Assembly: GCA_013286795.1 (NCBI GenBank)
Contig: JABDFA010000011.1
Location: forward strand, 6,341-38,340
Length of the DNA stretch: 32,000 bases
Direction of reading: 5' to 3'
Source: Candidatus Babelota bacterium
GTDB lineage: Bacteria > Babelota > Babeliae > Babelales > JABDEC01
Shown here: piece by piece, positions 1 to 32,000 of the stretch
Numbering within the stretch: the stretch's first letter is position 1
How the letters are laid out: every line of letters begins with the position of its first letter
Notes under the pieces: generated by a model
Told to the model about the DNA's origin: nothing
The model's database searches: none
The model's input: only the letters and a program-made list of their open reading frames with translations
Translations under genes and position numbers: made by a program

Positions 1-20
1 TTCCCTTGGGGTCTGGATTG

Positions 21-45
21 TTAAGGGCCGGACAAGGGCCCTTAA
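21..45. terminator. GC-rich hairpin 3' of the NUDIX gene (possible terminator, direction unclear)
   Basis: 9-bp perfect stem ttaagggcc (21-29) / ggcccttaa (37-45) with a 7-nt loop. It stands out in AT-rich sequence. There is no strong T-run on either side. Confidence 0.3.
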
Positions 46-74
46 TAAAGCTTTAGCTTTGTATTCTTTAATTA

Positions 75-620
75 TTAATAGCTATTTTCAAGCCATTTAT
101 TGAACATACGGACAACAGACAGACTATATGTAGGAAGTTGATTTTTTTCTTTGCCAATCCATCTCAATTCTTTAGATTCACTATTTCTAACTATATCCTC
201 ATCACTATTAACACCCAGCAAAAACCTTACGTCATAATGATAATGACCAGCTTCTTTGCTATTTGCAGGAATAAAGTGAATATCTATATCAAAAATTTCG
301 TTATTTATTGGGTAAATATTTTGTATTCCAGACTCTTCCTGAGCTTCTTTAACAGCAACCTCTAAAGGATCAGGATTGCCATCACAATGGCCACCTAGCT
401 GCACCCACATATCAAGTTTTGTATGATGCATAAGTAGTGCTTTAGTTTTATCCTTACTTAAAAGCCAGCATGAAGCTGTTATGTGCCCTATAGCTAAAGA
501 TCTTTCAAAACAGTTCTCATATTTTTTTATAAAATTGATTATATCTCTCTTTGCTTCTATTTCTTCAGAATTTACAGGAAAATAGTTCTCCAACAGAGAA
601 ATTAACATATTTCTTTTCAT
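75..620 (-). CDS. NUDIX family hydrolase
   Basis: 181-aa ORF. The Nudix-box-like GGHCDGNPDPLEVAVKEAQEESGI aligns residue for residue with the MutT box GGKIEMGETPEQAVVRELQEEVGI as I recall it (core KEAQEESGI). The ATG at 620 is preceded by an AGGTGA-like RBS. Confidence 0.8.
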   Translation of the reverse strand: MKRNMLISLLENYFPVNSEEIEAKRDIINFIKKYENCFERSLAIGHITASCWLLSKDKTKALLMHHTKLDMWVQLGGHCDGNPDPLEVAVKEAQEESGIQNIYPINNEIFDIDIHFIPANSKEAGHYHYDVRFLLGVNSDEDIVRNSESKELRWIGKEKNQLPTYSLSVVRMFNKWLENSY

Positions 621-671
621 TACATCACCTAAAAATTTAAAATATTTTAATATATTAATTATCTCATATAC

Positions 672-705
672 AAAAAAAAAGCGCCCGATTTTTACATCGA
701 ACGCT
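672..705 (-). terminator. Rho-independent terminator of the 733..1866 gene
   Basis: On the minus strand: AGCGUUCGAU (705-696), loop GUAAAA, AUCGGGCGCU (689-680). This is a 10-bp stem with two G-U pairs, followed by a run of 8 U. It closely resembles the terminator at 25293-25328. Confidence 0.7.
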
Positions 706-732
706 CTTTTAAAAATATTAATGTAAGTTACT

Positions 733-1866
733 TTACCAAGTAAAACCTACTAGTTGATCACGCAATTGTTCAACTGCTTCTCTTTGTGCTAAATCAGACA
801 TATCTGAAGCTACATTGCCTAATTGAGAAAGAGCTTCAGCATTATTTACTCTTGAGATTATATCTAATTCTCTAGGAGTTAAATCTTCTGAAAAACGTAC
901 TTGAGATAAAGCGTAAGCTTCATCAGCTCTAGAAACTATCCCGTGTTCTATGTCAGTTATACCTACAGGAGAAAAAGATGTATCATTTACAGGCTTAATT
1001 GGGTTTATTCTTCTATATAATTTAGAACCAGCTGTACCAACTTTTTCTAAAGCATTTTTAGATGAATTACTTACTACTTGTGCAGCATTTGCAAGCTTAG
1101 ATGTTGCTGCATTTTTTAAATTACTCAATGCAGAGCTTGCTCTACTAAACATAGATGGCTTTACAGGCTGTGCTACTTGCCATTCAGTATTTCTTGTTAC
1201 AGGAACAATTGAACCATCGAAAGATATAGGGTTTTCTCTTACAAATTCACCTAATTCTGACATTGATTCGCCAAGATTAACTGCTTGGTTATAGTTATTT
1301 TCAATTGCAGCTACTTTGCCAAAATTGCCCCATTGAGCTCTACGGCTGTACATACGATCGTTAATCGCTGTACCAAGACCTTTAACAAAAGCAGTAGCTT
1401 TGCTTAAATCTTGCTTGTGCAATTCAGCTAATTTCTTACCAAATGTTTTAAAATATTCACGAGTTGCAACTGATTTAAGAGATTCAGGCTTTGTAAAAGC
1501 TTGATATGCTTTAAAAGCTTCATAACCTGCTATTAAGGTAGCTGCTGTAGCTATAGCTACATTCTTTTTGGTAAAATAAGAAGGTTTTAGGCTATTTCTA
1601 AGTTGAAGAACATCAACCCCTAAATCTTTATTAAGTTGAGCAAAAATCAATTCTTGAGCACCAAGATCTGTCACGCCTTCAACTTCTTTTATCATTGCAT
1701 CAAGCTTAGCTATCAATTCTTGCTTATTCTTACCGCCATTTTTATAAGCATTATATGAAGCAATAAGCTCTTGTCTAAATTGCTCTCTTGTCATTGCCAT
1801 CATACTAACTGATGACTGCAAAGCCAAGACAAAGATAAGCGAGTTAAGTAAGTTTAGCTTTTTCAT
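733..1866 (-). CDS. Secreted hypothetical protein, paralogous N-terminal domain to the 2089..3966 product
   Basis: The ORF track gives 733..1893. I prefer the ATG at 1866 (MKKLNLL...) because GGAGG lies 5 nt upstream (cctcc at 1872-1876 on the + strand). It has a Sec-type leader MKKLNLLNSLIFVLALQSSVS and one internal hydrophobic segment. No known domain was recognised. Confidence 0.7.
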   Translation of the reverse strand: MKKLNLLNSLIFVLALQSSVSMMAMTREQFRQELIASYNAYKNGGKNKQELIAKLDAMIKEVEGVTDLGAQELIFAQLNKDLGVDVLQLRNSLKPSYFTKKNVAIATAATLIAGYEAFKAYQAFTKPESLKSVATREYFKTFGKKLAELHKQDLSKATAFVKGLGTAINDRMYSRRAQWGNFGKVAAIENNYNQAVNLGESMSELGEFVRENPISFDGSIVPVTRNTEWQVAQPVKPSMFSRASSALSNLKNAATSKLANAAQVVSNSSKNALEKVGTAGSKLYRRINPIKPVNDTSFSPVGITDIEHGIVSRADEAYALSQVRFSEDLTPRELDIISRVNNAEALSQLGNVASDMSDLAQREAVEQLRDQLVGFTW

Positions 1867-1938
1867 TAAAGCCTCCGTGTGTAAAAAATTCACTTTTACT
1901 ATTACGCACTTCCTTACTAGCCCTCACCATTCTCTTCA

Positions 1939-1966
1939 ACTATATCAAGTAAGAAATTTATGACAA
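1939..1966 (-). promoter_or_regulatory. Candidate sigma-70 promoter of the 733..1866 gene
   Basis: Minus strand: TTGTCA (1966-1961), 16-nt spacer, TATAGT (1944-1939). The same architecture and flanks (GGGG..CTTGTMATAAATTT ... TATAGTWGAAG) occur upstream of the neighbouring paralog. Confidence 0.45.
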
Positions 1967-2047
1967 GTACCCCTATCCCTATTTAAATTCCTACTGATAT
2001 TAAGTTTTTTAAAATATCTTGAATATTTCACGTTGAAATTATTGAAA

Positions 2048-2079
2048 TTTACAGGCGCCTGTCAGAAGACGCCTGTAAA
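2048..2079 (-). terminator. Hairpin terminator of the 2089..3966 gene
   Basis: 10-bp perfect stem tttacaggcg (2048-2057) / cgcctgtaaa (2070-2079) with a 12-nt loop, 10 nt past the stop codon. On the minus strand it is followed by U-rich UUUCAAUAAUUU. Confidence 0.5.
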
Positions 2080-2088
2080 TTAATTAAA

Positions 2089-3966
2089 TTATGCACCAAA
2101 AGTTGAAGATGAATTTTCATCTTGAACTTGAGTGGTTGTTTCTTGAGATTGAGCAGCTGGAGTTGCAGGTTGTTCTTGAACAACTGGAGCAGCTACACTA
2201 GCTGAACTAGTTGAACTTGAAGATACAACTTTATTGTCTTGCGCTAATGTTTCCATACCCTTTTCTACATAATCTTGTAGAGAAAATGGTAAAAAGCTAG
2301 CTATAGACATATCGTTAGTTGATTCTTCTTGCTTTTTAGCTTCTGCTTGAACTGCAACTGGTTGTTCTTGAGCAGGTGCTTGAACAACTGGAACTTCAGC
2401 AGCAACTGCCGCTGCTACTTGAACTGCAGGTTCTTCTTTGATAACTGGAGTTGCAACTGGGGCAGCTACACTTGATGAACTAGAAGAACTTGAGCTAGAA
2501 GAAACATTACCAGCAAAGAAGCTGTTAACTCTTTCTGTAGCTACTTTATCTTCTTGTTCTTTTGTATCTACTTTAACAACAACTGGTTCTTGAGTAACAG
2601 GTTTTGCAGCTTCAACAGAAGCAGGACCAAAAACCTTGTTTCTCATTCTTCTCAAGAATGACAGATTATTCGATTTATCTTGAGCTACCACTTCTTCTTG
2701 TTTTTTTGTATCTACTACTGGAGCTGCAGCTGGTTGTTCTTGAGAAGCAGGTTTTGTAGTATCAAATCCACCAGAAATTTCTATTTCTGAAGGTTTTTGA
2801 TCCTGCTTTGACAATCTTGCTTCTGTAGCACGTGCTAATTGTTCACGTTTAGCAGCAGCTTCTTGTCTATCTTTTTCTTCAGCTTCTCTTGCAACAGCTT
2901 CTTGGTGTTCTCTACGAGCTTTTTCTCTTGCTTTTTGCTCAGCATCTATTTGAGCAGCTTTTTCTCTAGCTTTTTGATCAGCAAGAGCTTTTGCTTCTTC
3001 TTTAGCTTTTTGCTCAACTGCAAATCTTGCTTTTTCTTGATTTTGACGACTTAATTCATCGTTAGCTACCCTTACAGCTTCATGTCTAGCTTTTTCTTCT
3101 TGTTCACTAGTCAATCTTACAGATAAAGCAATAGCTTCTGCTTCAGTTTTAGCATTTTCTTGTGCAACAAGTCTTGCTTGTTCAGCTTGCTCATTTCTTT
3201 CTTTTTCTTCTTGAGCTTGACGTTGAAGTTCAGCCTGGGCAGCAGCTAAGTTTACAGCTTTTGCCATTTGGGCCATAAGATCTGTATTATTTAGATCTTC
3301 AGCCTTTTCTTTGCCTTCTTTATCTTCTTTGTCTTCACCATCTTGCTTTTTGTCAGCATCAGGTTTAACATCTTGTAAAGATGCAGCATAAGCTTTAGAT
3401 TCAGCTAAAGCAACTAAAACATCAAAATCATCTTGATTTGCTTGAACTTTATCTTCTTGAGCTTGTTGAGCTTGCGCAACAGCTTGATCTTTAGGCAATG
3501 CATTCAATTCTTCTATGAAAGAATCTTTTTGAGCCCTAAAAACACCAAAGTTTATGCCTCGTTTAGCAAATATAGAATCAACAGCCGGGTTTAATCTACC
3601 TGTTTCATCTATAAAAGGACCTACAAGGTTCAAAACTTCATCCATTACTGGAACTATTTCAAAGATAAACTGTTCTCTAGACATATTATCAACGTTCGTG
3701 CTTATATTCACAAATATATCTAACAAGTCAGAAATTTTATCACTTGGAGCTTCAGCTACTGGGACTACCGGAGCTGCAACAGCTCTTACAGGAGCAACAG
3801 GCTTTGCAGCTGGTTTTGCAGCTGGAGCCGGAGCTACGATTCTGTGAGGTGCCTTCTTTTTCATTCCACAAGCGCCGCCCTTACAAGGTCTAGGTCTATA
3901 CATTGACATAACCAATGAAGATTGTGCCAATGCAAGAACCATTAATTTAACTATTAGCTTTTTCAT
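2089..3966 (-). CDS. Secreted low-complexity / coiled-coil protein (Ala-Pro-Val-rich, K/E/A/Q-rich, poly-Ser)
   Basis: 625-aa ORF with a GGGAGG RBS just upstream of the ATG at 3966 and leader MKKLIVKLMVLALAQSSLVMS. It contains an AP-rich spacer, a long KEAQ-rich helical region, Ser runs, and repeated Sn-VAAPV...QEQP modules. No enzymatic motif was seen. Confidence 0.7.
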   Translation of the reverse strand: MKKLIVKLMVLALAQSSLVMSMYRPRPCKGGACGMKKKAPHRIVAPAPAAKPAAKPVAPVRAVAAPVVPVAEAPSDKISDLLDIFVNISTNVDNMSREQFIFEIVPVMDEVLNLVGPFIDETGRLNPAVDSIFAKRGINFGVFRAQKDSFIEELNALPKDQAVAQAQQAQEDKVQANQDDFDVLVALAESKAYAASLQDVKPDADKKQDGEDKEDKEGKEKAEDLNNTDLMAQMAKAVNLAAAQAELQRQAQEEKERNEQAEQARLVAQENAKTEAEAIALSVRLTSEQEEKARHEAVRVANDELSRQNQEKARFAVEQKAKEEAKALADQKAREKAAQIDAEQKAREKARREHQEAVAREAEEKDRQEAAAKREQLARATEARLSKQDQKPSEIEISGGFDTTKPASQEQPAAAPVVDTKKQEEVVAQDKSNNLSFLRRMRNKVFGPASVEAAKPVTQEPVVVKVDTKEQEDKVATERVNSFFAGNVSSSSSSSSSSSVAAPVATPVIKEEPAVQVAAAVAAEVPVVQAPAQEQPVAVQAEAKKQEESTNDMSIASFLPFSLQDYVEKGMETLAQDNKVVSSSSTSSASVAAPVVQEQPATPAAQSQETTTQVQDENSSSTFGA

Positions 3967-4035
3967 TTAAAGCCTCCCTATAATTTAGTACATTCAAATG
4001 GGATTTTCCCTATGAAAATCCACCATTTAACTTCT

Positions 4036-4063
4036 ACTATACCATATAAAAAATTTATTACAA
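4036..4063 (-). promoter_or_regulatory. Candidate sigma-70 promoter of the 2089..3966 gene
   Basis: Minus strand: TTGTAA (4063-4058), 16-nt spacer, TATAGT (4041-4036). It is paralogous to the promoter candidate at 1939-1966. Confidence 0.4.
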
Positions 4064-4096
4064 GCCCCTATTTTCTACCTGAAAAATAAACTTTAT

Positions 4097-6199
4097 TTAA
4101 TCGACAAAACCTAGGCTTTTAAAATATGCTTCTTGATTAGGTTTTCTAGATAAGAAATCAACTAAAATTTGGTTAGGATCCTTGCTGCCCCCTAGACCAA
4201 TTACCTGATTTATATATTTTTGGCCAATTTCCGGGTTCAAAAGACCTTTTTTGTTTATTTCACTGAAAAGATCCTTTGCAAAAACATTTGACCACAAATA
4301 ACCATAATAAGATGGCCCATAATCAGTCAAATGACCAAATGAAGCCTGCATGTGATTGTTATCGGACCAAGATACATGATCTATAATTTCTTTATGAAGA
4401 TCTTTGGCAATCCTTTGAGTGTCTTTATAGGCCCCATTAGCAAAAAAGGCCAAAGATAAACGGGAAAAAAAGATTTGTCTTAAAACAGAGTCACCTGAAT
4501 CAAATTGTTCGGTTTTAATTATAGTATCTATAATATTTTCAGGTAAAGGCTGACCAGTTAAATAATGCTTACTAACTTTCTGTAATATTTCTTTATCTTT
4601 TAACCAATTTTCTAACATTTGTGATGGCATTTCGACAAAATCCCTTTTAACTGTTGTTCCAGAAAATGAACTAAGCTCTGTAGAACCAAGAATTGCATGT
4701 AAGGCATGACCAAATTCATGAAAAAATGTTTCTACATCATTAAACTTCAAAAGAGCAGGACAATTTTGTGTTGCCTTAGGAAAGTTGGCCATAACAACTG
4801 ATACAGATGGACAAATATATTTCTTTGAATCTTTATAATAGAATGTTGCAGGAACAATTGTCATATGAGCCGCGTGACTAAATTTATTTGGCCTAGGGTA
4901 TAGATCTAACAATAAATAGCCTAATAAAACATCACAATTATTATAAACTTCTATTAATTTAACATCTTCATGCCAAAATTTGCCTCTTAAACTAACTTCT
5001 TTAAACTTAATACTTAAGAATTGCTGATAAATATCAAGTAATTGAGCTATTGTATTTTCCATAGGAAAATATTTGGCTACTTCTTGCGCATCTAAATTCA
5101 AATATTTTTTCTTATAATATTCTTTTAAAAATCTAGAATCCCATGGTTTTAGTTTACCTGATTCAAGTTTTACAGATTCAGGTAGATCAGCCATAAACTT
5201 TTTTACTTCTTTTTTAGCTTTATTTGTAGCTTTTTCCAGAAGAGAAGATAAAAAGGTATAAACATTTTCTGGCGTTTTTGCCATTTGGCTATCGATAACC
5301 ATACTATTATAGTTCTTAAAGCCTATCAATTTTGCAAGCTCATCTCGTTTTTTTATAATCTTTTCTAGAACTTCAATATTTTCAGGATAAGCTCTATTAT
5401 GAAAAGCTATATACATATTCTTTCTTGTGCTTTCAACCTTGCAATTATCTATTACTGCAAAATATGTTGGATAATCACATCCTAAGACAAACTTATCACC
5501 CTCTTTTTGTAAAGCATTAATAAAATCTTCCTGAAGACCCGCTAATTCTTGCTTAGTTACCAAAATCTTACATTTGCTTTGAGCTATATTTGCTTCAAAC
5601 GCTAAAGACAATGCTGCCAACTCTTTTATTAACTCTTTAACTTGTTTTAATTTATCTTCAGGCAAATCTAGACCACTTCTTTTGAAGTCATCCATAGTTT
5701 CTTTAATAAAATATAATTTAATCTCATCTAAATCTTCACCAGCTCCATTTTTTTGTGCATACGCTTTAAATGCTTTATAAAGCTCAATATTATTTGAAAC
5801 ATGATCAACCATAAAATTACTTAGTTTTAATATAGTCTCATGCGCTTTTTCTCTTAAATTTTGATCTGGACTTAAAACTTCTAATGCATAAATTGCAGAA
5901 TATACAGGTGTATAATAACTTCCTATTTTATCTAAAGCCAAAGCTGTATTTTCAAAAGTACGCTTATTATCAGGAATATTTATAATCTTTTTAACTTCAG
6001 CTTCAATAATTTTCATGCACTCATTTGCATAATCTTCTATTTGATTTGGAGATTTAGGAAAAAGCTTAACTACATCTGATAATGTTGATATTTTACACAT
6101 ATGATATCCCTTAATTTTGTTTATATATACCCAAACCAACCCTACTAAAAGTAAGATAAAAATTATAAATTTTTTGTTCACTTTATACCTAAAATTCAA
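4097..6199 (-). CDS. M3 family zinc metallopeptidase (oligopeptidase A / thimet oligopeptidase / Dcp-like)
   Basis: HEXXH motif FHEFGHALH lies in the C-terminal third, and the length is typical of M3A. The ORF start at 6199 is a TTG without an RBS and adds a hydrophobic N-terminal segment. The ATG at 6100 (MCKISTL..., AAGGGA 6 nt upstream) is a plausible alternative start. Confidence 0.88.
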   Translation of the reverse strand: MNFRYKVNKKFIIFILLLVGLVWVYINKIKGYHMCKISTLSDVVKLFPKSPNQIEDYANECMKIIEAEVKKIINIPDNKRTFENTALALDKIGSYYTPVYSAIYALEVLSPDQNLREKAHETILKLSNFMVDHVSNNIELYKAFKAYAQKNGAGEDLDEIKLYFIKETMDDFKRSGLDLPEDKLKQVKELIKELAALSLAFEANIAQSKCKILVTKQELAGLQEDFINALQKEGDKFVLGCDYPTYFAVIDNCKVESTRKNMYIAFHNRAYPENIEVLEKIIKKRDELAKLIGFKNYNSMVIDSQMAKTPENVYTFLSSLLEKATNKAKKEVKKFMADLPESVKLESGKLKPWDSRFLKEYYKKKYLNLDAQEVAKYFPMENTIAQLLDIYQQFLSIKFKEVSLRGKFWHEDVKLIEVYNNCDVLLGYLLLDLYPRPNKFSHAAHMTIVPATFYYKDSKKYICPSVSVVMANFPKATQNCPALLKFNDVETFFHEFGHALHAILGSTELSSFSGTTVKRDFVEMPSQMLENWLKDKEILQKVSKHYLTGQPLPENIIDTIIKTEQFDSGDSVLRQIFFSRLSLAFFANGAYKDTQRIAKDLHKEIIDHVSWSDNNHMQASFGHLTDYGPSYYGYLWSNVFAKDLFSEINKKGLLNPEIGQKYINQVIGLGGSKDPNQILVDFLSRKPNQEAYFKSLGFVD

Positions 6200-6280
6200 G
6201 AATTAACGTAATAATTACTTGAATTCAGCATAATCCAGGTTAAATTATTATCAATAAATTTTATAGTTTATACTAAAATA

Positions 6281-6444
6281 TGCTCGTATGGTTCGACGGG
6301 CTCACCACGAGCGCGAGGAAAATTCTCTGGATCCGCTCGTCCCGATGCTTCGACAAGCTCAGCATGACTGGAGTTTTTATTACTATCCCCGGCCATCCTG
6401 AATGTAGCGCGTAGCGCGAAATCGAAGGACGAGGGATACGAGCA
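6281..6444. repeat. GC-rich modular palindromic repeat, locus R1
   Basis: Bounded by 9-bp inverted termini tgctcgtat (6281-6289) / atacgagca (6436-6444). It contains module E tcaccacgagcgcgagg (6302-6318) and module D gatgcttcgacaagctcagcatga (6344-6367, identical 24/24 to 14793-14816). It also contains module C ggccatcctga...cgaaatcgaaggac (6391-6430). It is much more GC-rich than its surroundings. Confidence 0.85.
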
Positions 6445-6465
6445 CTTATTAATATAATCTTCTAG

Positions 6466-7134
6466 CTAAAGAATCACACAACATCTTTTTTTTATTTTAT
6501 GATTTTCACGATTTATAGTAAAAGTTCGAACCGGTAAACTCTCTACATATTCTATTTTTTCTAACATGTCAGTTGATAATGGCACGTTACTTCTTATAGT
6601 TCTTATCATATCTTTCATCAAGTCACCTACTTCATTAAATGCAGCTATTCTTTCTACATCATATTTATTTTTAATTTTTTTATTAATATCTGCACCGGAT
6701 TCTAATAATAATCTAACTACAGCAAATCTATGTTGATTGACAGCTAATGCAAGAGGAAAACATCCTTTGAAAAATTTTTCATCCCATTCTGCATTAACAT
6801 CTACACCTAGAGAAATAGCTGTTTTAACCAGATCCAAATTGTTATCGAGAATTCCCTGTTCAAGAATTTTAAGTAATGCCTCTTTTTCTTCATTAGATTG
6901 GCCGATATAAGCATAAACTATTTCAGATAAATCCTGAGCAGGGCAAACATTATTTTCATCAAAAAATCCTTGAATCTTGTTTTTTGCAGAAAGCTTCTTG
7001 AATGATTCGACAACATCTTCTTGTGAATTAAGTTCGCTTTCTATTTTTTCGTCACTAAAATCATAATAATCTAGGTTCATACAATTAGTTTTGGAAAATA
7101 TCACAAGTAATGCGAATATTTTAATTATTTTCAT
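6466..7134 (-). CDS. Secreted ankyrin-repeat protein with C-terminal polybasic CaaX box (CVIL)
   Basis: Leader MKIIKIFALLVIFSKTNC. Ankyrin consensus appears in GCFPLALAVNQHRFAVVRLLLESGADINKK and the preceding repeat. The C-terminus is HKIKKRCCVIL-stop (CVIL at 6469-6480). The start overlaps the uvrB stop by 14 nt. Confidence 0.8.
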   Translation of the reverse strand: MKIIKIFALLVIFSKTNCMNLDYYDFSDEKIESELNSQEDVVESFKKLSAKNKIQGFFDENNVCPAQDLSEIVYAYIGQSNEEKEALLKILEQGILDNNLDLVKTAISLGVDVNAEWDEKFFKGCFPLALAVNQHRFAVVRLLLESGADINKKIKNKYDVERIAAFNEVGDLMKDMIRTIRSNVPLSTDMLEKIEYVESLPVRTFTINRENHKIKKRCCVIL

Positions 7135-9085
7135 TTTTATTTAAAATCTTCTGTAATTCTAAAAGTTGGCCTCGAAGCTCAATAGCCAATTCAAAATCCA
7201 TATTTTCAGCAGCGTCATACATAGCTTTTTCAATTTCAATAATTTTTTTATTCAAATCTTCAGGTGCAATTTTGGCCTTCTTTTTACCCTTAGAAGCTTG
7301 AGCAATAGCTGATTGAATATTTGATATACTTTTGACAACTTCACGTTTGACAGTTGTAGGAACAATATTATGAAGTTTATTATATTCCTGTTGCATTTGC
7401 CTACGCCTATTCGTTTCAGTTATAGCGTTTTGCATAGAGCCGGTAATTTTATCAGCATAAAAAATTACTTTTGATTCAGTATTTCTAGCAGCACGACCAA
7501 TAGTTTGAATTAAAGATCTTTTATCCCTTAAAAAGCTTTCTACATCAGCATCCATGATAGCAACCAAAGCAACTTCAGGCAAATCTAACCCTTCACGCAA
7601 TAAGTTAACTCCAACAAGACAGTCAAATACACCTAATCTTAGCTTTTGAAGTAATTCAGTTCTTTCAGGGGTTTTTATACTGCTATGTAAATAGCATACT
7701 TTAATTTTCTGTTCTTCAAGATAATAAGCTAACTCTTCAGCCATTTTTTTAGTTAAGACTGTCACAAGAGTACGAAAACCTTTTGAAGTTGTATTTTTTA
7801 TTTCACTAATTAAATCACTTATTTGATTTAATCTTGGATGTATTTCGATCAAAGGATCTACAAGTCCAGTAGGTCTAATTATTTGTTCGACTATATTAGA
7901 AGAATTTTCAAGCTCATAATCACTAGGAGTAGCCGAAACAAAAATAACGTCTTTGAAATATCTCTCTATTTCTTCAAACTTTAAAGGGCGATTATCTTGA
8001 GAAGAAGGTAACCTAAAACCAAAATCTATTAAAGATTTTTTGCGAGCCTTATCACCTGCATACATACCTCGCAATTGTGGAACAGCAATATGTGACTCAT
8101 CAATAATTAAAAGAAGATCTTCAAAAAAATCAAACAAACAAGACGGAGCTTGTCCAGGGCTACGACCATCAAAATGTATAGAGTAGTTTTCTATGCCAGA
8201 ACAATATCCTGTTTCTTTTAACATTTCAATATCATGCATAACTCTTTTTGAAAGTCTATCTTTATAAATCTCATTAGTTAGAAGAGGTAAAGTTTCATCT
8301 AATTCAGATTTAATACTCTTTATTGCAGAACCTTTTTTTGCATCTGTTGTAACAAAATGTTTTGCAGGAAAAATTAAAACATTATCCAAATTATTTAAAA
8401 CAGCATTAGTTTGTTTGTTAACCCACTGCAAGCTTTCAACTTTGTCAGCAAACAGTTCTATACGTAATCTTTCTTTTTGATATGGCAAATTTATTTCTAT
8501 AGTATTACCTAGAACTTGAAATGTTCCATGACCTTTTTCCATATCATTTCTAACATATTGAATAAATATAAGTTCCTTTAAAAGATCAGCTCTTTTAATT
8601 TCCTGCCCTACTTTTAAAGATAAAGCTAATTCTTTATAATCTTTTGGATTACCTAGAGAATATATACTAGAAACAGAAGATATAATTATAGTATCTCTTC
8701 TATTAATTAAAGAGGCTGTAGCTTCTATTCTTAGTCTTTCAATTTCACTATTAACCTTTGTTTCTTTAGGTATGTAAATATCTTGAGCCGGTAGATATGA
8801 TTCTGGTTGATAGTAATCATAATAACTTACAAAATAACAAACCTTATTCTCAGGAAAAAACAGGCTAAACTCTTCATAAAGTTGAGCTGCCAAAGTTTTG
8901 TTTGGGGATAGAATTAACACAGGCTTATTCTGATTAGATATCACATTTGCCAGAGTAAACGTCTTACCTGATCCTGTAACACCTATTAGGGTTGATTTTC
9001 CTGGTCTATGCGAAGATAAATTCTTTATCGCCTCTGGTTGACTTCCTGAAGCCTCAAAAGGCATTTTTAATTTAAATAAACTCAT
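7121..9085 (-). CDS. uvrB: Excinuclease ABC subunit B
   Basis: 654 aa with Walker A GVTGSGKTFT, DESH box IIDESHIAVPQ, helicase C motifs, and a C-terminal UVR domain (MDFELAIELRGQLLELQ). The N-terminus PFEASGSQPEAI parallels E. coli UvrB. Confidence 0.97.
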   Translation of the reverse strand: MSLFKLKMPFEASGSQPEAIKNLSSHRPGKSTLIGVTGSGKTFTLANVISNQNKPVLILSPNKTLAAQLYEEFSLFFPENKVCYFVSYYDYYQPESYLPAQDIYIPKETKVNSEIERLRIEATASLINRRDTIIISSVSSIYSLGNPKDYKELALSLKVGQEIKRADLLKELIFIQYVRNDMEKGHGTFQVLGNTIEINLPYQKERLRIELFADKVESLQWVNKQTNAVLNNLDNVLIFPAKHFVTTDAKKGSAIKSIKSELDETLPLLTNEIYKDRLSKRVMHDIEMLKETGYCSGIENYSIHFDGRSPGQAPSCLFDFFEDLLLIIDESHIAVPQLRGMYAGDKARKKSLIDFGFRLPSSQDNRPLKFEEIERYFKDVIFVSATPSDYELENSSNIVEQIIRPTGLVDPLIEIHPRLNQISDLISEIKNTTSKGFRTLVTVLTKKMAEELAYYLEEQKIKVCYLHSSIKTPERTELLQKLRLGVFDCLVGVNLLREGLDLPEVALVAIMDADVESFLRDKRSLIQTIGRAARNTESKVIFYADKITGSMQNAITETNRRRQMQQEYNKLHNIVPTTVKREVVKSISNIQSAIAQASKGKKKAKIAPEDLNKKIIEIEKAMYDAAENMDFELAIELRGQLLELQKILNKNENN

Positions 9086-9173
9086 AATATTAAATTATAA
9101 ATCATTTAAACTAAAAACACAAATCGCAACAACAAGAGCTTTATCGAGATCTGTAAATTTCTATCTGAAACAA

Positions 9174-9911
9174 TTATCTTATTGGTTTAATACAATTTCT
9201 AAAACATTTACATATAAAATGGGAACACTTTTTTTCTCTTTTTGGAGTGTTTTCTTGATTAAAACTTTTTTGTTTTTCACGTTTTAATTCACTGATGTTT
9301 TGATCCAATTGAAGTTTAAAATCTCTTAAATTTTTGGTAAATTCTCCCACATAACTATCCACTATGTCGCTGAATTGTTCATCTGTTAATCTAGAATTAT
9401 TCTCAGAATCAATAGATTCTAAAATATGTCTAATTCTGCCTGGCATCGAATTAGAAGCAAAAGTGAAAAGGTTATCCTTTTTAAATTGTTCTATATCAGC
9501 TACTGCTAGATCCTTCTCTAGGTTTCTTAAAAAGTTACTTGCTTCAAATTCTAGTCGAATCTTAACAGATCCTACTAGATTTCTTAAAATAGGTTGCTCT
9601 TCTTGTGTCTTAGAATCTTCTGAAGGCTCGAATGTTTCATCTCCTGAGACATATACAAAATCATCTTCCTCTAATTGCATTGAGAAGATATTGAAGCTTG
9701 TAACAAAACAAAAAAATAGAACATATCTCTTGCAAAACCTAAAAATTTGTTTTATTCCGTTCGCCCTGAGTATCGCACGTAGTGCGATGTATCGAAGGGT
9801 GAATAAAAAATTATGTTCATGGTTCGATACGTTTGCTTCGCAAACACTCACCACGAACGGGCTCTCAAATAGAGTTATATTAGGTTTTGAAAGAAGCCTA
9901 ATTTGTCTCAT
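9174..9911 (-). CDS. Hypothetical protein, probably secreted; 5' end remodelled by repeat R2 and true start uncertain
   Basis: The ORF is open from the ATG at 9911, but the first ~50 codons are repeat-derived (PFVVSVCEANVSNHE ... LRANG). A leader-like KRYVLFFCFVTSFNIFS|MQLEEDD follows with no ATG of its own. An in-frame ATA (IKQIFRF...) sits where a start would be expected. The C-terminus carries a Cys-basic cluster, KKCSHFICKCFRNCIKPIR. Confidence 0.5.
   Translation of the reverse strand: MRQIRLLSKPNITLFESPFVVSVCEANVSNHEHNFLFTLRYIALRAILRANGIKQIFRFCKRYVLFFCFVTSFNIFSMQLEEDDFVYVSGDETFEPSEDSKTQEEQPILRNLVGSVKIRLEFEASNFLRNLEKDLAVADIEQFKKDNLFTFASNSMPGRIRHILESIDSENNSRLTDEQFSDIVDSYVGEFTKNLRDFKLQLDQNISELKREKQKSFNQENTPKREKKCSHFICKCFRNCIKPIR
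9757..9861. repeat. GC-rich modular palindromic repeat, locus R2 (module B + module A, inverted relative to R5)
   Basis: Module B: ccgttcgccctgagtatcgcacgtagtgcgatgtatcgaagggtga (9757-9802). A 12-nt AT spacer follows. Module A: gttcatggttcgatacgtttgcttcgcaaacactcaccacgaacgg (9815-9860). Module A is near-identical to 17641-17688. Confidence 0.85.
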
Positions 9912-9918
9912 AGCCAGC

Positions 9919-10428
9919 TCAACAGTATGGAAAACAACATTTTGATTTTTCTACAACATCACTAATTAATTTTTGGACACATTCTCTAAAAAATTTCTCT
10001 TGATCCTGAAGTAAGTCTTCAATTGTTGCTCCCGATAATATTTTTTCATTATAGATCAAAGCAAGCCTGCTTAAATTCAATTTTTTAATAGAATTAATTT
10101 TGTTGGCTATTTTTCTTTTAGTCCAGGGCATAACACGTAAGTTTTCAGATTCTGTTGCAATTATATGATCAAAACTCTCAGTTAAATGTTTAATAAAGTT
10201 ATCACGCGCAGCACTTCTAGCCTCTTCTCTTATAGCTTTAACACTAATACTATTTCTTGGAGGTAGTGGTGGCTTTTGTTGTAATACTACTACAGGATGA
10301 CCTTCAGTTTGATATCCAGGTTGCTGATCAGGAGCACTAGGTCTTGAACTTAAATTATCTCGATAATATTGATCAAATGCACACATCTTGCATACAAATA
10401 ACAGGGGTAAAACTAAGAGCTTTTTCAT
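9919..10428 (-). CDS. Small secreted hypothetical protein (Pro-rich N-terminal region, C-terminal Cys cluster)
   Basis: AGGAG RBS upstream of the ATG at 10428 and leader MKKLLVLPLLFVCKMCA. It contains KPPLPPR (10255-10275) and ends SKCCFPYC. The helical region (KKLNLSRLA...ATIEDLLQDQEKFFRE) resembles the 10503..11126 product (RELNLSQSFA...GTLDALIFEAERKFRD). Confidence 0.6.
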   Translation of the reverse strand: MKKLLVLPLLFVCKMCAFDQYYRDNLSSRPSAPDQQPGYQTEGHPVVVLQQKPPLPPRNSISVKAIREEARSAARDNFIKHLTESFDHIIATESENLRVMPWTKRKIANKINSIKKLNLSRLALIYNEKILSGATIEDLLQDQEKFFRECVQKLISDVVEKSKCCFPYC

Positions 10429-10502
10429 TATAACTCCTAAAAAAATTTAACTACACTCAAGCAATCTAGCAAAAAAAATATATTTCTTACCAGCTTTTTT
10501 AC

Positions 10503-11126
10503 TCATAATTCTAATTCATCAGCAAAAGTTAAAGTAATATCTTCATCTGCTTCATATTCTACTACTTCGTTTTTATCATCTTTTTTTCTACATTTATAGC
10601 ATAAGAACCATTTCTTAAGTTTATCTTTGAAAAGATTTATATTTAATCTATCTTGGTTTCTAATCAATTCTTCAACTGAATCTTCAGCTAGACTAAAAAG
10701 AGTATCCCTAAACTTTCTTTCTGCTTCAAATATTAATGCATCAAGTGTTCCTAGTTGAGCAAAACTCTGTGACAAATTTAATTCTCTCAATATTAAATCT
10801 TTTTTTATTTTGGCACACCTTTTCATATCATTAACAGAAAGGGCTCCTAAATTTTTAATCTTTCTGTTTGCCTCAGGCAAATCCCAACTCTTAACATTCT
10901 TAATGACTGTCCTACTTTCAACCCCAGGAATAACAAACTCTAGTTTAATATTTGCAGCTGGATTCCCTTTTAATCTACTAACATAAATTTTGAAATTAGA
11001 AATATTATATTTAAAACTGTCTGAAAGATAGGATATAGTTTTCTGGGTGTCTGATTTTTTGATATTTTTATCCATGCAATTAACGCTAGACACCAGAAAA
11101 AATAAATTAATTAAGATTTTACCCAT
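10503..11126 (-). CDS. Small secreted hypothetical protein (paralog-like to 9919..10428)
   Basis: AAGGGAGA RBS upstream of the ATG at 11126 and leader MGKILINLFFLVSSVNC. It has a Cys-basic cluster KKWFLCYKCRKKDDK followed by an acidic tail. Confidence 0.6.
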   Translation of the reverse strand: MGKILINLFFLVSSVNCMDKNIKKSDTQKTISYLSDSFKYNISNFKIYVSRLKGNPAANIKLEFVIPGVESRTVIKNVKSWDLPEANRKIKNLGALSVNDMKRCAKIKKDLILRELNLSQSFAQLGTLDALIFEAERKFRDTLFSLAEDSVEELIRNQDRLNINLFKDKLKKWFLCYKCRKKDDKNEVVEYEADEDITLTFADELEL

Positions 11127-11136
11127 TTATTCTCCC

Positions 11137-12279
11137 TTAAACGGAATTTGCCAATATCCTATTATAAAAATCGATTAAATTCAAAGTTAAATTTTTAGAA
11201 TCATAACTTTTTGATTTTAACCATGCTTGTTTTTGCATCTGTAAACAAATATCAGGATAATTTTTTAAATAATTAATTTTCAAAACCATTTCTTCTACAG
11301 AATCAACCAGAAAGCCATTAATATTATTATCTACAATATCGCAACTCCCTGCAGCATTTAGAGCAATAACAGGACAACTCCCAGCCATAGCTTCAGCCAA
11401 AACTAAACCCTGAGTTTCAGTTATAGAAGCAAAGATAAATAGATCAGATTTTTTGTAAATAGATGCCAATAAATCTTTAGAAGGTTTTTCTATAAAAATT
11501 ACTCTTTCTTTAGATAATTTAAGTTTTTCATATGCGTAAAATTTTAAAAAATTAAGCTCTGAACCATAACCCAATAATCTAAAAATGAACTCTTCTTGTT
11601 TTAGTTTTGCAAATACATCCAACAAAAATAATATATTTTTTTCTTTAGTAAAACGACTTACAGTTAAAAGCTCAAATATTTTATTTTTTTTGAAAATAGG
11701 TTCAGATGAAAAATATAATGGTAAGATACCACTTGGCACAACTATCGAGTTTTGAAGATTTAAGCAATTAGCGGTTTTTGCTATTGATAAACTCGGAAAA
11801 ATAACTCCTTGAACTTGCTTACAATAAGATTTTACTAACTTGCTGATGATAGGTTTTGTAAAAATTTCTGGTAAAGGTATATAATGTGCATAGTTTTCAT
11901 ATTGCGTATGATAAGTAAAAACAATAGGTATTTGCATTTTTTTACTTACGTTTAATGCGTTTGCACCCAATAAAAATGGGTGTTGAGAATGAATTATATC
12001 AGGTCGTTCTTTTTTTATAATTTCGGACATTTCAAATTCTGGCCAAAAGGGAACAGCCATAGAATTCTGTTTATAAGTAAATTTTATGGGGCAACTCATA
12101 CGAAAAATATTATCACTTTCAGGGAACTTTTTGGTAAGAAAATCTAAGGTAATAATAAAAGGTATATGGTTTTGCTCTTTTAAGCTTTGCAAAAAAGAGT
12201 TTATAGAGCTTACTACTCCCCCTGAATAAGGAGTATAATTATTAGTTATTATGGCTATTTTTAATGATTTTTTGCTCAT
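11137..12279 (-). CDS. Glycosyltransferase family 4 (GT-B fold)
   Basis: 380 aa. The N-terminus IAIITNNYTPYSGGV is typical of GT4. The EX7E motif ETQGLVLAEAMAGSCPVIA lies in the C-terminal domain. Confidence 0.85.
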   Translation of the reverse strand: MSKKSLKIAIITNNYTPYSGGVVSSINSFLQSLKEQNHIPFIITLDFLTKKFPESDNIFRMSCPIKFTYKQNSMAVPFWPEFEMSEIIKKERPDIIHSQHPFLLGANALNVSKKMQIPIVFTYHTQYENYAHYIPLPEIFTKPIISKLVKSYCKQVQGVIFPSLSIAKTANCLNLQNSIVVPSGILPLYFSSEPIFKKNKIFELLTVSRFTKEKNILFLLDVFAKLKQEEFIFRLLGYGSELNFLKFYAYEKLKLSKERVIFIEKPSKDLLASIYKKSDLFIFASITETQGLVLAEAMAGSCPVIALNAAGSCDIVDNNINGFLVDSVEEMVLKINYLKNYPDICLQMQKQAWLKSKSYDSKNLTLNLIDFYNRILANSV

Positions 12280-12310
12280 AACGATTTATTTTAAAATATT
12301 TAATCTGAAT

Positions 12311-12339
12311 TTGCCAGTTGATAAATAAAATGATATTAT
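12311..12339 (+). promoter_or_regulatory. Candidate sigma-70 promoter of rpsA-ndk
   Basis: TTGCCA (12311-12316), 17-nt spacer ending in TGa (extended -10), TATTAT (12334-12339). An AGGAG RBS at 12427-12431 lies 9 nt before the ATG at 12441. Confidence 0.4.
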
Positions 12340-12440
12340 AAACTAAGTATAGTATATGTTTAACCCCCATAAACTTCTGCTTACCAAATTCTAAGTTAGC
12401 AGATTTTATTTATCTCAAATATCTTTAGGAGCTTTTTTCA

Positions 12441-14231
12441 ATGGCAAAAGAAGTACTAAGTCCATCAAAATATGCAAAAGTATATCTTCCTGAACTGGAC
12501 ATGCCCCAATTAAGTGGTGAGCAAAAACAAGAACTGCAAGATCTATATCAAGAAACCCTCAGCAAATTACAACCGGGTCAATTAACCATAGGAAAAATTT
12601 TAGCTGTAGATCAACAAGGTGTATTAGTCGACATTCAATACAAATCAAATGGACTAATACCAAGATATGAATTCACTGAACATGAATTAAAAGATCTAAC
12701 ACCAGGCGCTAATATAGACGTAATGTTAGATGAACTTGAAAATATTGATGGCAACGTAGTTTTGTCTTATGAAAAAGCAAAAAATCTAAAGGCTTGGGAT
12801 AGAATTACAAAATTATTTGAAGAAAATAAGCCTGTTGAAGGTGTCGTTACCCATACAGTAAAAGGTGGACTAAATGTTGATATAGGGCTTCCGGCTTTTT
12901 TACCTGGATCGCAAGTTGATGTACAGAAAGTTACAAACTTTGAAGGCCTAATAGGACAACATATAGTTGCCAACGTTATAAAAATAAATAAAAAACGTGG
13001 CAATGTAATAATTTCTAGACGCAAGTTCCTATCAGAACAGCAACAAGAAGCTCGCAAACATGTTATGAGCAATATAACAGAAGCTCAAATAATTCAAGGA
13101 ACTGTAAAGAATATAACAAACTATGGGGCTTTTGTAGATATAGGCGGATTAGACGGTCTATTACACATAACCGATATGACATGGGGCAGGATATCCCATC
13201 CAAGCGAAATATTAAAAATTGGGGATAAAATAACAGTAAAAGTTCTATCCATTGATAAGGATAATAATAAAATATCTCTGGGTATGAAACAATTAACTGA
13301 CAATCCATGGCATGTTTTACCTGAATCGATACAAGTTGGGTCCAAAGTTAAGGGTAAAATATCAAGTATTACTGATTATGGTTTATTTATAGAAATACAA
13401 AAAGGTATAGAAGGTTTAGTACATATTTCTGAAGTATCTTGGATTGATAGAATTAAAGATTTAACAAAGCATTTTAAATTAGGCGAAGAAGTGGAAGCCT
13501 TAGTTGTATCTTTAGATAAAGATAACAGAAGAATGTCTTTAAGCATAAAACAACTTGTTGATAATCCATGGAAATCTATTAGTGAAAAATTCAAGGTTGG
13601 CGAAAAAATAAAAGGAAAGATTACCAATATTGCTGATTTTGGTATATTTATTCAATTATTACCTGGAGTCGATGGCCTTGCTCACGTTTCAGATTTGTCT
13701 TGGACAGATCATATTAGTCATCCAGCAGATGTTTATACAAAAGGCCAAGAAGTTGAAGCTGTTATATTATCAATAGATGAAGCCAACAAAAAAGTTTCTC
13801 TTGGTGTTAAACAAATGACAAATGATCCATGGGAAGAAATAGAAGAAAAATATCCTGTAGGGTCTTTAGTTGAAGGTGAAGTTTCCAAAATTACGAATTT
13901 TGGTGCCTTTGTAAAATTACCTACCAAGATTGAAGGCTTGGTGCATGTATCTGAAGTAGACAAAGAAGGCAAAAAACTTGAAGAAATACTTCAAGTTGGC
14001 CAAAAACGTCAATTTAGAGTTATTAATGCGAATAAAAATGAACGCAAATTAGGTTTAAGCTTAAAGCTAGAAGTTGATGAAAAAGCACAAGAAGAAGCAA
14101 GGGCTAAAAAAGCAGCTGCAGCTTCTAAGAAGAAAAAAGAAGCTCCAGTTCAAGAAATGAAAAAAACAGAAAAAGCCAAGTCCGTTCTTCAATTAGAACT
14201 TGAAAAACATGCTAAAAAAAATAAAGAATAA
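12441..14231 (+). CDS. rpsA: 30S ribosomal protein S1
   Basis: 596 aa with six tandem S1 domains (recurring G..V.G.V..I..FGAFV.L..G.EGL.H.S motifs) and a Lys-rich C-terminal tail. Confidence 0.95.
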   Translation: MAKEVLSPSKYAKVYLPELDMPQLSGEQKQELQDLYQETLSKLQPGQLTIGKILAVDQQGVLVDIQYKSNGLIPRYEFTEHELKDLTPGANIDVMLDELENIDGNVVLSYEKAKNLKAWDRITKLFEENKPVEGVVTHTVKGGLNVDIGLPAFLPGSQVDVQKVTNFEGLIGQHIVANVIKINKKRGNVIISRRKFLSEQQQEARKHVMSNITEAQIIQGTVKNITNYGAFVDIGGLDGLLHITDMTWGRISHPSEILKIGDKITVKVLSIDKDNNKISLGMKQLTDNPWHVLPESIQVGSKVKGKISSITDYGLFIEIQKGIEGLVHISEVSWIDRIKDLTKHFKLGEEVEALVVSLDKDNRRMSLSIKQLVDNPWKSISEKFKVGEKIKGKITNIADFGIFIQLLPGVDGLAHVSDLSWTDHISHPADVYTKGQEVEAVILSIDEANKKVSLGVKQMTNDPWEEIEEKYPVGSLVEGEVSKITNFGAFVKLPTKIEGLVHVSEVDKEGKKLEEILQVGQKRQFRVINANKNERKLGLSLKLEVDEKAQEEARAKKAAAASKKKKEAPVQEMKKTEKAKSVLQLELEKHAKKNKE

Positions 14232-14237
14232 TAAACT

Positions 14238-14669
14238 ATGAAAATAATAGAAAAAACATTTGCTATTATAAAGCCTGATGCTGTTAAGGCAAAAAATAGT
14301 GGTAAGATTATAGATATTATAGAAAAAAATGGTTTTGAAATTCTGGACATGAAGAAAATAAATTTAACTCAATCTAAAGCAGAAAAGTTTTATGAAGAGC
14401 ATAAAGAACGTTCTTTCTTTCCAGAATTAGTACAATTCATGACATCTGGACCTATAATCATTATGGCATTAGCTAAGACAGATGCTGTAAATGATTGGCG
14501 GAACTTAATGGGTGTTACTGATCCTAAAAAAGCTGCTCACGGTACAATCCGCCAATTATTTGGCAAAGGTATCGGTGAAAATGCTGTACATGGCTCTGAT
14601 TCTGCTAGTTCTGCTGTTAGAGAATTAAATCTCTTCTTTCCAGAATTAGACCAAATCCAGTCATCCTGA
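14238..14669 (+). CDS. ndk: Nucleoside diphosphate kinase
   Basis: 143 aa. It has TFAIIKPDAV near the N-terminus and the active-site motif NAVHGSDS. It starts 6 nt after the rpsA stop. Its last 4 codons and the TGA stop lie in repeat R3. Confidence 0.95.
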   Translation: MKIIEKTFAIIKPDAVKAKNSGKIIDIIEKNGFEILDMKKINLTQSKAEKFYEEHKERSFFPELVQFMTSGPIIIMALAKTDAVNDWRNLMGVTDPKKAAHGTIRQLFGKGIGENAVHGSDSASSAVRELNLFFPELDQIQSS

Positions 14670-14890
14670 GGGAAGCATCCTTCAACAAGCTCAGGATAAA
14701 CTCCGTGCGAAGTCGAAGGACATAATTAGCCAATAGAAAGGTGGTCATAATTGTAATAATTATGACCACCTTAATTTCCTCGCGCTCGTGGTGATGCTTC
14801 GACAAGCTCAGCATGATCGGACTTTTTCTCTCCTACCAGTCATCCTGAGTGAAGTGCGCAGCACGAAATCGAAGGACAAACCATACGAGC
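14657..14890. repeat. GC-rich modular palindromic repeat, composite locus R3
   Basis: In order: module C copy (14657-14721), a 15-bp hairpin (14738-14772), and inverted module E cctcgcgctcgtggtga (14778-14794, the reverse complement of 6302-6318). Then module D (14793-14816), a second module C (14837-14877), and the shared right end atacgagc (14883-14890). Confidence 0.85.
14738..14772 (+). terminator. Perfect 15-bp hairpin inside R3, possible rpsA-ndk terminator
   Basis: Stem aaggtggtcataatt (14738-14752), loop gtaat, stem aattatgaccacctt (14758-14772). Only a weak T tract (aatttcc) follows. Confidence 0.35.
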
Positions 14891-14917
14891 TAATTAAGAT
14901 CTAATCCTATAAATCTC

Positions 14918-15616
14918 ATGAACACTAAATCAACACTCTACATAACGTTAGTTTTAATATCTATTTTTTCAGTAAATAAACCTATGGGTATAGAATCTCA
15001 AAAAATTAAAAAATGTGCCCGTAGAAAATTGAATAGAAAGTTGCGTAAAGCAATAATTAATAATAATTTAAAAAAAATAGAAACACTTTTGGAAAAAGGC
15101 GCTAATCCTAATATTAAAATAAGGCATATGATCACGCCTCTGGTTTATGCTGTATATGAAATTTCAAGTCCAAAAATGGTTGAACTGTTATTAAAATATA
15201 AGGTAGACGTTAATGATTATTATAAAAGTAATGAATATAAAGCTATACATTTAGCTATTAGAAGCTGCAACATTTGTATTACTAATTTATTAATTGATGC
15301 AAAAGCAGATATCAATATCCAAGACTGTTGTGGCAATGCCAGCTTACATTTTTTAAATATAAAACATAGGCCTGAAACATCCCTTAAACTACTTCCATTA
15401 TTACTTAACCATGGTGGAGATGTAAATATAAAAAACTTTGACAATAAATCTTTTTTAGATTTAGCACAAGAACAAAACAAAAAAGAGATTTTTGACATTA
15501 TCAAAGAACACCAGAAATTAATTATAAAAAAAATAGCTGAAGCAACTAAATATTGTCTGCCAACTGTATTAGAAAATATGATTGGCGAATATATTATATT
15601 TTTGGAAAATAAATGA
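14918..15616 (+). CDS. Secreted ankyrin-repeat protein, array member 1
   Basis: Leader MNTKSTLYITLVLISIFSVNKP and ankyrin repeats (TPLVYAV...MVELLLKYKVDVN; AIHLAI...LLIDAKADINIQD). The C-terminal tail is CLPTVLENMIGEYIIF. The stop overlaps the next start (ATGA). Confidence 0.85.
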   Translation: MNTKSTLYITLVLISIFSVNKPMGIESQKIKKCARRKLNRKLRKAIINNNLKKIETLLEKGANPNIKIRHMITPLVYAVYEISSPKMVELLLKYKVDVNDYYKSNEYKAIHLAIRSCNICITNLLIDAKADINIQDCCGNASLHFLNIKHRPETSLKLLPLLLNHGGDVNIKNFDNKSFLDLAQEQNKKEIFDIIKEHQKLIIKKIAEATKYCLPTVLENMIGEYIIFLENK

Positions 15617-16332
15617 ACAAATTAATTTTATACGTAATAATAACTTTATTATCAATCTCTCTATCTAACTATGCAATGATTCAAGAGTTAAACGAAAAAC
15701 TTCGTAAATCTGTAGATCTACAAGATCTAGAATTAATGGAAAAAACATTAAAAAATGGGGCTGATCCGAACCATATGGTAAAATATTGGACAAACGAAAC
15801 TTTAAAATATTGGCATGGAGATAAACCAATATTACATTATGCTATATTACAAAACTGCGATTCAAAAGTTATTGAACTTTTATTAAAGTATGGAGCAAAT
15901 ATAAATATTACAGAACGCAATAATTGGAATGCCCTATTTTGGGCTATAGAGAGAAATAATTTAATTATAGCGCAATTATTAATTAAACAAGGAATAGATT
16001 TAAATCTACAAGGTTTAAACAATGATACATGCCTTCACAGAATAATTCAATGCAAGTTCCCCTTTTATAATGACCCGCACAACACACAAAAAACTCGTGT
16101 TCTAAAAATCATTAATTTATTACTTCAATTCGGAGCTGATATAAATATAGAAAATAACCAAAATAAAACCTTTTTAGATTTAGTAAAACAATCCCAATAT
16201 AAGGATATACTCAAGGTTGTTAAAGAATGGCAAGAAATAACAAACAAAAAAATATTAGAAGAAACTAGCCCCTACTTGCTCCCTGTATTAGGAAATATAG
16301 TTAGCGAATATGTTACTGGATTAACGATATAA
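15613..16332 (+). CDS. Secreted ankyrin-repeat protein, array member 2
   Basis: Leader MNKLILYVIITLLSISLSNYA. The central region is about 60% identical to member 3 (ILHYAILQNCDSKVIELLLKYGANINIT...). The tail is EWQEITNKKILEETSPYLLPVLGNIVSEYVTG. Confidence 0.88.
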   Translation: MNKLILYVIITLLSISLSNYAMIQELNEKLRKSVDLQDLELMEKTLKNGADPNHMVKYWTNETLKYWHGDKPILHYAILQNCDSKVIELLLKYGANINITERNNWNALFWAIERNNLIIAQLLIKQGIDLNLQGLNNDTCLHRIIQCKFPFYNDPHNTQKTRVLKIINLLLQFGADINIENNQNKTFLDLVKQSQYKDILKVVKEWQEITNKKILEETSPYLLPVLGNIVSEYVTGLTI

Positions 16333-16337
16333 AACTT

Positions 16338-17066
16338 ATGAATAATAAATCAACTTTATCAATAATAATTTCTTTATCAATTTCTCTTGCAAATAATTCC
16401 ATGGATGAAAGGCCTAAAAAAAGAATCTGCTTAGAAAGCTATAGATACGAATATAAAAAATTTAAAGAAGCAATAGATACAGGAAATTTGGAATTAATGG
16501 AAAAACTAATACAAGAAGGAGTTGATCCTAATTGCATGATAGAATATCTGAGTGATAGTAGGTTTGCTTATTTCAACACTGGAGACATGCCAGCATTGCA
16601 TTACTCTATACTAAATGATTGTGACTCAAAAGTTATTGAACTTCTATTAAAATATGTCACGGATATAAATATTACGGACGATAATCATCGGAATGCACTA
16701 TTTTGTGCAGTAGAGAAAGGTAATTTAATTATTGCTCATTTGCTCATTAAACAGGGAATAGATTTTAATTTAAAAGATAATAAAGGTGATACATGTTTGT
16801 GTAAATCATATTACCGTTTTGTTTTTAATCAAAATGGCATCAAAGAAATTCGCTCTCTAAATATAATTCATTTATTAATCTATTCAGGCGCTGATATAAA
16901 CATAAAAGACAGCGATGATTACAGTTTCTTAGATTTAGCAAAAAGGAGTTGGGATGGAAGGATACTTGCAATAATTTTAGACTGGAAAAATTCCATTACT
17001 AAAGGAATTAGAACTTACATGCCGGCTGATTTAGGAAATATAGTTATCAAATATGTTACAGGTTAA
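16338..17066 (+). CDS. Secreted ankyrin-repeat protein, array member 3
   Basis: Leader MNNKSTLSIIISLSISLANNS followed by MDERPKKRICLE. Ankyrin repeats are present, and the tail is YMPADLGNIVIKYVTG. Confidence 0.88.
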   Translation: MNNKSTLSIIISLSISLANNSMDERPKKRICLESYRYEYKKFKEAIDTGNLELMEKLIQEGVDPNCMIEYLSDSRFAYFNTGDMPALHYSILNDCDSKVIELLLKYVTDINITDDNHRNALFCAVEKGNLIIAHLLIKQGIDFNLKDNKGDTCLCKSYYRFVFNQNGIKEIRSLNIIHLLIYSGADINIKDSDDYSFLDLAKRSWDGRILAIILDWKNSITKGIRTYMPADLGNIVIKYVTG

Positions 17067-17080
17067 ATAAAATTAAATTT

Positions 17081-17629
17081 ATGAACGCAAAATTAAACTT
17101 ATTTCTAGTAACATTTTCTCTATCTACGTTTCTTGCAAATAATTCTATGGATGAAAGACCTAAAAAAAGAATTTGTTTAGAAGAAGAATATAGAAAGAGA
17201 AAATCAACATATAATTGGAGGCATGATGTACGTATTAAAGACTTCGAATTCATAGAAGAAGCGTTACGAAACGGAGCAGATCCCAATTTTGAAATAGATT
17301 TTTTTGAAGGTAGCAATCTTTCCTATACAGGTTTACATTATGTAATTAAATGCTATAAATATCTTAGAGAAAAGGAAAAATCCCAACAAGCCTTAAATAT
17401 TATTAGATTATTACTTAAATCTGGTGCTGATATAAATTTAGAAGACACTCTAAAAAAAAGAACTTTTTTAGAACTAGCAAAAGAATCTGATGATGAGGAT
17501 ATACTTAAAATTATTAAAGAATGGCAAGAAGAAACAAACAAAAAAATATTAGAAGAAACTAGTCCCTACATGCCACCTGTATTGGGAAATATAGTTAGTG
17601 AATACGTTACAGGTAAATTAGAACAATAA
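17081..17629 (+). CDS. Secreted ankyrin-repeat protein, array member 4 (short mosaic copy)
   Basis: The 5' end (leader + MDERPKKRICLE) matches member 3. The 3' end (KEWQEETNKKILEETSPYMPPVLGNIVSEYVTG) matches member 2 almost nucleotide for nucleotide. The central ankyrin repeats are reduced. Confidence 0.85.
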   Translation: MNAKLNLFLVTFSLSTFLANNSMDERPKKRICLEEEYRKRKSTYNWRHDVRIKDFEFIEEALRNGADPNFEIDFFEGSNLSYTGLHYVIKCYKYLREKEKSQQALNIIRLLLKSGADINLEDTLKKRTFLELAKESDDEDILKIIKEWQEETNKKILEETSPYMPPVLGNIVSEYVTGKLEQ

Positions 17630-17640
17630 GCAATAATTGC

Positions 17641-17688
17641 GTTCATGGATTCGATACGTTTGCTTCGCAAACACTCACCACGAACGGG
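17641..17688. repeat. GC-rich palindromic repeat, locus R4 (single module A)
   Basis: gttcatggattcgatacgtttgcttcgcaaacactcaccacgaacggg. It differs from 9815-9860 by a 1-nt indel. Confidence 0.85.
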
Positions 17689-17724
17689 TTTTAAAAATTT
17701 TAGATTTTCAAGTTCGCGTTAGAA

Positions 17725-17754
17725 AGGGCAATAACCAAAATAAGTTATTGCCCT
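17725..17754. terminator. Bidirectional hairpin terminator between the ankyrin array and the DUF378 gene
   Basis: 11-bp perfect stem agggcaataac (17725-17735) / gttattgccct (17744-17754) with an 8-nt loop. T-rich sequence follows on the + strand. It lies between convergent genes. Confidence 0.55.
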
Positions 17755-17778
17755 CGTTATTTTCAGAGTTATTCTAGT

Positions 17779-17976
17779 TTACTTCTTTAACAAGAAAGAA
17801 ACAGAATAAAGACCTGATAAGCCAACTAAGATATAAACAACTCTGGTCAACATTGTTCCATCTCCAAGTAGAGATGTTACAAGGTTCATACCTGTAAGAC
17901 CTATTAGACCCCAGTTGATAGCGCCCACAATTACTAATACAAGGGCTACTAAATCAACAATCTTCTTGTTATCCAT
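17779..17976 (-). CDS. DUF378 family small membrane protein
   Basis: 65 aa with two TM segments. GAINWGLIGL and the distal VYILVGLSGLY match my recollection of the DUF378 signature. An AGGAGA RBS lies upstream. Confidence 0.75.
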   Translation of the reverse strand: MDNKKIVDLVALVLVIVGAINWGLIGLTGMNLVTSLLGDGTMLTRVVYILVGLSGLYSVSFLLKK

Positions 17977-18067
17977 AAAAACTATCTCCTTAGTTTGTTA
18001 ACAGAAGTTTAAACAGTTTACATTTGTGATTTTATTAATTTAATTTCCAAAATTCAATATTTATTTT

Positions 18068-18520
18068 TTAGTTTAATTGAGAAGTGCTTGGAGATTTAAG
18101 CTCTGGGAGTTTTTTGGCAATTTCATCTAAAATGCCATTTATAAATTTATAAGCATCTGCTTCAGAAAAACATTTTGCTAATTCTATTGCTTCATTTATA
18201 ACAATAGTAGGAGGTGTATCTGTATTCAACATTTCCCAAACGCTTAAATATAGAATTAGACGTGTGCAAACACCTATACGGTCCAAACGCCAATTAGATA
18301 AAAATTTTTGAATAATATTATTTAATTCTAATCTTGCATCAACCACAGATTTGACGACTTTAACGGCTTCACTATCTACAGGAATATCTAATTCAAAGCC
18401 TCTATTAAAATCATCTAAAATTGATTCCAAAGATACTTGATACTCATAGCACTCTAATGCATAAAGCAAATGAAACATCAAAGAACGTAATTCCCGTCTT
18501 GCCAGATTGTCGTATTTCAT
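18068..18520 (-). CDS. nusB: Transcription antitermination factor NusB
   Basis: 150 aa. RRELRSLMFHLLYALE at the N-terminus and INEAIELAKCFSEADAYKFINGILD near the C-terminus are typical of NusB. It starts 4 nt after the efp stop. Confidence 0.9.
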   Translation of the reverse strand: MKYDNLARRELRSLMFHLLYALECYEYQVSLESILDDFNRGFELDIPVDSEAVKVVKSVVDARLELNNIIQKFLSNWRLDRIGVCTRLILYLSVWEMLNTDTPPTIVINEAIELAKCFSEADAYKFINGILDEIAKKLPELKSPSTSQLN

Positions 18521-18523
18521 AAT

Positions 18524-19090
18524 TTATTTTTTTATTCTTTCAATATAACTAGAGTCTCTTGTATCAACTTTAATTATATCGCCTTCATTGACAAAAAGAG
18601 GAACTTGTACCACTAAACCAGTTTCTAAAGTAGCAGGTTTAGTTCCAGCTCCTTGTGCCGTATCACCTTTAACTCCAGGAGGAGTTTCTGTAACTTGAAG
18701 CTCAACAAAAAGTGGCGGATTCACTGATATAGGATTTTGATCAAAGTAAACTATTGTATAAAACTCTTGTTCCTTTAAAAAATCTACAATCTCACCAAGC
18801 TGTTTTTTATCTAAAAAAACTTGATCATAAGATTCCTGATCCATAAAGCAATAACTTTCATCATCTTTATAAAGGTATTGCATCTTCTTATATTCAACAT
18901 TAGGAGTCGAAAATTTTTCTTCCACTCTAAATGTTTCTTCATGGGTAAGACCAGTTATCATATTCCTCATTTTAGTTCTAACAAAAGCCCCACCCTTGCC
19001 AGGCTTAACATGCTGAAAATCTACAACTGTATATGGCTCGTTTTTATAAAGAAATTTGGTACCTTTTCTAAAATCGGAAGCGGAAATCAC
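18524..19090 (-). CDS. efp: Elongation factor P
   Basis: DFRKGTKFLYKNEPYTVVDFQHVKPGKGGAFVRTKMRN is a classic EF-P N-terminus. The ORF track starts at 19099 (GTG). I prefer the GTG at 19090, which gives (M)ISASDFRKG like B. subtilis MISVNDFRTG, with AGGTGG 5 nt upstream. Confidence 0.93.
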   Translation of the reverse strand: MISASDFRKGTKFLYKNEPYTVVDFQHVKPGKGGAFVRTKMRNMITGLTHEETFRVEEKFSTPNVEYKKMQYLYKDDESYCFMDQESYDQVFLDKKQLGEIVDFLKEQEFYTIVYFDQNPISVNPPLFVELQVTETPPGVKGDTAQGAGTKPATLETGLVVQVPLFVNEGDIIKVDTRDSSYIERIKK

Positions 19091-19197
19091 AGCAACCACC
19101 TTTAAAATAAAAAATTAAAATTTATATAATTATAAATTATAGTTTAAAATAGGCCAAAAGCAAGCCCTTAAAACCCTTTTAACAATTAAGGAACCAC

Positions 19198-20427
19198 TTG
19201 GATAGATTAAAATTAGTTGATCCAGAGATATTTGAAGTAATAAAAAACGAAACAAACCGTCAAGAAAATGAAATAAATTTAATTGCATCAGAAAATTATG
19301 TAGATAAAGCCGTACTAGAAGTAACTGGGTCAATTTTAACAAATAAATATGCTGAAGGATACCCTGGCAAAAGATATTATAGTGGCTGTCAATTTGTTGA
19401 TCAAGCTGAACTCTTGGCTATAGAAAGATGTAAATCAATTTTCAAAGCTGAGCATGTAAATGTTCAAGCTCACTCAGGTTCTCAGGCAAATATGGCTGTT
19501 TATTTTGCCATATTACAACCCGGAGATACAATAATGGGAATGAGGCTATCTGAAGGTGGTCATCTTACACATGGTCATAATGTAAGTTTTTCAGGAAAAT
19601 TATTTAAATCAGTTTCTTATGGAGTAAACCCTTCAACTGAACAGCTGGATTATGATGAAATACAAAGATTGGCAGAAGAACATAGGCCAAAACTTATAAT
19701 TTGTGGCGCATCAGCATACTCAAAGATTATAGATTTCCAAAGATTCTCAAAAATAGCAAAAAGTGTAGGTGCATATTTAATGGCCGATATAGCCCATATT
19801 GCAGGGCTAATAGCAACAGAATTACACCCTAGTCCAATTAATCATGCTGATTTTGTAACAAGTACTACACATAAAACTTTGCGCGGTCCACGAGGTGGGT
19901 TAGTTATGTGTAAAAAAGAATTTGCATCTATTCTTGATAAAGCTATAATGCCTGGAATGCAAGGAGGTCCATTTATGCATGTAATTGCTGCAAAAGCTGT
20001 TGCTTTTAAATTAGCACAATCACAAAATTTCTTTGATTATCAAAAGCAGATTATTAAAAATGCAAAAAAAATGTGTTCAACTTTGCAGAACCTTGGTTAT
20101 AGAATTGTTTCAGGAGGAACAGATAACCATCTTTTTATTATAGATTTAAGATCTAAAGGTTTAAATGGTAAAATTGCTGAAGAAATTCTGCATAATACTG
20201 GAATTTATGTTAACAGAAACACTATTCCATTTGATCCTGAAAAACCCGCCATCACTAGTGGGATACGAATTGGCACACCTGCAATTACTACTAGAGGAAT
20301 GAAAGAAGAACAAGCTGAACTTATTGCAAATTTAATTAATGAGACTTTAGAAAATAAAGACGATCGAAAAAAACTTGAAACCATTAAACAAAAAATAAAA
20401 GATTTATGTAAGCAATTTCCAATTTAA
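19198..20427 (+). CDS. glyA: Serine hydroxymethyltransferase
   Basis: 409 aa with LIASEN, the PLP-lysine motif [12 protein letters not shown], and a full-length N-terminus. It uses a TTG start at 19198 with AAGGA 5 nt upstream. Confidence 0.97.
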
Positions 20428-20479
20428 ATAAATTATGCTAGTTAAATTTTTTTTTAAACTTAACTAGCATAATTTATTT
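20426..20479. terminator. 20-bp perfect inverted repeat between convergent glyA and the 20483 gene (bidirectional terminator candidate)
   Basis: aaataaattatgctagttaa (20426-20445) / ttaactagcataatttattt (20460-20479) with a T-rich 14-nt loop. It overlaps the glyA stop codon. Confidence 0.55.
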
Positions 20480-20482
20480 AAA

Positions 20483-20881
20483 TTAAACTACAAATTCTTC
20501 TGTCTCAACAGATTTTGAATTTCTAAAATTTTTCAAAAGATTTTCAAACTTTTGATTTATATTTCCTGTAACTTCATGAATTTTAGCTATTAATTCTTCT
20601 GAAGACAAAGAATCAATTTCATTTTTAATTTCTTTTAATTTATTTTTTATTTCATCTTTTAACCTTAATAAGTTATTTTTGGTTGATAGCACCAGGTTAG
20701 ATTTTTCAATATCTTCAGTAATACCTTCTATTTTGTCTCCAACCCATTTCACTGAATTTTTAAGTTCTTGTTTAAGTTTCTCATAACCCCAATCTTCATA
20801 ATCACCGTTGCAATAAGAGTTGTTACTTGAAAATAGAACTAAAAACATAGAACCTATTAATAATTTTTGTAAACTTTTCAT
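20483..20881 (-). CDS. Small secreted coiled-coil hypothetical protein
   Basis: The ORF track starts at 20911. I prefer the ATG at 20881 (MKSLQKLLIGSMFLVLFSS) with GGAGG 6 nt upstream. The product is K/E/N-rich and helical. Confidence 0.6.
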   Translation of the reverse strand: MKSLQKLLIGSMFLVLFSSNNSYCNGDYEDWGYEKLKQELKNSVKWVGDKIEGITEDIEKSNLVLSTKNNLLRLKDEIKNKLKEIKNEIDSLSSEELIAKIHEVTGNINQKFENLLKNFRNSKSVETEEFVV

Positions 20882-20920
20882 AATTACCTCCGCTTTTTTT
20901 AAATAACACATATATTAAAA

Positions 20921-21424
20921 CTACAACACCGGTAGAAAGATACATGGTGTACCAGATGCAACACAGCCTACAGCCACAAGAGTAAGACCTACACCTGCCG
21001 CCGTACCCTTTATAAATACCTCAGCAGGCAATCCCTGCACATGAGTAGGATAATCTTTCCCATTTTTTTCAACTGTAACTGTTATATCTCCACAAATACC
21101 ACCCCAGGTTTCTTTCTTAAATCCATTGTCCATTACCTTTTCACCTTTGGAGTTGTAAACCTTCACTCGTCCAAAACAGGCACCTTTACATAACACGGTA
21201 TTATTTGCAATATAAGGCTGACCAGTTCTTGATCCTTTTGGAATTTTAGCTCTCCAATCACAACTCAAAGGAGATTTATAACCTCCAACACCCAATGTTG
21301 ATACTAATTCAACTTCAATATCTTCACCAGTATTATTATTTACGGTTATTTTATAACAATATACTTGACTGACAAATGAACTTATTACTGAAAATAATAT
21401 TAATTTTCTCTTTAAATTACCCAT
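20921..21424 (-). CDS. Small Cys-rich secreted protein with C-terminal hydrophobic tail
   Basis: The ORF track starts at 21448. I prefer the ATG at 21424 (MGNLKRKLILFSVISSFVSQVYC) with GGAGG about 5 nt upstream. The body looks beta-rich with several Cys. The C-terminus is AAGVGLTLVAVGCVASGTPCIFLPVL-stop. Confidence 0.6.
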   Translation of the reverse strand: MGNLKRKLILFSVISSFVSQVYCYKITVNNNTGEDIEVELVSTLGVGGYKSPLSCDWRAKIPKGSRTGQPYIANNTVLCKGACFGRVKVYNSKGEKVMDNGFKKETWGGICGDITVTVEKNGKDYPTHVQGLPAEVFIKGTAAGVGLTLVAVGCVASGTPCIFLPVL

Positions 21425-21507
21425 AATACCTCCTCTTTTAAATTCCATCTATAAATTGATTTTACCATATTCAAAAGACTAAAATCAACTATAATTTTCA
21501 ATCTGAA

Positions 21508-21999
21508 TTATAATATTTTTCTAAACACATGAATATGTGCCGATAAACCTGATCTAGCCTGAACTTTAACTATTTCAAAACCTGCTTTTTTAAAGGCTTT
21601 CAATGAAGAAATATTATCTTCGTTAATAACAGCTGTAATCTCAGTTTTATTGCCCTGTTTCAGCATATCTTGAACGGCATAATTAATCAAAACATTGGCA
21701 TATCCATTACCCCTGTATAATGGGTCTATGAAAAGTATACTTATTGACATGGAATCAGAATAAAAATAATATTTATTGGGCTTATTTGGGCGATAGACTA
21801 TGAATCCAATAGAAATGCCAAATTTTACTAAAACTCTAATCTCTCTATTTTCAGCAAACAAATCTTCTTCTATATTTTTTACAGAATATTCTGGCCAACA
21901 AGAAACATCTACCAACAAATTCCAATTTTCTTTAAATGCTTTAAATATAAAATCTTTATCTCGAGTTTCTTGATAATTATAGATTACACAGTCAGGCAT
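21508..21999 (-). CDS. GNAT family N-acetyltransferase
   Basis: 163 aa. The acetyl-CoA binding motif R-x-x-G-x-A is present in YRGNGYANVLINYAV, and the size is typical of GNAT. Confidence 0.8.
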   Translation of the reverse strand: MPDCVIYNYQETRDKDFIFKAFKENWNLLVDVSCWPEYSVKNIEEDLFAENREIRVLVKFGISIGFIVYRPNKPNKYYFYSDSMSISILFIDPLYRGNGYANVLINYAVQDMLKQGNKTEITAVINEDNISSLKAFKKAGFEIVKVQARSGLSAHIHVFRKIL

Positions 22000-22046
22000 A
22001 ATATACTTTTATATAATATTTTTTAATTTTTATCTATCTTGTATAT

Positions 22047-23360
22047 ATGACAAAACAAGTTTTTAAAAATTTTATTATATATTCCTCAGGGGCAATAGTT
22101 TCAAGAGGCATAACTGCTACAATTACCTTATCTGCAACCAATTTTTTAAGTACGTCAGAATTTGGCCTGCTTTCTCTATTAAATACTTTTATTGCTATAG
22201 TTCCAATATTTTTAAATTTAGGATTAAGACAAGTTTTTGGATTAGATTTTTTTCATACAGATAATACCGGAAGAAGAAAAATAATAGAAGATATAATCTC
22301 AATATATCTATTAATAGCTATACCAATTTTAATTTTATTAATCAGTTTTATCCCTAAATTCAATAAACTATTATTTTTAAATCAACTTGATCCAAAAATA
22401 ATTTTAATAGCACTAGTAATATGTTTTATGCATTTTTTTACAGAACTGCTCTTTCAAGTTTTTCGTTACCAAAGTAAATCCTTACATTTGTCTTTGACGC
22501 AAATATTAATGGGATCCACTAATGCACTTTGTGCAATAATATTAATAAAATTTTTTAATTTTAAAATCATGGGTTTAATCCTATCTAATTTGACTAGCAT
22601 GCTACTAATTTTTATTTATGGATTATGGTTATATTTTAAAAAAATTGGTTACTTAAAACCAAAATTAATAAACAAAAATATTATAAAATATTATCTATTA
22701 ACAGGTTTTCCATTTATACCAAGTATAATGTTTTCTTGGATATTATCATTTGCAGATCGTTGGATCCTAGCTCAATATACAAGCTTAGAGCAAGTAGGAA
22801 TATATTCTTTGGCAGACTCATTTGGACAACTTTTTCAAATGTTTATACTCTACCCTCTAAGTGGCTCTTATATCCCATATATTTTTGAAACATTTAGTAA
22901 AAATAAAGAAAATATTTTAGACATAGATAAGTTGAATCAAAAAAACATGTGGCTATCAATGTTTATAATGTTCATAATTGTAATCATTGGTTTTGCATTC
23001 TCAAAAAAAATATTATTTTGGATAATACCAGCAAAGTTCCATGAAGCAATAAATTATATTTTGATTATATTGATGAGCCAGATAATATTCATGGGTTCCT
23101 ATTTTGCAACCTGCTACTTACAATTTTTTAAAAGAGTATATCTTCTTGTAAGTTTTACAATTATTTCTGCAATTTTAAACAGTATCTTAAATATTTTATT
23201 GGTGCCAAAATTTGGCATATACGGCTGCCTTTTTTCTACTTTTATTGCATACGTCTTTTATTTGGCAATAATTTTAATTGTTACGAAAAGTGTAAAAGAC
23301 AAAGCGATTAAACTTCTTCCAAAACCTAATATGATTTTATTTAGAACCCGTTCGTGGTGA
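22047..23360 (+). CDS. Polysaccharide/oligosaccharide flippase-like polytopic membrane protein (Wzx/MOP-type, tentative)
   Basis: 437 aa and hydrophobic throughout (about 12 or more TM segments). It sits next to glycosyltransferases. The last 4 codons (TRSW) and the TGA stop come from repeat R5. The family call rests on topology and context only. Confidence 0.65.
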   Translation: MTKQVFKNFIIYSSGAIVSRGITATITLSATNFLSTSEFGLLSLLNTFIAIVPIFLNLGLRQVFGLDFFHTDNTGRRKIIEDIISIYLLIAIPILILLISFIPKFNKLLFLNQLDPKIILIALVICFMHFFTELLFQVFRYQSKSLHLSLTQILMGSTNALCAIILIKFFNFKIMGLILSNLTSMLLIFIYGLWLYFKKIGYLKPKLINKNIIKYYLLTGFPFIPSIMFSWILSFADRWILAQYTSLEQVGIYSLADSFGQLFQMFILYPLSGSYIPYIFETFSKNKENILDIDKLNQKNMWLSMFIMFIIVIIGFAFSKKILFWIIPAKFHEAINYILIILMSQIIFMGSYFATCYLQFFKRVYLLVSFTIISAILNSILNILLVPKFGIYGCLFSTFIAYVFYLAIILIVTKSVKDKAIKLLPKPNMILFRTRSW

Positions 23361-23475
23361 GTGTTCTACGAAGCTTGCGTAGTAGAACGTATCGAATCCA
23401 TGAACGCAAATTTATATTCACCCTTCGATACATCCGTCTTCGCCGGAGGCTTCGACGGATACTCAGGGCGAACGG
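23347..23475. repeat. GC-rich modular palindromic repeat, locus R5 (module A + module B)
   Basis: Module A: cccgttcgtggtgagtgttctacgaagcttgcgtagtagaacgtatcgaatccatgaacgc (23347-23407). An AT spacer follows. Module B: tcacccttcgatacatccgtcttcgccggaggcttcgacggatactcagggcgaacgg (23418-23475). This is the same two-module layout as R2 in the opposite orientation. Confidence 0.85.
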
Positions 23476-23509
23476 AGAGAGGGTCAACTTGTAAATTTAA
23501 TAAATTGTT

Positions 23510-24355
23510 TCACAAATTATCGTATCTTTGCCGAGACTTAATCAATTGTGTAATTTTCCTTTGTTTTTCAGAATTAACTTTGAAATCATTAAAGTTCGTT
23601 TGTACATTATAAACATATAAAATTTCATCAACAAACTTTATATGCCCACGAGCCATTTCAAGCATAGGAAGCATTTCTGCCACATCACCAGCTACATCAA
23701 TAAAATCACCATCTAACATTAAATCAGATTTTTTGATTTTTTTAAATAGCCATGCATAATATGTTCTTAATGCGCTGGTGTACCATTGATCCATTGACCT
23801 GAAATCATAATCTTGTTCAAGAAATTTACACTGTCCCTCAACACCAGATGGCCAACGAATAAATTGACCATAAGTTAACCAAACATCCTCAGTAGAATAA
23901 GTAGAATTTATTATCTGAAAAACATAATCTTGAGCTAACCAATCATCTCCATCTAAAATGATAACTATTTCTTCATCATTTGCTAAATGGGAACCTAAAT
24001 ATCTGTTTGCAGTAGCCCCACTTCGTTTTTCATTTCTTATCAAGGTTAGTTTAGATTTATAGCCTAAACTATCCACATAACCCTGAACATAAAAAGATGT
24101 ATCATCCTGTGAAGCATCATCAATATATATAATTCTATAATTTGAATATTTTTGATTAAAAATAGAATCTAAATTTTTTTTATACCAGAGAGCATTATTA
24201 TAAGATGGTATTACTACAACTATTGGTTTTTCATAAAGATTATTAATTATTTTATTCTTTCTAAAAAAGCTTCTCAACTTTGCTATATTTAGTTTTATTG
24301 CAAATTTCATTCCAAACCATTTTTCTAACTTTTTTATCATAACTTTTAAAATCAT
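23510..24355 (-). CDS. Glycosyltransferase family 2 (tandem paralog, downstream copy)
   Basis: GT-A signature VVVIPSYNNALWYKKNLDSIFNQKYSNYRIIYIDDASQDDT and DXD motif LDGDDWL. The N-terminal MILKVMIKKLEKWF is homologous to MVEKFVIKLIYKFF of the upstream copy, which supports the ATG at 24355. Confidence 0.85.
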   Translation of the reverse strand: MILKVMIKKLEKWFGMKFAIKLNIAKLRSFFRKNKIINNLYEKPIVVVIPSYNNALWYKKNLDSIFNQKYSNYRIIYIDDASQDDTSFYVQGYVDSLGYKSKLTLIRNEKRSGATANRYLGSHLANDEEIVIILDGDDWLAQDYVFQIINSTYSTEDVWLTYGQFIRWPSGVEGQCKFLEQDYDFRSMDQWYTSALRTYYAWLFKKIKKSDLMLDGDFIDVAGDVAEMLPMLEMARGHIKFVDEILYVYNVQTNFNDFKVNSEKQRKITQLIKSRQRYDNL

Positions 24356-25226
24356 TTATAGGAGAATCTATATTTCTTAATAACACAATTTCATCAATTG
24401 AAGTAACTTTATTTTGAGCCATCTCAAGTATAGGGTAAAAAATTGCTGCATCACCACATAAAGGAAAAAATTCCCCTAATGCTGTTGAACTTATACTTTC
24501 TTTATTTATCTTTTTAAAAAGAGCTGCATAATATGAGCGTAGTCCAGAAAAAACCCACGGGTATAATCTTATTTTATTTAATCTTAAAATAAACCTAGGT
24601 ACCGGCTGAAAAAATTTCTCAATTTCAAGTCTTTCAGCCAAATCTTCTGGGTAATTCTTATAATTTCCATAAACTACCCATGCGCCTGTTATTTGATAAT
24701 AATTATTAAATAAACTCAAAACCTGAGAACCATTTAAATAATCATCCCCATCAAGCTCTAAAATTATTCTATTATCATCTAGGCTATTAATCACAGAATA
24801 TAGATTTTCGACCTTTTTTTTACGAGTATCATTTAAGATATATTTTACTTTCTTTTGAGGATCATAATCTTCAAGAAATTTTTGCACAATCTCTGAAGTC
24901 CCATCCTTTGAACAATCATCTATATAGATTACATCAAAATTTGAATAATTTTGACCCAAGACAGATTCTAAATTTTTTTTACAGTATTTTATATTGTTAT
25001 AAGAAGTGATAACGACGGTTATGGGTAATTCTTTTAAATTATTATTTGGAAACCCGTTCGTGGTGCCTGCCCGTCGAAGCTCTAAGAGCGAAGTCGGGAG
25101 TGTTCTACGAAGCTTTCTTGTCCGGCGTAGCTTTAGCGAAGACGGAGCGAAGTAGAACGTATCGAACCATGAACTCTTGAACTTAAAAAACTTATAAATT
25201 AACTTGATTACAAATTTCTCTACCAT
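24261..25226 (-). CDS. Glycosyltransferase family 2 (tandem paralog, upstream copy, with repeat R6 translated in frame)
   Basis: TVVITSYNNIKYCKKNLESVLGQNYSNFDVIYIDDCSKDGT and LDGDDYL. There is no ATG between the repeat and the catalytic domain. The conserved N-terminal peptide lies upstream of the repeat in the same frame. Confidence 0.8.
   Translation of the reverse strand: MVEKFVIKLIYKFFKFKSSWFDTFYFAPSSLKLRRTRKLRRTLPTSLLELRRAGTTNGFPNNNLKELPITVVITSYNNIKYCKKNLESVLGQNYSNFDVIYIDDCSKDGTSEIVQKFLEDYDPQKKVKYILNDTRKKKVENLYSVINSLDDNRIILELDGDDYLNGSQVLSLFNNYYQITGAWVVYGNYKNYPEDLAERLEIEKFFQPVPRFILRLNKIRLYPWVFSGLRSYYAALFKKINKESISSTALGEFFPLCGDAAIFYPILEMAQNKVTSIDEIVLLRNIDSPINDFKSYDKKVRKMVWNEICNKTKYSKVEKLF
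25053..25174. repeat. GC-rich palindromic repeat, locus R6 (module A carrying two nested GC-rich insertions)
   Basis: It shares cccgttcgtggtg ... gtgttctacgaagc ... aagtagaacgtatcgaaccatgaac with R5 module A. Two extra hairpin-like inserts are present at about 25066-25099 and about 25114-25149. The second contains gcgaagacgga, the inverse of tccgtcttcgc in R5 module B. Confidence 0.85.
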
Positions 25227-25292
25227 AATAATTTCTCCAATATTCTAAAAAAATTATTACTCGAAAAAAATTAATAATCAATCAACAATTAT

Positions 25293-25328
25293 AAAAAAAG
25301 CGCCCAATGTTTTTAGGCATCAAGCGCT
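25293..25328 (-). terminator. Rho-independent terminator of the 25341..26594 gene
   Basis: Minus strand: AGCGCUUGAUG (25328-25318), 8-nt loop, CAUUGGGCGCU (25309-25299) with two G-U pairs, then a U6 run. It is similar in sequence to the terminator at 672-705. Confidence 0.7.
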
Positions 25329-25340
25329 AAATTTAATTAC

Positions 25341-26594
25341 TTATTCTTCTGGAGCATACCAATCTTCAGGATCAACTATTCTTATTGGCCGTTCCCCGCC
25401 TTCTATTACAATACCACTTGAAGGTTCTGAAGCTTGTTGTCCTTCTGCTTCTTGTTTTTTTTCTTCTTGTCTTATTCTAGGTTGCGCTTCAGGAGAATGT
25501 TGTATTACAGGCAATTCTAAAGTTAAAGACCAGGGAGTGGAGCCTACTTCAGGTTTAGTGTCTTTTTGGACAGCTGCCCCTGTTAATCTTGCTTGTTCAA
25601 TTCGTTCATTTCTTTCTTTCTCTTCTTGAGCTGAAATTAAACGTTGTGCTTCTCGAATTTTTTCTTGCTTTTTTTGGTGAGCTAATTCTATAGCTTCAAT
25701 TTCAGAACCGAAGTTTTCAGCTTCTTCTCTATTTATTTTTGCTTCTTCAGATCTTACTACAGGTTGAGATTTTGCTGGTTCTGGTTTTATAGATTGTGGT
25801 TTTTGAGAAACTGTTGAAGCTTGTGCTTTTTGAGATTTTGCGCAAGCTGCTTCTATAGCCATTATCTGAGCAAGAAAATCTTCTTCATCTTGTTGTTGTT
25901 TAGGTGCAACATACTTTGGCTCTTCTAGCTTTATTCCAGATTTTTCCTTTTCAAATCGCTCAGAATTCAAGATTTGTTTTATTTGTGGATCTTTTGCATA
26001 GGAATAAGCATCTCGTCGATCTTTATTTACAAATTTAGGATCAGCACCATTAGCCAATAATAATTTAACTGTTTCAATCTTGCCATCTATAGATGCTCTC
26101 ATCAAAGGGGTAAGGTTGTTACTATAAGAGCCATTGACATTTGCTCCTTTTTCTAAAAGCAATTTAGCCAACTCAAAACTTGTATTGGCCGCCAGATAAA
26201 GGGGAGTATCACCATAAGCATTCGAAGCGTTTACATCAGCCCCACTTTCTATGAGTAACTTAGCTATTGGGAAATTTCCACGAAACGCTGCTGTCATCAA
26301 AGGTGTCCATTTAGCACCAGCACTAGTATCAGGAGCATTTACATTTGCTCCATTTTTAATAGCATTTTGAACTTCAATTATGTTACCATGATTTATTGCT
26401 TTTATAAGTTTCTTATTTTCTTCTTTCTCTTTATTTTCTTTTTCTTCTGATTTTTTAGTCTCTTTAGCTTTTTGACAAGCGACTTCAATTTTAGCAATCT
26501 CAGCGCTTAAATCTTCTTGCATTCCCATACCAGAAATTACTGATATATTAGCAAAAGCAACAAAAAATAAGCTAATTAATTTAAGGTTTTTCAT
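25341..26594 (-). CDS. Secreted ankyrin-repeat protein with repeated helical motif and K/E/Q-rich C-terminal region
   Basis: Leader MKNLKLISLFFVAFANISVISG. There are four good ankyrin repeats (TPLMTAAFRGNFPIAKLLIESGADVNA; TPLYLAA...LLLEKGANVNG; TPLMRASIDGKIETVKLLLANGADP). A GGAAGG RBS lies upstream. Confidence 0.88.
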   Translation of the reverse strand: MKNLKLISLFFVAFANISVISGMGMQEDLSAEIAKIEVACQKAKETKKSEEKENKEKEENKKLIKAINHGNIIEVQNAIKNGANVNAPDTSAGAKWTPLMTAAFRGNFPIAKLLIESGADVNASNAYGDTPLYLAANTSFELAKLLLEKGANVNGSYSNNLTPLMRASIDGKIETVKLLLANGADPKFVNKDRRDAYSYAKDPQIKQILNSERFEKEKSGIKLEEPKYVAPKQQQDEEDFLAQIMAIEAACAKSQKAQASTVSQKPQSIKPEPAKSQPVVRSEEAKINREEAENFGSEIEAIELAHQKKQEKIREAQRLISAQEEKERNERIEQARLTGAAVQKDTKPEVGSTPWSLTLELPVIQHSPEAQPRIRQEEKKQEAEGQQASEPSSGIVIEGGERPIRIVDPEDWYAPEE

Positions 26595-26639
26595 TTCAAT
26601 CCTTCCCTATTATTTTAAAATATATTATTACTTAACTTT

Positions 26640-26667
26640 ACCATAATACAGATTGTCTCCTTAACAA
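26640..26667 (-). promoter_or_regulatory. Candidate promoter of the 25341..26594 gene
   Basis: Minus strand: GGG-TTGTTA (26667-26662), 16-nt spacer, TATGGT (26645-26640). The layout resembles the promoter candidates at 1939-1966 and 4036-4063. Confidence 0.3.
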
Positions 26668-26802
26668 CCCTTTTAAGCATTACAAATTAGTTATTATTAA
26701 AATAACAAATTGCAATTAGAAAGTCAATTCTGATTTTTCAGAAGAAAATCGCGTATCTTTACCTGAAAAAGTAACTTTTTTATGAACTTATTATGCCAAA
26801 AG

Positions 26803-27598
26803 CTACAAATACTCAAAAATCAGATTTAATAGTTCTTTTGGTAAGGGAGTATTTTTATAAGCAATTTCATACTTATTCTTATTAAAAGAAATACAGTCTT
26901 CCCTTATAGCTTCACGAACCTTACTATTTTTAGCAAAGCTAAAACAATTTAGCCCCATTAGAGTCTTTCAATGCACTATCGGCTCCGGATTTTAATAAGA
27001 ATAAAGCTAGCTTCACATTGCCCATTTTGGCTGCATACATAAGAGCAGTTCTTCCTTGATAAGTTTGCCTATTAACATCGGCATCAAAGCTAACCAATAA
27101 CTTTGCAGCTTTTAAACTTAAAGAATTAAATTTTGAATCACAGACTTCTATCAAAGGTGTAAATCTATGTTTATTTGCTAAATTAGCATCTGCTCTGTTA
27201 AAGAGTAATAATTGTATCATTCTTAAATTAAGAGGAGTTCTGCAAACATTTAATAATGGGGTATTTCCAGCATCATTCTGATTATCTACATTTATACCTT
27301 TTATAGAAAGCAAAAATTCAATAATTTTTTCATCTTCAAAAACAATATTATTTGTTAAAATATTTAAAAGAGAATTTCTATATTTAAATAAACAATTAAC
27401 ATCTGCTCCCTGTTCAATTAACTCTTTAATATTTTCCAAATTTTTTATATGCAGCGTCTGCATTCTTAATAATTCATTTAACGAAGGTATATTTGATTCA
27501 GGTTCCTCTCTTTTTCTTTTTCGATTCATACCATCTATATATAAAAATTGGACACTTAAAATCAAAAAGCAAATTATTAATTTTTTACAATATTTCAC
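26803..27598 (-). pseudogene. Secreted ankyrin-repeat protein interrupted by a 1-nt homopolymer frameshift (called ORF 26939..27598)
   Basis: GTG start at 27598 with AAGGGTGG upstream, leader MKYCKKLIICFLILSVQFLYIDG, and ankyrin repeats. The ORF stops at ...DSNGAKLF-TAG. Removing one base from the A4 run at 26941-26944 continues the frame as SFAKNSKVREAIREDCISFNKNKYEIAYKNTPLPKELLNLIFEYL-TAG (stop 26803-26805). That restores the family C-terminal tail. Confidence 0.6.
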
Positions 27599-27715
27599 TT
27601 AACCACCCTTGAATAACTAAAAATTTATATAAATTAAACTATAAAAAAATATATATAATTAAAAGTTTTTGATTAACCAGAAAAAATCAGGTTAAAATCA
27701 AAAAAGATCTCTGCC

Positions 27716-27744
27716 TTGACAATCTGAAAATAACAATATATAAT
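27716..27744 (+). promoter_or_regulatory. Consensus sigma-70 promoter of the UIM/Josephin-like gene
   Basis: TTGACA (27716-27721), exactly 17 nt, TATAAT (27739-27744). A GGGAGG RBS at 27768-27773 lies 6 nt before the ATG at 27780. Confidence 0.6.
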
Positions 27745-27779
27745 ATAATTATGTAAGTGTAAAATTAGGGAGGATCCAA

Positions 27780-28865
27780 ATGAAAATTTCAAAAATAATA
27801 TTCTTATATCCCATTATTGTAGTATCAATTTTTGCCAAAACGATATTATCTATGGACAAAGATTTAGCACAGGCTCTAAAACAGAGTTTGGCAAGTAAAC
27901 AGGCTGAAGATGCAGAAAGAAAAGCAGAACGTGATTTGGCTGATGCCATAAAAAATAGTCTAAAAAGTTCCGACGATGACGACAAAAAAGTAAAAGAAGA
28001 AAATTTTCACATCGTACCTGTATTACCACAAAAAGGAGCGGATTGTGGTTATCATGCAATAAAAAATGGAAATATACTATATCAATGGTTAGCTGCAGAT
28101 GGAATATTAAAACAAGAAACAAAAAAAGAAATTGAACGAAGACTTAATGTAGAAGATGAAGAAAATTTCCCTTTAGAAAAATGGAGATCAATAGTTGCTC
28201 AAGTTAGAAAGGACAAACCTACTTTTGGCACAAAAGCAGGAGCAAACTTATTTGATATAGAAATAGCTAATATAATAAAAAATGAATTAAAATTATCTCC
28301 AGAAACATATTCTGTAATTGCAAACATAAATGAAATCGCAGAAAATAATAATAAAATTTTAGAACCTTTAGCTAAAACAGTAGAAAAAATAAGACTCAAC
28401 CCAAATGCCACACATATATTCATTTTGGGAAATATGAAAGAAACCAATGTAGCCTGTGGTCACTGGATAGCTGTTGTTCTAAAAAGAGATAATCGAAACT
28501 ATGAATATTACATTATGGATTCACTTGGTAGTAAAAGCAAAACCATAAACCCAATGGTTAAAAGCTTAGACACTGTATTAAAAAAAGCTAGATTAGATAT
28601 TGCCAAAATTCCAACTCTTGCAATCATAATAAATGAAGCTATAGACGCGATCCAAGAATTAGACATAAAAACTTGTCTGGCAAAACTTAAACAAGTAATA
28701 GAATCTAAATTAAATCCATTTAGTGATAAAACATTTGCCCAAGAAAACACAAGTCGTGTCAAACAAATATTAAATGGTATCATAGAATTTGGCTCAGAAG
28801 AAGATAAAAAAGAAGCACAAGAGCTTTTGAATAAACTTGCTCTAAAATCTAATATAAAAACTTAA
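27780..28865 (+). CDS. Secreted protein with two UIMs and a Josephin-like papain-fold cysteine protease domain (candidate deubiquitinase)
   Basis: Leader MKISKIIFLYPIIVVSIFAKTILS. UIM cores are DKDLAQALKQSLAS (27855-27899) and ERDLADAIKNSLKSSDDDD (27924-27971). QKGADCGYH carries Cys89 (28044-28046). GHWIAVVLKR carries His228 (28461-28463). YYIMDS carries Asp247 (28518-28520). Confidence 0.8.
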   Translation: MKISKIIFLYPIIVVSIFAKTILSMDKDLAQALKQSLASKQAEDAERKAERDLADAIKNSLKSSDDDDKKVKEENFHIVPVLPQKGADCGYHAIKNGNILYQWLAADGILKQETKKEIERRLNVEDEENFPLEKWRSIVAQVRKDKPTFGTKAGANLFDIEIANIIKNELKLSPETYSVIANINEIAENNNKILEPLAKTVEKIRLNPNATHIFILGNMKETNVACGHWIAVVLKRDNRNYEYYIMDSLGSKSKTINPMVKSLDTVLKKARLDIAKIPTLAIIINEAIDAIQELDIKTCLAKLKQVIESKLNPFSDKTFAQENTSRVKQILNGIIEFGSEEDKKEAQELLNKLALKSNIKT

Positions 28866-28890
28866 TTGATCAAAAAAACTAAAAACTACT

Positions 28891-29047
28891 TTATACAAAA
28901 AATTCTTTTTCATCTTCATTTATACTTTCTTGGGCTAATTTGATTAATTTCTTAATTTTTTTTGTTTTAGCCAACTCTAAAAGCGACTTTTTACCTCTCA
29001 AATTAAGATATGGAAAAAAAATTGATATGCAATATAAATTAGTCCTA
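28891..29047 (-). pseudogene. Degenerate duplicate of the 3' end of the 29045..29740 gene (non-coding remnant)
   Basis: A Met-less minus-strand frame reads ISIFFPYLNLRGKKSLLELAKTKKIKKLIKLAQES...FFV-stop. The gene's own C-terminus reads TSIFLPFLNAKCKQEILEIVQQ. At the DNA level, 29002-29039 matches 29138-29175 at 32/38 positions, offset 136 bp. Confidence 0.35.
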
Positions 29048-29740
29048 ATGCATATCTAAACTACTTTTAATTAATCTCACAAATTTTCTCATATTTCTCT
29101 GTTGAACAATCTCCAAAATTTCTTGCTTACACTTAGCATTAAGAAATGGAAGAAAAATTGAAGTGAAATAAAAATCTTTTCTATTGCCTTCAAAATATGG
29201 ATTCTTATACACATTTTCAACTTGAAGACTCATACCTTCAGATATGATAAACTTAAGCCATTTATTATCATACCTTAATCTTATTATATCTTCTTTTGTA
29301 GGATTCTTATTATCATTCACATATTTTTGATACGCATTAACAACAATTCTCCATAAATAATCACTATCTTCTTTCACATGTCCATGTTGCTTATCAGTCA
29401 CAAATAAAAATCCAGCAACATAAGAAAATAGTTCGATTTTATTTTTATCTTCACCAATATCTCTCCAAAATCTAAAAAAACTCATTTTATCAGGCAGCAA
29501 AGCTCCATTATCAATTAAGATATCAACTAATTCTCTGTTATTCCTAGAAATAGCTGTCCATAAAGCCTCGTTTTTATATTCATTGGCTATTTTTTCTTCT
29601 TGCAAGATATTAGTAACCTTATTTTTATGACCATTAAGAGTTGCTGTAACCAAATATTTTCCCGGATTATTTAAAACCGGACTCATGGATTTTAAGTTAA
29701 AAGAAATAAATAATAAGATAAAAATAAGTTTAAATTTCAC
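29045..29740 (-). CDS. Secreted hypothetical protein with one or two weak ankyrin-like repeats
   Basis: GTG start at 29740 with an AGGAAA RBS and leader MKFKLIFILLFISFNLKS. An ankyrin-like segment ALWTAISRNNRELVDILIDNGALLP is present. Confidence 0.6.
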   Translation of the reverse strand: MKFKLIFILLFISFNLKSMSPVLNNPGKYLVTATLNGHKNKVTNILQEEKIANEYKNEALWTAISRNNRELVDILIDNGALLPDKMSFFRFWRDIGEDKNKIELFSYVAGFLFVTDKQHGHVKEDSDYLWRIVVNAYQKYVNDNKNPTKEDIIRLRYDNKWLKFIISEGMSLQVENVYKNPYFEGNRKDFYFTSIFLPFLNAKCKQEILEIVQQRNMRKFVRLIKSSLDMH

Positions 29741-29761
29741 GTATTTTCCTAAAGTAATAAT

Positions 29762-30376
29762 TTAAATCGAGGTTATTAGCAGCCCTTTTCTTCTTGCATT
29801 CTTACAAGATTCTACTAATTCTTTTGCAAAAGATGGATTAAACATGCCTTGGCTCGTTTGTATTAGACCATCCCAAACAATTTTATCAAAGAATGGAAGC
29901 AAAGTTGTTTGTATAAGTCTTACCTGATTGGATGGAAAGATCTCATCAAAATCAGAATTTAGTCCTAAAATTGAATAATATTGTTGAGTTTTAGTATTTT
30001 GTATTACTGCGCATTCAGGAAACATTTTAATAAATATAAACTCATCATGTATAAATCTTTTCCAAGATAAAAGCAGATCAATAACCCTTTGTTCTTTAGT
30101 CTGGGACTCACTAATAAATTCATCTATTATAGAAGTATCTTTATACCAATGTTGCCTTAATTCAAATAACATTGGGGCAACTTCACCGGAAGCTTGTGCT
30201 CTAAAAATTTGTTCTTGAGTAAAAATATTAAATTTTTTACTAACAAAAAAATCTAAACTTTGTAATAAAGTTATTATAATTTCTGCATCTAATTCTGAAA
30301 CTTGCCTAGTAACTCTATTTTTATTTATTAGATCACTTAAAGATAATTTTTTTTTAATTTCAAGATTATTTTCCAT
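29762..30376 (-). CDS. Hypothetical cytoplasmic protein downstream of the ABC-2 transporter genes
   Basis: 204-aa ORF with an AAGAGGGA RBS, no leader and no recognisable motif. It is co-directional with the permease gene and starts 27 nt after it. Confidence 0.55.
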   Translation of the reverse strand: MENNLEIKKKLSLSDLINKNRVTRQVSELDAEIIITLLQSLDFFVSKKFNIFTQEQIFRAQASGEVAPMLFELRQHWYKDTSIIDEFISESQTKEQRVIDLLLSWKRFIHDEFIFIKMFPECAVIQNTKTQQYYSILGLNSDFDEIFPSNQVRLIQTTLLPFFDKIVWDGLIQTSQGMFNPSFAKELVESCKNARRKGLLITSI

Positions 30377-30403
30377 TTTTTCCCTCTTATTAAGTTTTAT
30401 TGT

Positions 30404-31186
30404 TTATTCAAGATTGGCAAGACCATTAATTTTACCTTTTTCAAACATATATTTGAAAAAGCTTATAGCTAAAATTAAATATACAATATTTAAAATGTAA
30501 CTAATTAATATCTCACTATAACATACAGTTCCAGTTGTTAAAAGACCTCGCATGTTTTCAAAAGTATATGTCATAGGAAGCATTTTAGCTATAAATTGTA
30601 AACTTTCAGGCAACAATCTTAATGGATAATAAACTGCACAAAATGGAGCAAATAACCATCCAAGAAAATAAACTAAATCTATAGATCTTTTTCCCAAATA
30701 AATAACTAGGCCACATAAAAAAAATCCTATAAAAAGCCCTGACAACATTAAAGAACTTATAAATGTTAAAACATGAATTCCCATAGAAAATATATTAAGA
30801 CCAAAAATAAATCGAATTATCATAGAACTAAAAACAATCAAAAGTAAAACATTTATAGAACAAATAATTATATCAGCCAAAACCCATTCATAAATAGTAA
30901 TAGGCGTTGTAAAAACGTTGATTAAATTTCGGTCCAAAATTTCACTCAATAAATTATTAGCAACCTGAATCGTGATCATTATAGCTATATCCCAGAACAC
31001 AGCTGTACTTACAAGTATCAAAACAGAATTGCCAGCTTGAGACCCGGAACCTAGCCACATTCCCATCATGCCTAACAATAAAATATTAATAAAAGGCCAA
31101 TAAAGTATGTTCAAAATTCTATTCAAATCCCTAAAATGAAGAAGAAGTTGTCGTAGGACTATAGCTTGAACACATCTAAAATTCAT
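30404..31186 (-). CDS. ABC-2 type transporter permease
   Basis: 260 aa with about six TM segments. It lies immediately downstream of an ABC ATPase gene, and its size and topology are typical of ABC-2 permeases. Confidence 0.8.
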   Translation of the reverse strand: MNFRCVQAIVLRQLLLHFRDLNRILNILYWPFINILLLGMMGMWLGSGSQAGNSVLILVSTAVFWDIAIMITIQVANNLLSEILDRNLINVFTTPITIYEWVLADIIICSINVLLLIVFSSMIIRFIFGLNIFSMGIHVLTFISSLMLSGLFIGFFLCGLVIYLGKRSIDLVYFLGWLFAPFCAVYYPLRLLPESLQFIAKMLPMTYTFENMRGLLTTGTVCYSEILISYILNIVYLILAISFFKYMFEKGKINGLANLE

Positions 31187-31203
31187 AATTTTTCCTCAAT
31201 TTG

Positions 31204-32000
31204 TTAGCTCTTTTTTGAAATACTCAAGAAATAATCCTCAAGACTTGGTTTATCTATCGATATTCCAATGTAATTTAATCCAGCTAGAGCCAAACCATGT
31301 AATAAAGCAGGTATCATATGTTCATCAATATCTATTTCAAAACTTTTACCTTTAACTCTATAGACTACATTAAATTTTCTAATAAAGTTTTCAATTTCAA
31401 CTATTTTATCATCAACAACAAGACGTAAATGGGATATGGAAACTGTCTTAGTTAATAAATCAGGCTCACTATCAGCAATCAATTTACCTTCTTTTAAAAC
31501 TAAAATTCTATCACATGCATCTGAAACCTCTGCCATATTATGTGATGTTAATAAAATAGAAATTTTGTGTTCAGCTTGTTGATTTAAAATAAATTTTCTA
31601 ACTTCAAGAGCAACTTCAGGGTCAAGAGCTGCTGTAGGCTCATCAAGTAAGACAATTTGAGGATTGGGCAAAAAAGCCTTTGTTAACATTACCAAAGCCA
31701 TTTGGCCGGCAGACAAAACACCGGTCGATTTATTTCTCAACTCCCAAATACCAAAAGCTTTTAAGAAATAAGTTATTCTTTCTTTTAACTCTAAAGTAGG
31801 TATGTCATATAATCTGCCAAATATATCTAAATTTTCATAAACAGTAAGAGATCCTGGTAATTGCACATAAGAGCTTGCAAATGTTACTTTCTTTAAGATC
31901 TCTTTTTGCTCGCTTAAAAAATTTTCACCAAAATATTCTATTTTCCCAGAAGTAGGAGTCATTAAACCAAGTAACATTTGAATAGTAGTTGTTTTACCCG
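31204..32000 (-). CDS. ABC transporter ATP-binding protein (5' end outside the window)
   Basis: The frame stays open to the window edge, reading GKTTTIQMLLGLMTPTSG (Walker A tail). It carries signature LSAGQ, Walker B IVLLDEPTAALD and H-loop TSHNM. The ORF-track Met at 31977 is internal. Confidence 0.9.
   Translation of the reverse strand, partial: GKTTTIQMLLGLMTPTSGKIEYFGENFLSEQKEILKKVTFASSYVQLPGSLTVYENLDIFGRLYDIPTLELKERITYFLKAFGIWELRNKSTGVLSAGQMALVMLTKAFLPNPQIVLLDEPTAALDPEVALEVRKFILNQQAEHKISILLTSHNMAEVSDACDRILVLKEGKLIADSEPDLLTKTVSISHLRLVVDDKIVEIENFIRKFNVVYRVKGKSFEIDIDEHMIPALLHGLALAGLNYIGISIDKPSLEDYFLSISKKS

Follow-up and report, generated by a model that had tools for sequence, protein, structure and literature searches.

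A methionine at the predicted leader junction of effector-like proteins in a Dependentiae genome, possibly a retained start codon

RESULTS

Leader-bearing genes of the window

The window, i.e., the whole stretch of 32,000 nucleotides analyzed here, belongs to an intracellular-parasite genome of the Babeliales/Dependentiae (TM6). The homologues of its M3 oligopeptidase with an organism label are from Candidatus Babeliales or Dependentiae (50–56% identity), and the gene order NDK–S1–glycosyltransferase–small leader proteins–UvrB–M3 matches that of the Babeliales MAG JARLHJ010000018 (L166). In most of the secreted effector-like proteins of the window, a Met is located exactly where the export leader ends. 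The original prediction listed 13 such junctions; all are present in the sequence at the genes named, and the coordinates of the leaders and Met codons, as well as the N-termini, were verified. The leader regions are as follows (an arrow marks the predicted junction).

1801..1866, minus strand, gene 733..1866: leader MKKLNLLNSLIFVLALQSSVS (1804–1866), ATG 1801–1803, SVS↓MMAM; GGAGG 5 nt upstream of the ATG at 1866
3901..3966, minus strand, gene 2089..3966 (paralogue of 733): leader MKKLIVKLMVLALAQSSLVMS, ATG 3901–3903, VMS↓MYRP; GGAGG RBS
6098..6199, minus strand, M3 oligopeptidase gene 4097..6199: hydrophobic N-terminal extension, TTG start without SD; ATG 6098–6100 after AAGGGA
7078..7134, minus strand, Ank gene 6466..7134: leader MKIIKIFALLVIFSKTNC, ATG 7078–7080, TNC↓MNLD
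9678..9911, minus strand, gene 9174..9911 (doubtful): 77-residue N-terminal region ending in hydrophobic YVLFFCFVTSFNIFS, ATG 9678–9680
11073..11126, minus strand, gene 10503..11126: leader MGKILINLFFLVSSVNC, ATG 11073–11075, VNC↓MDKN; AAGGGAGA RBS
14918..14986, plus strand, Ank gene 14918..15616: leader, ATG 14984–14986, NKP↓MGIE
15613..15678, plus strand, Ank gene 15613..16332: leader MNKLILYVIITLLSISLSNYA, ATG 15676–15678
16338..16403, plus strand, Ank gene 16338..17066: leader, ATG 16401–16403, NNS↓MDERPKKR
17081..17149, plus strand, Ank-like gene 17081..17629: leader, ATG 17147–17149, NNS↓MDERPKKR
26526..26594, minus strand, Ank gene 25341..26594: leader, ATG 26526–26528, ISG↓MGMQ; GGGAAGGA RBS
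27527..27598, minus strand, Ank gene 26939..27598 (GTG start): leader, ATG 27527–27529, IDG↓MNRKRKRE; AAGGGTGG RBS
27780..27854, plus strand, cysteine-protease-like gene 27780..28865: leader, ATG 27852–27854, ILS↓MDKD; GGGAGG RBS
29684..29740, minus strand, Ank-like gene 29045..29740 (GTG start): leader, ATG 29684–29686, LKS↓MSPV
9919..10428, minus strand: leader-bearing exception, MKKLLVLPLLFVCKMC↓AFDQ, +1 not Met
20483..20881, minus strand: leader-bearing exception, ...SSNNSYC↓NGDYED
20921..21424, minus strand: leader-bearing exception, ...SQVYC↓YKITV

Gene 9174 is doubtful as a junction case: 62 residues of the ORF precede its hydrophobic stretch, and no ATG, GTG, or TTG is found near the segment. 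With Pro at −1, the Met of 14918 does not occupy a permissible +1, and the predicted cleavage is probably a few residues upstream of it.

The M3 oligopeptidase is a 17th case, absent from the earlier list, in which a hydrophobic N-terminal segment is followed by ...GYH↓MCKIS. One public gene call begins at the ATG at 6098–6100 (667 aa), and this codon corresponds to a phylum-wide Met column.

Signal-peptide type

A Sec-type architecture was found in 12 of the 13 listed genes (the exception is 9174), with MK or MN starts, a short n-region of positive charge at the very N-terminus, and uncharged hydrophobic cores of 9–15 residues. The leader length is 15–27 residues (median, 21). The −1 residue is Ser, Cys, Ala, or Gly in 12 of 13 and Pro in 14918, and the −3 residue is an allowed one in 10–11 of 13, with Asn in three Ank paralogues. 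Cleavage is predicted directly before the Met, a position derived from the −3/−1 rule only. A lipoprotein (type II) signal was rejected because the residues before the Cys are Asn, Tyr, His, Phe, etc. (TNC, VNC, LYC, and IFC). The Cys column corresponds to Ala at −1 in MscS-like orthologues (GYA↓D and LHA↓D versus HLC↓N and THC↓G). The M3 leaders LGFC and LSYC only resemble a lipobox. Other Dependentiae examples often have an aromatic residue at −2.

Frequency of the junction Met

Leaders were identified with a heuristic that is blind to the +1 residue, and a Met was scored if it lay within 10 residues past the hydrophobic core. The heuristic flagged 16 leader-bearing ORFs in the window, which overlap with but are not identical to the 16 of the original prediction: 4097 and 30404 were added, 2089 and 9174 were missed, and 9919 was scored as Met-positive, unlike before. 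A Met was found in 13 of the 16, as against 59 of 364 leaders (16%) in 156 control loci from unrelated prokaryotes (binomial p = 1.8e-8); the downstream 10-residue windows of the same proteins contain a Met in 15–17%. The recurrence was originally called very unlikely to arise by chance, and this was borne out (p ~2e-8). Since 16338/17081, 14918/15613, and 733/2089 are paralogue pairs, the 13 listed junctions amount to approximately nine independent ones; after collapsing to ~12 independent families, nine of them positive, p was ~1e-5. When a small −1 and an allowed −3 residue were also required, the counts were 10/16 in the window and 15/364 in the controls (Fisher, 1.4e-9). The control "hits" are mostly Rossmann or transmembrane N-termini, not true signal peptides.

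The pattern recurs across the Dependentiae, and the enrichment is phylum-wide. In other Dependentiae loci, a Met was present in 28 of 74 leaders by the loose definition and in 16 of 74 by the strict one (strict controls, 15/364). Of the residues predicted at +1 in Dependentiae loci, Met is the most common, accounting for 15–40% versus 2% in controls. No Met-at-junction cases were found in two of these loci, L167 and L171. An allowed −3/−1 site lies exactly before the Met in 26 of 41 Met-positive leaders but in 15 of 59 in controls, and the +2 residue is Asp, Glu, Asn, or Gln in 17 of 26 cases.

Translation start sites

The upstream start codons had been described as real on the basis of their RBSs, and these are in place: GGAGG 5–6 nt upstream of the ATGs at 1866, 3966, and 27780, AGGAG before 10428, and AAGGGAGA before 11126. 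Further SD-like motifs precede the starts at 26594, 27598 (GTG), and 29740 (GTG). Among 26 effector-type genes, such motifs precede the leader start in 18 and the post-leader ATG in 1; at other internal ATGs, the share is 8%. The folding energy (MFE) is −7.65 at the junction ATGs, close to that of ordinary internal ATGs (−7.55), and −4.9 at real starts. The leaders are translated: SD motifs and open mRNA are found at the leader starts and neither at the post-leader ATGs, so that misannotation is rejected and dual initiation is disfavored. Signals for a second start at the internal ATG are absent in the effector genes; the exception is M3, in which the junction ATG is preceded by an SD both in the window (AAGGGA) and in L083 (AGGAG). 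Random open 22-codon frames are leader-like in 8–13% of cases at 30% GC versus 3% at 50% GC, and chance open leader-like extensions are expected at well below 1 per 30 genes, compared with the 13 seen.

Protein classes and families

By the strict definition, the Met-positive proteins comprise six Ank proteins, two RING proteins, and 16 with no match in Pfam. Among the Met-negative ones are five MscS-like proteins, three M3 (in which a Met lies further downstream), and phosphodiesterase, amidase, EamA, and VKOR (class association of the Met state; Fisher, 6e-4). The pattern goes with effector-like proteins of the Ank, RING, and ORFan classes and is absent from classical exported or envelope proteins. 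In this class comparison, it is limited to families whose members elsewhere lack a leader or are cytosolic, and it is missing from ancestrally exported proteins. The Met state is concordant inside families, and RING effectors are found both with and without the junction Met.

Met-positive proteins are either young or evolve rapidly. Among 5.8 billion proteins, a single homologue of gene 733 was found, and the 15613 family does not extend beyond this lineage. The orthologue of 733 in the L173 locus keeps 20 of 21 leader residues and the following MMA, in a protein that is 36% identical overall, and the orthologue of 2089 there keeps SLVMS↓MYRP. Between close relatives, the leader and junction are ~90–95% conserved, whereas the mature parts are ~36% identical. 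The Met is invariant while −3, −2, −1, +2, and +3 vary, both in the Ank paralogues (4/4) and in the 733/2089/L173 family (5/5). Nearly all members of the 27780 family are leader-bearing, and a Met at +1 is scattered among them (~13 of ~75).

Enzyme families

Among 118 Dependentiae orthologues of the M3 oligopeptidase, 103 are leader-bearing, and 79 of these have a Met within five aligned columns (background, 2.1% per residue). M3 in L169 and L170 is truly leaderless, with upstream in-frame stops and an SD, and starts at the Met column. The non-Met residues of this column are mostly Leu or Ile, so part of its conservation may be structural. PurT of the same genome (L082:1750–2991) has a leader-like extension of 19–22 residues before the homology to Escherichia coli PurT begins, and its residue 23 aligns with residue 3–4 of the E. 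coli protein. At the start of the homology, a perfect AGGAGG is located 5 nt before an ATA codon, which looks like a fossil SD and start. In the leader-bearing second NDK, the Met is present in L166, and the aligned residue in L171 is Ile.

DISCUSSION

With about as much confidence as doubt, we propose that the junction Met was once the start codon and was kept when 5′ extension of the gene supplied the protein with a minimal Sec leader. The ancestral proteins, namely, eukaryote-like Ank and RING proteins, lineage-specific ORFans, and a few cytosolic enzymes, would have been made without a leader. An upstream extension of the reading frame, beginning at a new start codon that has an RBS of its own, would then have resulted in the gain of a Sec-type signal peptide. 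This gain may be easy because T-rich upstream DNA would encode hydrophobic peptides by default. Stop codons are frequent in AT-rich upstream DNA, so that only the shortest extension that works (15–27 residues) would survive; the cleavage region would thereby end flush with the old Met, which becomes the +1 residue of the exported protein.

A fossil start codon was among the hypotheses offered with the original prediction and is the best supported of them, in a modified form. The leaderless M3 orthologues start at the Met column, the PurT and NDK junctions are comparable, and the pattern accompanies Ank, RING, and ORFan proteins. The proposed grafting of a leader cassette is not supported, since no 5′ module is common to unrelated window genes. 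Leaderless versions that start at this Met, which had been suggested as a check, were found for M3 and approximately for PurT, whereas the 13 window effectors yielded none. Direct support for a former start comes only from the enzyme families; the window effectors would share the same history of leader gain. The retention of the Met may reflect young age together with a constraint on the cleavage junction, and the scattered +1 Met in the 27780 family fits a transient state. Further observations count against the fossil start: the invariance of the Met in fast-evolving families exceeds the expectation for a neutral relic under AT mutation pressure and is not fully explained, and a fossil SD is missing before the effector junction ATGs except in 1 of 26. 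The exact placement of the Met relative to −3/−1 is explained only through the minimal-extension argument.

It is rather unlikely, in our assessment, that the Met itself is selected. Host-directed effectors would then bear an N-terminal mark, a small residue followed by Met and Asp, Glu, Asn, or Gln, exposed by signal peptidase. The mark could serve packaging or onward export from the periplasm to the host, or it could leave translocated proteins with a stable, degradation-resistant N-terminus that looks native to the eukaryotic cytosol. If true, the effector repertoire of an entire uncultured phylum could be read by a simple sequence rule. The invariance of the Met between varying neighbors in fast-evolving families, the high conservation of leader and junction relative to the mature parts, the predominance of Met at +1 in Dependentiae loci, its exact placement above chance, and the restriction to effector-like proteins all agree with selection. 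The scatter within the 27780 family, the lack of cases in L167 and L171, and the RING effectors of both states do not. Under the eukaryotic N-degron rules, other small residues would be equally stabilizing, which also argues against a selected Met. The +2 bias (17/26) would fit such a mark, but the early mature region is acidic in Sec substrates generally, so this bias is not specific. The earlier suggestions of a host-like N-terminus and of a lineage-specific motif draw on the +2 bias and the invariance within families, and are weakened by the scatter and by the absence of the Met from classical exported proteins.

Dual initiation, in which the junction ATG is still a second in-frame start and each gene gives an exported and a leaderless cytoplasmic form, is quite improbable. 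It draws on M3, whose Met is conserved phylum-wide, whose leaderless and leader-bearing states alternate among relatives, and whose junction ATG follows an SD in the window and L083. An SD is also missing from the starts of many housekeeping genes here, so its lack at a junction ATG is not decisive. For the effector genes, however, this earlier hypothesis is disfavored by the SD counts (1/26 versus 18/26) and by a folding energy that matches ordinary internal ATGs, unlike real starts; moreover, it is not obvious what purpose an Ank or RING host effector would serve as a cytoplasmic copy.

We consider it very improbable that leader modules (promoter, RBS, and leader up to −1) were moved or homogenized by recombination or gene conversion and joined at the recipient ATG. 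A paralogue pair in L083 is ~95% identical in DNA from −55 through the leader, with the similarity ending right past the ATG, and 733 and 2089 have a common RBS-to-start stretch. Nevertheless, unrelated window genes have no common 5′ module, and every shared-leader pair is also homologous in the mature part. The leader and Met are kept between the window and L173 genomes, so intragenomic conversion cannot be the cause.

An annotation artefact, with the true start at the junction Met and the "leader" an untranslated stretch open by chance, is hardly credible despite the frequency of leader-like open frames in AT-rich DNA, the public M3 gene call at the internal ATG, and the lack of a credible upstream start in 9174, given the strong SDs and relaxed mRNA at the upstream starts and not at the junction ATG, the 13 extensions against well below 1 expected per 30 genes, and the conservation of leader amino acids between genomes with synonymous changes.

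Conotoxin superfamilies combine a conserved signal sequence with a hypervariable mature region, and the leaders here are likewise far more conserved than the mature proteins (733 and 2089 versus their L173 orthologues; the L083 pair). The conotoxin leaders differ in that they are eukaryotic ER signal peptides with no junction Met and no implied start-codon history. Eukaryotic dual targeting by two in-frame AUGs around a targeting peptide, e.g., for mitochondrial and cytosolic isoforms (PMC11974929), has the same order of start codon, targeting peptide, second in-frame Met, and functional protein. The second AUG is demonstrably used there, whereas the effector junction ATGs lack a start-site signature.

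The process that we favor, retention of a start codon after leader gain, is a form of signal-peptide gain, which is already known; the +1 Met signature and its spread across the Dependentiae seem to be new to the literature. In Chromulinavorax destructans, of the same phylum, signal peptides are predicted in 44% of CDS and 78% of Ank proteins (PMC6561590), and the window is likewise rich in Ank proteins and leaders. That report does not mention the cleavage-site residue or describe a +1 Met and its link to leader origin. Signal peptides gained or lost via acquired or eliminated N-terminal regions were reported in Enterobacterales by Hoenigschmid et al. (2018; PMC5952966). Orthologues there differ in having a signal peptide, and by one documented route the N-terminal region is acquired or disappears as a whole, as at the M3, PurT, and NDK junctions; a residual +1 Met as a proteome-scale signature was not reported. 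Losses dominate in the endosymbionts of that study, whereas the intracellular parasite lineage described here would have undergone large-scale gain focused on host-directed proteins.

Met after the leader in the window

The original prediction listed 13 proteins in which a Met directly follows an N-terminal hydrophobic leader, at the predicted +1 position of signal peptidase cleavage. All 13 junctions were found in the sequence as described, and the accompanying statements on ribosome-binding sites proved correct when the sequence upstream of the start codons was checked. By Pfam, eight of the 13 are ankyrin-repeat (Ank) proteins, four have no match, and one is cysteine-protease-like with a weak Ulp1 match. 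The G+C content of the window is 28–38%, and many small genes coding for hydrophobic-leader products lie among its housekeeping genes (uvrB, rpsA, ndk, efp, nusB, glyA, a NUDIX gene, glycosyltransferases, and an ABC transporter).

Reading by eye was replaced by a heuristic leader detector of our own, which is blind to the residues after the hydrophobic core. The detector flagged 16 ORFs in the window, and 13 of them have a Met within 10 residues past the core, versus 59 of 364 leaders in the controls (156 loci of unrelated bacteria and archaea, by-products of the UvrB and M3 contig scans). Later 10-residue windows of the same proteins contain Met in 15–17%. The claim that Met recurs beyond chance is therefore upheld (binomial p = 1.8e-8; ~1e-5 with paralogues collapsed to families). 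Compared with the predicted set, the detector brings in genes 4097 and 30404 and treats 9919 as having the Met, but does not pick up 2089 or 9174. Cases were counted as strict when the +1 Met had a small residue at −1 and an allowed one at −3; these make up 10 of 16 window leaders and 15 of 364 control leaders, most of these 15 not being real signal peptides. Gene 9174 has no credible start close to its hydrophobic segment, and the −1 residue of 14918 is Pro. The M3 oligopeptidase of the window (gene 4097), absent from the predicted list, has the same leader–Met anatomy.

Recurrence in other Dependentiae

The window sequence is also present in the Logan run SRR8433578 (L001 and L082; 100% identical), and those homologues of its M3 peptidase that carry a source name and organism are all labeled Candidatus Babeliales or Dependentiae. 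The order NDK, S1, glycosyltransferase, small leader proteins, UvrB, M3 is common to the window and a Babeliales metagenome-assembled genome (MAG; L166). Both observations place the window in a genome of the Dependentiae (TM6). Comparison loci were taken from contigs of M3 orthologues, together with L002 and L083. Among the matches listed, the UvrB scan of genome contigs gave one relative (L002) and 79 unrelated bacteria and archaea, and the M3-alignment scan of metagenome contigs gave one Dependentiae locus (L083), the others serving as controls; Dependentiae were not found in the viral-contig scan. L002 (CAZQDJ010000005.1) is the closest genome-contig match among those listed (UvrB 71% identical, local gene order shared). 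Its title, "uncultured Pseudomonadota bacterium," looks wrong because its gene content matches Dependentiae.

A Met lies within 10 residues past the core in 28 of 74 leaders from these loci (Fisher test against controls, 8e-5), and 16 of the 74 are strict cases (4e-6). With a crude, +1-blind cleavage-site predictor, serving as a check only, Met was the most frequent +1 residue in Dependentiae loci (10/67, versus 6/300 in controls). The junctions include AWS|MQPG, NYA|MDKG, VWS|MDNT, LLC|MEQERPKKR, ISC|MQQV, ITC|MFRR, LHC|MKRK, and TNA|MNHD. The pattern is uneven: L163, L169, and L170 show it strongly, and L167 and L171 not at all. The Met-after-leader observation is confirmed and reaches across the phylum.

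The strict Met-positive set holds six Ank proteins, two RING proteins, 16 proteins without a Pfam match, and two members that are probably false positives, namely a hydrolase and a phosphodiesterase whose start was wrongly chosen. Met-negative proteins include MscS-like channels, phosphodiesterases, an amidase, VKOR, EamA, a beta-helix protein, EndoU, and similar proteins. Since Met is tied to protein class in this way and its presence or absence is concordant among members of homologous families, a general preference of signal peptidase is unlikely.

Leaders on enzyme families

Enzymes with leader-like N termini are located as follows.

Window 4097-6199: M3 oligopeptidase (alignment A1)
L082:1750-2991: PurT of the same genome, ~0.6–1.8 kb past the right end of the window
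L166:1597-2124 and L171:179-706: second NDK paralogue of some Babeliales

M3 oligopeptidase is normally cytosolic in other bacteria. A leader is present in 103 of 118 Dependentiae orthologues (~50% identity), often lipobox-like (LGFC or LSYC, with a ..[FY]C end) and followed by a short K/E-rich linker. This thimet-like peptidase thus seems, from the alignment, to be exported or anchored in the membrane throughout the phylum. In 79 of the 103 leader-bearing proteins a Met falls within five aligned columns, against a background of 2.1% per residue, and most orthologues lacking it have Leu or Ile there. The M3 peptidases of L169 and L170 are truly leaderless, with in-frame stops 4 and 19 codons upstream and a Shine–Dalgarno (SD) motif in place, and they start at the same column as the Met of the leader-bearing proteins. 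The window copy may itself be effectively leaderless, because its upstream start is a TTG without SD and AAGGGA precedes the internal ATG.

PurT is a cytosolic enzyme of purine synthesis. Homology of the Dependentiae protein to Escherichia coli PurT (phmmer E ~1e-145) begins at residue 23, and the N-terminal 22 residues form a leader-like extension, MKIFQVIFLVLSLVSCFSQEAS. The ATA codon of residue 23 is preceded, within the ORF, by a perfect AGGAGG at a distance of 5 nt; these look like the remains of an SD and of a former ATG start that has changed to ATA. The NDK paralogue, which adjoins the normal leaderless ndk, may be an exported nucleoside diphosphate kinase. Its post-leader residue is Met in L166, and the aligned residue of L171 is Ile. 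Together, the M3, PurT, and NDK cases indicate that leaders are added ahead of existing starts in this phylum, and that the former ATG can be retained or can change into an Ile or Leu codon.

Proposed origin of the junction Met

Here, we propose that the Met was once the start codon and was retained when a minimal Sec leader was added secondarily to a protein that had been leaderless, and we give this reading about an even chance. The leaders are 15–27 residues long (median 21). At 30% G+C, only 16–19% of 22-codon stretches are stop-free, and 8–13% of the open ones are leader-like, versus 3% at 50% G+C. Short leaders would arise as minimal 5′ extensions into AT-rich DNA. Because such DNA is dense in stops, the extensions would be only as long as the least working signal peptide, so that the c-region would abut the old Met directly and leave it at +1.

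Signal-peptide gain and loss via acquisition or elimination of N-terminal regions is known in Enterobacterales (PMC5952966), and signal peptides are reported for 44% of the coding sequences and 78% of the Ank proteins of Chromulinavorax (PMC6561590). Searches of the literature, these two papers included, turned up no account of a +1 Met in Dependentiae or in other organisms.

Dependentiae, which live inside protist cells as parasites, are widespread and almost uncultured, and an unusually large part of their proteome is exported via Sec. If the +1 Met marks secondarily acquired leaders, it would directly demonstrate that short 5′ extensions into AT-rich DNA can build a host-directed secretome. 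It would also be a cheap marker in MAGs for telling recent effector candidates (Ank, RING, and ORFan proteins) from ancestral envelope proteins.

Alternative explanations

The retained-start model does not explain several features well, and these leave room for a +1 Met selected specifically in effectors, a reading we regard as rather unlikely. The proteins of 733 and 2089 are only ~36% identical overall to those of L173 (L173:798-3888; a close relative, M3 C terminus 82% identical). The leaders, by contrast, match at 20 of 21 residues (733) and 18 of 21 (2089), and the junctions MMA and MYRP are kept. Most changes in the 733 leader are synonymous. A conserved signal sequence next to a hypervariable mature region suggests diversifying selection on the mature parts. 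The Met is invariant in this family (5/5) and in the tandem Ank paralogues (4/4), while positions −3 to −1 and +2 to +3 vary. No fossil SD was seen upstream of the effector junction ATGs. The Met hits an allowed cleavage site above chance (26 of 41 Met-positive leaders versus 15 of 59 in controls), and 17 of 26 strict cases have D, E, N, or Q at +2. Against selection, the 27780 family is almost entirely leader-bearing, but only ~13 of ~75 members have the +1 Met. These are scattered among Met-less relatives, and the N-terminal linkers are non-homologous, which is how a recurrent, transient state would look. A Met under selection as a motif would represent a new signal, for sorting or for stability in the host. 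A homologue search with 733 gave one homologue only, and the family of Ank 15613 was found only in this genome and one near-identical strain.

Start-site features bear on dual initiation, in which the junction ATG would also be used as a start. Strong SD motifs precede seven of the 13 window leader starts and none of the 13 junction ATGs. The comparison was widened to 26 strict cases from seven Dependentiae loci, with folding energy taken over −30 to +30.

Start-site features of leader starts and internal ATG codons
Leader start: SD-like motif 18/26; mean folding energy −4.9
Junction ATG: SD-like motif 1/26; mean folding energy −7.65
Other internal ATGs: SD-like motif 8/106; mean folding energy −7.55

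The upstream starts resemble real starts, as had been claimed, with weaker folding and frequent SD motifs, and the junction ATGs are much like other internal ATGs. The contrast disfavors dual initiation for these genes, an option raised in the original prediction that we consider improbable, and SD-driven internal initiation was rejected on the SD scan at the junction ATGs. Eukaryotic dual-targeting genes with two in-frame AUGs have a similar anatomy, but the second ATG in these genes lacks start-site features.

Movement of leader modules between genes is suggested by one paralogue pair in L083 with a near-identical promoter–RBS–leader module that ends directly after the ATG. Every leader-sharing pair consists of paralogues, however, and unrelated window genes have no common module, which makes shuffling quite improbable. 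The shared leader cassette is rejected on this ground, so the proposal of a fossil start beneath a grafted cassette is supported in part, for start retention, given the M3, PurT, and NDK junctions, and not for the cassette. That the leaders are chance open frames is rejected, since only ~1–2.5% of random 22-codon stretches of window composition are both open and leader-like. An annotation artefact, with the junction Met as true start, is rejected by the same SD and folding contrast and has very little probability. Gene callers sometimes pick the internal Met as the start, as for the M3 peptidase here, so that the leader is hidden.

Other features of the proteins and loci

At −1 of the predicted cleavage site, Dependentiae loci have Cys unusually often (window 7081-7083 and 11076-11078; L163, L169, and L170), as xC|M and also as SYC|N, VYC|Y, and HLC|N. 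A lipobox reading of the xC|M junctions was rejected, because orthologues of MscS-like proteins align the Cys column with Ala at −1.

The Ank protein of 6466..7134 (window 6466-6480) ends in ...KKRCCVIL, a CaaX-type box (CVIL) as in Legionella AnkB-like effectors. Host geranylgeranyl transferases prenylate boxes of this kind, and the box argues that the protein may act in the cytosol of the host. The C terminus of the gene 9919 product reads ...CCFPYC. The four Ank paralogues in tandem (14918-17629) have a conserved C-terminal motif in common, ...(K)ILEETSPY(L/M)xPVLGNIVSEYVTG; by eye it looks like an F-box or PRANC tail, an assignment that was rejected because Pfam returned no match even at E = 10. 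The mature N terminus MDERPKKR (window 16401-16424 and 17147-17170) has a counterpart, MEQERPKKR, in the distant locus L163 (18688-20157 and 20349-21767). Both resemble a basic nuclear-localization signal, as do MNRKRKRE (26939) and MKRKFKC (L170), and the nucleus of the host may be the destination of several Met-positive effectors.

The interval between the glycosyltransferase gene and uvrB is a variable slot (window 9919-11126; equivalent in L165, L166, L170, and L171). Its small, leader-bearing fillings differ, with RING proteins in L170 and, along with a transposase, in L165, and ORFans in other loci. In L163, a protein of >2700 residues with DUF637/Ntox35 toxin-type domains (L163:1-6527) adjoins the M3 locus. 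The family-2-like glycosyltransferase paralogues 23510..24355 and 24261..25226 are neighbors whose longest ORFs have 95 nt in common (24261-24355), and the downstream gene probably starts further in. Near the N terminus of the upstream one is an odd basic repeat, LKLRRTRKLRRTLPTSLLELRR.

Follow-up and report, generated by a model that had tools for sequence, protein, structure and literature searches.

The six GC-rich repeat loci (R1-R6) in this 32-kb window, the whole stretch of DNA analysed here, are genuine copies of small mobile repeats, non-coding and able to form hairpins, which were recently inserted into or beside genes of an AT-rich Babeliales genome. They are discrete insertions that vary between close relatives. 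Their conserved feature is a hairpin structure on one strand, and they lie at gene ends or in frame within genes, where they alter protein termini and donate stop codons. We consider it likely that they are non-autonomous mobile repeats of the REP/REPIN/MITE kind in a Babeliales (Dependentiae) host, and they are best read as members of a pan-bacterial superfamily. A sequence-only reading of this DNA had proposed non-autonomous MITE/REP/RPE-type elements, and the hairpin structure, the mobility and the lack of a nearby transposase each hold up. That proposal is refined here to a single hairpin archetype with two coding insertions and a pan-bacterial range, lacking the tags that mark the published REP superfamilies.

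Twelve hairpin modules are distributed across the six loci (Table 1), which carry the modules first assigned to them, where they were placed and far above chance. With 100 dinucleotide-preserving shuffles as the baseline, CCGTTCGTGGTGAG was found at 9 window sites when up to 3 mismatches were allowed (0.23 expected), GCTTCGACAAGCTCAGC at 3 sites (0.01 expected), GTATCGAACCATGAAC at 2 sites (0.09 expected), and the gapped core pattern at 3 sites (0.00 expected). Repeat, motif and core-detector scans gave no additional loci in the window beyond R1-R6. Some boundaries had to be moved. R2, originally drawn at 9757-9861, is a 180-nt inserted segment at 9723-9902 in the filled/empty alignment, and the homology of R5 begins at about 23296 rather than at 23347. 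The modules of R3 (14657-14890) are real, but they belong to two elements (~14650-14727 and ~14779-14890) and not to one locus. Between the two lies a native AT-rich, terminator-like palindrome (14731-14773) that a close relative also has.

Table 1. Repeat elements in the 32-kb window, with positions counted from its first nucleotide.
Element	Positions	Strand	Description	Basis or context
R1a	6283..6313	-	minimal hairpin GCTCGTGG-TGAG-CCCG-TCGAA-CCAT(AC)GAGC	sequence; core detector
R1b	6335..6443	+	composite hairpin, outer arms GCTCGTCCC / GGGAT(AC)GAGC, enclosing module D (6344-6367, core on - strand) and module C (6392-6430, + strand)	sequence
R2	9723..9902	-	complete 180-nt insertion: AT-rich arm, module A hairpin (9815-9860, -), 13-nt spacer, module B hairpin (9757-9806, +), AT-rich arm	in gene 9174-9911(-); absent from syntenic L266, L267
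R3-left	14650..14727	+	C-type hairpin TCC-TGAG...TCGAA-GGA, reversed minimal copy nested in loop	filled/empty comparison with relative
R3-right	14779..14890	+	composite hairpin, arms GCTCGTGG / CCAT(AC)GAGC, enclosing module D (14792-14815, core on - strand) and module C (14839-14878, + strand)	sequence; direct repeat D13 with R1
R4	17640..17688	-	single extended module A hairpin	between convergent genes; sequence
R5	23296..23476	+	R2 composite in opposite orientation: AT-rich left arm (23296-23346), module A (23347-23407, +), spacer, module B (23414-23476, -)	alignment with R2 reverse complement
R6	25053..25174	+	module A with two further hairpins nested inside	in GT2 glycosyltransferase gene 24261-25226(-)

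The sequences of the five modules, A to E, are genuine, but A-D are not separate modules. They share one archetype, stem-TGAG-[CYTG loop or inner hairpin]-TCGAA-complementary stem', and differ in their arms; within it the TGAG and CGAA boxes can stack as U-A, G.A, A.G and G-C. Module E is the 5' arm of an A variant, and corresponds to the R1a 5' arm plus GCGAGG. Three arm types occur in the window, TGG/CCA (module A), CCC/GGG (B) and TCC/GGA (C), and the same three recur in many other phyla. Copies start with (C)CGTTCG, mostly paired with YGAACG, and neither foot of the palindrome carries a GTAG or CGTC tag. A unit may stand singly (R4), be paired in an inverted doublet whose AT-rich ends are terminal inverted repeats (R2, R5), or be nested in the loop of another (R1, R3, R6), and the two extra hairpins reported inside module A of R6 were confirmed. 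Inverted doublets are also common elsewhere, with many +/- pairs 50-150 nt apart among the matches listed, and nested copies appear in unrelated genomes (L079, L110, L144, L073, L080). Copy-specific extensions of the outer stem by at least 4 bp are present in 36% of minimal copies versus 5% of controls.

Individual loci show the same architecture in different states. The two ends of R1b pair with each other in DNA folds, the 9-bp inverted termini noted for R1 are present (TGCTCGTAT/ATACGAGCA), and the R1b arms TCCC/GGGA are a compensatory variant of the R3-right arms GTGG/CCAT. The R1a composite recurs un-nested at another locus of the relative (L266, 473-543). R2 ends in imperfect inverted repeats about 45 nt long, and the entire insert forms a fold-back structure (z = -7.9). 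R5 is additionally supported by inverted repeats I1, I4, I12, I17 and I18 and by folds.

Selection on structure had been suggested because the inner stems differ yet stay complementary, with GTTTGC/GCAAAC in R2 and R4 and GTTCTAC/GTAGAAC in R5 and R6. Those pairings are as described, and the covariation check run with independent copies gave a very strong result. Both the arms and the inner stems co-vary strongly across about 270 independent copies from other genomes. Compensatory cells on 85 extended copies numbered 240, compared with 75 +/- 10 after shuffling (0 of 500 shuffles reached this value) and 21-58 in slid controls. The free three-base NNN/NNN arms are fully paired in 114 of the 139 genome matches listed, where about 5% would be expected by chance, and 73 distinct inner stems occur among the 135 extended matches listed. 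Two G.T wobbles are conserved (G6.U48 in 73/85 and G15.U36 in 63/85 extended copies), so that only the TGAG strand folds well. In folds this strand is more stable than its complement by 7-10 kcal/mol; for R4 the values are -19.4 kcal/mol (z = -5.2) and -12.8.

Mobility was assessed at orthologous loci without insertions, a comparison that covers R2, R3-left and R6, all of which are empty in relatives; at R1, R3-right, R4 and R5 the gene content of the relative differs or its contigs miss the site. The close syntenic relative has UvrB and S1 proteins 98% identical to those of the window. R2 is absent from both L266 and L267, with flanks otherwise near-identical. R3-left stands in place of 14 nt of the relative, including the original ndk stop, and conversely a doublet lies downstream of glyA in the relative, at a position that is empty in the window. 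R6 has no counterpart in a more distant ortholog (P0002, 68% identical by BLASTP and 75% in the alignment), and its 32 extra residues are also missing from the in-window paralog and six other homologs; a DNA alignment with L147 gives the same picture. Insertion was not clean at R6 and R3-left, which substitute for a few bases. No clean target-site duplication was found at R2 or R3-left, and the R2 junctions share at most 1 base. R3-right lies at a rearrangement boundary relative to L266, with an extra ankyrin paralog. A short-read contig of the same organism begins just past R2 and stops inside R3, breaks of the sort that multi-copy repeats would be expected to cause.

R2 and R6 are not intergenic but lie in frame within genes. 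R2 contributes exactly 60 codons without a stop after codon 3 of its host gene, giving a product of 245 aa versus 185 aa in the relative, and falls in the signal-peptide region. R6 adds a net 96 nt (32 codons) in frame and antisense to the N-terminal region of the glycosyltransferase gene. At R3-left the element supplies the last residues and the stop of ndk, the TGA at 14667-14669 being that of TGAG, and the protein is 143 aa long in the window versus 138 aa in the relative. The flippase ORF (22047-23360) likewise stops inside R5, at the TGA of the TGAG core (23358-23360). The GC-rich repeat peptides of other bacteria to which the sequence-only reading had likened the translated motifs were recovered as PFVVSLSNHE, VILSEAKNL, FDRLTTNG and similar strings from translated minimal copies on a Nitrospirales contig. 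An exhaustive search found an A+B-type peptide in only one predicted protein of a 1.8-billion-protein library, a word-indexed protein search with the 60-aa R2 peptide gave no candidate, and Pfam and NCBIfam returned no family for the translated repeat peptides.

The copies are more than local duplications: among the matches listed, at least 139 core matches and at least 135 extended matches come from other genomes. Comparison of the modules with other phyla placed the TGAG/TCGAA core in at least 10 bacterial phyla, and it also occurs on viral contigs and plasmids. The 33-nt minimal consensus matches Comamonas and Moraxella plasmids, where it is unannotated, and the A+B composite had no BLAST match among plasmids. 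Carriers with sequenced isolates include Moraxella osloensis, Comamonas endophytica and Pantoea, and copies can form clusters and arrays (e.g. L061). Searches of Rfam 15 with the repeats, the window and minimal copies gave no match at the gathering threshold and none at E <= 10. Literature text searches for the peptide strings, the DNA/RNA core strings and Dependentiae repeats returned nothing relevant, and no established name for the hairpin family was found in Rfam, Pfam, NCBIfam or the literature searched.

The window contains no transposase, as had been noted: Pfam was negative on the unannotated ORFs, and neither there nor across the 1.7 Mb searched did tblastn with IS200 TnpA and E. coli RayT find a match. 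No RAYT was seen near about 400 copies. Around 145 loci there is no recurrent neighbour gene family, the ORF clusters being ordinary large families, and the genes flanked by inverted copies encode phage tail, P-II, PhoU and TPR proteins, with no transposase among them. Between tandem genes, 25 copies are sense and 26 antisense (11 and 6 for single extended copies), and a crude test of local GC skew showed no bias (49/103 and 39/70). Convergent and tandem intergenic regions are favoured over divergent ones, 29 versus 13.

We propose that the copies were probably moved or copied in trans as single-stranded hairpins, with DNA likelier than RNA, by an enzyme encoded elsewhere. A HUH/RAYT-like or other structure-specific enzyme is our tentative candidate for the mover. 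The elements may prefer the loops or centres of existing palindromes, a preference that would account for the nesting as well as for outer stems specific to each copy. Any benefit, such as mRNA 3'-end protection, would be secondary. Random orientation, the lack of GC-skew bias, the antisense position of R6 in a gene and the non-terminator-like character of the copies count in favour of selfish rather than cis-regulatory elements. Counting against our explanation are the failure of the searches to find the enzyme, the lack of a clean duplication at R2 and R3-left, and the replacement of a few bases at R3-left and R6. The absent skew bias, from a crude test, also does not fit lagging-strand targeting of the IS200/IS605 style.

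REP/REPIN elements are mobilised by RAYT transposases (Bertels and Rainey 2011, PMC3116915; Di Nocera et al. 2013, PMC3733652). The present copies resemble them in being short, dispersed, GC-rich imperfect palindromes, non-coding and in many copies, mostly at gene ends and occasionally intragenic, with frequent inverted doublets that fold into a larger hairpin (here R2, R5 and many metagenome loci). They differ in lacking the terminal GTAG or CGTC tag, the CGTTCG 5' piece being usually in the stem, and in having the conserved TGAG/TCGAA boxes inside the hairpin rather than at its foot. They also nest in loops, are unaccompanied by a RAYT in the copies surveyed, and share core and arm types across at least 10 phyla, whereas REPs are species-specific. 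For REPs, which normally vary from one species to the next, it is unusual to find near-identical cores and three or four shared arm types in different phyla; this also counts against our explanation and could signify a conserved host function.

In CGTC-tagged REPs, among them RPE-4/RPE-6 of Rickettsia and dRS3 of Neisseria, the CGTC tag is terminal, the stems measure 8-9 bp and begin with AT, and the loops have 4-5 nt (PMC3733652). The present core strings are absent from the text of PMC3733652 and from its searchable supplements. With these REPs and the Rickettsia palindromic elements the present hairpins have in common AT-rich intracellular hosts, in-frame gene insertion and added peptide segments; they differ in host phylum and the lack of a CGTC tag, and probably in sequence. 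Rickettsia palindromic elements were reportedly described by Ogata and colleagues in 2000, and we know of no dedicated transposase for the CGTC REP/RPE class. The in-frame insertion that leaves the frame open, by which RPE are recognised, is seen for R2 (60 codons) and R6 (32 codons). The small dispersed repeats (SDR) of Nostoc, reportedly described by Elhai and colleagues in 2008, are said to be 21-27 nt long and limited to one cyanobacterial subgroup. Like the present copies they are very small structured repeats with compensatory changes, often nested in their own or other repeats as mosaics, but their sequences differ and so does their restricted range. The term SDR occurs in PMC3116915.

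QMITE1 and QMITE2 of Coxiella burnetii are small, non-autonomous and overlap gene ends (Wachter et al. 2018, PMC5896051). They share with the present elements the donation of C-terminal residues and stop codons, occasional in-frame positions within ORFs and an intracellular host (PMC5896051). They are Coxiella elements, unlike the pan-bacterial core, and no sequence relation was found; TCGAA and CGTTCG are absent from the main text of PMC5896051. MRSC-65-2 and other "mobile/repeat sequence candidates" lie in GC-rich intergenic regions of AT-rich genomes, and MRSC-65-2 consists of one long stem that covaries, reaches dozens of copies in a genome, occurs in diverse phyla and has no consistent orientation; its authors regard it as selfish and as possibly acting at the DNA level (PMC11109978). 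It is defined by a UYCCGG repeat and not by TGAG/TCGAA, and the present core strings are absent from the one supplementary file of PMC11109978 that was searched. The GC clusters of yeast mitochondrial genomes (PMC4478555) are also GC-rich palindromic mobile islands in a very AT-rich genome, with several classes and occasional gene insertion, but they are organellar, unrelated in sequence and have another proposed target.

A bolder form of the superfamily reading has, in our estimate, a modest chance of being correct. It holds that one TGAG/TCGAA superfamily, spanning at least 10 phyla, phages and plasmids and built on three or four arm types, homes into hairpin loops or centres using non-RAYT machinery, maybe a widely conserved host enzyme, or else that its extended form is a k-turn-type RNA module spread by mobility. 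A protein-binding RNA would likewise be compatible with the conserved G.U wobbles and with an extended junction made of helix, 3-nt bulge, tandem G.A and helix, which counts against our main explanation.

It is unlikely that the loci are functional RNA modules, namely k-turn-like protein-binding hairpins or mRNA 3'-end stabilisers under selection, whose mobility is incidental. The wobbles, the tandem G.A and the much better RNA fold of the TGAG strand (z = -5.2 to -5.6) point towards RNA, as do the core conserved across phyla and the preference for convergent and tandem intergenic regions. TGAG-TR-[helix]-YGTA-TCGAA can moreover be written as a C helix, a bulge AUC, G.A/A.G and an NC helix, with co-varying flanking helices and with the bulge and GA boxes preset by the search pattern, and the same junction occurs in Gallionella and alphaproteobacterial copies. 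However, orientation relative to flanking genes is random, R6 is antisense in a gene and R2 sits in a signal-peptide region, and close relatives differ in which copies they carry, with no compensating change. The minimal form lacks the C helix, so a k-turn is impossible for it, and no Rfam family matches.

Several specific identities were rejected. An intrinsic-terminator scan picks 17725-17754, 25328-25299, 20429-20476 and only a fragment of R3; the first of these is a separate canonical terminator near R4. The GTT...AAC order is the reverse of the RYYYAAC...GTTRRRY of integron attC sites. UGAG...CGAA resembles only the stem II side of a hammerhead ribozyme, with no CUGA box or three-way junction, and a tRNA T-arm mimic fails on GTCGAA in place of GTTCGAA and on its stems. 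A mariner-type MITE would need a TA duplication, which is missing.

Classical MITEs, that is internally deleted remnants of DDE-type IS moved by cut-and-paste through terminal inverted repeats with the hairpins as passengers, are a distinctly improbable source. R2, with its imperfect ~45-nt terminal inverted repeats and full fold-back over 180 nt, and R5 as the same composite, have the expected form, but the R2 junctions show no direct target duplication, and terminal repeats of this kind are missing from single (R4) and nested modules. Across phyla it is the hairpin core, not the AT-rich termini, that is conserved, and no parent IS with CTTKCAAAACCTAA... termini was seen among the loci examined in 1.7 Mb. 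It is very improbable that the loci are duplex DNA sites or cruciforms to which a nucleoid, gyrase or recombination protein binds and which spread through that role, as proposed for E. coli BIMEs: TGAG and TCGAA boxes kept while stems vary, intergenic positions at gene ends and clusters such as L061 would suit such sites, but the wobbles and purine-purine core are asymmetric and their complement, with C.A and pyrimidine-pyrimidine mismatches, folds far worse, which argues for a one-strand structure, and a required chromosomal site does not accord with insertions into coding sequence or with differences between strains.

As mobile hairpin repeats, these elements matter for annotation. They break short-read assemblies, create spurious ORFs and alter real proteins, by inserting 60 residues downstream of a start codon and 32 residues into a glycosyltransferase and by giving ndk and the flippase new C-termini and stops, so they need to be masked and modelled in Dependentiae and many other MAGs. 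The present family bears on the question of how REP-like elements can move when they have no transposase of their own, and it supplies filled and empty sites between near-identical genomes. A binding or mobilising factor could be sought in the isolates of Moraxella osloensis, Comamonas endophytica and Pantoea. That one core recurs in at least 10 phyla implies that it has either been spread horizontally over a very wide range or has a host partner that is itself conserved.

The six GC-rich repeat loci proposed by the sequence-only reading (R1 to R6) all contain the sequences described, and their conserved pieces are far more frequent than chance: CCGTTCGTGGTGAG, with up to three mismatches, occurs at 9 sites in the window vs 0.23 expected, GCTTCGACAAGCTCAGC at 3 vs 0.01, and GTATCGAACCATGAAC at 2 vs 0.09, the expectations coming from 100 dinucleotide-preserving shuffles. 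A repeat finder joined R2, R4, R5, and R6 in one group and R1 with R3. Neither a seventh locus nor a tRNA was found in the window, and Rfam gave no match to the repeats, the window, or minimal copies at gathering or permissive threshold. The window is 30.7% G+C and encodes UvrB, ribosomal protein S1, Ndk, EF-P, NusB, GlyA, glycosyltransferases, an M3 peptidase, and many ankyrin-repeat proteins. The closest named UvrB homologs (72–77% identity) are all from 'Candidatus Babeliales' or 'Candidatus Dependentiae', as is one named GT2 glycosyltransferase homolog. The repeats appear to break short-read assemblies of this organism: SRR8433578_871, a metagenomic contig of the same organism, was the one assembly contig to match the exact S1 protein; it begins just past R2 and stops within R3, as expected since multi-copy repeats fragment assemblies in this way.

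On the strand that reads TGAG, every module follows one archetype, stem-TGAG-X-TCGAA-stem'. X is a 4-nt loop in module D (CTTG) and in R1a, one part of R1 (CCCG), giving a minimal copy, and an inner hairpin in modules A, B, and C, giving an extended copy. The reverse complement of module B is module A with its three core-adjacent pairs changed from TGG/CCA to CCC/GGG; module C has TCC/GGA and module D has ATGC/GCAT. Module E is not a unit of its own: it is GCTCGTGG, the 5' arm of an A variant that carries CCATACGAGC as its 3' arm, plus GCGAGG. This arm pair surrounds one D and one C module in R3-right, and R1b has the same architecture with the compensatory arms GCTCGTCCC/GGGATACGAGC. R6 is indeed module A with two further hairpins nested inside it, and R3-left is a C module whose loop holds a reversed minimal copy. 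Stacking of TGAG with CGAA is possible as U-A, G.A, A.G, and G-C. GNA triloops (GCGAAGC, CGTAG, GCGCAGC), which form unusually stable DNA mini-hairpins, make up several of the inner loops. The G of CGTTCG forms a wobble with the T of TGAAC. As a result, folding is stronger on the TGAG strand than on its complement, with DNA z-scores of -3.3, -2.7, and -4.6 vs -0.8, -1.3, and -1.8, and RNA fold energies of -19.4, -23.3, and -30.2 vs -12.8, -15.8, and -20.7 kcal/mol.

Comparison with relatives shows that the elements are discrete segments gained or lost recently. A 98% identical UvrB match, P0082, led to L266 and L267, which are contigs of one close relative in synteny with the window; their proteins are 86–99% identical to those of the window across glyA-efp-nusB...ndk-rpsA...uvrB. 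At R2, the relative has an empty site with the junction between ATGAAACAAG and TTCTATTTTT, where the window has exactly 180 additional bases, in frame behind codon 3, lengthening the product from 185 to 245 aa. The ends of this insert are imperfect inverted repeats of about 45 nt, each comprising an AT-rich arm (CTTKCAAAACCTAAWAT...) and module A or B; the whole insert folds back (z = -7.9), and no direct target duplication is visible at the filled/empty junction. R5 is the same composite in opposite orientation. R6 is absent from the GT2 ortholog P0002 (68% identical by BLASTP, 75% in alignment), the in-window paralog, and six other homologs; the R6-bearing protein has 32 additional residues in frame. 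The R2 and R6 segments are each stop-free in only 2 of 6 frames, including the frame in use. R3-left places about 77 nt where the relative has 14 nt, including the original ndk stop, which a TGA within the repeat replaces. In one frame the TGAG core is a ready-made stop, used by ndk and by a flippase-like gene. Reciprocally, downstream of glyA the relative has a minimal-type composite that closely resembles R1's left part; at this place the window has just an AT-rich palindrome and no GC-rich composite. The relative's gene content differs at R1, R3-right, and R4.

Coordinates of features discussed in the text
Feature	Sequence	Positions	Remarks
R2 insert	window	9723–9902	
New ndk stop	window	14667–14669	TGA of R3-left TGAG
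AT-rich palindrome	window	14731–14773	native, common to window and relative
R5 homology to R2	window	back to ~23296	
Flippase-like ORF	window	22047–23360	stop 23358–23360 is TGA of R5 TGAG
glyA palindrome	window	20421–20484	near-perfect, 29-nt arms, 97% complementary
ORF after glyA palindrome	window	20483–20911	
Ankyrin array	window	14918–17629	four tandem paralogs; direct repeats D1, D4–D7
Common 46-nt stretch	window	3172–3217, 25587–25632	89% identical
Low-complexity proteins	window	2089–3966, 25341–26594	E/K/Q/A-rich
GT2 paralogs	window	23510–24355(-), 24261–25226(-)	95-nt overlap, 24261–24355
SRR8433578_871 (L001)	window	~9915–14810	has window genes 9919–14669
R1-equivalent locus	L266	12751–13110	
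Tandem hairpin array	L061	897–1396	
Viral-contig copies (examples)	L023, L024	368–398, 9754–9786	

Several neighboring features were also observed. The AT-rich glyA palindrome, which separates glyA from the ORF at 20483–20911, looks like a bidirectional terminator, and the relative has a GC-rich repeat doublet in the equivalent place. The ankyrin array, which has R3-right and R4 as its borders, resembles a recent local expansion of the gene family; L266 carries just one such gene, orthologous to the second paralog (96% identical). At the R1-equivalent locus, L266 carries a DUF433 gene and a different GC-rich hairpin, TCTCTGAGCGAGCTTTTTAAGCGAGTCGAAGAGA, and near nusB the relative has a HicB-like gene that the window lacks; such intergenic spots look like turnover hot spots. 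The common 46-nt stretch lies in two proteins that share the motif QEEKERNE..EQARL and whose N-terminal hydrophobic stretches look like signal peptides. The two GT2 ORFs overlap, and the downstream gene may in fact begin within its ORF.

The family extends well beyond this organism. A general pattern fixing only GTTCG, TGAG, TCGAA, and YGAA, with three arm pairs left free, gave at least 139 matches in at least 120 stretches of a species-representative genome collection, where some tens of chance matches are expected in 596 Gb. Among the 139 matches listed, the free arms are fully paired in 114 (chance ~5%), with arm types TGG/CCA (40), CCC/GGG (23), TGC/GCA (14), TCC/GGA (12), and TGC/GTA (8), loops CCTG (41) and CTTG (30), and T (100) or C (39) at the wobble position. 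Chance probably explains the unpaired, odd-gap matches, e.g. those in Streptomyces and in the fliM region of Bradyrhizobium. Clear members number at least 78 loci among the matches listed, and record titles place them in alpha-, beta-, and gamma-Pseudomonadota, Chloroflexota, Nitrospirota, Myxococcota, Thermodesulfobacteriota and other 'Deltaproteobacteria', Methylomirabilota, Fibrobacterota, Tectomicrobia, Binatia, and Campylobacterota. Unannotated, intergenic copies also lie on plasmids of Moraxella osloensis and of Comamonas, in the latter at 17 places in one record. The pattern also occurs at 25 loci in viral contigs, and phages may carry or spread the family; these IMG/VR contigs (L002–L026) are 43–71% G+C, and two of the copies adjoin tail-tube and tail-chaperone genes. 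In a Nitrospirales MAG contig, L061, at least six minimal A-type hairpins stand in tandem, with repeated 13-nt spacers separating four of them; next to this array lie a nested copy and one of C type, GTCATTCTGAGCGAAGCGAAGAATC, so sub-families travel together.

The extended junction, searched in metagenomes as CGTTCG NNN TGAG TRT ... GTA TCGAA, gave at least 135 matches at at least 116 loci; those listed have a median locus G+C of 37%, 73 distinct inner stems, and arm types CCC/GGG (49), TCC/GGA (31), and TGG/CCA (26). It is also present in Gallionella and alphaproteobacterial MAGs. An ungapped alignment of 85 distinct copies with loops trimmed bears out the proposed selection on structure: two-sided changes fill 240 cells of the named structure vs 75 ± 10 when columns are shuffled (none of 500 shuffles was as high) and 21–58 in slid-partner controls. 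Inner-stem pairs are 86–99% paired with 11–49 double changes each, and wobbles stay wobbles (G6.U48 in 73 and G15.U36 in 63 of the 85 copies). The conserved feature is a hairpin on one strand with fixed internal boxes.

The main alternative to a mobile single-strand hairpin is an RNA with a function of its own. In its favor, RNA recognition typically involves conserved wobbles, and the extended junction is compatible with a k-turn layout (C helix, bulge AUC, G.A/A.G, NC helix). Against it, a k-turn is impossible for the minimal form, and both the orientation and the polymorphism of the copies make a required cis-RNA role less likely. By crude gene calls, the TGAG strand of general-pattern copies between tandem genes is sense in 25 cases and antisense in 26, which makes strand-specific cis-RNA elements improbable, and single extended copies are sense in 11 and antisense in 6 (p = 0.33). 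Convergent contexts outnumber divergent ones (29 vs 13), a common pattern for REP-like repeats. Replication-strand bias is also improbable, as copies in a crude test show no bias to local GC skew (49/103 and 39/70). An autonomous element is unlikely as well: in agreement with the sequence-only reading, Pfam found no transposase among unannotated window ORFs, no protein family recurs beside copies at 145 loci (neighbors are ordinary housekeeping genes), and genes between inverted copies encode phage tail, P-II, PhoU, and TPR proteins and no transposase. Intrinsic terminators are improbable too, as a scan found separate canonical terminators and only a fragment of R3.

For the mobile hairpin, the indifference of orientation to transcription favors single-stranded DNA over RNA. 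Recognition would depend on structure and the TGAG/TCGAA boxes, with single strands being copied or moved in trans. Copies would preferentially enter loops or centers of existing palindromes and AT-rich gene ends, and within genes only in-frame, stop-free insertions would survive. Copies nest in each other's loops in the window and in unrelated genomes (L079, L110, L144, L073, L080), and 36% of minimal copies have copy-specific palindromic flanks of at least 4 bp vs 5% of re-paired controls. A mobilizing enzyme of the RAYT/IS200-type HUH class is the obvious candidate, though an unsupported and rather doubtful one, and the skew result is not in its favor. With IS200 TnpA (confirmed as Y1_Tnp) and E. 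coli RayT (from NC_000913.3) as queries, tblastn found no match in 1.7 Mb around ~400 copies.

The proposed assignment to non-autonomous MITE/REP/RPE-type elements is supported and sharpened: the hairpins fall in one class with REP/REPIN, RPE, QMITE, and comparable small palindromic repeats. An unpaired GTAG or CGTC tag defines the published REP superfamilies (PMC3733652), whereas the present copies have neither, and the core strings are absent from the main text of that paper and from its supplements available as text. As with RPEs and QMITEs, insertion can be in frame, and genes receive termini and stop codons from the copies. Nostoc SDRs nest, as TGAG/TCGAA copies do. MRSC-65-2 is likewise a multi-phylum covarying stem, read as selfish, but its conserved boxes differ. 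Pfam and NCBIfam yielded no matching model, and neither core nor peptide strings matched searchable open-access full text; an earlier description may exist elsewhere. In kind these are ordinary small mobile palindromic repeats; the variant is apparently undescribed, structurally distinctive, and unusually widespread, and the window gives direct evidence of its recent insertion into genes.

Follow-up and report, generated by a model that had tools for sequence, protein, structure and literature searches.

Introduction

To our knowledge, bacterial effectors anchored by host lipidation have so far been shown only for Legionella and Salmonella. AnkB of Legionella pneumophila is an F-box/ankyrin effector with a C-terminal CaaX box (PMC2916131) and is farnesylated (PMC4951486, PMC13081727); through this box, the host fixes the effector to the membrane on its cytosolic side. 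Two further Legionella proteins, PelE and PelF, are geranylgeranylated (PMC4951486, PMC13081727). Salmonella SifA is both geranylgeranylated and S-acylated on a nearby cysteine (PMC4951486), whilst the membrane localisation of Salmonella GtgE, which ends in CTIL, is abolished by an inhibitor of geranylgeranyltransferase I (GGTase-I) or by a Cys-to-Ser change (PMC13423502). Sequences of the CaaL/I/M type are regarded as GGTase-I or shared targets, and CVIL and CTIL are prenylated in yeast without farnesyltransferase (FTase); CVIL was one of the CaaL sequences of human proteins tested (PMC11152559).

Dependentiae are obligate intracellular parasites of protists, and the cultivated member Chromulinavorax destructans, which has Sec alone annotated, sheds vesicles and replicates in the host cytoplasm, carries signal peptides on 44% of its proteins and on 78% of its 98 ankyrin proteins (PMC6561590). 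Besides Sec, the core functions of TM6 include type II secretion, with gspD present in two copies (PMC4776705). Leader-bearing ankyrin proteins occur in many copies per genome in Dependentiae and are presumed to be Sec-dependent effectors (PMC6561590, PMC4776705). In the literature searched, no paper linked this phylum with CaaX boxes or prenylation, and neither a CaaX nor a host-lipidation motif was reported for the ankyrin proteins of C. destructans or Babela massiliensis.

Here, we describe the gene for a 222-aa protein that joins a Sec-type leader and ankyrin repeats to a C-terminal CVIL, found in a window of 32,000 nucleotides (the whole stretch of DNA analysed). We consider it probable that this protein is a Sec-exported effector whose ankyrin scaffold is anchored on host membranes through geranylgeranylation by host GGTase-I, the prenylation itself being predicted. 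As read from its sequence, it would be of a known kind, the host-lipidated bacterial effectors, and what would be new are the phylum and the predicted delivery route.

Source organism and gene neighbourhood

The source of the window is a Babeliales (Dependentiae/TM6) bacterium. One other assembly encodes a UvrB with 97–98% identity to that of the window, a UvrB fragment on a third contig reaches 90%, and all named UvrB neighbours at 71–77% identity were Candidatus Babeliales or Dependentiae. The gene order SHMT-EF-P-NusB-NDK-S1-GT-uvrB-M3 peptidase was common to the window and to Babeliales/Dependentiae contigs. GTDB contained one close genome (L004); we treated its label, 'uncultured Pseudomonadota', as unreliable and as a labelling artefact, because this genome has the same synteny. 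The initial annotation had reasoned that a CaaX motif is sensible only inside a eukaryotic host, and the placement of the genome in a phylum of obligate intracellular protist parasites supplies such a host. Window G+C was ~30%. A leader was predicted by the hydrophobicity heuristic for 15–16 of the 32 window ORFs. This included every ankyrin protein (at least seven ORFs, each with a leader), a frequency in agreement with the figures for C. destructans. No secretion genes occurred in the window.

The ORF of interest is complete, and the identical protein is recorded in NCBI, JGI and Logan assemblies. Its C-terminus reads ...NRENHKIKKRCCVIL before the TAG stop; the same stretch is also written ...INRENHKIKKRCCVIL, in its C-terminal peptide form ...NHKIKKRCCVIL, and closes with HKIKKRCCVIL. 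The features of the gene and its upstream neighbour are collected in Table 1. Co-transcription with uvrB is likely because the two genes overlap by 14 nt. An M3 peptidase gene follows. Scans for promoters and terminators around the ankyrin-CaaL gene gave results no better than shuffled sequence. A GC-rich island adjoins the gene; Rfam and tRNA scans of the window returned no matches, and the island is therefore not a known RNA.

Table 1 Position of the ankyrin-CaaL gene, its protein features and the upstream gene in the window
Feature	Position	Strand	Basis or remark
Leader + ankyrin + CaaL protein gene, complete	6466..7134	(-)	222 aa; stop TAG 6466-6468
Sec-type signal peptide, aa 1-18, MKIIKIFALLVIFSKTNC	7081..7134	(-)	Hydrophobicity heuristic
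Family-specific N-terminal segment, aa 19-79	6898..7080	(-)	Low model confidence
Motif K-x-K-I...P-x-x-D-L-x-E-I-V-x-x-Y, aa 51-76	6907-6984	(-)	Conserved in family alignments
Ankyrin core, ~3 repeats, aa 80-168	6631..6897	(-)	Pfam, AlphaFold, Foldseek
Helical C-terminal extension packed on ankyrin core, aa 169-203	6526..6630	(-)	AlphaFold; conserved across family
Disordered linker, aa 204-217, ending in polybasic RENHKIKKR	6484..6525	(-)	Putative electrostatic second membrane signal
Cys218, adjoining the CaaX cysteine	6481..6483	(-)	Candidate S-acylation site
CaaX box C219-V-I-L222	6469..6480	(-)	Predicted GGTase-I substrate
uvrB	7121..9085	(-)	Upstream gene; synteny anchor; last 14 nt overlap ankyrin gene start

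The succession of uvrB and one or more ankyrin-CaaL genes was also found in L002/L003 and L084. In other loci, the interval from uvrB to the M3 peptidase gene varied. It was empty in two loci (L085, L088), held unrelated ORFs in another two (L086, L089) and, in the genome labelled as Pseudomonadota (UvrB 71%), held a leader-bearing ankyrin gene without any CaaX. This variation between loci indicates that the CaaL-ankyrin family is a recent, lineage-specific invention or acquisition.

Protein architecture

The leader (MKIIKIFALLVIFSKTNC) has an n/h/c layout, with a basic n-region (MK..K), the h-region IFALLVIF and T-N-C at positions -3 to -1; the mean Kyte-Doolittle value of its 9-residue hydrophobic window was 3.04. 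From these features, signal peptidase I is predicted to cut between C18 and M19. All leader calls were made with a hydrophobicity heuristic. A leader with the same properties occurred in all five members of the family (described below), ending in INC or VSA directly before a Met. The presence of this Met raised the possibility that the leader is an artefact of the longest-ORF rule. This was rejected because the paralogs keep the leader, with its properties and frame preserved at 27–47% identity, and because independent gene calls include it. The initial annotation had taken the leader to be consistent with export. The leader features and their retention throughout the family agree with this, but a Sec leader alone takes a protein no further than the periplasm. 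Entry into the host cytosol calls for a second export step, which, judging from the phylum literature, may be type II secretion or outer-membrane vesicles.

No Pfam or PDB match was found for the segment between leader and ankyrin core (aa 19–79). We considered whether the pre-ankyrin motif P-x-x-D-L-x-E-I-V-x-x-Y within this segment represents an AnkB-like F-box. This candidate was rejected, as the F-box, F-box-like and PRANC models of Pfam gave no match at E values up to 10, either with whole proteins or with the isolated N-terminal segment, and a PDB profile search of the segment gave 0 matches at E up to 10.

The ankyrin content is modest but real. Pfam matches at residues ~82–168 were weak but above curated cut-offs for three models (bits versus cut-off: Ank_4, 27.6 vs 22.7; Ank, 25.3 vs 21.1; Ank_3, 22.9 vs 22.3), with Ank_2 slightly under its cut-off (26.7 vs 27.3), and ankyrin models matched all five family members. 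AlphaFold run on two sequences (the protein and its ortholog) gave an unusable model (pLDDT 37), whereas with all five family sequences aligned the core alone was usable (residues 80–200, pLDDT 75–88). The best PDB matches of this core in Foldseek were designed 3-repeat ankyrins (rmsd 1.9–2.7 Å over 90–97 columns). The description of the ORF as an ankyrin-repeat protein, made at the outset from the translation, thus stands on both Pfam and fold comparison. Helices at residues 168–181 and 188–199 (pLDDT ~86–88) make up the C-terminal extension. Residues 204–222, which are polar and basic, were modelled without secondary structure at pLDDT <50. A prenyltransferase substrate needs a disordered end, and the last 19 residues are predicted to provide one.

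The translation agreed exactly with the previous placement of CVIL as the last four residues at 6469-6480. The second cysteine and polybasic stretch that had been noted before the box were likewise located, as C218 (6481-6483) and RENHKIKKR (6484-6510).

Conservation of the C-terminal box in a fast-evolving family

Together with the protein itself, all full-length relatives retrievable from ~15 billion proteins make up a family of five. A word-indexed search of 5.8 billion clusters returned only the protein itself and its ortholog P0002 (86% identity; tail KIKQRCCVIL), and phmmer, run exhaustively against 1.84 billion representatives, added P0006 (46% identity over residues 3–219) as the one further true relative of full length, which ends in ...HKCCSIL. 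The 4.6-kb contig of P0006 (L084), from a sister genome, starts in the 3' end of uvrB and carries three tandem paralogs (27–47% identity), P0006 among them, directly behind this gene; they end in ...RRHRPCFIL, ...HKCCSIL and ...LRGCCSIL. A profile search of the 5.8-billion-protein set and a scan of JGI metagenome contigs turned up generic ankyrin proteins but no additional member of full length, and a GTDB scan with the 222-aa protein found nothing. Long multi-repeat ankyrin proteins outrank distant members in phmmer, so the family could exceed five somewhat. The five sequences come from three closely related genomes only (UvrB at least 90% identical), and few independent lineages are therefore represented.

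All members end in C-[V/S/F]-I-L (two in CVIL, one in CFIL and two in CSIL). The cysteine, a2 = I and X = L were invariant, in line with the aliphatic a2 and the Leu, Phe, Ile or Met at X of GGTase-I substrates, and the sole variable box position, a1, is the one at which prenyltransferases tolerate change. This constancy was maintained despite fast divergence of the family, with 27–47% identity where UvrB was 90% identical and 86% where UvrB was 97% identical. Divergent members had 0–3 identities in the 20 residues before the box, compared with 3–4 of 4 within it. The dN/dS ratio against the ortholog was 0.29 overall, which places the gene under purifying selection, and 0.15 in the ankyrin core. 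The original reading of the ending as a CaaX box with X = Leu, and hence of the GGTase-I class, gains strong support here, in that three of the four positions are fixed in a tail that is otherwise unalignable.

The window and seven related Babeliales loci supplied 130 non-redundant ORFs (40,970 aa, Cys 1.1%), in which we compared the occurrence of such endings with chance expectation. C-terminal C-x-I-L was observed five times against 0.022 expected, all five being CaaL-ankyrin proteins, whilst the relaxed CaaX pattern had an expectation of 0.14. The initial annotation had proposed a survey of CaaX endings over the whole proteome; in these 130 ORFs, C-x-I-L was in clear excess, and CaaX enrichment outside the CaaL-ankyrin family was absent. 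As controls, a cysteine at position -4 was found in none of 40 complete generic metagenome ankyrin ORFs and in 7 of 214 generic ankyrin matches. None of the other seven ankyrin proteins of the window had a CaaX.

These data bear on whether the CaaX-like ending could be coincidental, or a neutral leftover (of a eukaryotic gene, for instance) without present function. A proteome of ~1,000 proteins would hold ~1 relaxed CaaX ending by chance (extrapolated from 0.14 per 130 ORFs) and the family is limited to one narrow lineage, both of which leave room for such an origin. Against this, the box is kept in every member at 27–47% overall identity with the adjacent 20 residues randomised, and at ~35% family-wide identity, by a rough calculation, three positions would all stay unchanged in three further lineages with a probability of ~1e-4. 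The selection on the gene (dN/dS 0.29) also argues against a relic. We regard a coincidental or relic ending as highly improbable, and the conservation pattern effectively excludes chance as the source of the tail.

Divergent tails and the side on which the box would be read

The residues upstream of the box differed strongly between members. In the window protein, Cys218 is combined with a net charge of +5 over the 20 residues before the box; the tail of P0154 has a net charge of +7 and no extra cysteine; that of P0006 has six extra cysteines; and that of P0153 has a CC doublet in an acidic context. The CC doublet is present in four of the five members. Prenylated proteins seldom have an acidic tail such as that of one paralog (net -4). 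The putative second signal upstream of the box alternates between the two classic forms, polybasic and Cys-rich, as it does in Ras/Rho tails.

Cysteine-rich endings were also found on the other side of uvrB. In all Babeliales loci examined, the conserved leader proteins encoded directly upstream of this gene, two in number and small, end in non-CaaX Cys clusters (...KSKCCFPYC, ...AYCCCCLKRE, ...YLCCCSCLKRKTPH), so C-terminal cysteines may also have a bacterial-side function. The C-terminal Cys-x-I-L could serve the bacterium itself: it might form a disulfide or bind a metal in the periplasm, be read by a bacterial machine for sorting or secretion, or be lipidated by the bacterium, in a protein that acts in the envelope or on the cell surface and is never prenylated. 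The Sec leader, which takes the 222-aa protein through the periplasm, and the six additional cysteines of P0006 fit such a role. However, we know of no bacterial system that reads a cysteine at exactly -4 together with a C-terminal I-L. A bacterial sorting signal was rejected as the identity of the tail, since no sorting-signal model of NCBIfam and no Pfam model matched it. The tail of P0154 has no other cysteine, and a disulfide or metal cluster is therefore not common to the family. Moreover, the pattern of constraint, with C, a2 and X fixed, a1 free and polybasic or Cys-rich stretches alternating upstream, corresponds to the needs of eukaryotic prenyltransferases and membrane targeting. Taken with these observations, a purely bacterial role for the box appears unlikely.

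Reading of the box by host GGTase-I is thus the interpretation we prefer, and a second question is which host enzyme would act. The tail might instead be farnesylated by FTase, or only S-acylated, with I-L giving hydrophobicity rather than GGTase-I selectivity; both would be variants of the main model. Some protist hosts may be without GGTase-I. FTase and GGTase-I can use CaaL/I/M sequences interchangeably, and with human FTase all CaaL/I/M reporters in yeast but CSFL were prenylated (PMC11152559); PelA and PelH are apparently modified by both enzymes (PMC4951486). Conversely, Leu is at position X in all five members, CVIL and CTIL still shift without FTase (PMC11152559), and GtgE (CTIL) responds to inhibition of GGTase-I but not to an FTase inhibitor (PMC13423502). 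On balance, we see only a slim chance that lipidation proceeds by one of these other routes. Because the proteins of this family always end in C-x-I-L, the host enzymes of geranylgeranylation are most likely the ones borrowed.

Comparison with described effectors and eukaryotic proteins

The parallel with Legionella AnkB that had been drawn for this protein holds as an analogy and fails as a kinship. Both are small ankyrin proteins with few repeats and a C-terminal CaaX, encoded by parasites of amoebae (AnkB) or protists (Dependentiae), and the anchoring on the cytosolic membrane face that the host gives to AnkB is likewise proposed for the 222-aa protein. Unlike AnkB, which has an N-terminal F-box, is farnesylated and is delivered by the Dot/Icm type IV system, the 222-aa protein has no detectable F-box, has Leu at position X and carries a Sec leader. 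The two share no sequence kinship beyond generic ankyrin repeats, and NCBIfam models for T4SS and Legionella ankyrin effectors gave the 222-aa protein insignificant scores only.

SifA, GtgE and PelE/PelF are closer precedents than AnkB. Both GtgE and SifA are CaaL-type, the former with the same C-x-I-L form (C-T-I-L), and the combination in SifA of prenylation and S-acylation on a nearby cysteine is what we propose for the CC doublet here. They differ in having unrelated folds and functions (a protease and a WxxxE/SKIP-binding protein), in type III delivery without a Sec leader and in belonging to Enterobacteriaceae. The Pel proteins are an effector set in one genome that have the CaaX ending alone in common and go to different host membranes; they are mutually unrelated and Dot/Icm-dependent, whereas the CaaL-ankyrin proteins are one paralogous family with a conserved box and a diversified second signal. 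The 222-aa protein is proposed to work like AnkB, SifA, GtgE and the Pel proteins, yet belongs to none of those families.

Amongst eukaryotic proteins, the closest likeness is to the hypervariable tails of Ras/Rho/Ral, in which a CaaX box is combined with a polybasic run or palmitoylatable cysteines. CVIL is the ending of FBXL2, and the tails of RhoB and RalA read CC-K-V-L and R-E-R-C-C-I-L, respectively. Unlike these GTPases and FBXL2, the 222-aa protein is bacterial, carries a signal peptide and has no GTPase or F-box/LRR domain. In a eukaryote, a signal peptide would be incompatible with cytosolic prenylation. This conflict disappears if, in keeping with the phylum literature, the bacterium sits in, or secretes into, the host cytosol. 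Within its own phylum, the protein resembles the leader-bearing ankyrin proteins of C. destructans and B. massiliensis (PMC6561590, PMC4776705).

Proposed mechanism

Our model for the 222-aa protein has six steps. First, the ankyrin-CaaL gene would probably be transcribed together with uvrB, as the overlap of the two genes suggests. Second, the 18-residue leader would direct the product to Sec, with signal peptidase I predicted from the leader features to cut after Cys18. Third, type II secretion or vesicles, both taken from the phylum literature, may carry the protein across the outer membrane and into the host cytosol. Fourth, given the motif and the eukaryotic pathway, host GGTase-I would attach a C20 isoprenoid to Cys219; Rce1 and ICMT would then remove -VIL and methylate the new C-terminus, following the established eukaryotic route. 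Fifth, KIKKR, probably together with S-acylation of Cys218, would act as the second signal and hold the protein on a host membrane. Sixth, the ankyrin domain of approximately three repeats would tether a host partner at this membrane.

The paralogs keep the box but swap the second signal (polybasic, Cys-rich, or acidic with a CC doublet), which, by the logic of the Ras/Rho hypervariable tails, suggests delivery to different host membranes. We also put forward, as a tentative and rather doubtful extension, that Dependentiae bring Sec-dependent proteins into the host cytosol by type II secretion or vesicles, without an injection apparatus, and direct them to particular host membranes with copied Ras/Rho-style lipidation zip codes. 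Here, the CaaL box would be the constant element, the tails would choose the membrane, the Cys clusters beside uvrB would be host S-acylation signals and the whole would be a general strategy of the phylum.

Significance

The phylum Dependentiae is widespread and almost uncultured, and its members are obligate protist parasites with hundreds of presumed effectors. The conserved CaaL box gives a Sec-exported protein an inbuilt reporter of arrival in the host cytosol, since a 222-aa protein that is prenylated must have reached it. The prediction can be tested cheaply and without culturing the bacterium, and the paralog series constitutes a natural experiment on the choice of membrane by second signals. 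If the model is correct, leader-bearing proteins of Dependentiae get through both bacterial membranes and come within reach of host enzymes, and host prenylation of bacterial proteins extends beyond Proteobacteria and beyond type III/IV substrates. Should the zip-code reading also prove true, host lipidation would be a general targeting strategy of this phylum, rather than a curiosity of Legionella and Salmonella.

A hot spot of gene turnover between uvrB and the M3 peptidase gene

Babeliales share a conserved synteny block (SHMT, EF-P, NusB, NDK, S1, glycosyltransferase, uvrB, M3 peptidase), except that the interval separating its last two genes, which holds the gene of the CaaL protein in the window, is a gene-turnover hot spot. 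Depending on the genome, it contained nothing (L085, L088), unrelated small ORFs (L086, L089), one ankyrin gene, or three (coordinates in the table below). The nearest GTDB representative genome, source of locus L004 (CAZQDJ010000005.1), was deposited as 'uncultured Pseudomonadota bacterium'. Both its UvrB and its gene order placed it with Babeliales/Dependentiae, and the deposited name is therefore probably a taxonomic mislabel.

Directly 3' of the CaaL gene we found one copy of a palindromic repeat of ~170 nt, with a GC content above 55% in a genome of 30% GC. Its ends are terminal inverted repeats (GCTCGTATGG...CCATACGAGC), the two window copies are ~75% alike, and it is predicted to fold strongly (-70.5 kcal/mol, z = -4.2). 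The repeat looks MITE-like; an Rfam search returned no match. At the ortholog locus (L003) a shorter relative sits in frame within the 5' end of the ORF, and this insertion accounts for the 22-residue N-terminal extension of P0002, the ortholog of the CaaL protein.

Features of the window and related loci
Feature	Window	Strand (window)	Relatives
uvrB/M3 peptidase interval	6200-7120		L004 3649-4861; L085 11978-12056; L086 11955-12493; L088 7237-7353; L089 12033-12952
GC-rich palindromic repeat	6262-6450, 14740-14900		L003 10020-10075, 11085-11160
Tandem leader + ankyrin family (four ORFs)	14918-17629	+	L003 1799-2518
Fourth tandem copy	17081-17629	+	
Small leader proteins upstream of uvrB	9919-10428, 9174-9911	-	L003 6865-7939; L085 9527-9898; L086 9351-9887; L088 4762-5187; L089 9537-9923
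245-aa call and its ortholog	9174-9911	-	L003 7382-7939
193-aa opposite-strand ORF	9364-9945	+	
Leader ORFs considered for post-leader Met	733-1893, 2089-3966, 6466-7134, 10503-11126, 14918-17629 (four ORFs), 25341-26594, 26939-27598, 27780-28865, 29045-29740		L084 905-3065; L086 2661-3176, 14716-16296; L089 12033-12755

Leader-bearing families of the window

Immediately upstream of uvrB lie small proteins with leaders, which kept their position in all Babeliales loci compared; none carried a Pfam domain. Their C-termini hold Cys clusters with basic residues nearby (...KSKCCFPYC, ...KCSHFICKCFRNCIKPIR, ...AYCCCCLKRE, ...DCFCCNKK, ...FFCCCISKDDDK and ...YLCCCSCLKRKTPH), which could serve either for S-acylation by the host or as disulfide/metal sites in the periplasm. 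One of the two window members reached 245 aa under the longest-ORF call, probably with an overextended 5' end; its L003 ortholog has 185 aa and its own leader at the start (MKQVLFFCFLTSLNIIS/MQLEEED). Opposite it, on the other strand, a 193-aa ORF was called that is most likely spurious.

The tandem leader + ankyrin family shares a conserved C-terminal motif (...KKILEETSPYMPPVLGNIVSEYVTG), and its fourth copy no longer has ankyrin repeats. One pattern, K-x-K-I...P-x-x-L-x-x-I-[IV]-x-x-Y, was common to this family and to the segment that precedes the ankyrin repeats in the CaaL family (aa 51-76). It is similar to the first helix of F-box or PRANC, a likeness for which Pfam and PDB gave no supporting match.

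Among the accessory, mostly ankyrin, leader-bearing proteins, Met was the residue immediately past the signal peptide (e.g. ...TNC/MN, ...NNS/MDE, ...NYA/MIQ, ...IDG/MN, ...ILS/MDK). This held for 11 of 15 window leaders, versus 3/15 when a control window placed 40 residues further downstream was scored, and for all three in L084, a sister-genome contig with three CaaL paralogs; it was absent from conserved housekeeping leader proteins of relatives. Leaders may have been grafted on ahead of what were originally the start codons; alternatively, two starts may be in use.

Follow-up and report, generated by a model that had tools for sequence, protein, structure and literature searches.

The window, the whole 32,000-nt stretch of DNA analysed here, carries four co-directional paralogous genes between positions 14918 and 17629. 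An earlier note on this DNA had described them as tightly packed, and the ORF coordinates and junctions agree: members 1 and 2 overlap by 4 nt, members 2 and 3 are separated by 5 nt, and members 3 and 4 by 14 nt. The genes, the spacer and hairpin beside them and a further copy elsewhere in the window are as follows.

14657–14878 (no strand): spacer between ndk and member 1; two GC-rich repeat copies, 14657–14722 and 14794–14878, flank a hairpin
14918–15616 (+): member 1, 232 aa; ORF with leader (about residues 1–22), basic stretch, ankyrin repeats, extended cap helix and tail
15613–16332 (+): member 2, 239 aa; ORF with Pfam match; AlphaFold2 model at pLDDT 88.7
16338–17066 (+): member 3, 242 aa; ORF; leader plus MDERPKKRICLE in common with member 4, central ankyrin block in common with member 2
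17081–17629 (+): member 4, 182 aa; ORF; 3′ module like that of member 2
17725–17754 (+): terminator-like hairpin with an 11-bp stem and a T-rich run behind it, 3′ of member 4; consensus scan only
26803–27598 (−): probable fifth member, diverged and frameshifted; leader, NRKRKREEPE, ankyrin repeats

Members 1–3 passed the Pfam Ank/Ank_2 cut-offs, with Ank_2 E values from 8e-15 (member 1) to 4e-21, and a Foldseek search showed that the ankyrin part resembles DARPins (E ~1e-8). Member 4 lacks about 64 residues, equal to roughly two repeats, and for that reason matched only weakly (E ~2e-3). A hydrophobic N-terminal leader is present in all four proteins, with N-terminal Lys, a hydrophobic core of 12–15 residues (10-residue Kyte–Doolittle mean 2.0–3.1) and a small residue ahead of a conserved Met; from inspection and the published figures for the phylum, we call these leaders putative Sec-type. 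Met after the leader was also seen in most leader-bearing proteins of the lineage. In most copies the leader is followed by a basic stretch resembling a nuclear-localisation signal. The 5′ segment gave dN 0.16 and dS 0.73 between members 3 and 4, pointing to purifying selection. A perfect 15-bp hairpin (14738–14772) lies between the GC-rich repeat copies of the upstream spacer, and the hairpin downstream of member 4 probably marks the end of the transcription unit.

The probable fifth family member on the minus strand had been missed by the earlier note. Its frame is broken at a T4 run (26941–26944, reading UUU UAG); the cap helix lies in the next frame, which closes with LPKELLNLIFEYL and a stop codon. 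This tail has 9 of 13 positions in common with that of member 4.

The window belongs to a Candidatus Dependentiae (Babeliales) genome. Its RpsA had Dependentiae/Babeliales MAGs as top matches (73%, 71% and 68% identity), and in a scan of GTDB species genomes the best 25 RpsA loci all came from Dependentiae, Babeliales or TM6 MAGs, at identities up to 73%. Dependentiae are not known to live other than as parasites or symbionts of protists. The phylum is widespread and almost uncultured, and ankyrin proteins of unassigned function can take up more than one tenth of its genes. That signal-peptide ankyrin proteins abound in Dependentiae is already known (PMC4378268, PMC6561590): most ankyrin proteins of cultured members carry signal peptides, namely 79 of 126 in Babela and 78% of 98 in Chromulinavorax (PMC4378268, PMC6561590, PMC4776705). 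The array resembles the expansions of Babela massiliensis and Chromulinavorax destructans, many-copy leader-plus-ankyrin proteins assumed to be secreted factors for manipulating the host, although no conserved C-terminal tail was described there (PMC4378268, PMC6561590).

Mosaic structure of the array

The earlier note had proposed recombination or gene conversion among the copies on the strength of modules shared between different pairs of genes. Two modules of member 4 delimit the pattern.

17109–17182 (+): 5′ module of member 4, 85% identity over 74 nt to member 3, 16363–16436
17454–17613 (+): 3′ module of member 4, 84% identity over 160 nt to member 2, 16160–16319; probable gene-conversion tract

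The sharing of both modules was borne out, but "near-identical", as they had been called, was too strong. Over the segments that the note had paired, the 5′ module of members 3 and 4 falls to 70–75% in a gapped alignment, and the 3′ module of members 2 and 4 reaches 89% only over its last 99 nt (16222–16320 vs 17516–17614). The central block common to members 2 and 3 was recovered at 75% identity over 216 nt. In sliding windows the identities showed a phylogenetic signal that shifts along the array genes, and a maximum chi-square permutation test supported a breakpoint near alignment column 47 when member 4 was compared with members 3 and 2 (p=0.0004) and one near column 188 when member 2 was compared with members 3 and 4 (p=0.0002). 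Between members 2 and 4, dS drops to 0.53 in the 3′ module from about 1.4 elsewhere. The mosaicism exceeds chance, and recombination or gene conversion among the copies is supported.

A relative with about 92% nucleotide identity (L002) has one gene only at the array locus, and member 2 is the sole copy with an ortholog there (97% nucleotide identity); member 1 and the GC-rich repeats of the spacer are absent. The single gene in this relative points to an array of recent and variable make-up. Member 2 shows 22 differences from this ortholog, and these are clustered, 11 of them falling within 60 nt (p=5e-5); in the tail segment the ortholog has the base of member 4 at seven sites, which again fits gene conversion. 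In a comparison with 27 further Dependentiae loci, none had the C-terminal module at this position.

The C-terminal module and its family

As had been claimed, all four members carry a conserved C-terminal tail (CLPTVLENMIGEYI, LLPVLGNIVSEYV, YMPADLGNIVIKYV and YMPPVLGNIVSEYV); it lies 2–6 residues ahead of the stop codon. The conserved helix that the earlier note placed before it was confirmed as well; it belongs to the terminal capping ankyrin repeat, whose outer helix it forms with an extension of about 12 residues. The features of this region are listed here.

15557–15595 (+): tail of member 1, LPTVLENMIGEYI
16168–16266 (+): capping ankyrin repeat of member 2 (TFLDLVKQ...), outer helix extended (DILKVVKEWQEITNKKILEETS)
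16276–16314 (+): tail of member 2, LLPVLGNIVSEYV; AlphaFold2 helix 224–235
17019–17057 (+): tail of member 3, MPADLGNIVIKYV
17570–17608 (+): tail of member 4, MPPVLGNIVSEYV

The tail consensus is an amphipathic stretch of 13 residues, [LM]-P-x-x-L-x-N-[IM]-[VI]-x-[EK]-Y-[VI], followed by 0–10 mostly polar residues. AlphaFold2 placed the capping repeat of member 2 in helices 187–194 and 197–218, and a turn (xPY) joins the extended cap helix to the tail, for which a helix was predicted at pLDDT ~85 when the full-length protein was modelled and at pLDDT 83 for the module alone. The isolated module of 54 residues was itself predicted as a compact three-helix unit (pLDDT 80, pTM 0.57). The tail is the best-conserved segment of these proteins, with a mean pairwise identity of 50% as compared with 28–34% for the leader, the ankyrin part and the cap helix, and member 4 keeps it despite the loss of about two repeats.

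The module is confined to a narrow lineage. An exhaustive HMMER search of 1.84e9 representative proteins returned eight matches, namely members 1, 3 and 4, P0001 (the 90%-identity cluster representative for member 2) and P0036–P0039; each of the eight combines a leader and ankyrin repeats with the helix and a tail 1–10 residues from the end. Diverged versions of the motif occur in two tandem ankyrin arrays from the same samples: in L072 (2044–3423) a related motif lies mid-protein, and in L070 two related motifs lie 56–63 residues upstream of CaaX boxes. At the same loci the motif was carried by 10 of 18 leader-bearing ankyrin ORFs and by none of the eight leader-bearing non-ankyrin ORFs (p=0.008). 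The motif is portable and tied to ankyrin proteins. Sister ankyrin proteins carry the CaaX boxes KKRCCVIL, KRRCLIM and DACVIM. These boxes point to prenylation, which is known only from eukaryotic host enzymes, and suggest action in the host cytosol.

One reading of the module is purely structural: the extended outer helix and the tail would fold back on one another into a small hairpin covering the repeat stack at its hydrophobic end, and the tail, conserved for folding and stability only, would bind nothing. The self-contained prediction of the isolated module speaks for such a cap, as do a tail confidence that is unchanged with or without the ankyrin body, a PDB profile search in which the segment ahead of the tail matched only the C-cap repeats of designed ankyrin proteins, and the placement of the conserved hydrophobics L5, I8, V9, Y12 and V13 on one helix face; given the compact three-helix prediction, this hydrophobic face may be buried in the protein. 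However, the conserved polar residues at positions 7 (Asn/Asp) and 11 (Glu/Asp) would be unexpected in a simple packing helix, ordinary ankyrin domains need no such addition, the tail is better conserved than the cap helix against which it would pack, and the related motifs of L072 and L070 lie away from the stack end. We regard a pure cap as rather unlikely and lean towards the tail being a docking element.

Possible docking partners and host engagement

The earlier note had likened the tail to the first helix of the F-box. The best local alignment of hhalign set the tail on F-box helix 1 in the register proposed there, with P=0.031 and a probability of 1.6%. The suggested Pfam searches (F-box PF00646, F-box-like PF12937 and PRANC PF09372) gave no match at E<=10 in about 20 proteins with the tail or a related LP motif (members 1–4, the fifth tail, P0036–P0039 and the L070/L072 paralogs), a weak null in that a 13-residue match could hardly clear the HMMER filters. 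Searched with Foldseek, the AlphaFold model of the C-terminal module matched nothing in the PDB, where many F-box chains are deposited. The three-helix F-box domain of about 40–50 residues is absent, as the proteins end 0–10 residues past the first helix.

The signature of F-box helix 1 is L-P-x-E-[IL]-x-x-x-[IV]-[LF]-x-x-L. A canonical helix-1 HMM, built from the first helices of seven F-box sequences, left the tails of members 1–4 unscored. It ranked the tail of the fifth copy first among 3185 scored segments, at a non-significant 9.0 bits, and as the single best match among 3091 Dependentiae ORFs. The diverged members LPKELLNLIFEYL and LPKELAEIIHGY look like canonical F-box first helices. 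The tails of members 1–4 have conserved Asn7 and Glu11-Tyr12, and Asn7 together with the small residues 6 and 10 sits where F-boxes are usually hydrophobic. The very loose poxviral consensus phi-P-X2-phi-X3-phi (PMC6232478) matches members 1, 3 and 4, the fifth copy and P0038, while the Pro comes one residue later in member 2, P0036, P0037 and P0039. From these sequence comparisons, the identity of the tail as F-box helix 1 is neither confirmed nor excluded.

The tail lacks the PRANC features, with no PF09372 match at E<=10 and a single helix, not two, following the LP. The tail does occupy a PRANC-type position, after the capping repeat and its extended helix. The bacterial PRANC proteins described so far are not known to have Sec leaders. 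PRANC is a two-helix truncated F-box within a longer domain, unlike the one helix here. The likeness to the PRANC/ANK-F-box proteins of poxviruses, Orientia, Wolbachia and Nasonia lies in multi-copy ankyrin proteins of intracellular parasites with a C-terminal LP-helix that comes after a linker, and in families whose evolution is driven by duplication and truncation (PMC4353913, PMC9414399). The Elongin BC box ([TSP]-L-X3-[CSA]-X3-phi) was likewise seen in no tail on inspection by eye.

The closest functional precedent is cowpox CP77, which binds Skp1 through an F-box cut to its first helix, 13 residues long and possibly the minimum for Skp1 binding (PMC4353913, PMC3185573). The earlier note had mentioned a minimal Skp1-binding element and did not cite this published precedent (PMC3185573, PMC4353913). 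CP77 is similar in having ankyrin repeats followed by a C-terminal helix of about 13 residues that starts with a hydrophobic residue and Pro (PMC4353913, PMC3185573), but it is viral and leaderless, and the likeness is to its description and not to its sequence.

A docking helix could also serve a host factor other than Skp1, such as an importin, an exportin, a hub of membrane trafficking or another cullin adaptor, with the F-box likeness being convergent or superficial. The unscored tails of members 1–4 and their Asn7, atypical of F-boxes, are consistent with this, as are the basic nuclear-localisation-like stretches after the leaders. In the poxviral ANK/BC proteins (ectromelia 010, cowpox 019), a transferable C-terminal helix of about 10 residues recruits a cullin-RING ligase, reaching Cullin-2 through Elongin C, and grafting the 10-residue BC box on an ankyrin-only protein suffices for Cullin-2 recruitment (PMC6232478). 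The tails here lack the BC-box consensus, however, they match no other known motif, and the diverged members retain canonical-looking F-box first helices; we consider a non-Skp1 partner unlikely.

Our preferred explanation remains docking to Skp1. The array genes would encode paralogous host-directed ankyrin effectors of a Dependentiae (Babeliales) bacterium, in which the Sec-type leader moves the protein out of the bacterial cytoplasm, a basic stretch in most copies resembles a nuclear-localisation signal, a variable ankyrin stack picks the host target, and a constant C-terminal module (extended outer helix, xPY turn and 13-residue helix) docks to a conserved host factor. The likeliest such factor is Skp1 in the SCF ubiquitin ligase, bound much as CP77 binds it; host proteins held by the ankyrin part would then be offered up for ubiquitylation. 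The array would diversify through duplication, loss and gene conversion while the tail is held constant or homogenised. F-box and other ubiquitin-system proteins are on record for the phylum (PMC4378268, PMC6561590, PMC4776705). Architecture, taxonomic origin, mosaicism, the pattern of conservation, the predicted helix and the narrow phyletic range come from the analysis itself, while export, action in the host cytosol and the binding partner are inferred. The parts of this explanation differ in strength: it is highly likely that the genes encode secreted ankyrin effectors and are paralogs that recombine, Skp1 as the docking partner is possible though on the doubtful side, and the explanation as a whole is offered tentatively. 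A bacterial export or sorting signal, read in the periplasm by a type II system or during vesicle loading for outer-membrane crossing, is disfavoured and most improbable: all family members have a leader, the tail mostly lies within 10 residues of the C-terminus and type II is the sole secretion system reported for Babela, with poorly understood substrate recognition (PMC4378268), but the motif is absent from the eight leader-bearing non-ankyrin ORFs, is internal in some paralogs, and by sequence inspection has neither the LPXTG/PEP-CTERM layout (a hydrophobic transmembrane segment and then a basic tail) nor a terminal aromatic beta-signal or beta-sandwich C-terminal domain.

Among bacterial effectors, AnkB of the amoeba-associated Legionella pneumophila offers a parallel in which ankyrin repeats are combined with a Skp1-docking element and prenylation by the host (PMC4776705), much as the L070 sister proteins join their ankyrin repeats to the LP-helix and a CaaX box. 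AnkB differs in having a full N-terminal F-box and Dot/Icm export, whereas Sec-type leaders and a helix after the repeats are found here. PDB 5k35 was among the matches of the F-box search. The CaaX boxes of the sisters and the Met after the leader suggest adaptation to the eukaryotic cytosol.

If the tail were only a structural cap, the locus would be an ordinary fast-evolving effector gene array. A short, conserved and portable helix marks a subset of ankyrin proteins and provides a testable handle on host engagement. A bolder and doubtful proposal is that this single 13-residue LP-helix, evolved or retained by one lineage of Dependentiae and fused directly to the last repeat of Sec-exported ankyrin proteins, spread and homogenised among paralogs by gene conversion and missed by domain models, is the smallest known bacterial cullin-ligase docking element. 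One-helix F-box mimics would then be no peculiarity of CP77 but a solution arrived at repeatedly, and the ankyrin/F-box strategy of poxviruses, Orientia, Wolbachia and Legionella would reach another phylum in a form invisible to databases; many "ankyrin-only" effectors of Dependentiae and other protist parasites could then be unrecognised ubiquitin-ligase adaptors.

Layout of the array and exchange between its members

The ankyrin gene array is flanked by rpsA-ndk (12441-14669) on one side and by a convergent DUF378, nusB, efp block on the other. All four co-directional ORFs described in the earlier note were present on the plus strand, following one another in order from member 1 to member 4, the first two overlapping by 4 nt (ATGA) and the later junctions being gaps of 5 nt and 14 nt, and the 13-residue C-terminal tail quoted there for all four was confirmed, 2-6 residues ahead of the stop.

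Ankyrin genes of the window carrying the tail, and the hairpin beyond the array
14918-15616, plus strand: member 1, 232-aa ORF
15613-16332, plus strand: member 2, 239-aa ORF
16338-17066, plus strand: member 3, 242-aa ORF
17081-17629, plus strand: member 4, 182-aa ORF
17725-17754: terminator-like hairpin
26803-27598, minus strand: fifth copy, with leader, NRKRKREEPE, ankyrin repeats, cap helix and tail; frame broken

Pfam detected ankyrin repeats in all four members, strongly in members 1-3 and weakly in member 4, in which about 64 residues (roughly two repeats) are missing. Each N-terminus is lysine-containing and continues into a 12-15-residue hydrophobic core. An Rfam search of the window gave no match. 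When the window RpsA was scanned against GTDB species representatives, a set outside which the window's own genome falls, the best matches were Candidatus Dependentiae, Babeliales and TM6 MAGs (73%, 71%, 68% identity and lower), and at 27 other Dependentiae loci no ankyrin gene with the tail adjoins rpsA-ndk.

The members share sequence in the mosaic manner proposed earlier, at 75-89% identity rather than as near-identical modules: a 5' module is common to members 3 and 4 (85% over 74 nt), a 3' module to members 2 and 4 (84% over 160 nt, or 89% over the 99 nt originally delimited), and the centre to members 2 and 3 (75% over 216 nt). When the genes were aligned by codon, the member closest to each gene differed from one part of it to another, and maximum-chi-square permutation tests placed one breakpoint near column 47 (p=0.0004) and one near column 188 (p=0.0002) of the alignment. 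For the pair of members 2 and 4, dS is 0.53 in the 3' module vs about 1.4 elsewhere, a drop that purifying selection alone would not produce. The 5' module shared by members 3 and 4 shows a modest dip; the central block of members 2 and 3 shows none, its resemblance lying mostly at non-synonymous sites.

A Logan contig from a close relative (L002) shows synteny with the window, the nucleotide identity being about 92%. Only one ankyrin gene lies there between ndk and DUF378, the member 2 ortholog (97% identity), and member 1 is absent from the locus. Member 2 and this ortholog show 22 differences, which cluster: 8 are in columns 60-67 and 10 in columns 240-260, which encode the tail, while between those clusters the genes agree at 347 of 348 nt; 11 differences fall within 60 nt (permutation test, p=5e-5), and at 7 tail sites the ortholog has the base of member 4. 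Short conversion tracts, one of them spanning the tail, would be expected to leave such a pattern. Together with the breakpoints and the dS drop, this clustering supports the proposed recombination or gene conversion between copies; the array is recent and sequence exchange is still going on. Moreover, the near-identity in mid-gene (member 2, 15613-16332, against L002 9416-10135) despite the ~92% backbone suggests that the member 2 gene was recently exchanged between lineages.

Exactly in place of members 3 and 4, L002 carries a hicB-like antitoxin gene (10151-10549, minus strand). We also noted intergenic GC-rich repeats of 60-160 nt adjoining ankyrin genes (window 14657-14722, 14794-14878, 6283-6445 and about 17640-17700; cores TTCGACAAGCTCAG, CATCCTGA and CGAAATCGAAGGAC) in a genome of 30% GC. 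The two upstream of member 1 are, like member 1, absent from L002, and the repeats may be small mobile elements or recombination sites.

The first part of the fifth copy (26939-27598, minus strand) ends at a T4 run (26941-26944, UUU UAG), and the next frame encodes the cap helix, then LPKELLNLIFEYL and a stop codon at 26803-26805; with one T less in the run, both parts would lie in one frame. UUU UAG is a perfect +1 slip site beside a stop codon, with no stimulatory element at prfB-like spacing, and a programmed +1 frameshift, a pseudogene and a homopolymer sequencing error are equally possible. The copy is diverged: a narrow tail HMM gives it 3 bits, and its tail has 9 of 13 positions in common with that of member 4.

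The C-terminal module and its relatives

The AlphaFold2 model of member 2 (mean pLDDT 88.7) has helices after the ankyrin stack at residues 187-194, 197-218 and 224-235. A profile of the last 54 residues matched PDB sequences over its first ~30 positions only, and what it matched there was the capping repeat at the C-terminus of designed ankyrin proteins (TPLDLAREHGNEEVVKLLEK); all hits were ankyrin C-caps, with no F-box chain among them. The conserved helix reported to precede the tail is therefore present; it is predicted to be the last repeat's outer helix, lengthened by about 12 residues, most of them charged. It is followed by a turn (xPY) and the 13-residue tail helix. In isolation, this module was predicted as a compact three-helix unit (pLDDT 80, pTM 0.57), the tail having the same confidence as in the full-length protein. 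Foldseek with the full-length model retrieved only DARPins and other ankyrin proteins from the PDB; the isolated module had no PDB match and none below E=1 in BFVD.

A HMMER search of all 1.84e9 representative proteins with the module (E<=0.001) yielded eight: members 1, 3 and 4, the 90%-identity cluster representative P0001 standing for member 2, and four further database proteins (P0036-P0039). Each of the eight combines leader, ankyrin repeats and extended helix with the tail, whose end lies 1-10 residues from the C-terminus. Mean pairwise identity is highest in the tail (50%), vs 28-34% in the leader, ankyrin part and cap helix. P0036 is encoded in L072, where six leader-bearing ankyrin genes stand in tandem, and its source run also yielded a contig identical to the window; P0037 comes from the same run as L002. 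Exact look-ups of member 4 and P0039 in the contig index gave no record. Searches for the module in GTDB species genomes, JGI metagenome contigs and IMG/VR gave pattern matches, none of them confirmed, and a word-indexed search with the 55-residue module, a method that seems to need targets of similar length, found only the fifth copy's 51-aa ORF.

Diverged forms of the tail motif occur in the tandem ankyrin arrays from these samples (L072, L070). They lie 13 residues (LPKELAEIIHGY) and 25 residues (LPEALSDLVLDY) before the protein end, at the end itself (YLSEVLEDIVCDYVY), mid-protein in a 459-aa product (LSKDLVNIVSEYV), and 56-63 residues upstream of the CaaX boxes KRRCLIM and DACVIM (ILPAELENLVIGY, NLPTVLEDIVAGY). 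Of the leader-bearing ORFs at these loci, 10 of 18 with ankyrin repeats carry the motif, vs 0 of 8 non-ankyrin ORFs (p=0.008). Two candidates were set aside: the related-looking internal motif CPAQDLSEIVYAYIG of a CaaX protein (6466-7134, minus strand), which the tail HMM did not retrieve, and the tail of P0007 (LCDTLIFKNIFDYL), alignable only with a gap.

Leaders, basic stretches and CaaX boxes

Leaders are carried by 79 of the 126 ankyrin proteins of Babela and by 78% of the 98 of Chromulinavorax; type II is the only secretion system in Babela, and F-box and other ubiquitin-system proteins have been reported from Dependentiae (PMC4378268, PMC6561590, PMC4776705). Since leader plus ankyrin is usual in cultured members of the phylum, the architecture is ordinary here and the tail is the specific feature.

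In about 20 of 25 hydrophobic-leader ORFs, ankyrin or not, surveyed in the window, L002 and three other compared loci (L003, L070, L072), a Met directly follows the leader and a small residue precedes it (junctions NYA/M, NNS/MD, VNA/ME, ILS/MD; window ORFs 15613, 16338, 17081, 27780, 10503-11126 and 733-1866). If signal peptidase cut there, the mature proteins would start with Met, often Met-Asp or Met-Glu, a start that is stabilising under the eukaryotic N-end rule; alternatively, the Met may be an internal start codon giving a leaderless form. Basic NLS-like stretches directly follow leaders at 16401-16436, 17147-17200, about 27500-27530 (minus strand) and 14990-15040: ERPKKRICLE in members 3 and 4, with an extra RKRK in member 4, NRKRKREEPE in the fifth copy and KIKKCARRKLNRKLRK in member 1. 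A further 417-aa protein (25341-26594, minus strand) has a leader, ankyrin repeats and a long C-terminal half rich in Glu, Lys and Gln, in which a motif occurs three times (AEIAKIEVACQKAKE, AQIMAIEAACAKSQKAQ, SEIEAIELAHQKKQEK), and is without the LP tail.

The leader-bearing ankyrin protein at 6466-7134 (minus strand) ends in the CaaX box KKRCCVIL, conserved as KQRCCVIL in L002 (1199-1933, minus strand), and two more in L070 (11156-12121 and 12148-13200, both minus strand) end in KRRCLIM and DACVIM. These proteins recall Legionella AnkB; in the literature searched, no paper connects CaaX boxes with Dependentiae. To judge from their sequences, such boxes argue that these sister proteins meet host cytosolic enzymes.

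The F-box reading of the tail

The tail had been likened to F-box helix 1. In the Pfam check proposed for this, F-box, F-box-like and PRANC profiles had no match at E<=10 in ~20-22 proteins with the tail or a related LP motif, a search with little power for a 13-residue match. Our F-box reference set consisted of two PDB-verified sequences, four others and a consensus. The only hhalign alignment set the tail (LP~~L~NIV~eYv) on F-box helix 1 (lP~e~~~~Ils~L) in the register proposed, but with P=0.031 and a probability of 1.6%. A canonical helix-1-only HMM was run against 3091 six-frame ORFs from Dependentiae loci; its top domain overall was the tail of the fifth copy (9.0 bits, not significant), LPKELAEIIHGY ranked 21st, and the tails of members 1-4 did not score. 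Asn7 and the small residues 6 and 10 of the tail stand against usually hydrophobic F-box positions, and the proline comes one residue later in member 2 and three other family members. Taken together, the Pfam, hhalign, fold and helix-1 results do not establish F-box or PRANC family membership, and some family members' tails look, in sequence, like canonical F-box first helices. By eye, the tails do not fit BC-box, LPXTG/PEP-CTERM, outer-membrane beta-signal, LIR, YxxPhi or classical nuclear-export patterns.

F-box-like N-terminal starts also occur in other Dependentiae MAGs, at L044 2060-2950 (minus strand), at L006 16095-17240 (plus strand) and in the database protein P0022 (LPEEIWSKIMDFL, LPNELSYHVAGFV, LPNDILNIIALNL). 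Pfam support for them is faint at best (P0022, F-box-like_2, E=0.06); P0022 also has a leader and ankyrin repeats.

Skp1 contacts are made mostly by F-box helix 1 and the preceding loop (PMC4353913, PMC3185573), and cowpox CP77, an ankyrin protein with a 13-residue one-helix F-box, provides a precedent. We regard the F-box reading as a reasonable lead with functional precedent, for which our analyses gave no statistical or structural support, and Skp1 as the leading, though tentative, candidate partner of the tail. That the tail is purely a structural cap, within a module predicted to be compact, is rather doubtful; binding to another host partner is unlikely, and an export signal very improbable.

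As the best explanation, we propose that these recombining ankyrin paralogs are effectors that would be secreted, and that their constant C-terminal helix would serve for docking. A 10-residue BC box grafted on an ankyrin-only protein suffices for Cullin-2 recruitment (PMC6232478); the consensus of that box does not fit the present tails. Such precedents make the pairing of a short, constant docking helix with a variable ankyrin body an established design among intracellular parasites, and the conservation pattern found here fits that design.

Follow-up and report, generated by a model that had tools for sequence, protein, structure and literature searches.

A nested palindromic repeat read in frame within the N-terminal linker of a Babeliales family-2 glycosyltransferase, probably a tolerated passenger

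The window, the whole 32,000-nt stretch of contig JABDFA010000011.1 (GCA_013286795.1) that was analysed, comes from an amoeba-parasite-type bacterium of the Babeliales, whose 1.25-Mb genome has 30% GC, is assembled in 21 contigs (94% complete) and is rich in short repeats. Two tandem family-2 glycosyltransferase genes lie on its minus strand. The upstream gene, GT2a (24261..25226), encodes a 321-aa protein with a repeat element, R6 (25054..25174), inside the DNA for its N-terminal linker, and the downstream gene, GT2b (23510..24355), is a repeat-free paralog with 37% identity. The start of GT2b is ambiguous because its upstream ATG falls within the conserved PINDFK codons of GT2a; the two genes overlap by 95 nt if GT2b starts at Met1 (24355) or by 50 nt if it starts at Met16 (24310). 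Both the tandem arrangement and the overlap are conserved at loci L013, L014 and L016, the first carrying the closest insert-free ortholog and the last belonging to a sister strain. The original prediction held that the two paralogs share an N-terminal peptide: a KF[VA]IKL match agrees with this when GT2b is read from Met16, the register that fits better, rather than from Met1, but the similarity is not significant by BLASTP, the N-termini as first aligned giving no HSP.

The assignment of GT2a to the family is clear, with a match to Glycos_transf_2 (PF00535) over residues 70-218 (E 8e-19; 68.5 bits against the gathering threshold of 23.3). In an alignment of 72 family members, every family-invariant residue is kept in GT2a, and its D103-D104 and D159-G-D-D162 fall in invariant or near-invariant columns and conform to the DxD and DDxSxD motifs. 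AlphaFold2, run with the same 72-sequence alignment, gave a model with a mean pLDDT of 89.3 and a pTM of 0.83, in which residues 67-321 form a confident domain (pLDDT above 90) that Foldseek matched to the GT-A enzymes TarS, TarP, K4CP and SpsA with a probability of 1.0; on these predictions, the domain has the GT-A fold.

The gene begins with an ATG at 25226, preceded at a distance of 7 nt by a GGAGA Shine-Dalgarno sequence (25234..25238, minus strand) read from the upstream 60 nt, and the sister strain shares this upstream region and start without change. Codons 1-17 (25176..25226, minus strand) encode MVEKFVIKLIYKFFKFK, a conserved N-terminal helix that is moderately amphipathic (hydrophobic moment 0.46). 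The same peptide is found in the insert-free ortholog (P0002) and in the sister-strain protein (P0073), and a related version in the more distant P0005. The following residues, 18-58 (SSWFDTFYFAPSSLKLRRTRKLRRTLPTSLLELRRAGTTNG), are encoded by the minus-strand reading of 25054-25174, that is by R6, with zero stops, which bears out the earlier claim that about 40 residues of this glycosyltransferase derive from the reverse strand of the repeat. In the same way, the minus-strand ORF 9174..9911 does read the module called A in that prediction in the opposite orientation, as PFVVSVCEANVSNHE.

R6 stands out from its surroundings by a GC content of 57%, against about 25% in the flanks. Its pieces recur throughout the genome with 97-100% identity over 19-38 nt, and the whole composite is present in one copy. 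Comparison with canonical copies resolves its 121 nt into a three-part nest of 59 + 33 + 29 nt. The 59-nt part is a host REP that reads CCGTTCGTGGTG followed by AGTG-GTTCTAC..GTAGAAC-CGTATCGAACCATGAAC. On the plus strand, the element starts with the outer arm of this host REP, CCGTTCGTGGTG (25054..25065), which has about 35 copies in the genome and pairs with the ACCATGAAC arm at 25166-25174. Nested directly after this arm is H1, a 33-nt mini-hairpin, CCTGCCCGTCGAAGCTCTAAGAGCGAAGTCGGG (25066..25098, plus strand), whose copies at C4:103005 and C9:10469 are 94-97% identical. Next comes the 5' half of the inner hairpin of the host REP, AGTGTTCTACGAAGCTTT (25099..25116, plus strand), which is 100% identical to the REPs flanking a GIY-YIG gene of the same genome (G000:C6:10003-10218). 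The loop of this inner hairpin holds H2, a 29-nt mini-hairpin, CTTGTCCGGCGTAGCTTTAGCGAAGACGG (25117..25145, plus strand), with related copies at C9:52306-52338 (97%), C19:236-263 and C5:35379-35406. The element closes with the 3' half of the inner hairpin and the outer arm, AGCGAAGTAGAACGTATCGAACCATGAAC (25146..25174, plus strand), in a 31-nt stretch 100% identical to C6:10283-10313.

The canonical REP units are short imperfect palindromes of 42-57 nt as counted here (two more bases if taken to the GAAC end), and they also occur as head-to-head pairs, for example at C2:84981/85097, C5:83029/83144 and C9:54111/54228. About 14 of the 21 H-type copies retrieved with the 5' arm of H1 are lodged in another REP, between ..CTG or ..GTG on one side and AG on the other. 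R6 is thus a non-autonomous, GC-rich, REP-like palindromic element in which a 59-nt host hairpin carries two nested mini-hairpins of 29-33 nt. An exceptional fold stability was rejected by comparison with shuffled sequences (z = -0.2 for DNA and +0.5 for RNA), the nested symmetry being plain all the same, and so was an identity with a known RNA, as an Rfam scan of 24800-25400 returned one sub-threshold chance match, located outside the element.

The comparison with orthologs shows what happened at this site. In the closest insert-free ortholog (P0002 on contig L013; 289 aa, 76% identical to GT2a over aligned positions), the N-terminal peptide MEKFLIKLIYNFFKFK is followed by the linker NQFGDLSSKIKF and then by the entry into the core, NKNLNELPFTVVITSYNN. 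This linker has 12 residues, encoded by 36 AT-rich nucleotides, against 43 residues and 129 nt in GT2a, a net gain of 93 nt; the linkers of the more distant orthologs (P0005 and G031) are likewise short, AT-rich and repeat-free. Since an element of 121 nt yielded a net gain of only 93 nt, some target DNA was lost. Indeed, 121 is not divisible by three, and the in-frame state required an accompanying deletion of about 28-43 nt. Compared with a MITE, for which terminal inverted repeats and a target-site duplication are expected, both terminal arms of R6 (GTTCGTGGT and ACCATGAAC) are present, the target linker is partly deleted, and the junctions have no recognisable duplication. Therefore, by sequence comparison, the in-frame insertion resembling the Rickettsia palindromic elements (RPEs) that the original prediction had proposed is established relative to the orthologs, but it is not a plain insertion, as 129 nt replace a linker of 36 nt. 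The ortholog comparison suggested at that time thus gave both an insert-free relative and, as described below, a sister strain with a different in-frame mosaic.

From the repeat to the first beta strand of GT2a there is no in-frame ATG, GTG or TTG, which extends the earlier statement that no alternative ATG lies between the repeat and the catalytic domain; after the ATG at 25226, the next canonical in-frame start, the TTG of codon 90, comes only after beta strand 1 and the SYNN motif. As the sole canonical start before codon 90 is upstream of the repeat, the enzyme, if it is made at all, must be read through the repeat. Translation could in principle begin downstream of R6 at a non-canonical codon, giving a protein without the helix and the insert, the frame upstream then being open by chance. 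The rare-start codons ATA (codon 69) and ATC (codon 73) do exist, and the chance that one given frame of R6 is open, about 0.19, is not negligible. However, both codons lie within beta strand 1 (E69-75) of the Rossmann-like fold, so that a start there would truncate the nucleotide-binding core, and neither is preceded by a Shine-Dalgarno sequence; the chance of being jointly in frame and open is about 0.06. In addition, purifying selection has preserved the N-terminal helix among orthologs. Over the 17 aligned codon pairs of the N-terminus (GT2a codons 2-18) compared with L013, pN is 0.10 and pS is 0.75, which is saturated. This conservation of amino acids together with saturated synonymous sites indicates that the N-terminal peptide is a translated and constrained part of the protein. 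A start downstream of the repeat, which the original prediction had named as a finding that could overturn it, is therefore very improbable.

The absence of stops in R6, pointed out in the original prediction, is not remarkable in itself. Two of its six frames are open, against a mean of 1.12 in shuffled sequences, and at least two open frames are expected with a probability of 0.32. The open frames as a sign of a coding design in the repeat were therefore rejected. Survivorship is the best reading of the in-frame state, which reflects selection on the gene and not a property of the repeat.

A sister strain provides a second allele at the same position. P0073 (328 aa), the second member of the 90%-identity cluster of GT2a, is encoded on L016, a syntenic contig from another sample, JGI 3300020829, with the gene order Ank-Ank-GT2a-GT2b-flippase. 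The two proteins are about 93% identical in their catalytic part, and the genes hardly differ in the upstream region and the N-terminal codons. Where GT2a has R6, the sister strain has a differently built mosaic of the same modules, also open and in frame, in which a host REP of another type (CCGTTCGTCCTG..AGCTTGTCGAAGGATACGAAC) holds H1, with H2 inside the loop of H1. There, 150 nt separate KFK from NNNL, against 129 nt here, and linker residues survive at either end of the element. A 34-nt module common to the two mosaics is translated in different frames, as ELRRAGTTNG in GT2a and as SFDGQAGRTG in the sister. An in-frame ATG lies just downstream of the sister element (MVNYFSG...), and the in-frame state of that element may therefore be unselected. 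A metagenome-wide pattern scan for further alleles retrieved only this already-known sister contig.

The sister allele also bears on the assembly of the region. Since the data come from a metagenome assembly of 21 contigs in which short repeats are abundant, a repeat could have been mis-placed into the gene. Nevertheless, the 121 nt are shorter than typical read pairs, the site is 6.6 kb from the nearest end of a 43.5-kb contig, the frame is exactly preserved, and the sister contig, independently assembled from another sample, has a repeat at the same position. The probability of such an artefact is, in our view, close to nil.

Selection on GT2a was estimated on both short and long time scales. 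Over residues 60-321, the comparison with the sister strain gives a dS of 0.267, a dN of 0.039 and an omega of 0.145; neutrality is rejected (P = 4e-11), as is a model with one neutral lineage (P = 7e-6). Over the whole gene, the comparison with L013 gives a dN of 0.154, a dS of 1.04 and an omega of about 0.15 (0.148). When the changes between the two strains are polarised with L013, the non-synonymous ones distribute as 7 on the GT2a branch, 6 on the sister branch and 6 ambiguous, and the synonymous ones as 7, 9 and 12, respectively. Judged from these substitutions, GT2a and its sister-strain counterpart, both of which carry an insert, evolve under purifying selection, and the GT2a branch has neither relaxation nor an excess of non-synonymous change. 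If the two mosaics are independent insertions, the insertion may postdate the split of the strains, and part of this dN/dS signal may predate it.

In the main alternative to a functional GT2a, a recent insertion would have silenced or crippled the gene, for example through GC-rich hairpins in the 5' part of the mRNA or through a disruptive basic peptide, too recently for decay to be visible, with GT2b possibly covering the function. The tandem paralog does exist, and GT2a is less constrained than GT2b (omega 0.145 vs 0.036). REP content also turns over fast between strains: a composite of about 210 nt adjoining GT2b (R5) is missing in the sister strain, where 11 nt stand in its place, and REP turnover is thus recent. 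In contrast, omega is the same between the two strains (0.145) as over the longer time that separates GT2a from L013 (0.148), and non-synonymous changes are not in excess on the GT2a branch. The catalytic residues are intact, the mRNA is predicted to fold no more stably than shuffled sequences do (z = +0.5), and the three-part nesting together with the related sister mosaic suggests that the site has been occupied for some time. We consider a silenced or crippled gene unlikely, although it is the strongest competitor. The related possibility that GT2a is an unexpressed pseudogene, acknowledged in the original prediction, is likewise disfavoured by the omega of 0.145, the balanced substitutions on the two branches and the intact invariant residues.

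The predicted structure places the insert where it could be accommodated. In the AlphaFold2 model, residues 2-23 form a helix (pLDDT 72-78), and residues 21-60 have a pLDDT of 50-59 with a single short helix at 45-54, such low confidence being weak evidence for disorder. The suggestion that structure prediction might reveal the insert as a linker agrees with this low-confidence stretch between the helix and the GT-A domain. The charged residues of the insert are 7 Arg, 2 Lys, 1 Asp and 1 Glu, which add up to about +7, and the insert would form a longer tether from the membrane-proximal helix to the catalytic domain, at a position where length and sequence probably matter little.

This charge could also be taken as a sign of co-option, the insert then serving as a strongly basic tether that alters the contact with the membrane or the acceptor, or its hairpins, in mRNA or DNA, tuning the expression of the glycosyltransferase pair. 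Both strains hold a repeat at the same site, and REP elements elsewhere have been reported to affect mRNA stability (PMC3733652). Nevertheless, the peptide is not conserved between the strains, its composition differing and the common module being read in another frame, the fold energy is unremarkable, and the insert-free ortholog and the more distant orthologs manage without it. Co-option thus appears improbable, somewhat more so than the silencing of the gene.

The genome-wide distribution of these repeats gives the background against which R6 has to be read. Of the 119 REP-like islands in the genome, 82 are intergenic, 12 overlap the end of an ORF and 25 lie inside long ORFs; as long ORFs (at least 100 aa) make up 89% of the genome, the islands are strongly depleted inside them (P = 1e-66). 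The 25 intragenic islands include nine that start no later than codon 30 (P = 2e-4), and some of these N-terminal cases may reflect mis-called starts. The signal-peptide-like residues that follow N-terminal repeats in other ORFs (SKKVILG, SNRVILGF) were rejected as such, being encoded by the AT-rich extension of a larger composite repeat. In a sister genus (G001, locus L004), the orthologous gene has a 133-nt GC-rich in-frame insert, PAFAPSTCKTSTDRQGGIYPEFIEGAGSPVIRSQDKPSSLKAM, located in the loop equivalent to residues 122-126 of GT2a, after the helix that matches residues 110-121 and before the strand that matches residues 127-131. Four further copies of this insert, 81-92% identical, show it to be a multi-copy repeat of that genome, and it constitutes an independent in-frame insertion of a different repeat into the orthologous gene.

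Taken together, we favour, with a probability of roughly 0.7, the reading of R6 as a tolerated and co-translated, RPE-like passenger in the linker of GT2a. R6 would have landed in the DNA for a flexible neck that joins the amphipathic helix of the N-terminus to the GT-A domain, and translation from the ancestral ATG at 25226 would pass through it, so that about 41 repeat-encoded residues, arginine-rich and probably disordered, would replace an ancestral linker of 12-17 residues. Alleles with a broken frame or a stop would have been purged by selection on the enzyme; with the broken alleles removed in this way, the observed copy would be in frame without any special coding design. Established features of the gene are an insertion that the insert-free orthologs lack, a start located solely upstream of it, purifying selection and a compatible predicted fold, and we infer that the protein is made and active and that the insert is neutral.

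What characterises the RPEs (Ogata et al., 2000; PMC10969869, PMC3733652) is the insertion of palindromes in frame, and proteins decorated by RPEs at their N-terminus have been reported to be expressed (PMC3733652). R6 resembles them as a palindromic repeat in the 100-150-nt range, found in an AT-rich bacterium of the obligate intracellular type and sitting in frame in a metabolic gene unrelated to it, where the fold can accommodate it. In contrast to RPEs, it occurs in a Babeliales/Dependentiae-like phylum, it is a unique mosaic of much shorter modules instead of a copy of one consensus, and it encodes no conserved peptide in a fixed frame, the sister strain using another frame and the open frames being at chance level. 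The likeness to RPEs is one of layout, and Rfam gave no relevant match. Literature searches on such repeats in Dependentiae or Babela turned up no pertinent paper. The phenomenon itself is thus known from Rickettsia, and what is new is its occurrence in another phylum (Babeliales/Dependentiae).

A second comparison concerns the REPs of the GTAG and CGTC super-families, short GC-rich hairpins that are sometimes found inside genes and that form inverted dimers and clusters besides single copies (Di Nocera et al., 2013; PMC3733652). Clusters of these REPs are reported to encode 43-82 aa, different REPs are reported at about the same recB site in two Xanthomonas species, and CGTC REPs have no dedicated transposase (PMC3733652). 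The same study warns that N-terminal cases may be mis-annotations, a possibility that the ortholog evidence excludes for R6. The hairpins of R6 differ from these REPs in their GAAG-type internal mismatches and in being nested in each other's loops, and there is no RAYT gene in the genome. Indeed, a search for the Y1 HUH transposase (RAYT; PF01797) was negative in this genome (G000, 94% complete), and control genomes do match; a classical REPtron was therefore rejected.

The small GIY-YIG genes offer another candidate for the spread of these repeats. Six are present in the genome, and within one subfamily four genes each lie between inverted copies of their own REP type. The 95-aa GIY-YIG ORF at C6:10003-10218 is bracketed by inverted copies identical to the backbone of R6, and its other paralogs by other repeat types. 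The nearest solved relatives of its protein are the UPF0213 proteins 1zg2 and 1ywl (E 1e-15), and NCBIfam gave no match. The layout recalls the Ssn nucleases (clade cd10448) with their NTS/SRM hairpin repeats, where an ssDNA nuclease modulates transformation and is not described as mobilising the repeats (Chenal et al., 2025; PMC11893778): in both cases a small single-domain GIY-YIG gene lies between inverted hairpin repeats that are also dispersed genome-wide, a likeness of gene layout. By this analogy, the GIY-YIG nuclease bracketed by the R6-type repeat would be a candidate enzyme for the spread of the repeat.

A more elaborate reading, which we put forward as a speculation with rather low odds, joins these elements. 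The neck of the glycosyltransferase would be a recurrent landing or exchange site, where REP hairpins are swapped and nested between strains with the frame kept. The H mini-hairpins of 30/33 nt would be a distinct mobile unit that targets the loops of other REPs, entering after ..CTG or ..GTG, and as their length is a multiple of three, they could enter genes such as those of WD40 repeats harmlessly. Repeat-specific small GIY-YIG nucleases (UPF0213/Ssn-like), each bracketed by its own repeat type, would propagate the REPs independently of RAYT. If true, a RAYT-independent propagation of REPs would also generate diversity of protein linkers in Dependentiae.

With the passenger reading of R6, in-frame "selfish DNA inside genes", for which Rickettsia is the best-known case, extends to the Babeliales/Dependentiae, and with unusually good controls: an ortholog with an empty site, a sister mosaic at the same site and an independent insertion in a sister genus. 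For annotation, GC-rich islands in AT-rich symbiont genomes appear unsuited to the automatic trimming of gene starts. The bracketed GIY-YIG nuclease gene gives a concrete candidate enzyme for REP families without RAYT. Finally, a REP "decoration" at an N-terminus need not be an annotation error, and the linker of a protein can take up such DNA without any conserved peptide.

The composite repeat R5 and its AT-rich extension occupy about 210 nt (window about 23297-23509), with a flippase gene on one side and GT2b, the tandem paralog of the R6-bearing glycosyltransferase GT2a, on the other. The extension accounts for 45 nt and is common to about 12 copies. In the genome under study, the R5 composite encodes the C-terminal tail of the flippase, ...DKAIKLLPKPNMILFRTRSW* (the asterisk marking the stop), and in the sister strain (syntenic contig L016), which lacks the composite, 11 nt are found at the equivalent spot and the gene ends overlap. 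The R2 composite likewise lies within an ORF, its AT-rich extension included: on the minus strand, window 9757-9911 encodes approximately residues 6-52 of the 245-aa ORF 9174..9911, yielding the peptide LLSKPNITLFES-PFVVSVCEANVSNHE... Because the called ATG lies just two codons upstream of the R2 repeat, the true start of this ORF is uncertain. A hydrophobic leader-like segment follows the R2-encoded residues.

The GT2a ortholog of the sister genus carries a multi-copy GC-rich repeat in frame within its catalytic domain (L004 2078-2210; G001:C8:44202-44334). This repeat differs from R6, encodes 44 aa including a YPEFIEG motif, and occupies a loop facing away from the DxD site. A single 715-aa open frame covers both the Wzx-like flippase and the GT2a ortholog in a genome belonging to another family (L003 1498-3645; G011:C5), and it could represent either a fusion or a frame with an internal start. 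The tandem GT2a and GT2b genes have an out-of-frame overlap of 38-95 nt in each of the four genomes seen (window 24261-24355; L013 2158-2207; L016 4569-4618; L014 4821-4858). The upstream ATG of GT2b falls inside the conserved PINDFK codons of GT2a and, therefore, conservation cannot separate a GT2b start at Met1 from one at Met16.

Six small GIY-YIG genes are present in the genome (C6:10003-10218, C3:46625-46840, C5:32860-33075, C2:75526-75741, and also C16:7614 and C6:69970); four members of one subfamily each lie between inverted copies of a distinct REP type. The REP copies on both sides of C6:10003-10218 are the exact R6 backbone. At C3:46625-46840, the nuclease ORF continues in frame through the downstream REP into the following gene, resulting in a 462-aa ORF. 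Across the genome, A-type REPs also form head-to-head doublets with a spacing of about 115 nt and two different inner hairpins, an arrangement similar to that of REPINs; examples are C2:84981/85097, C5:83029/83144, C9:54111/54228 and C19:153/277.

Outside the window, H-type mini-hairpins of 30 nt are found within WD40-like coding sequence at C7:14817, C1:174664 and C1:111529, where they show the pattern CCTGCCCGTCGAAGC..GCGAAGTCGGG and are placed at the IWDL/SGK turn; the enclosing ORF, read for C7:14817, shows this insert to be in frame. When nested in other REPs, H units always follow ..CTG or ..GTG. As they measure 30 or 33 nt, the reading frame is kept at any landing site.
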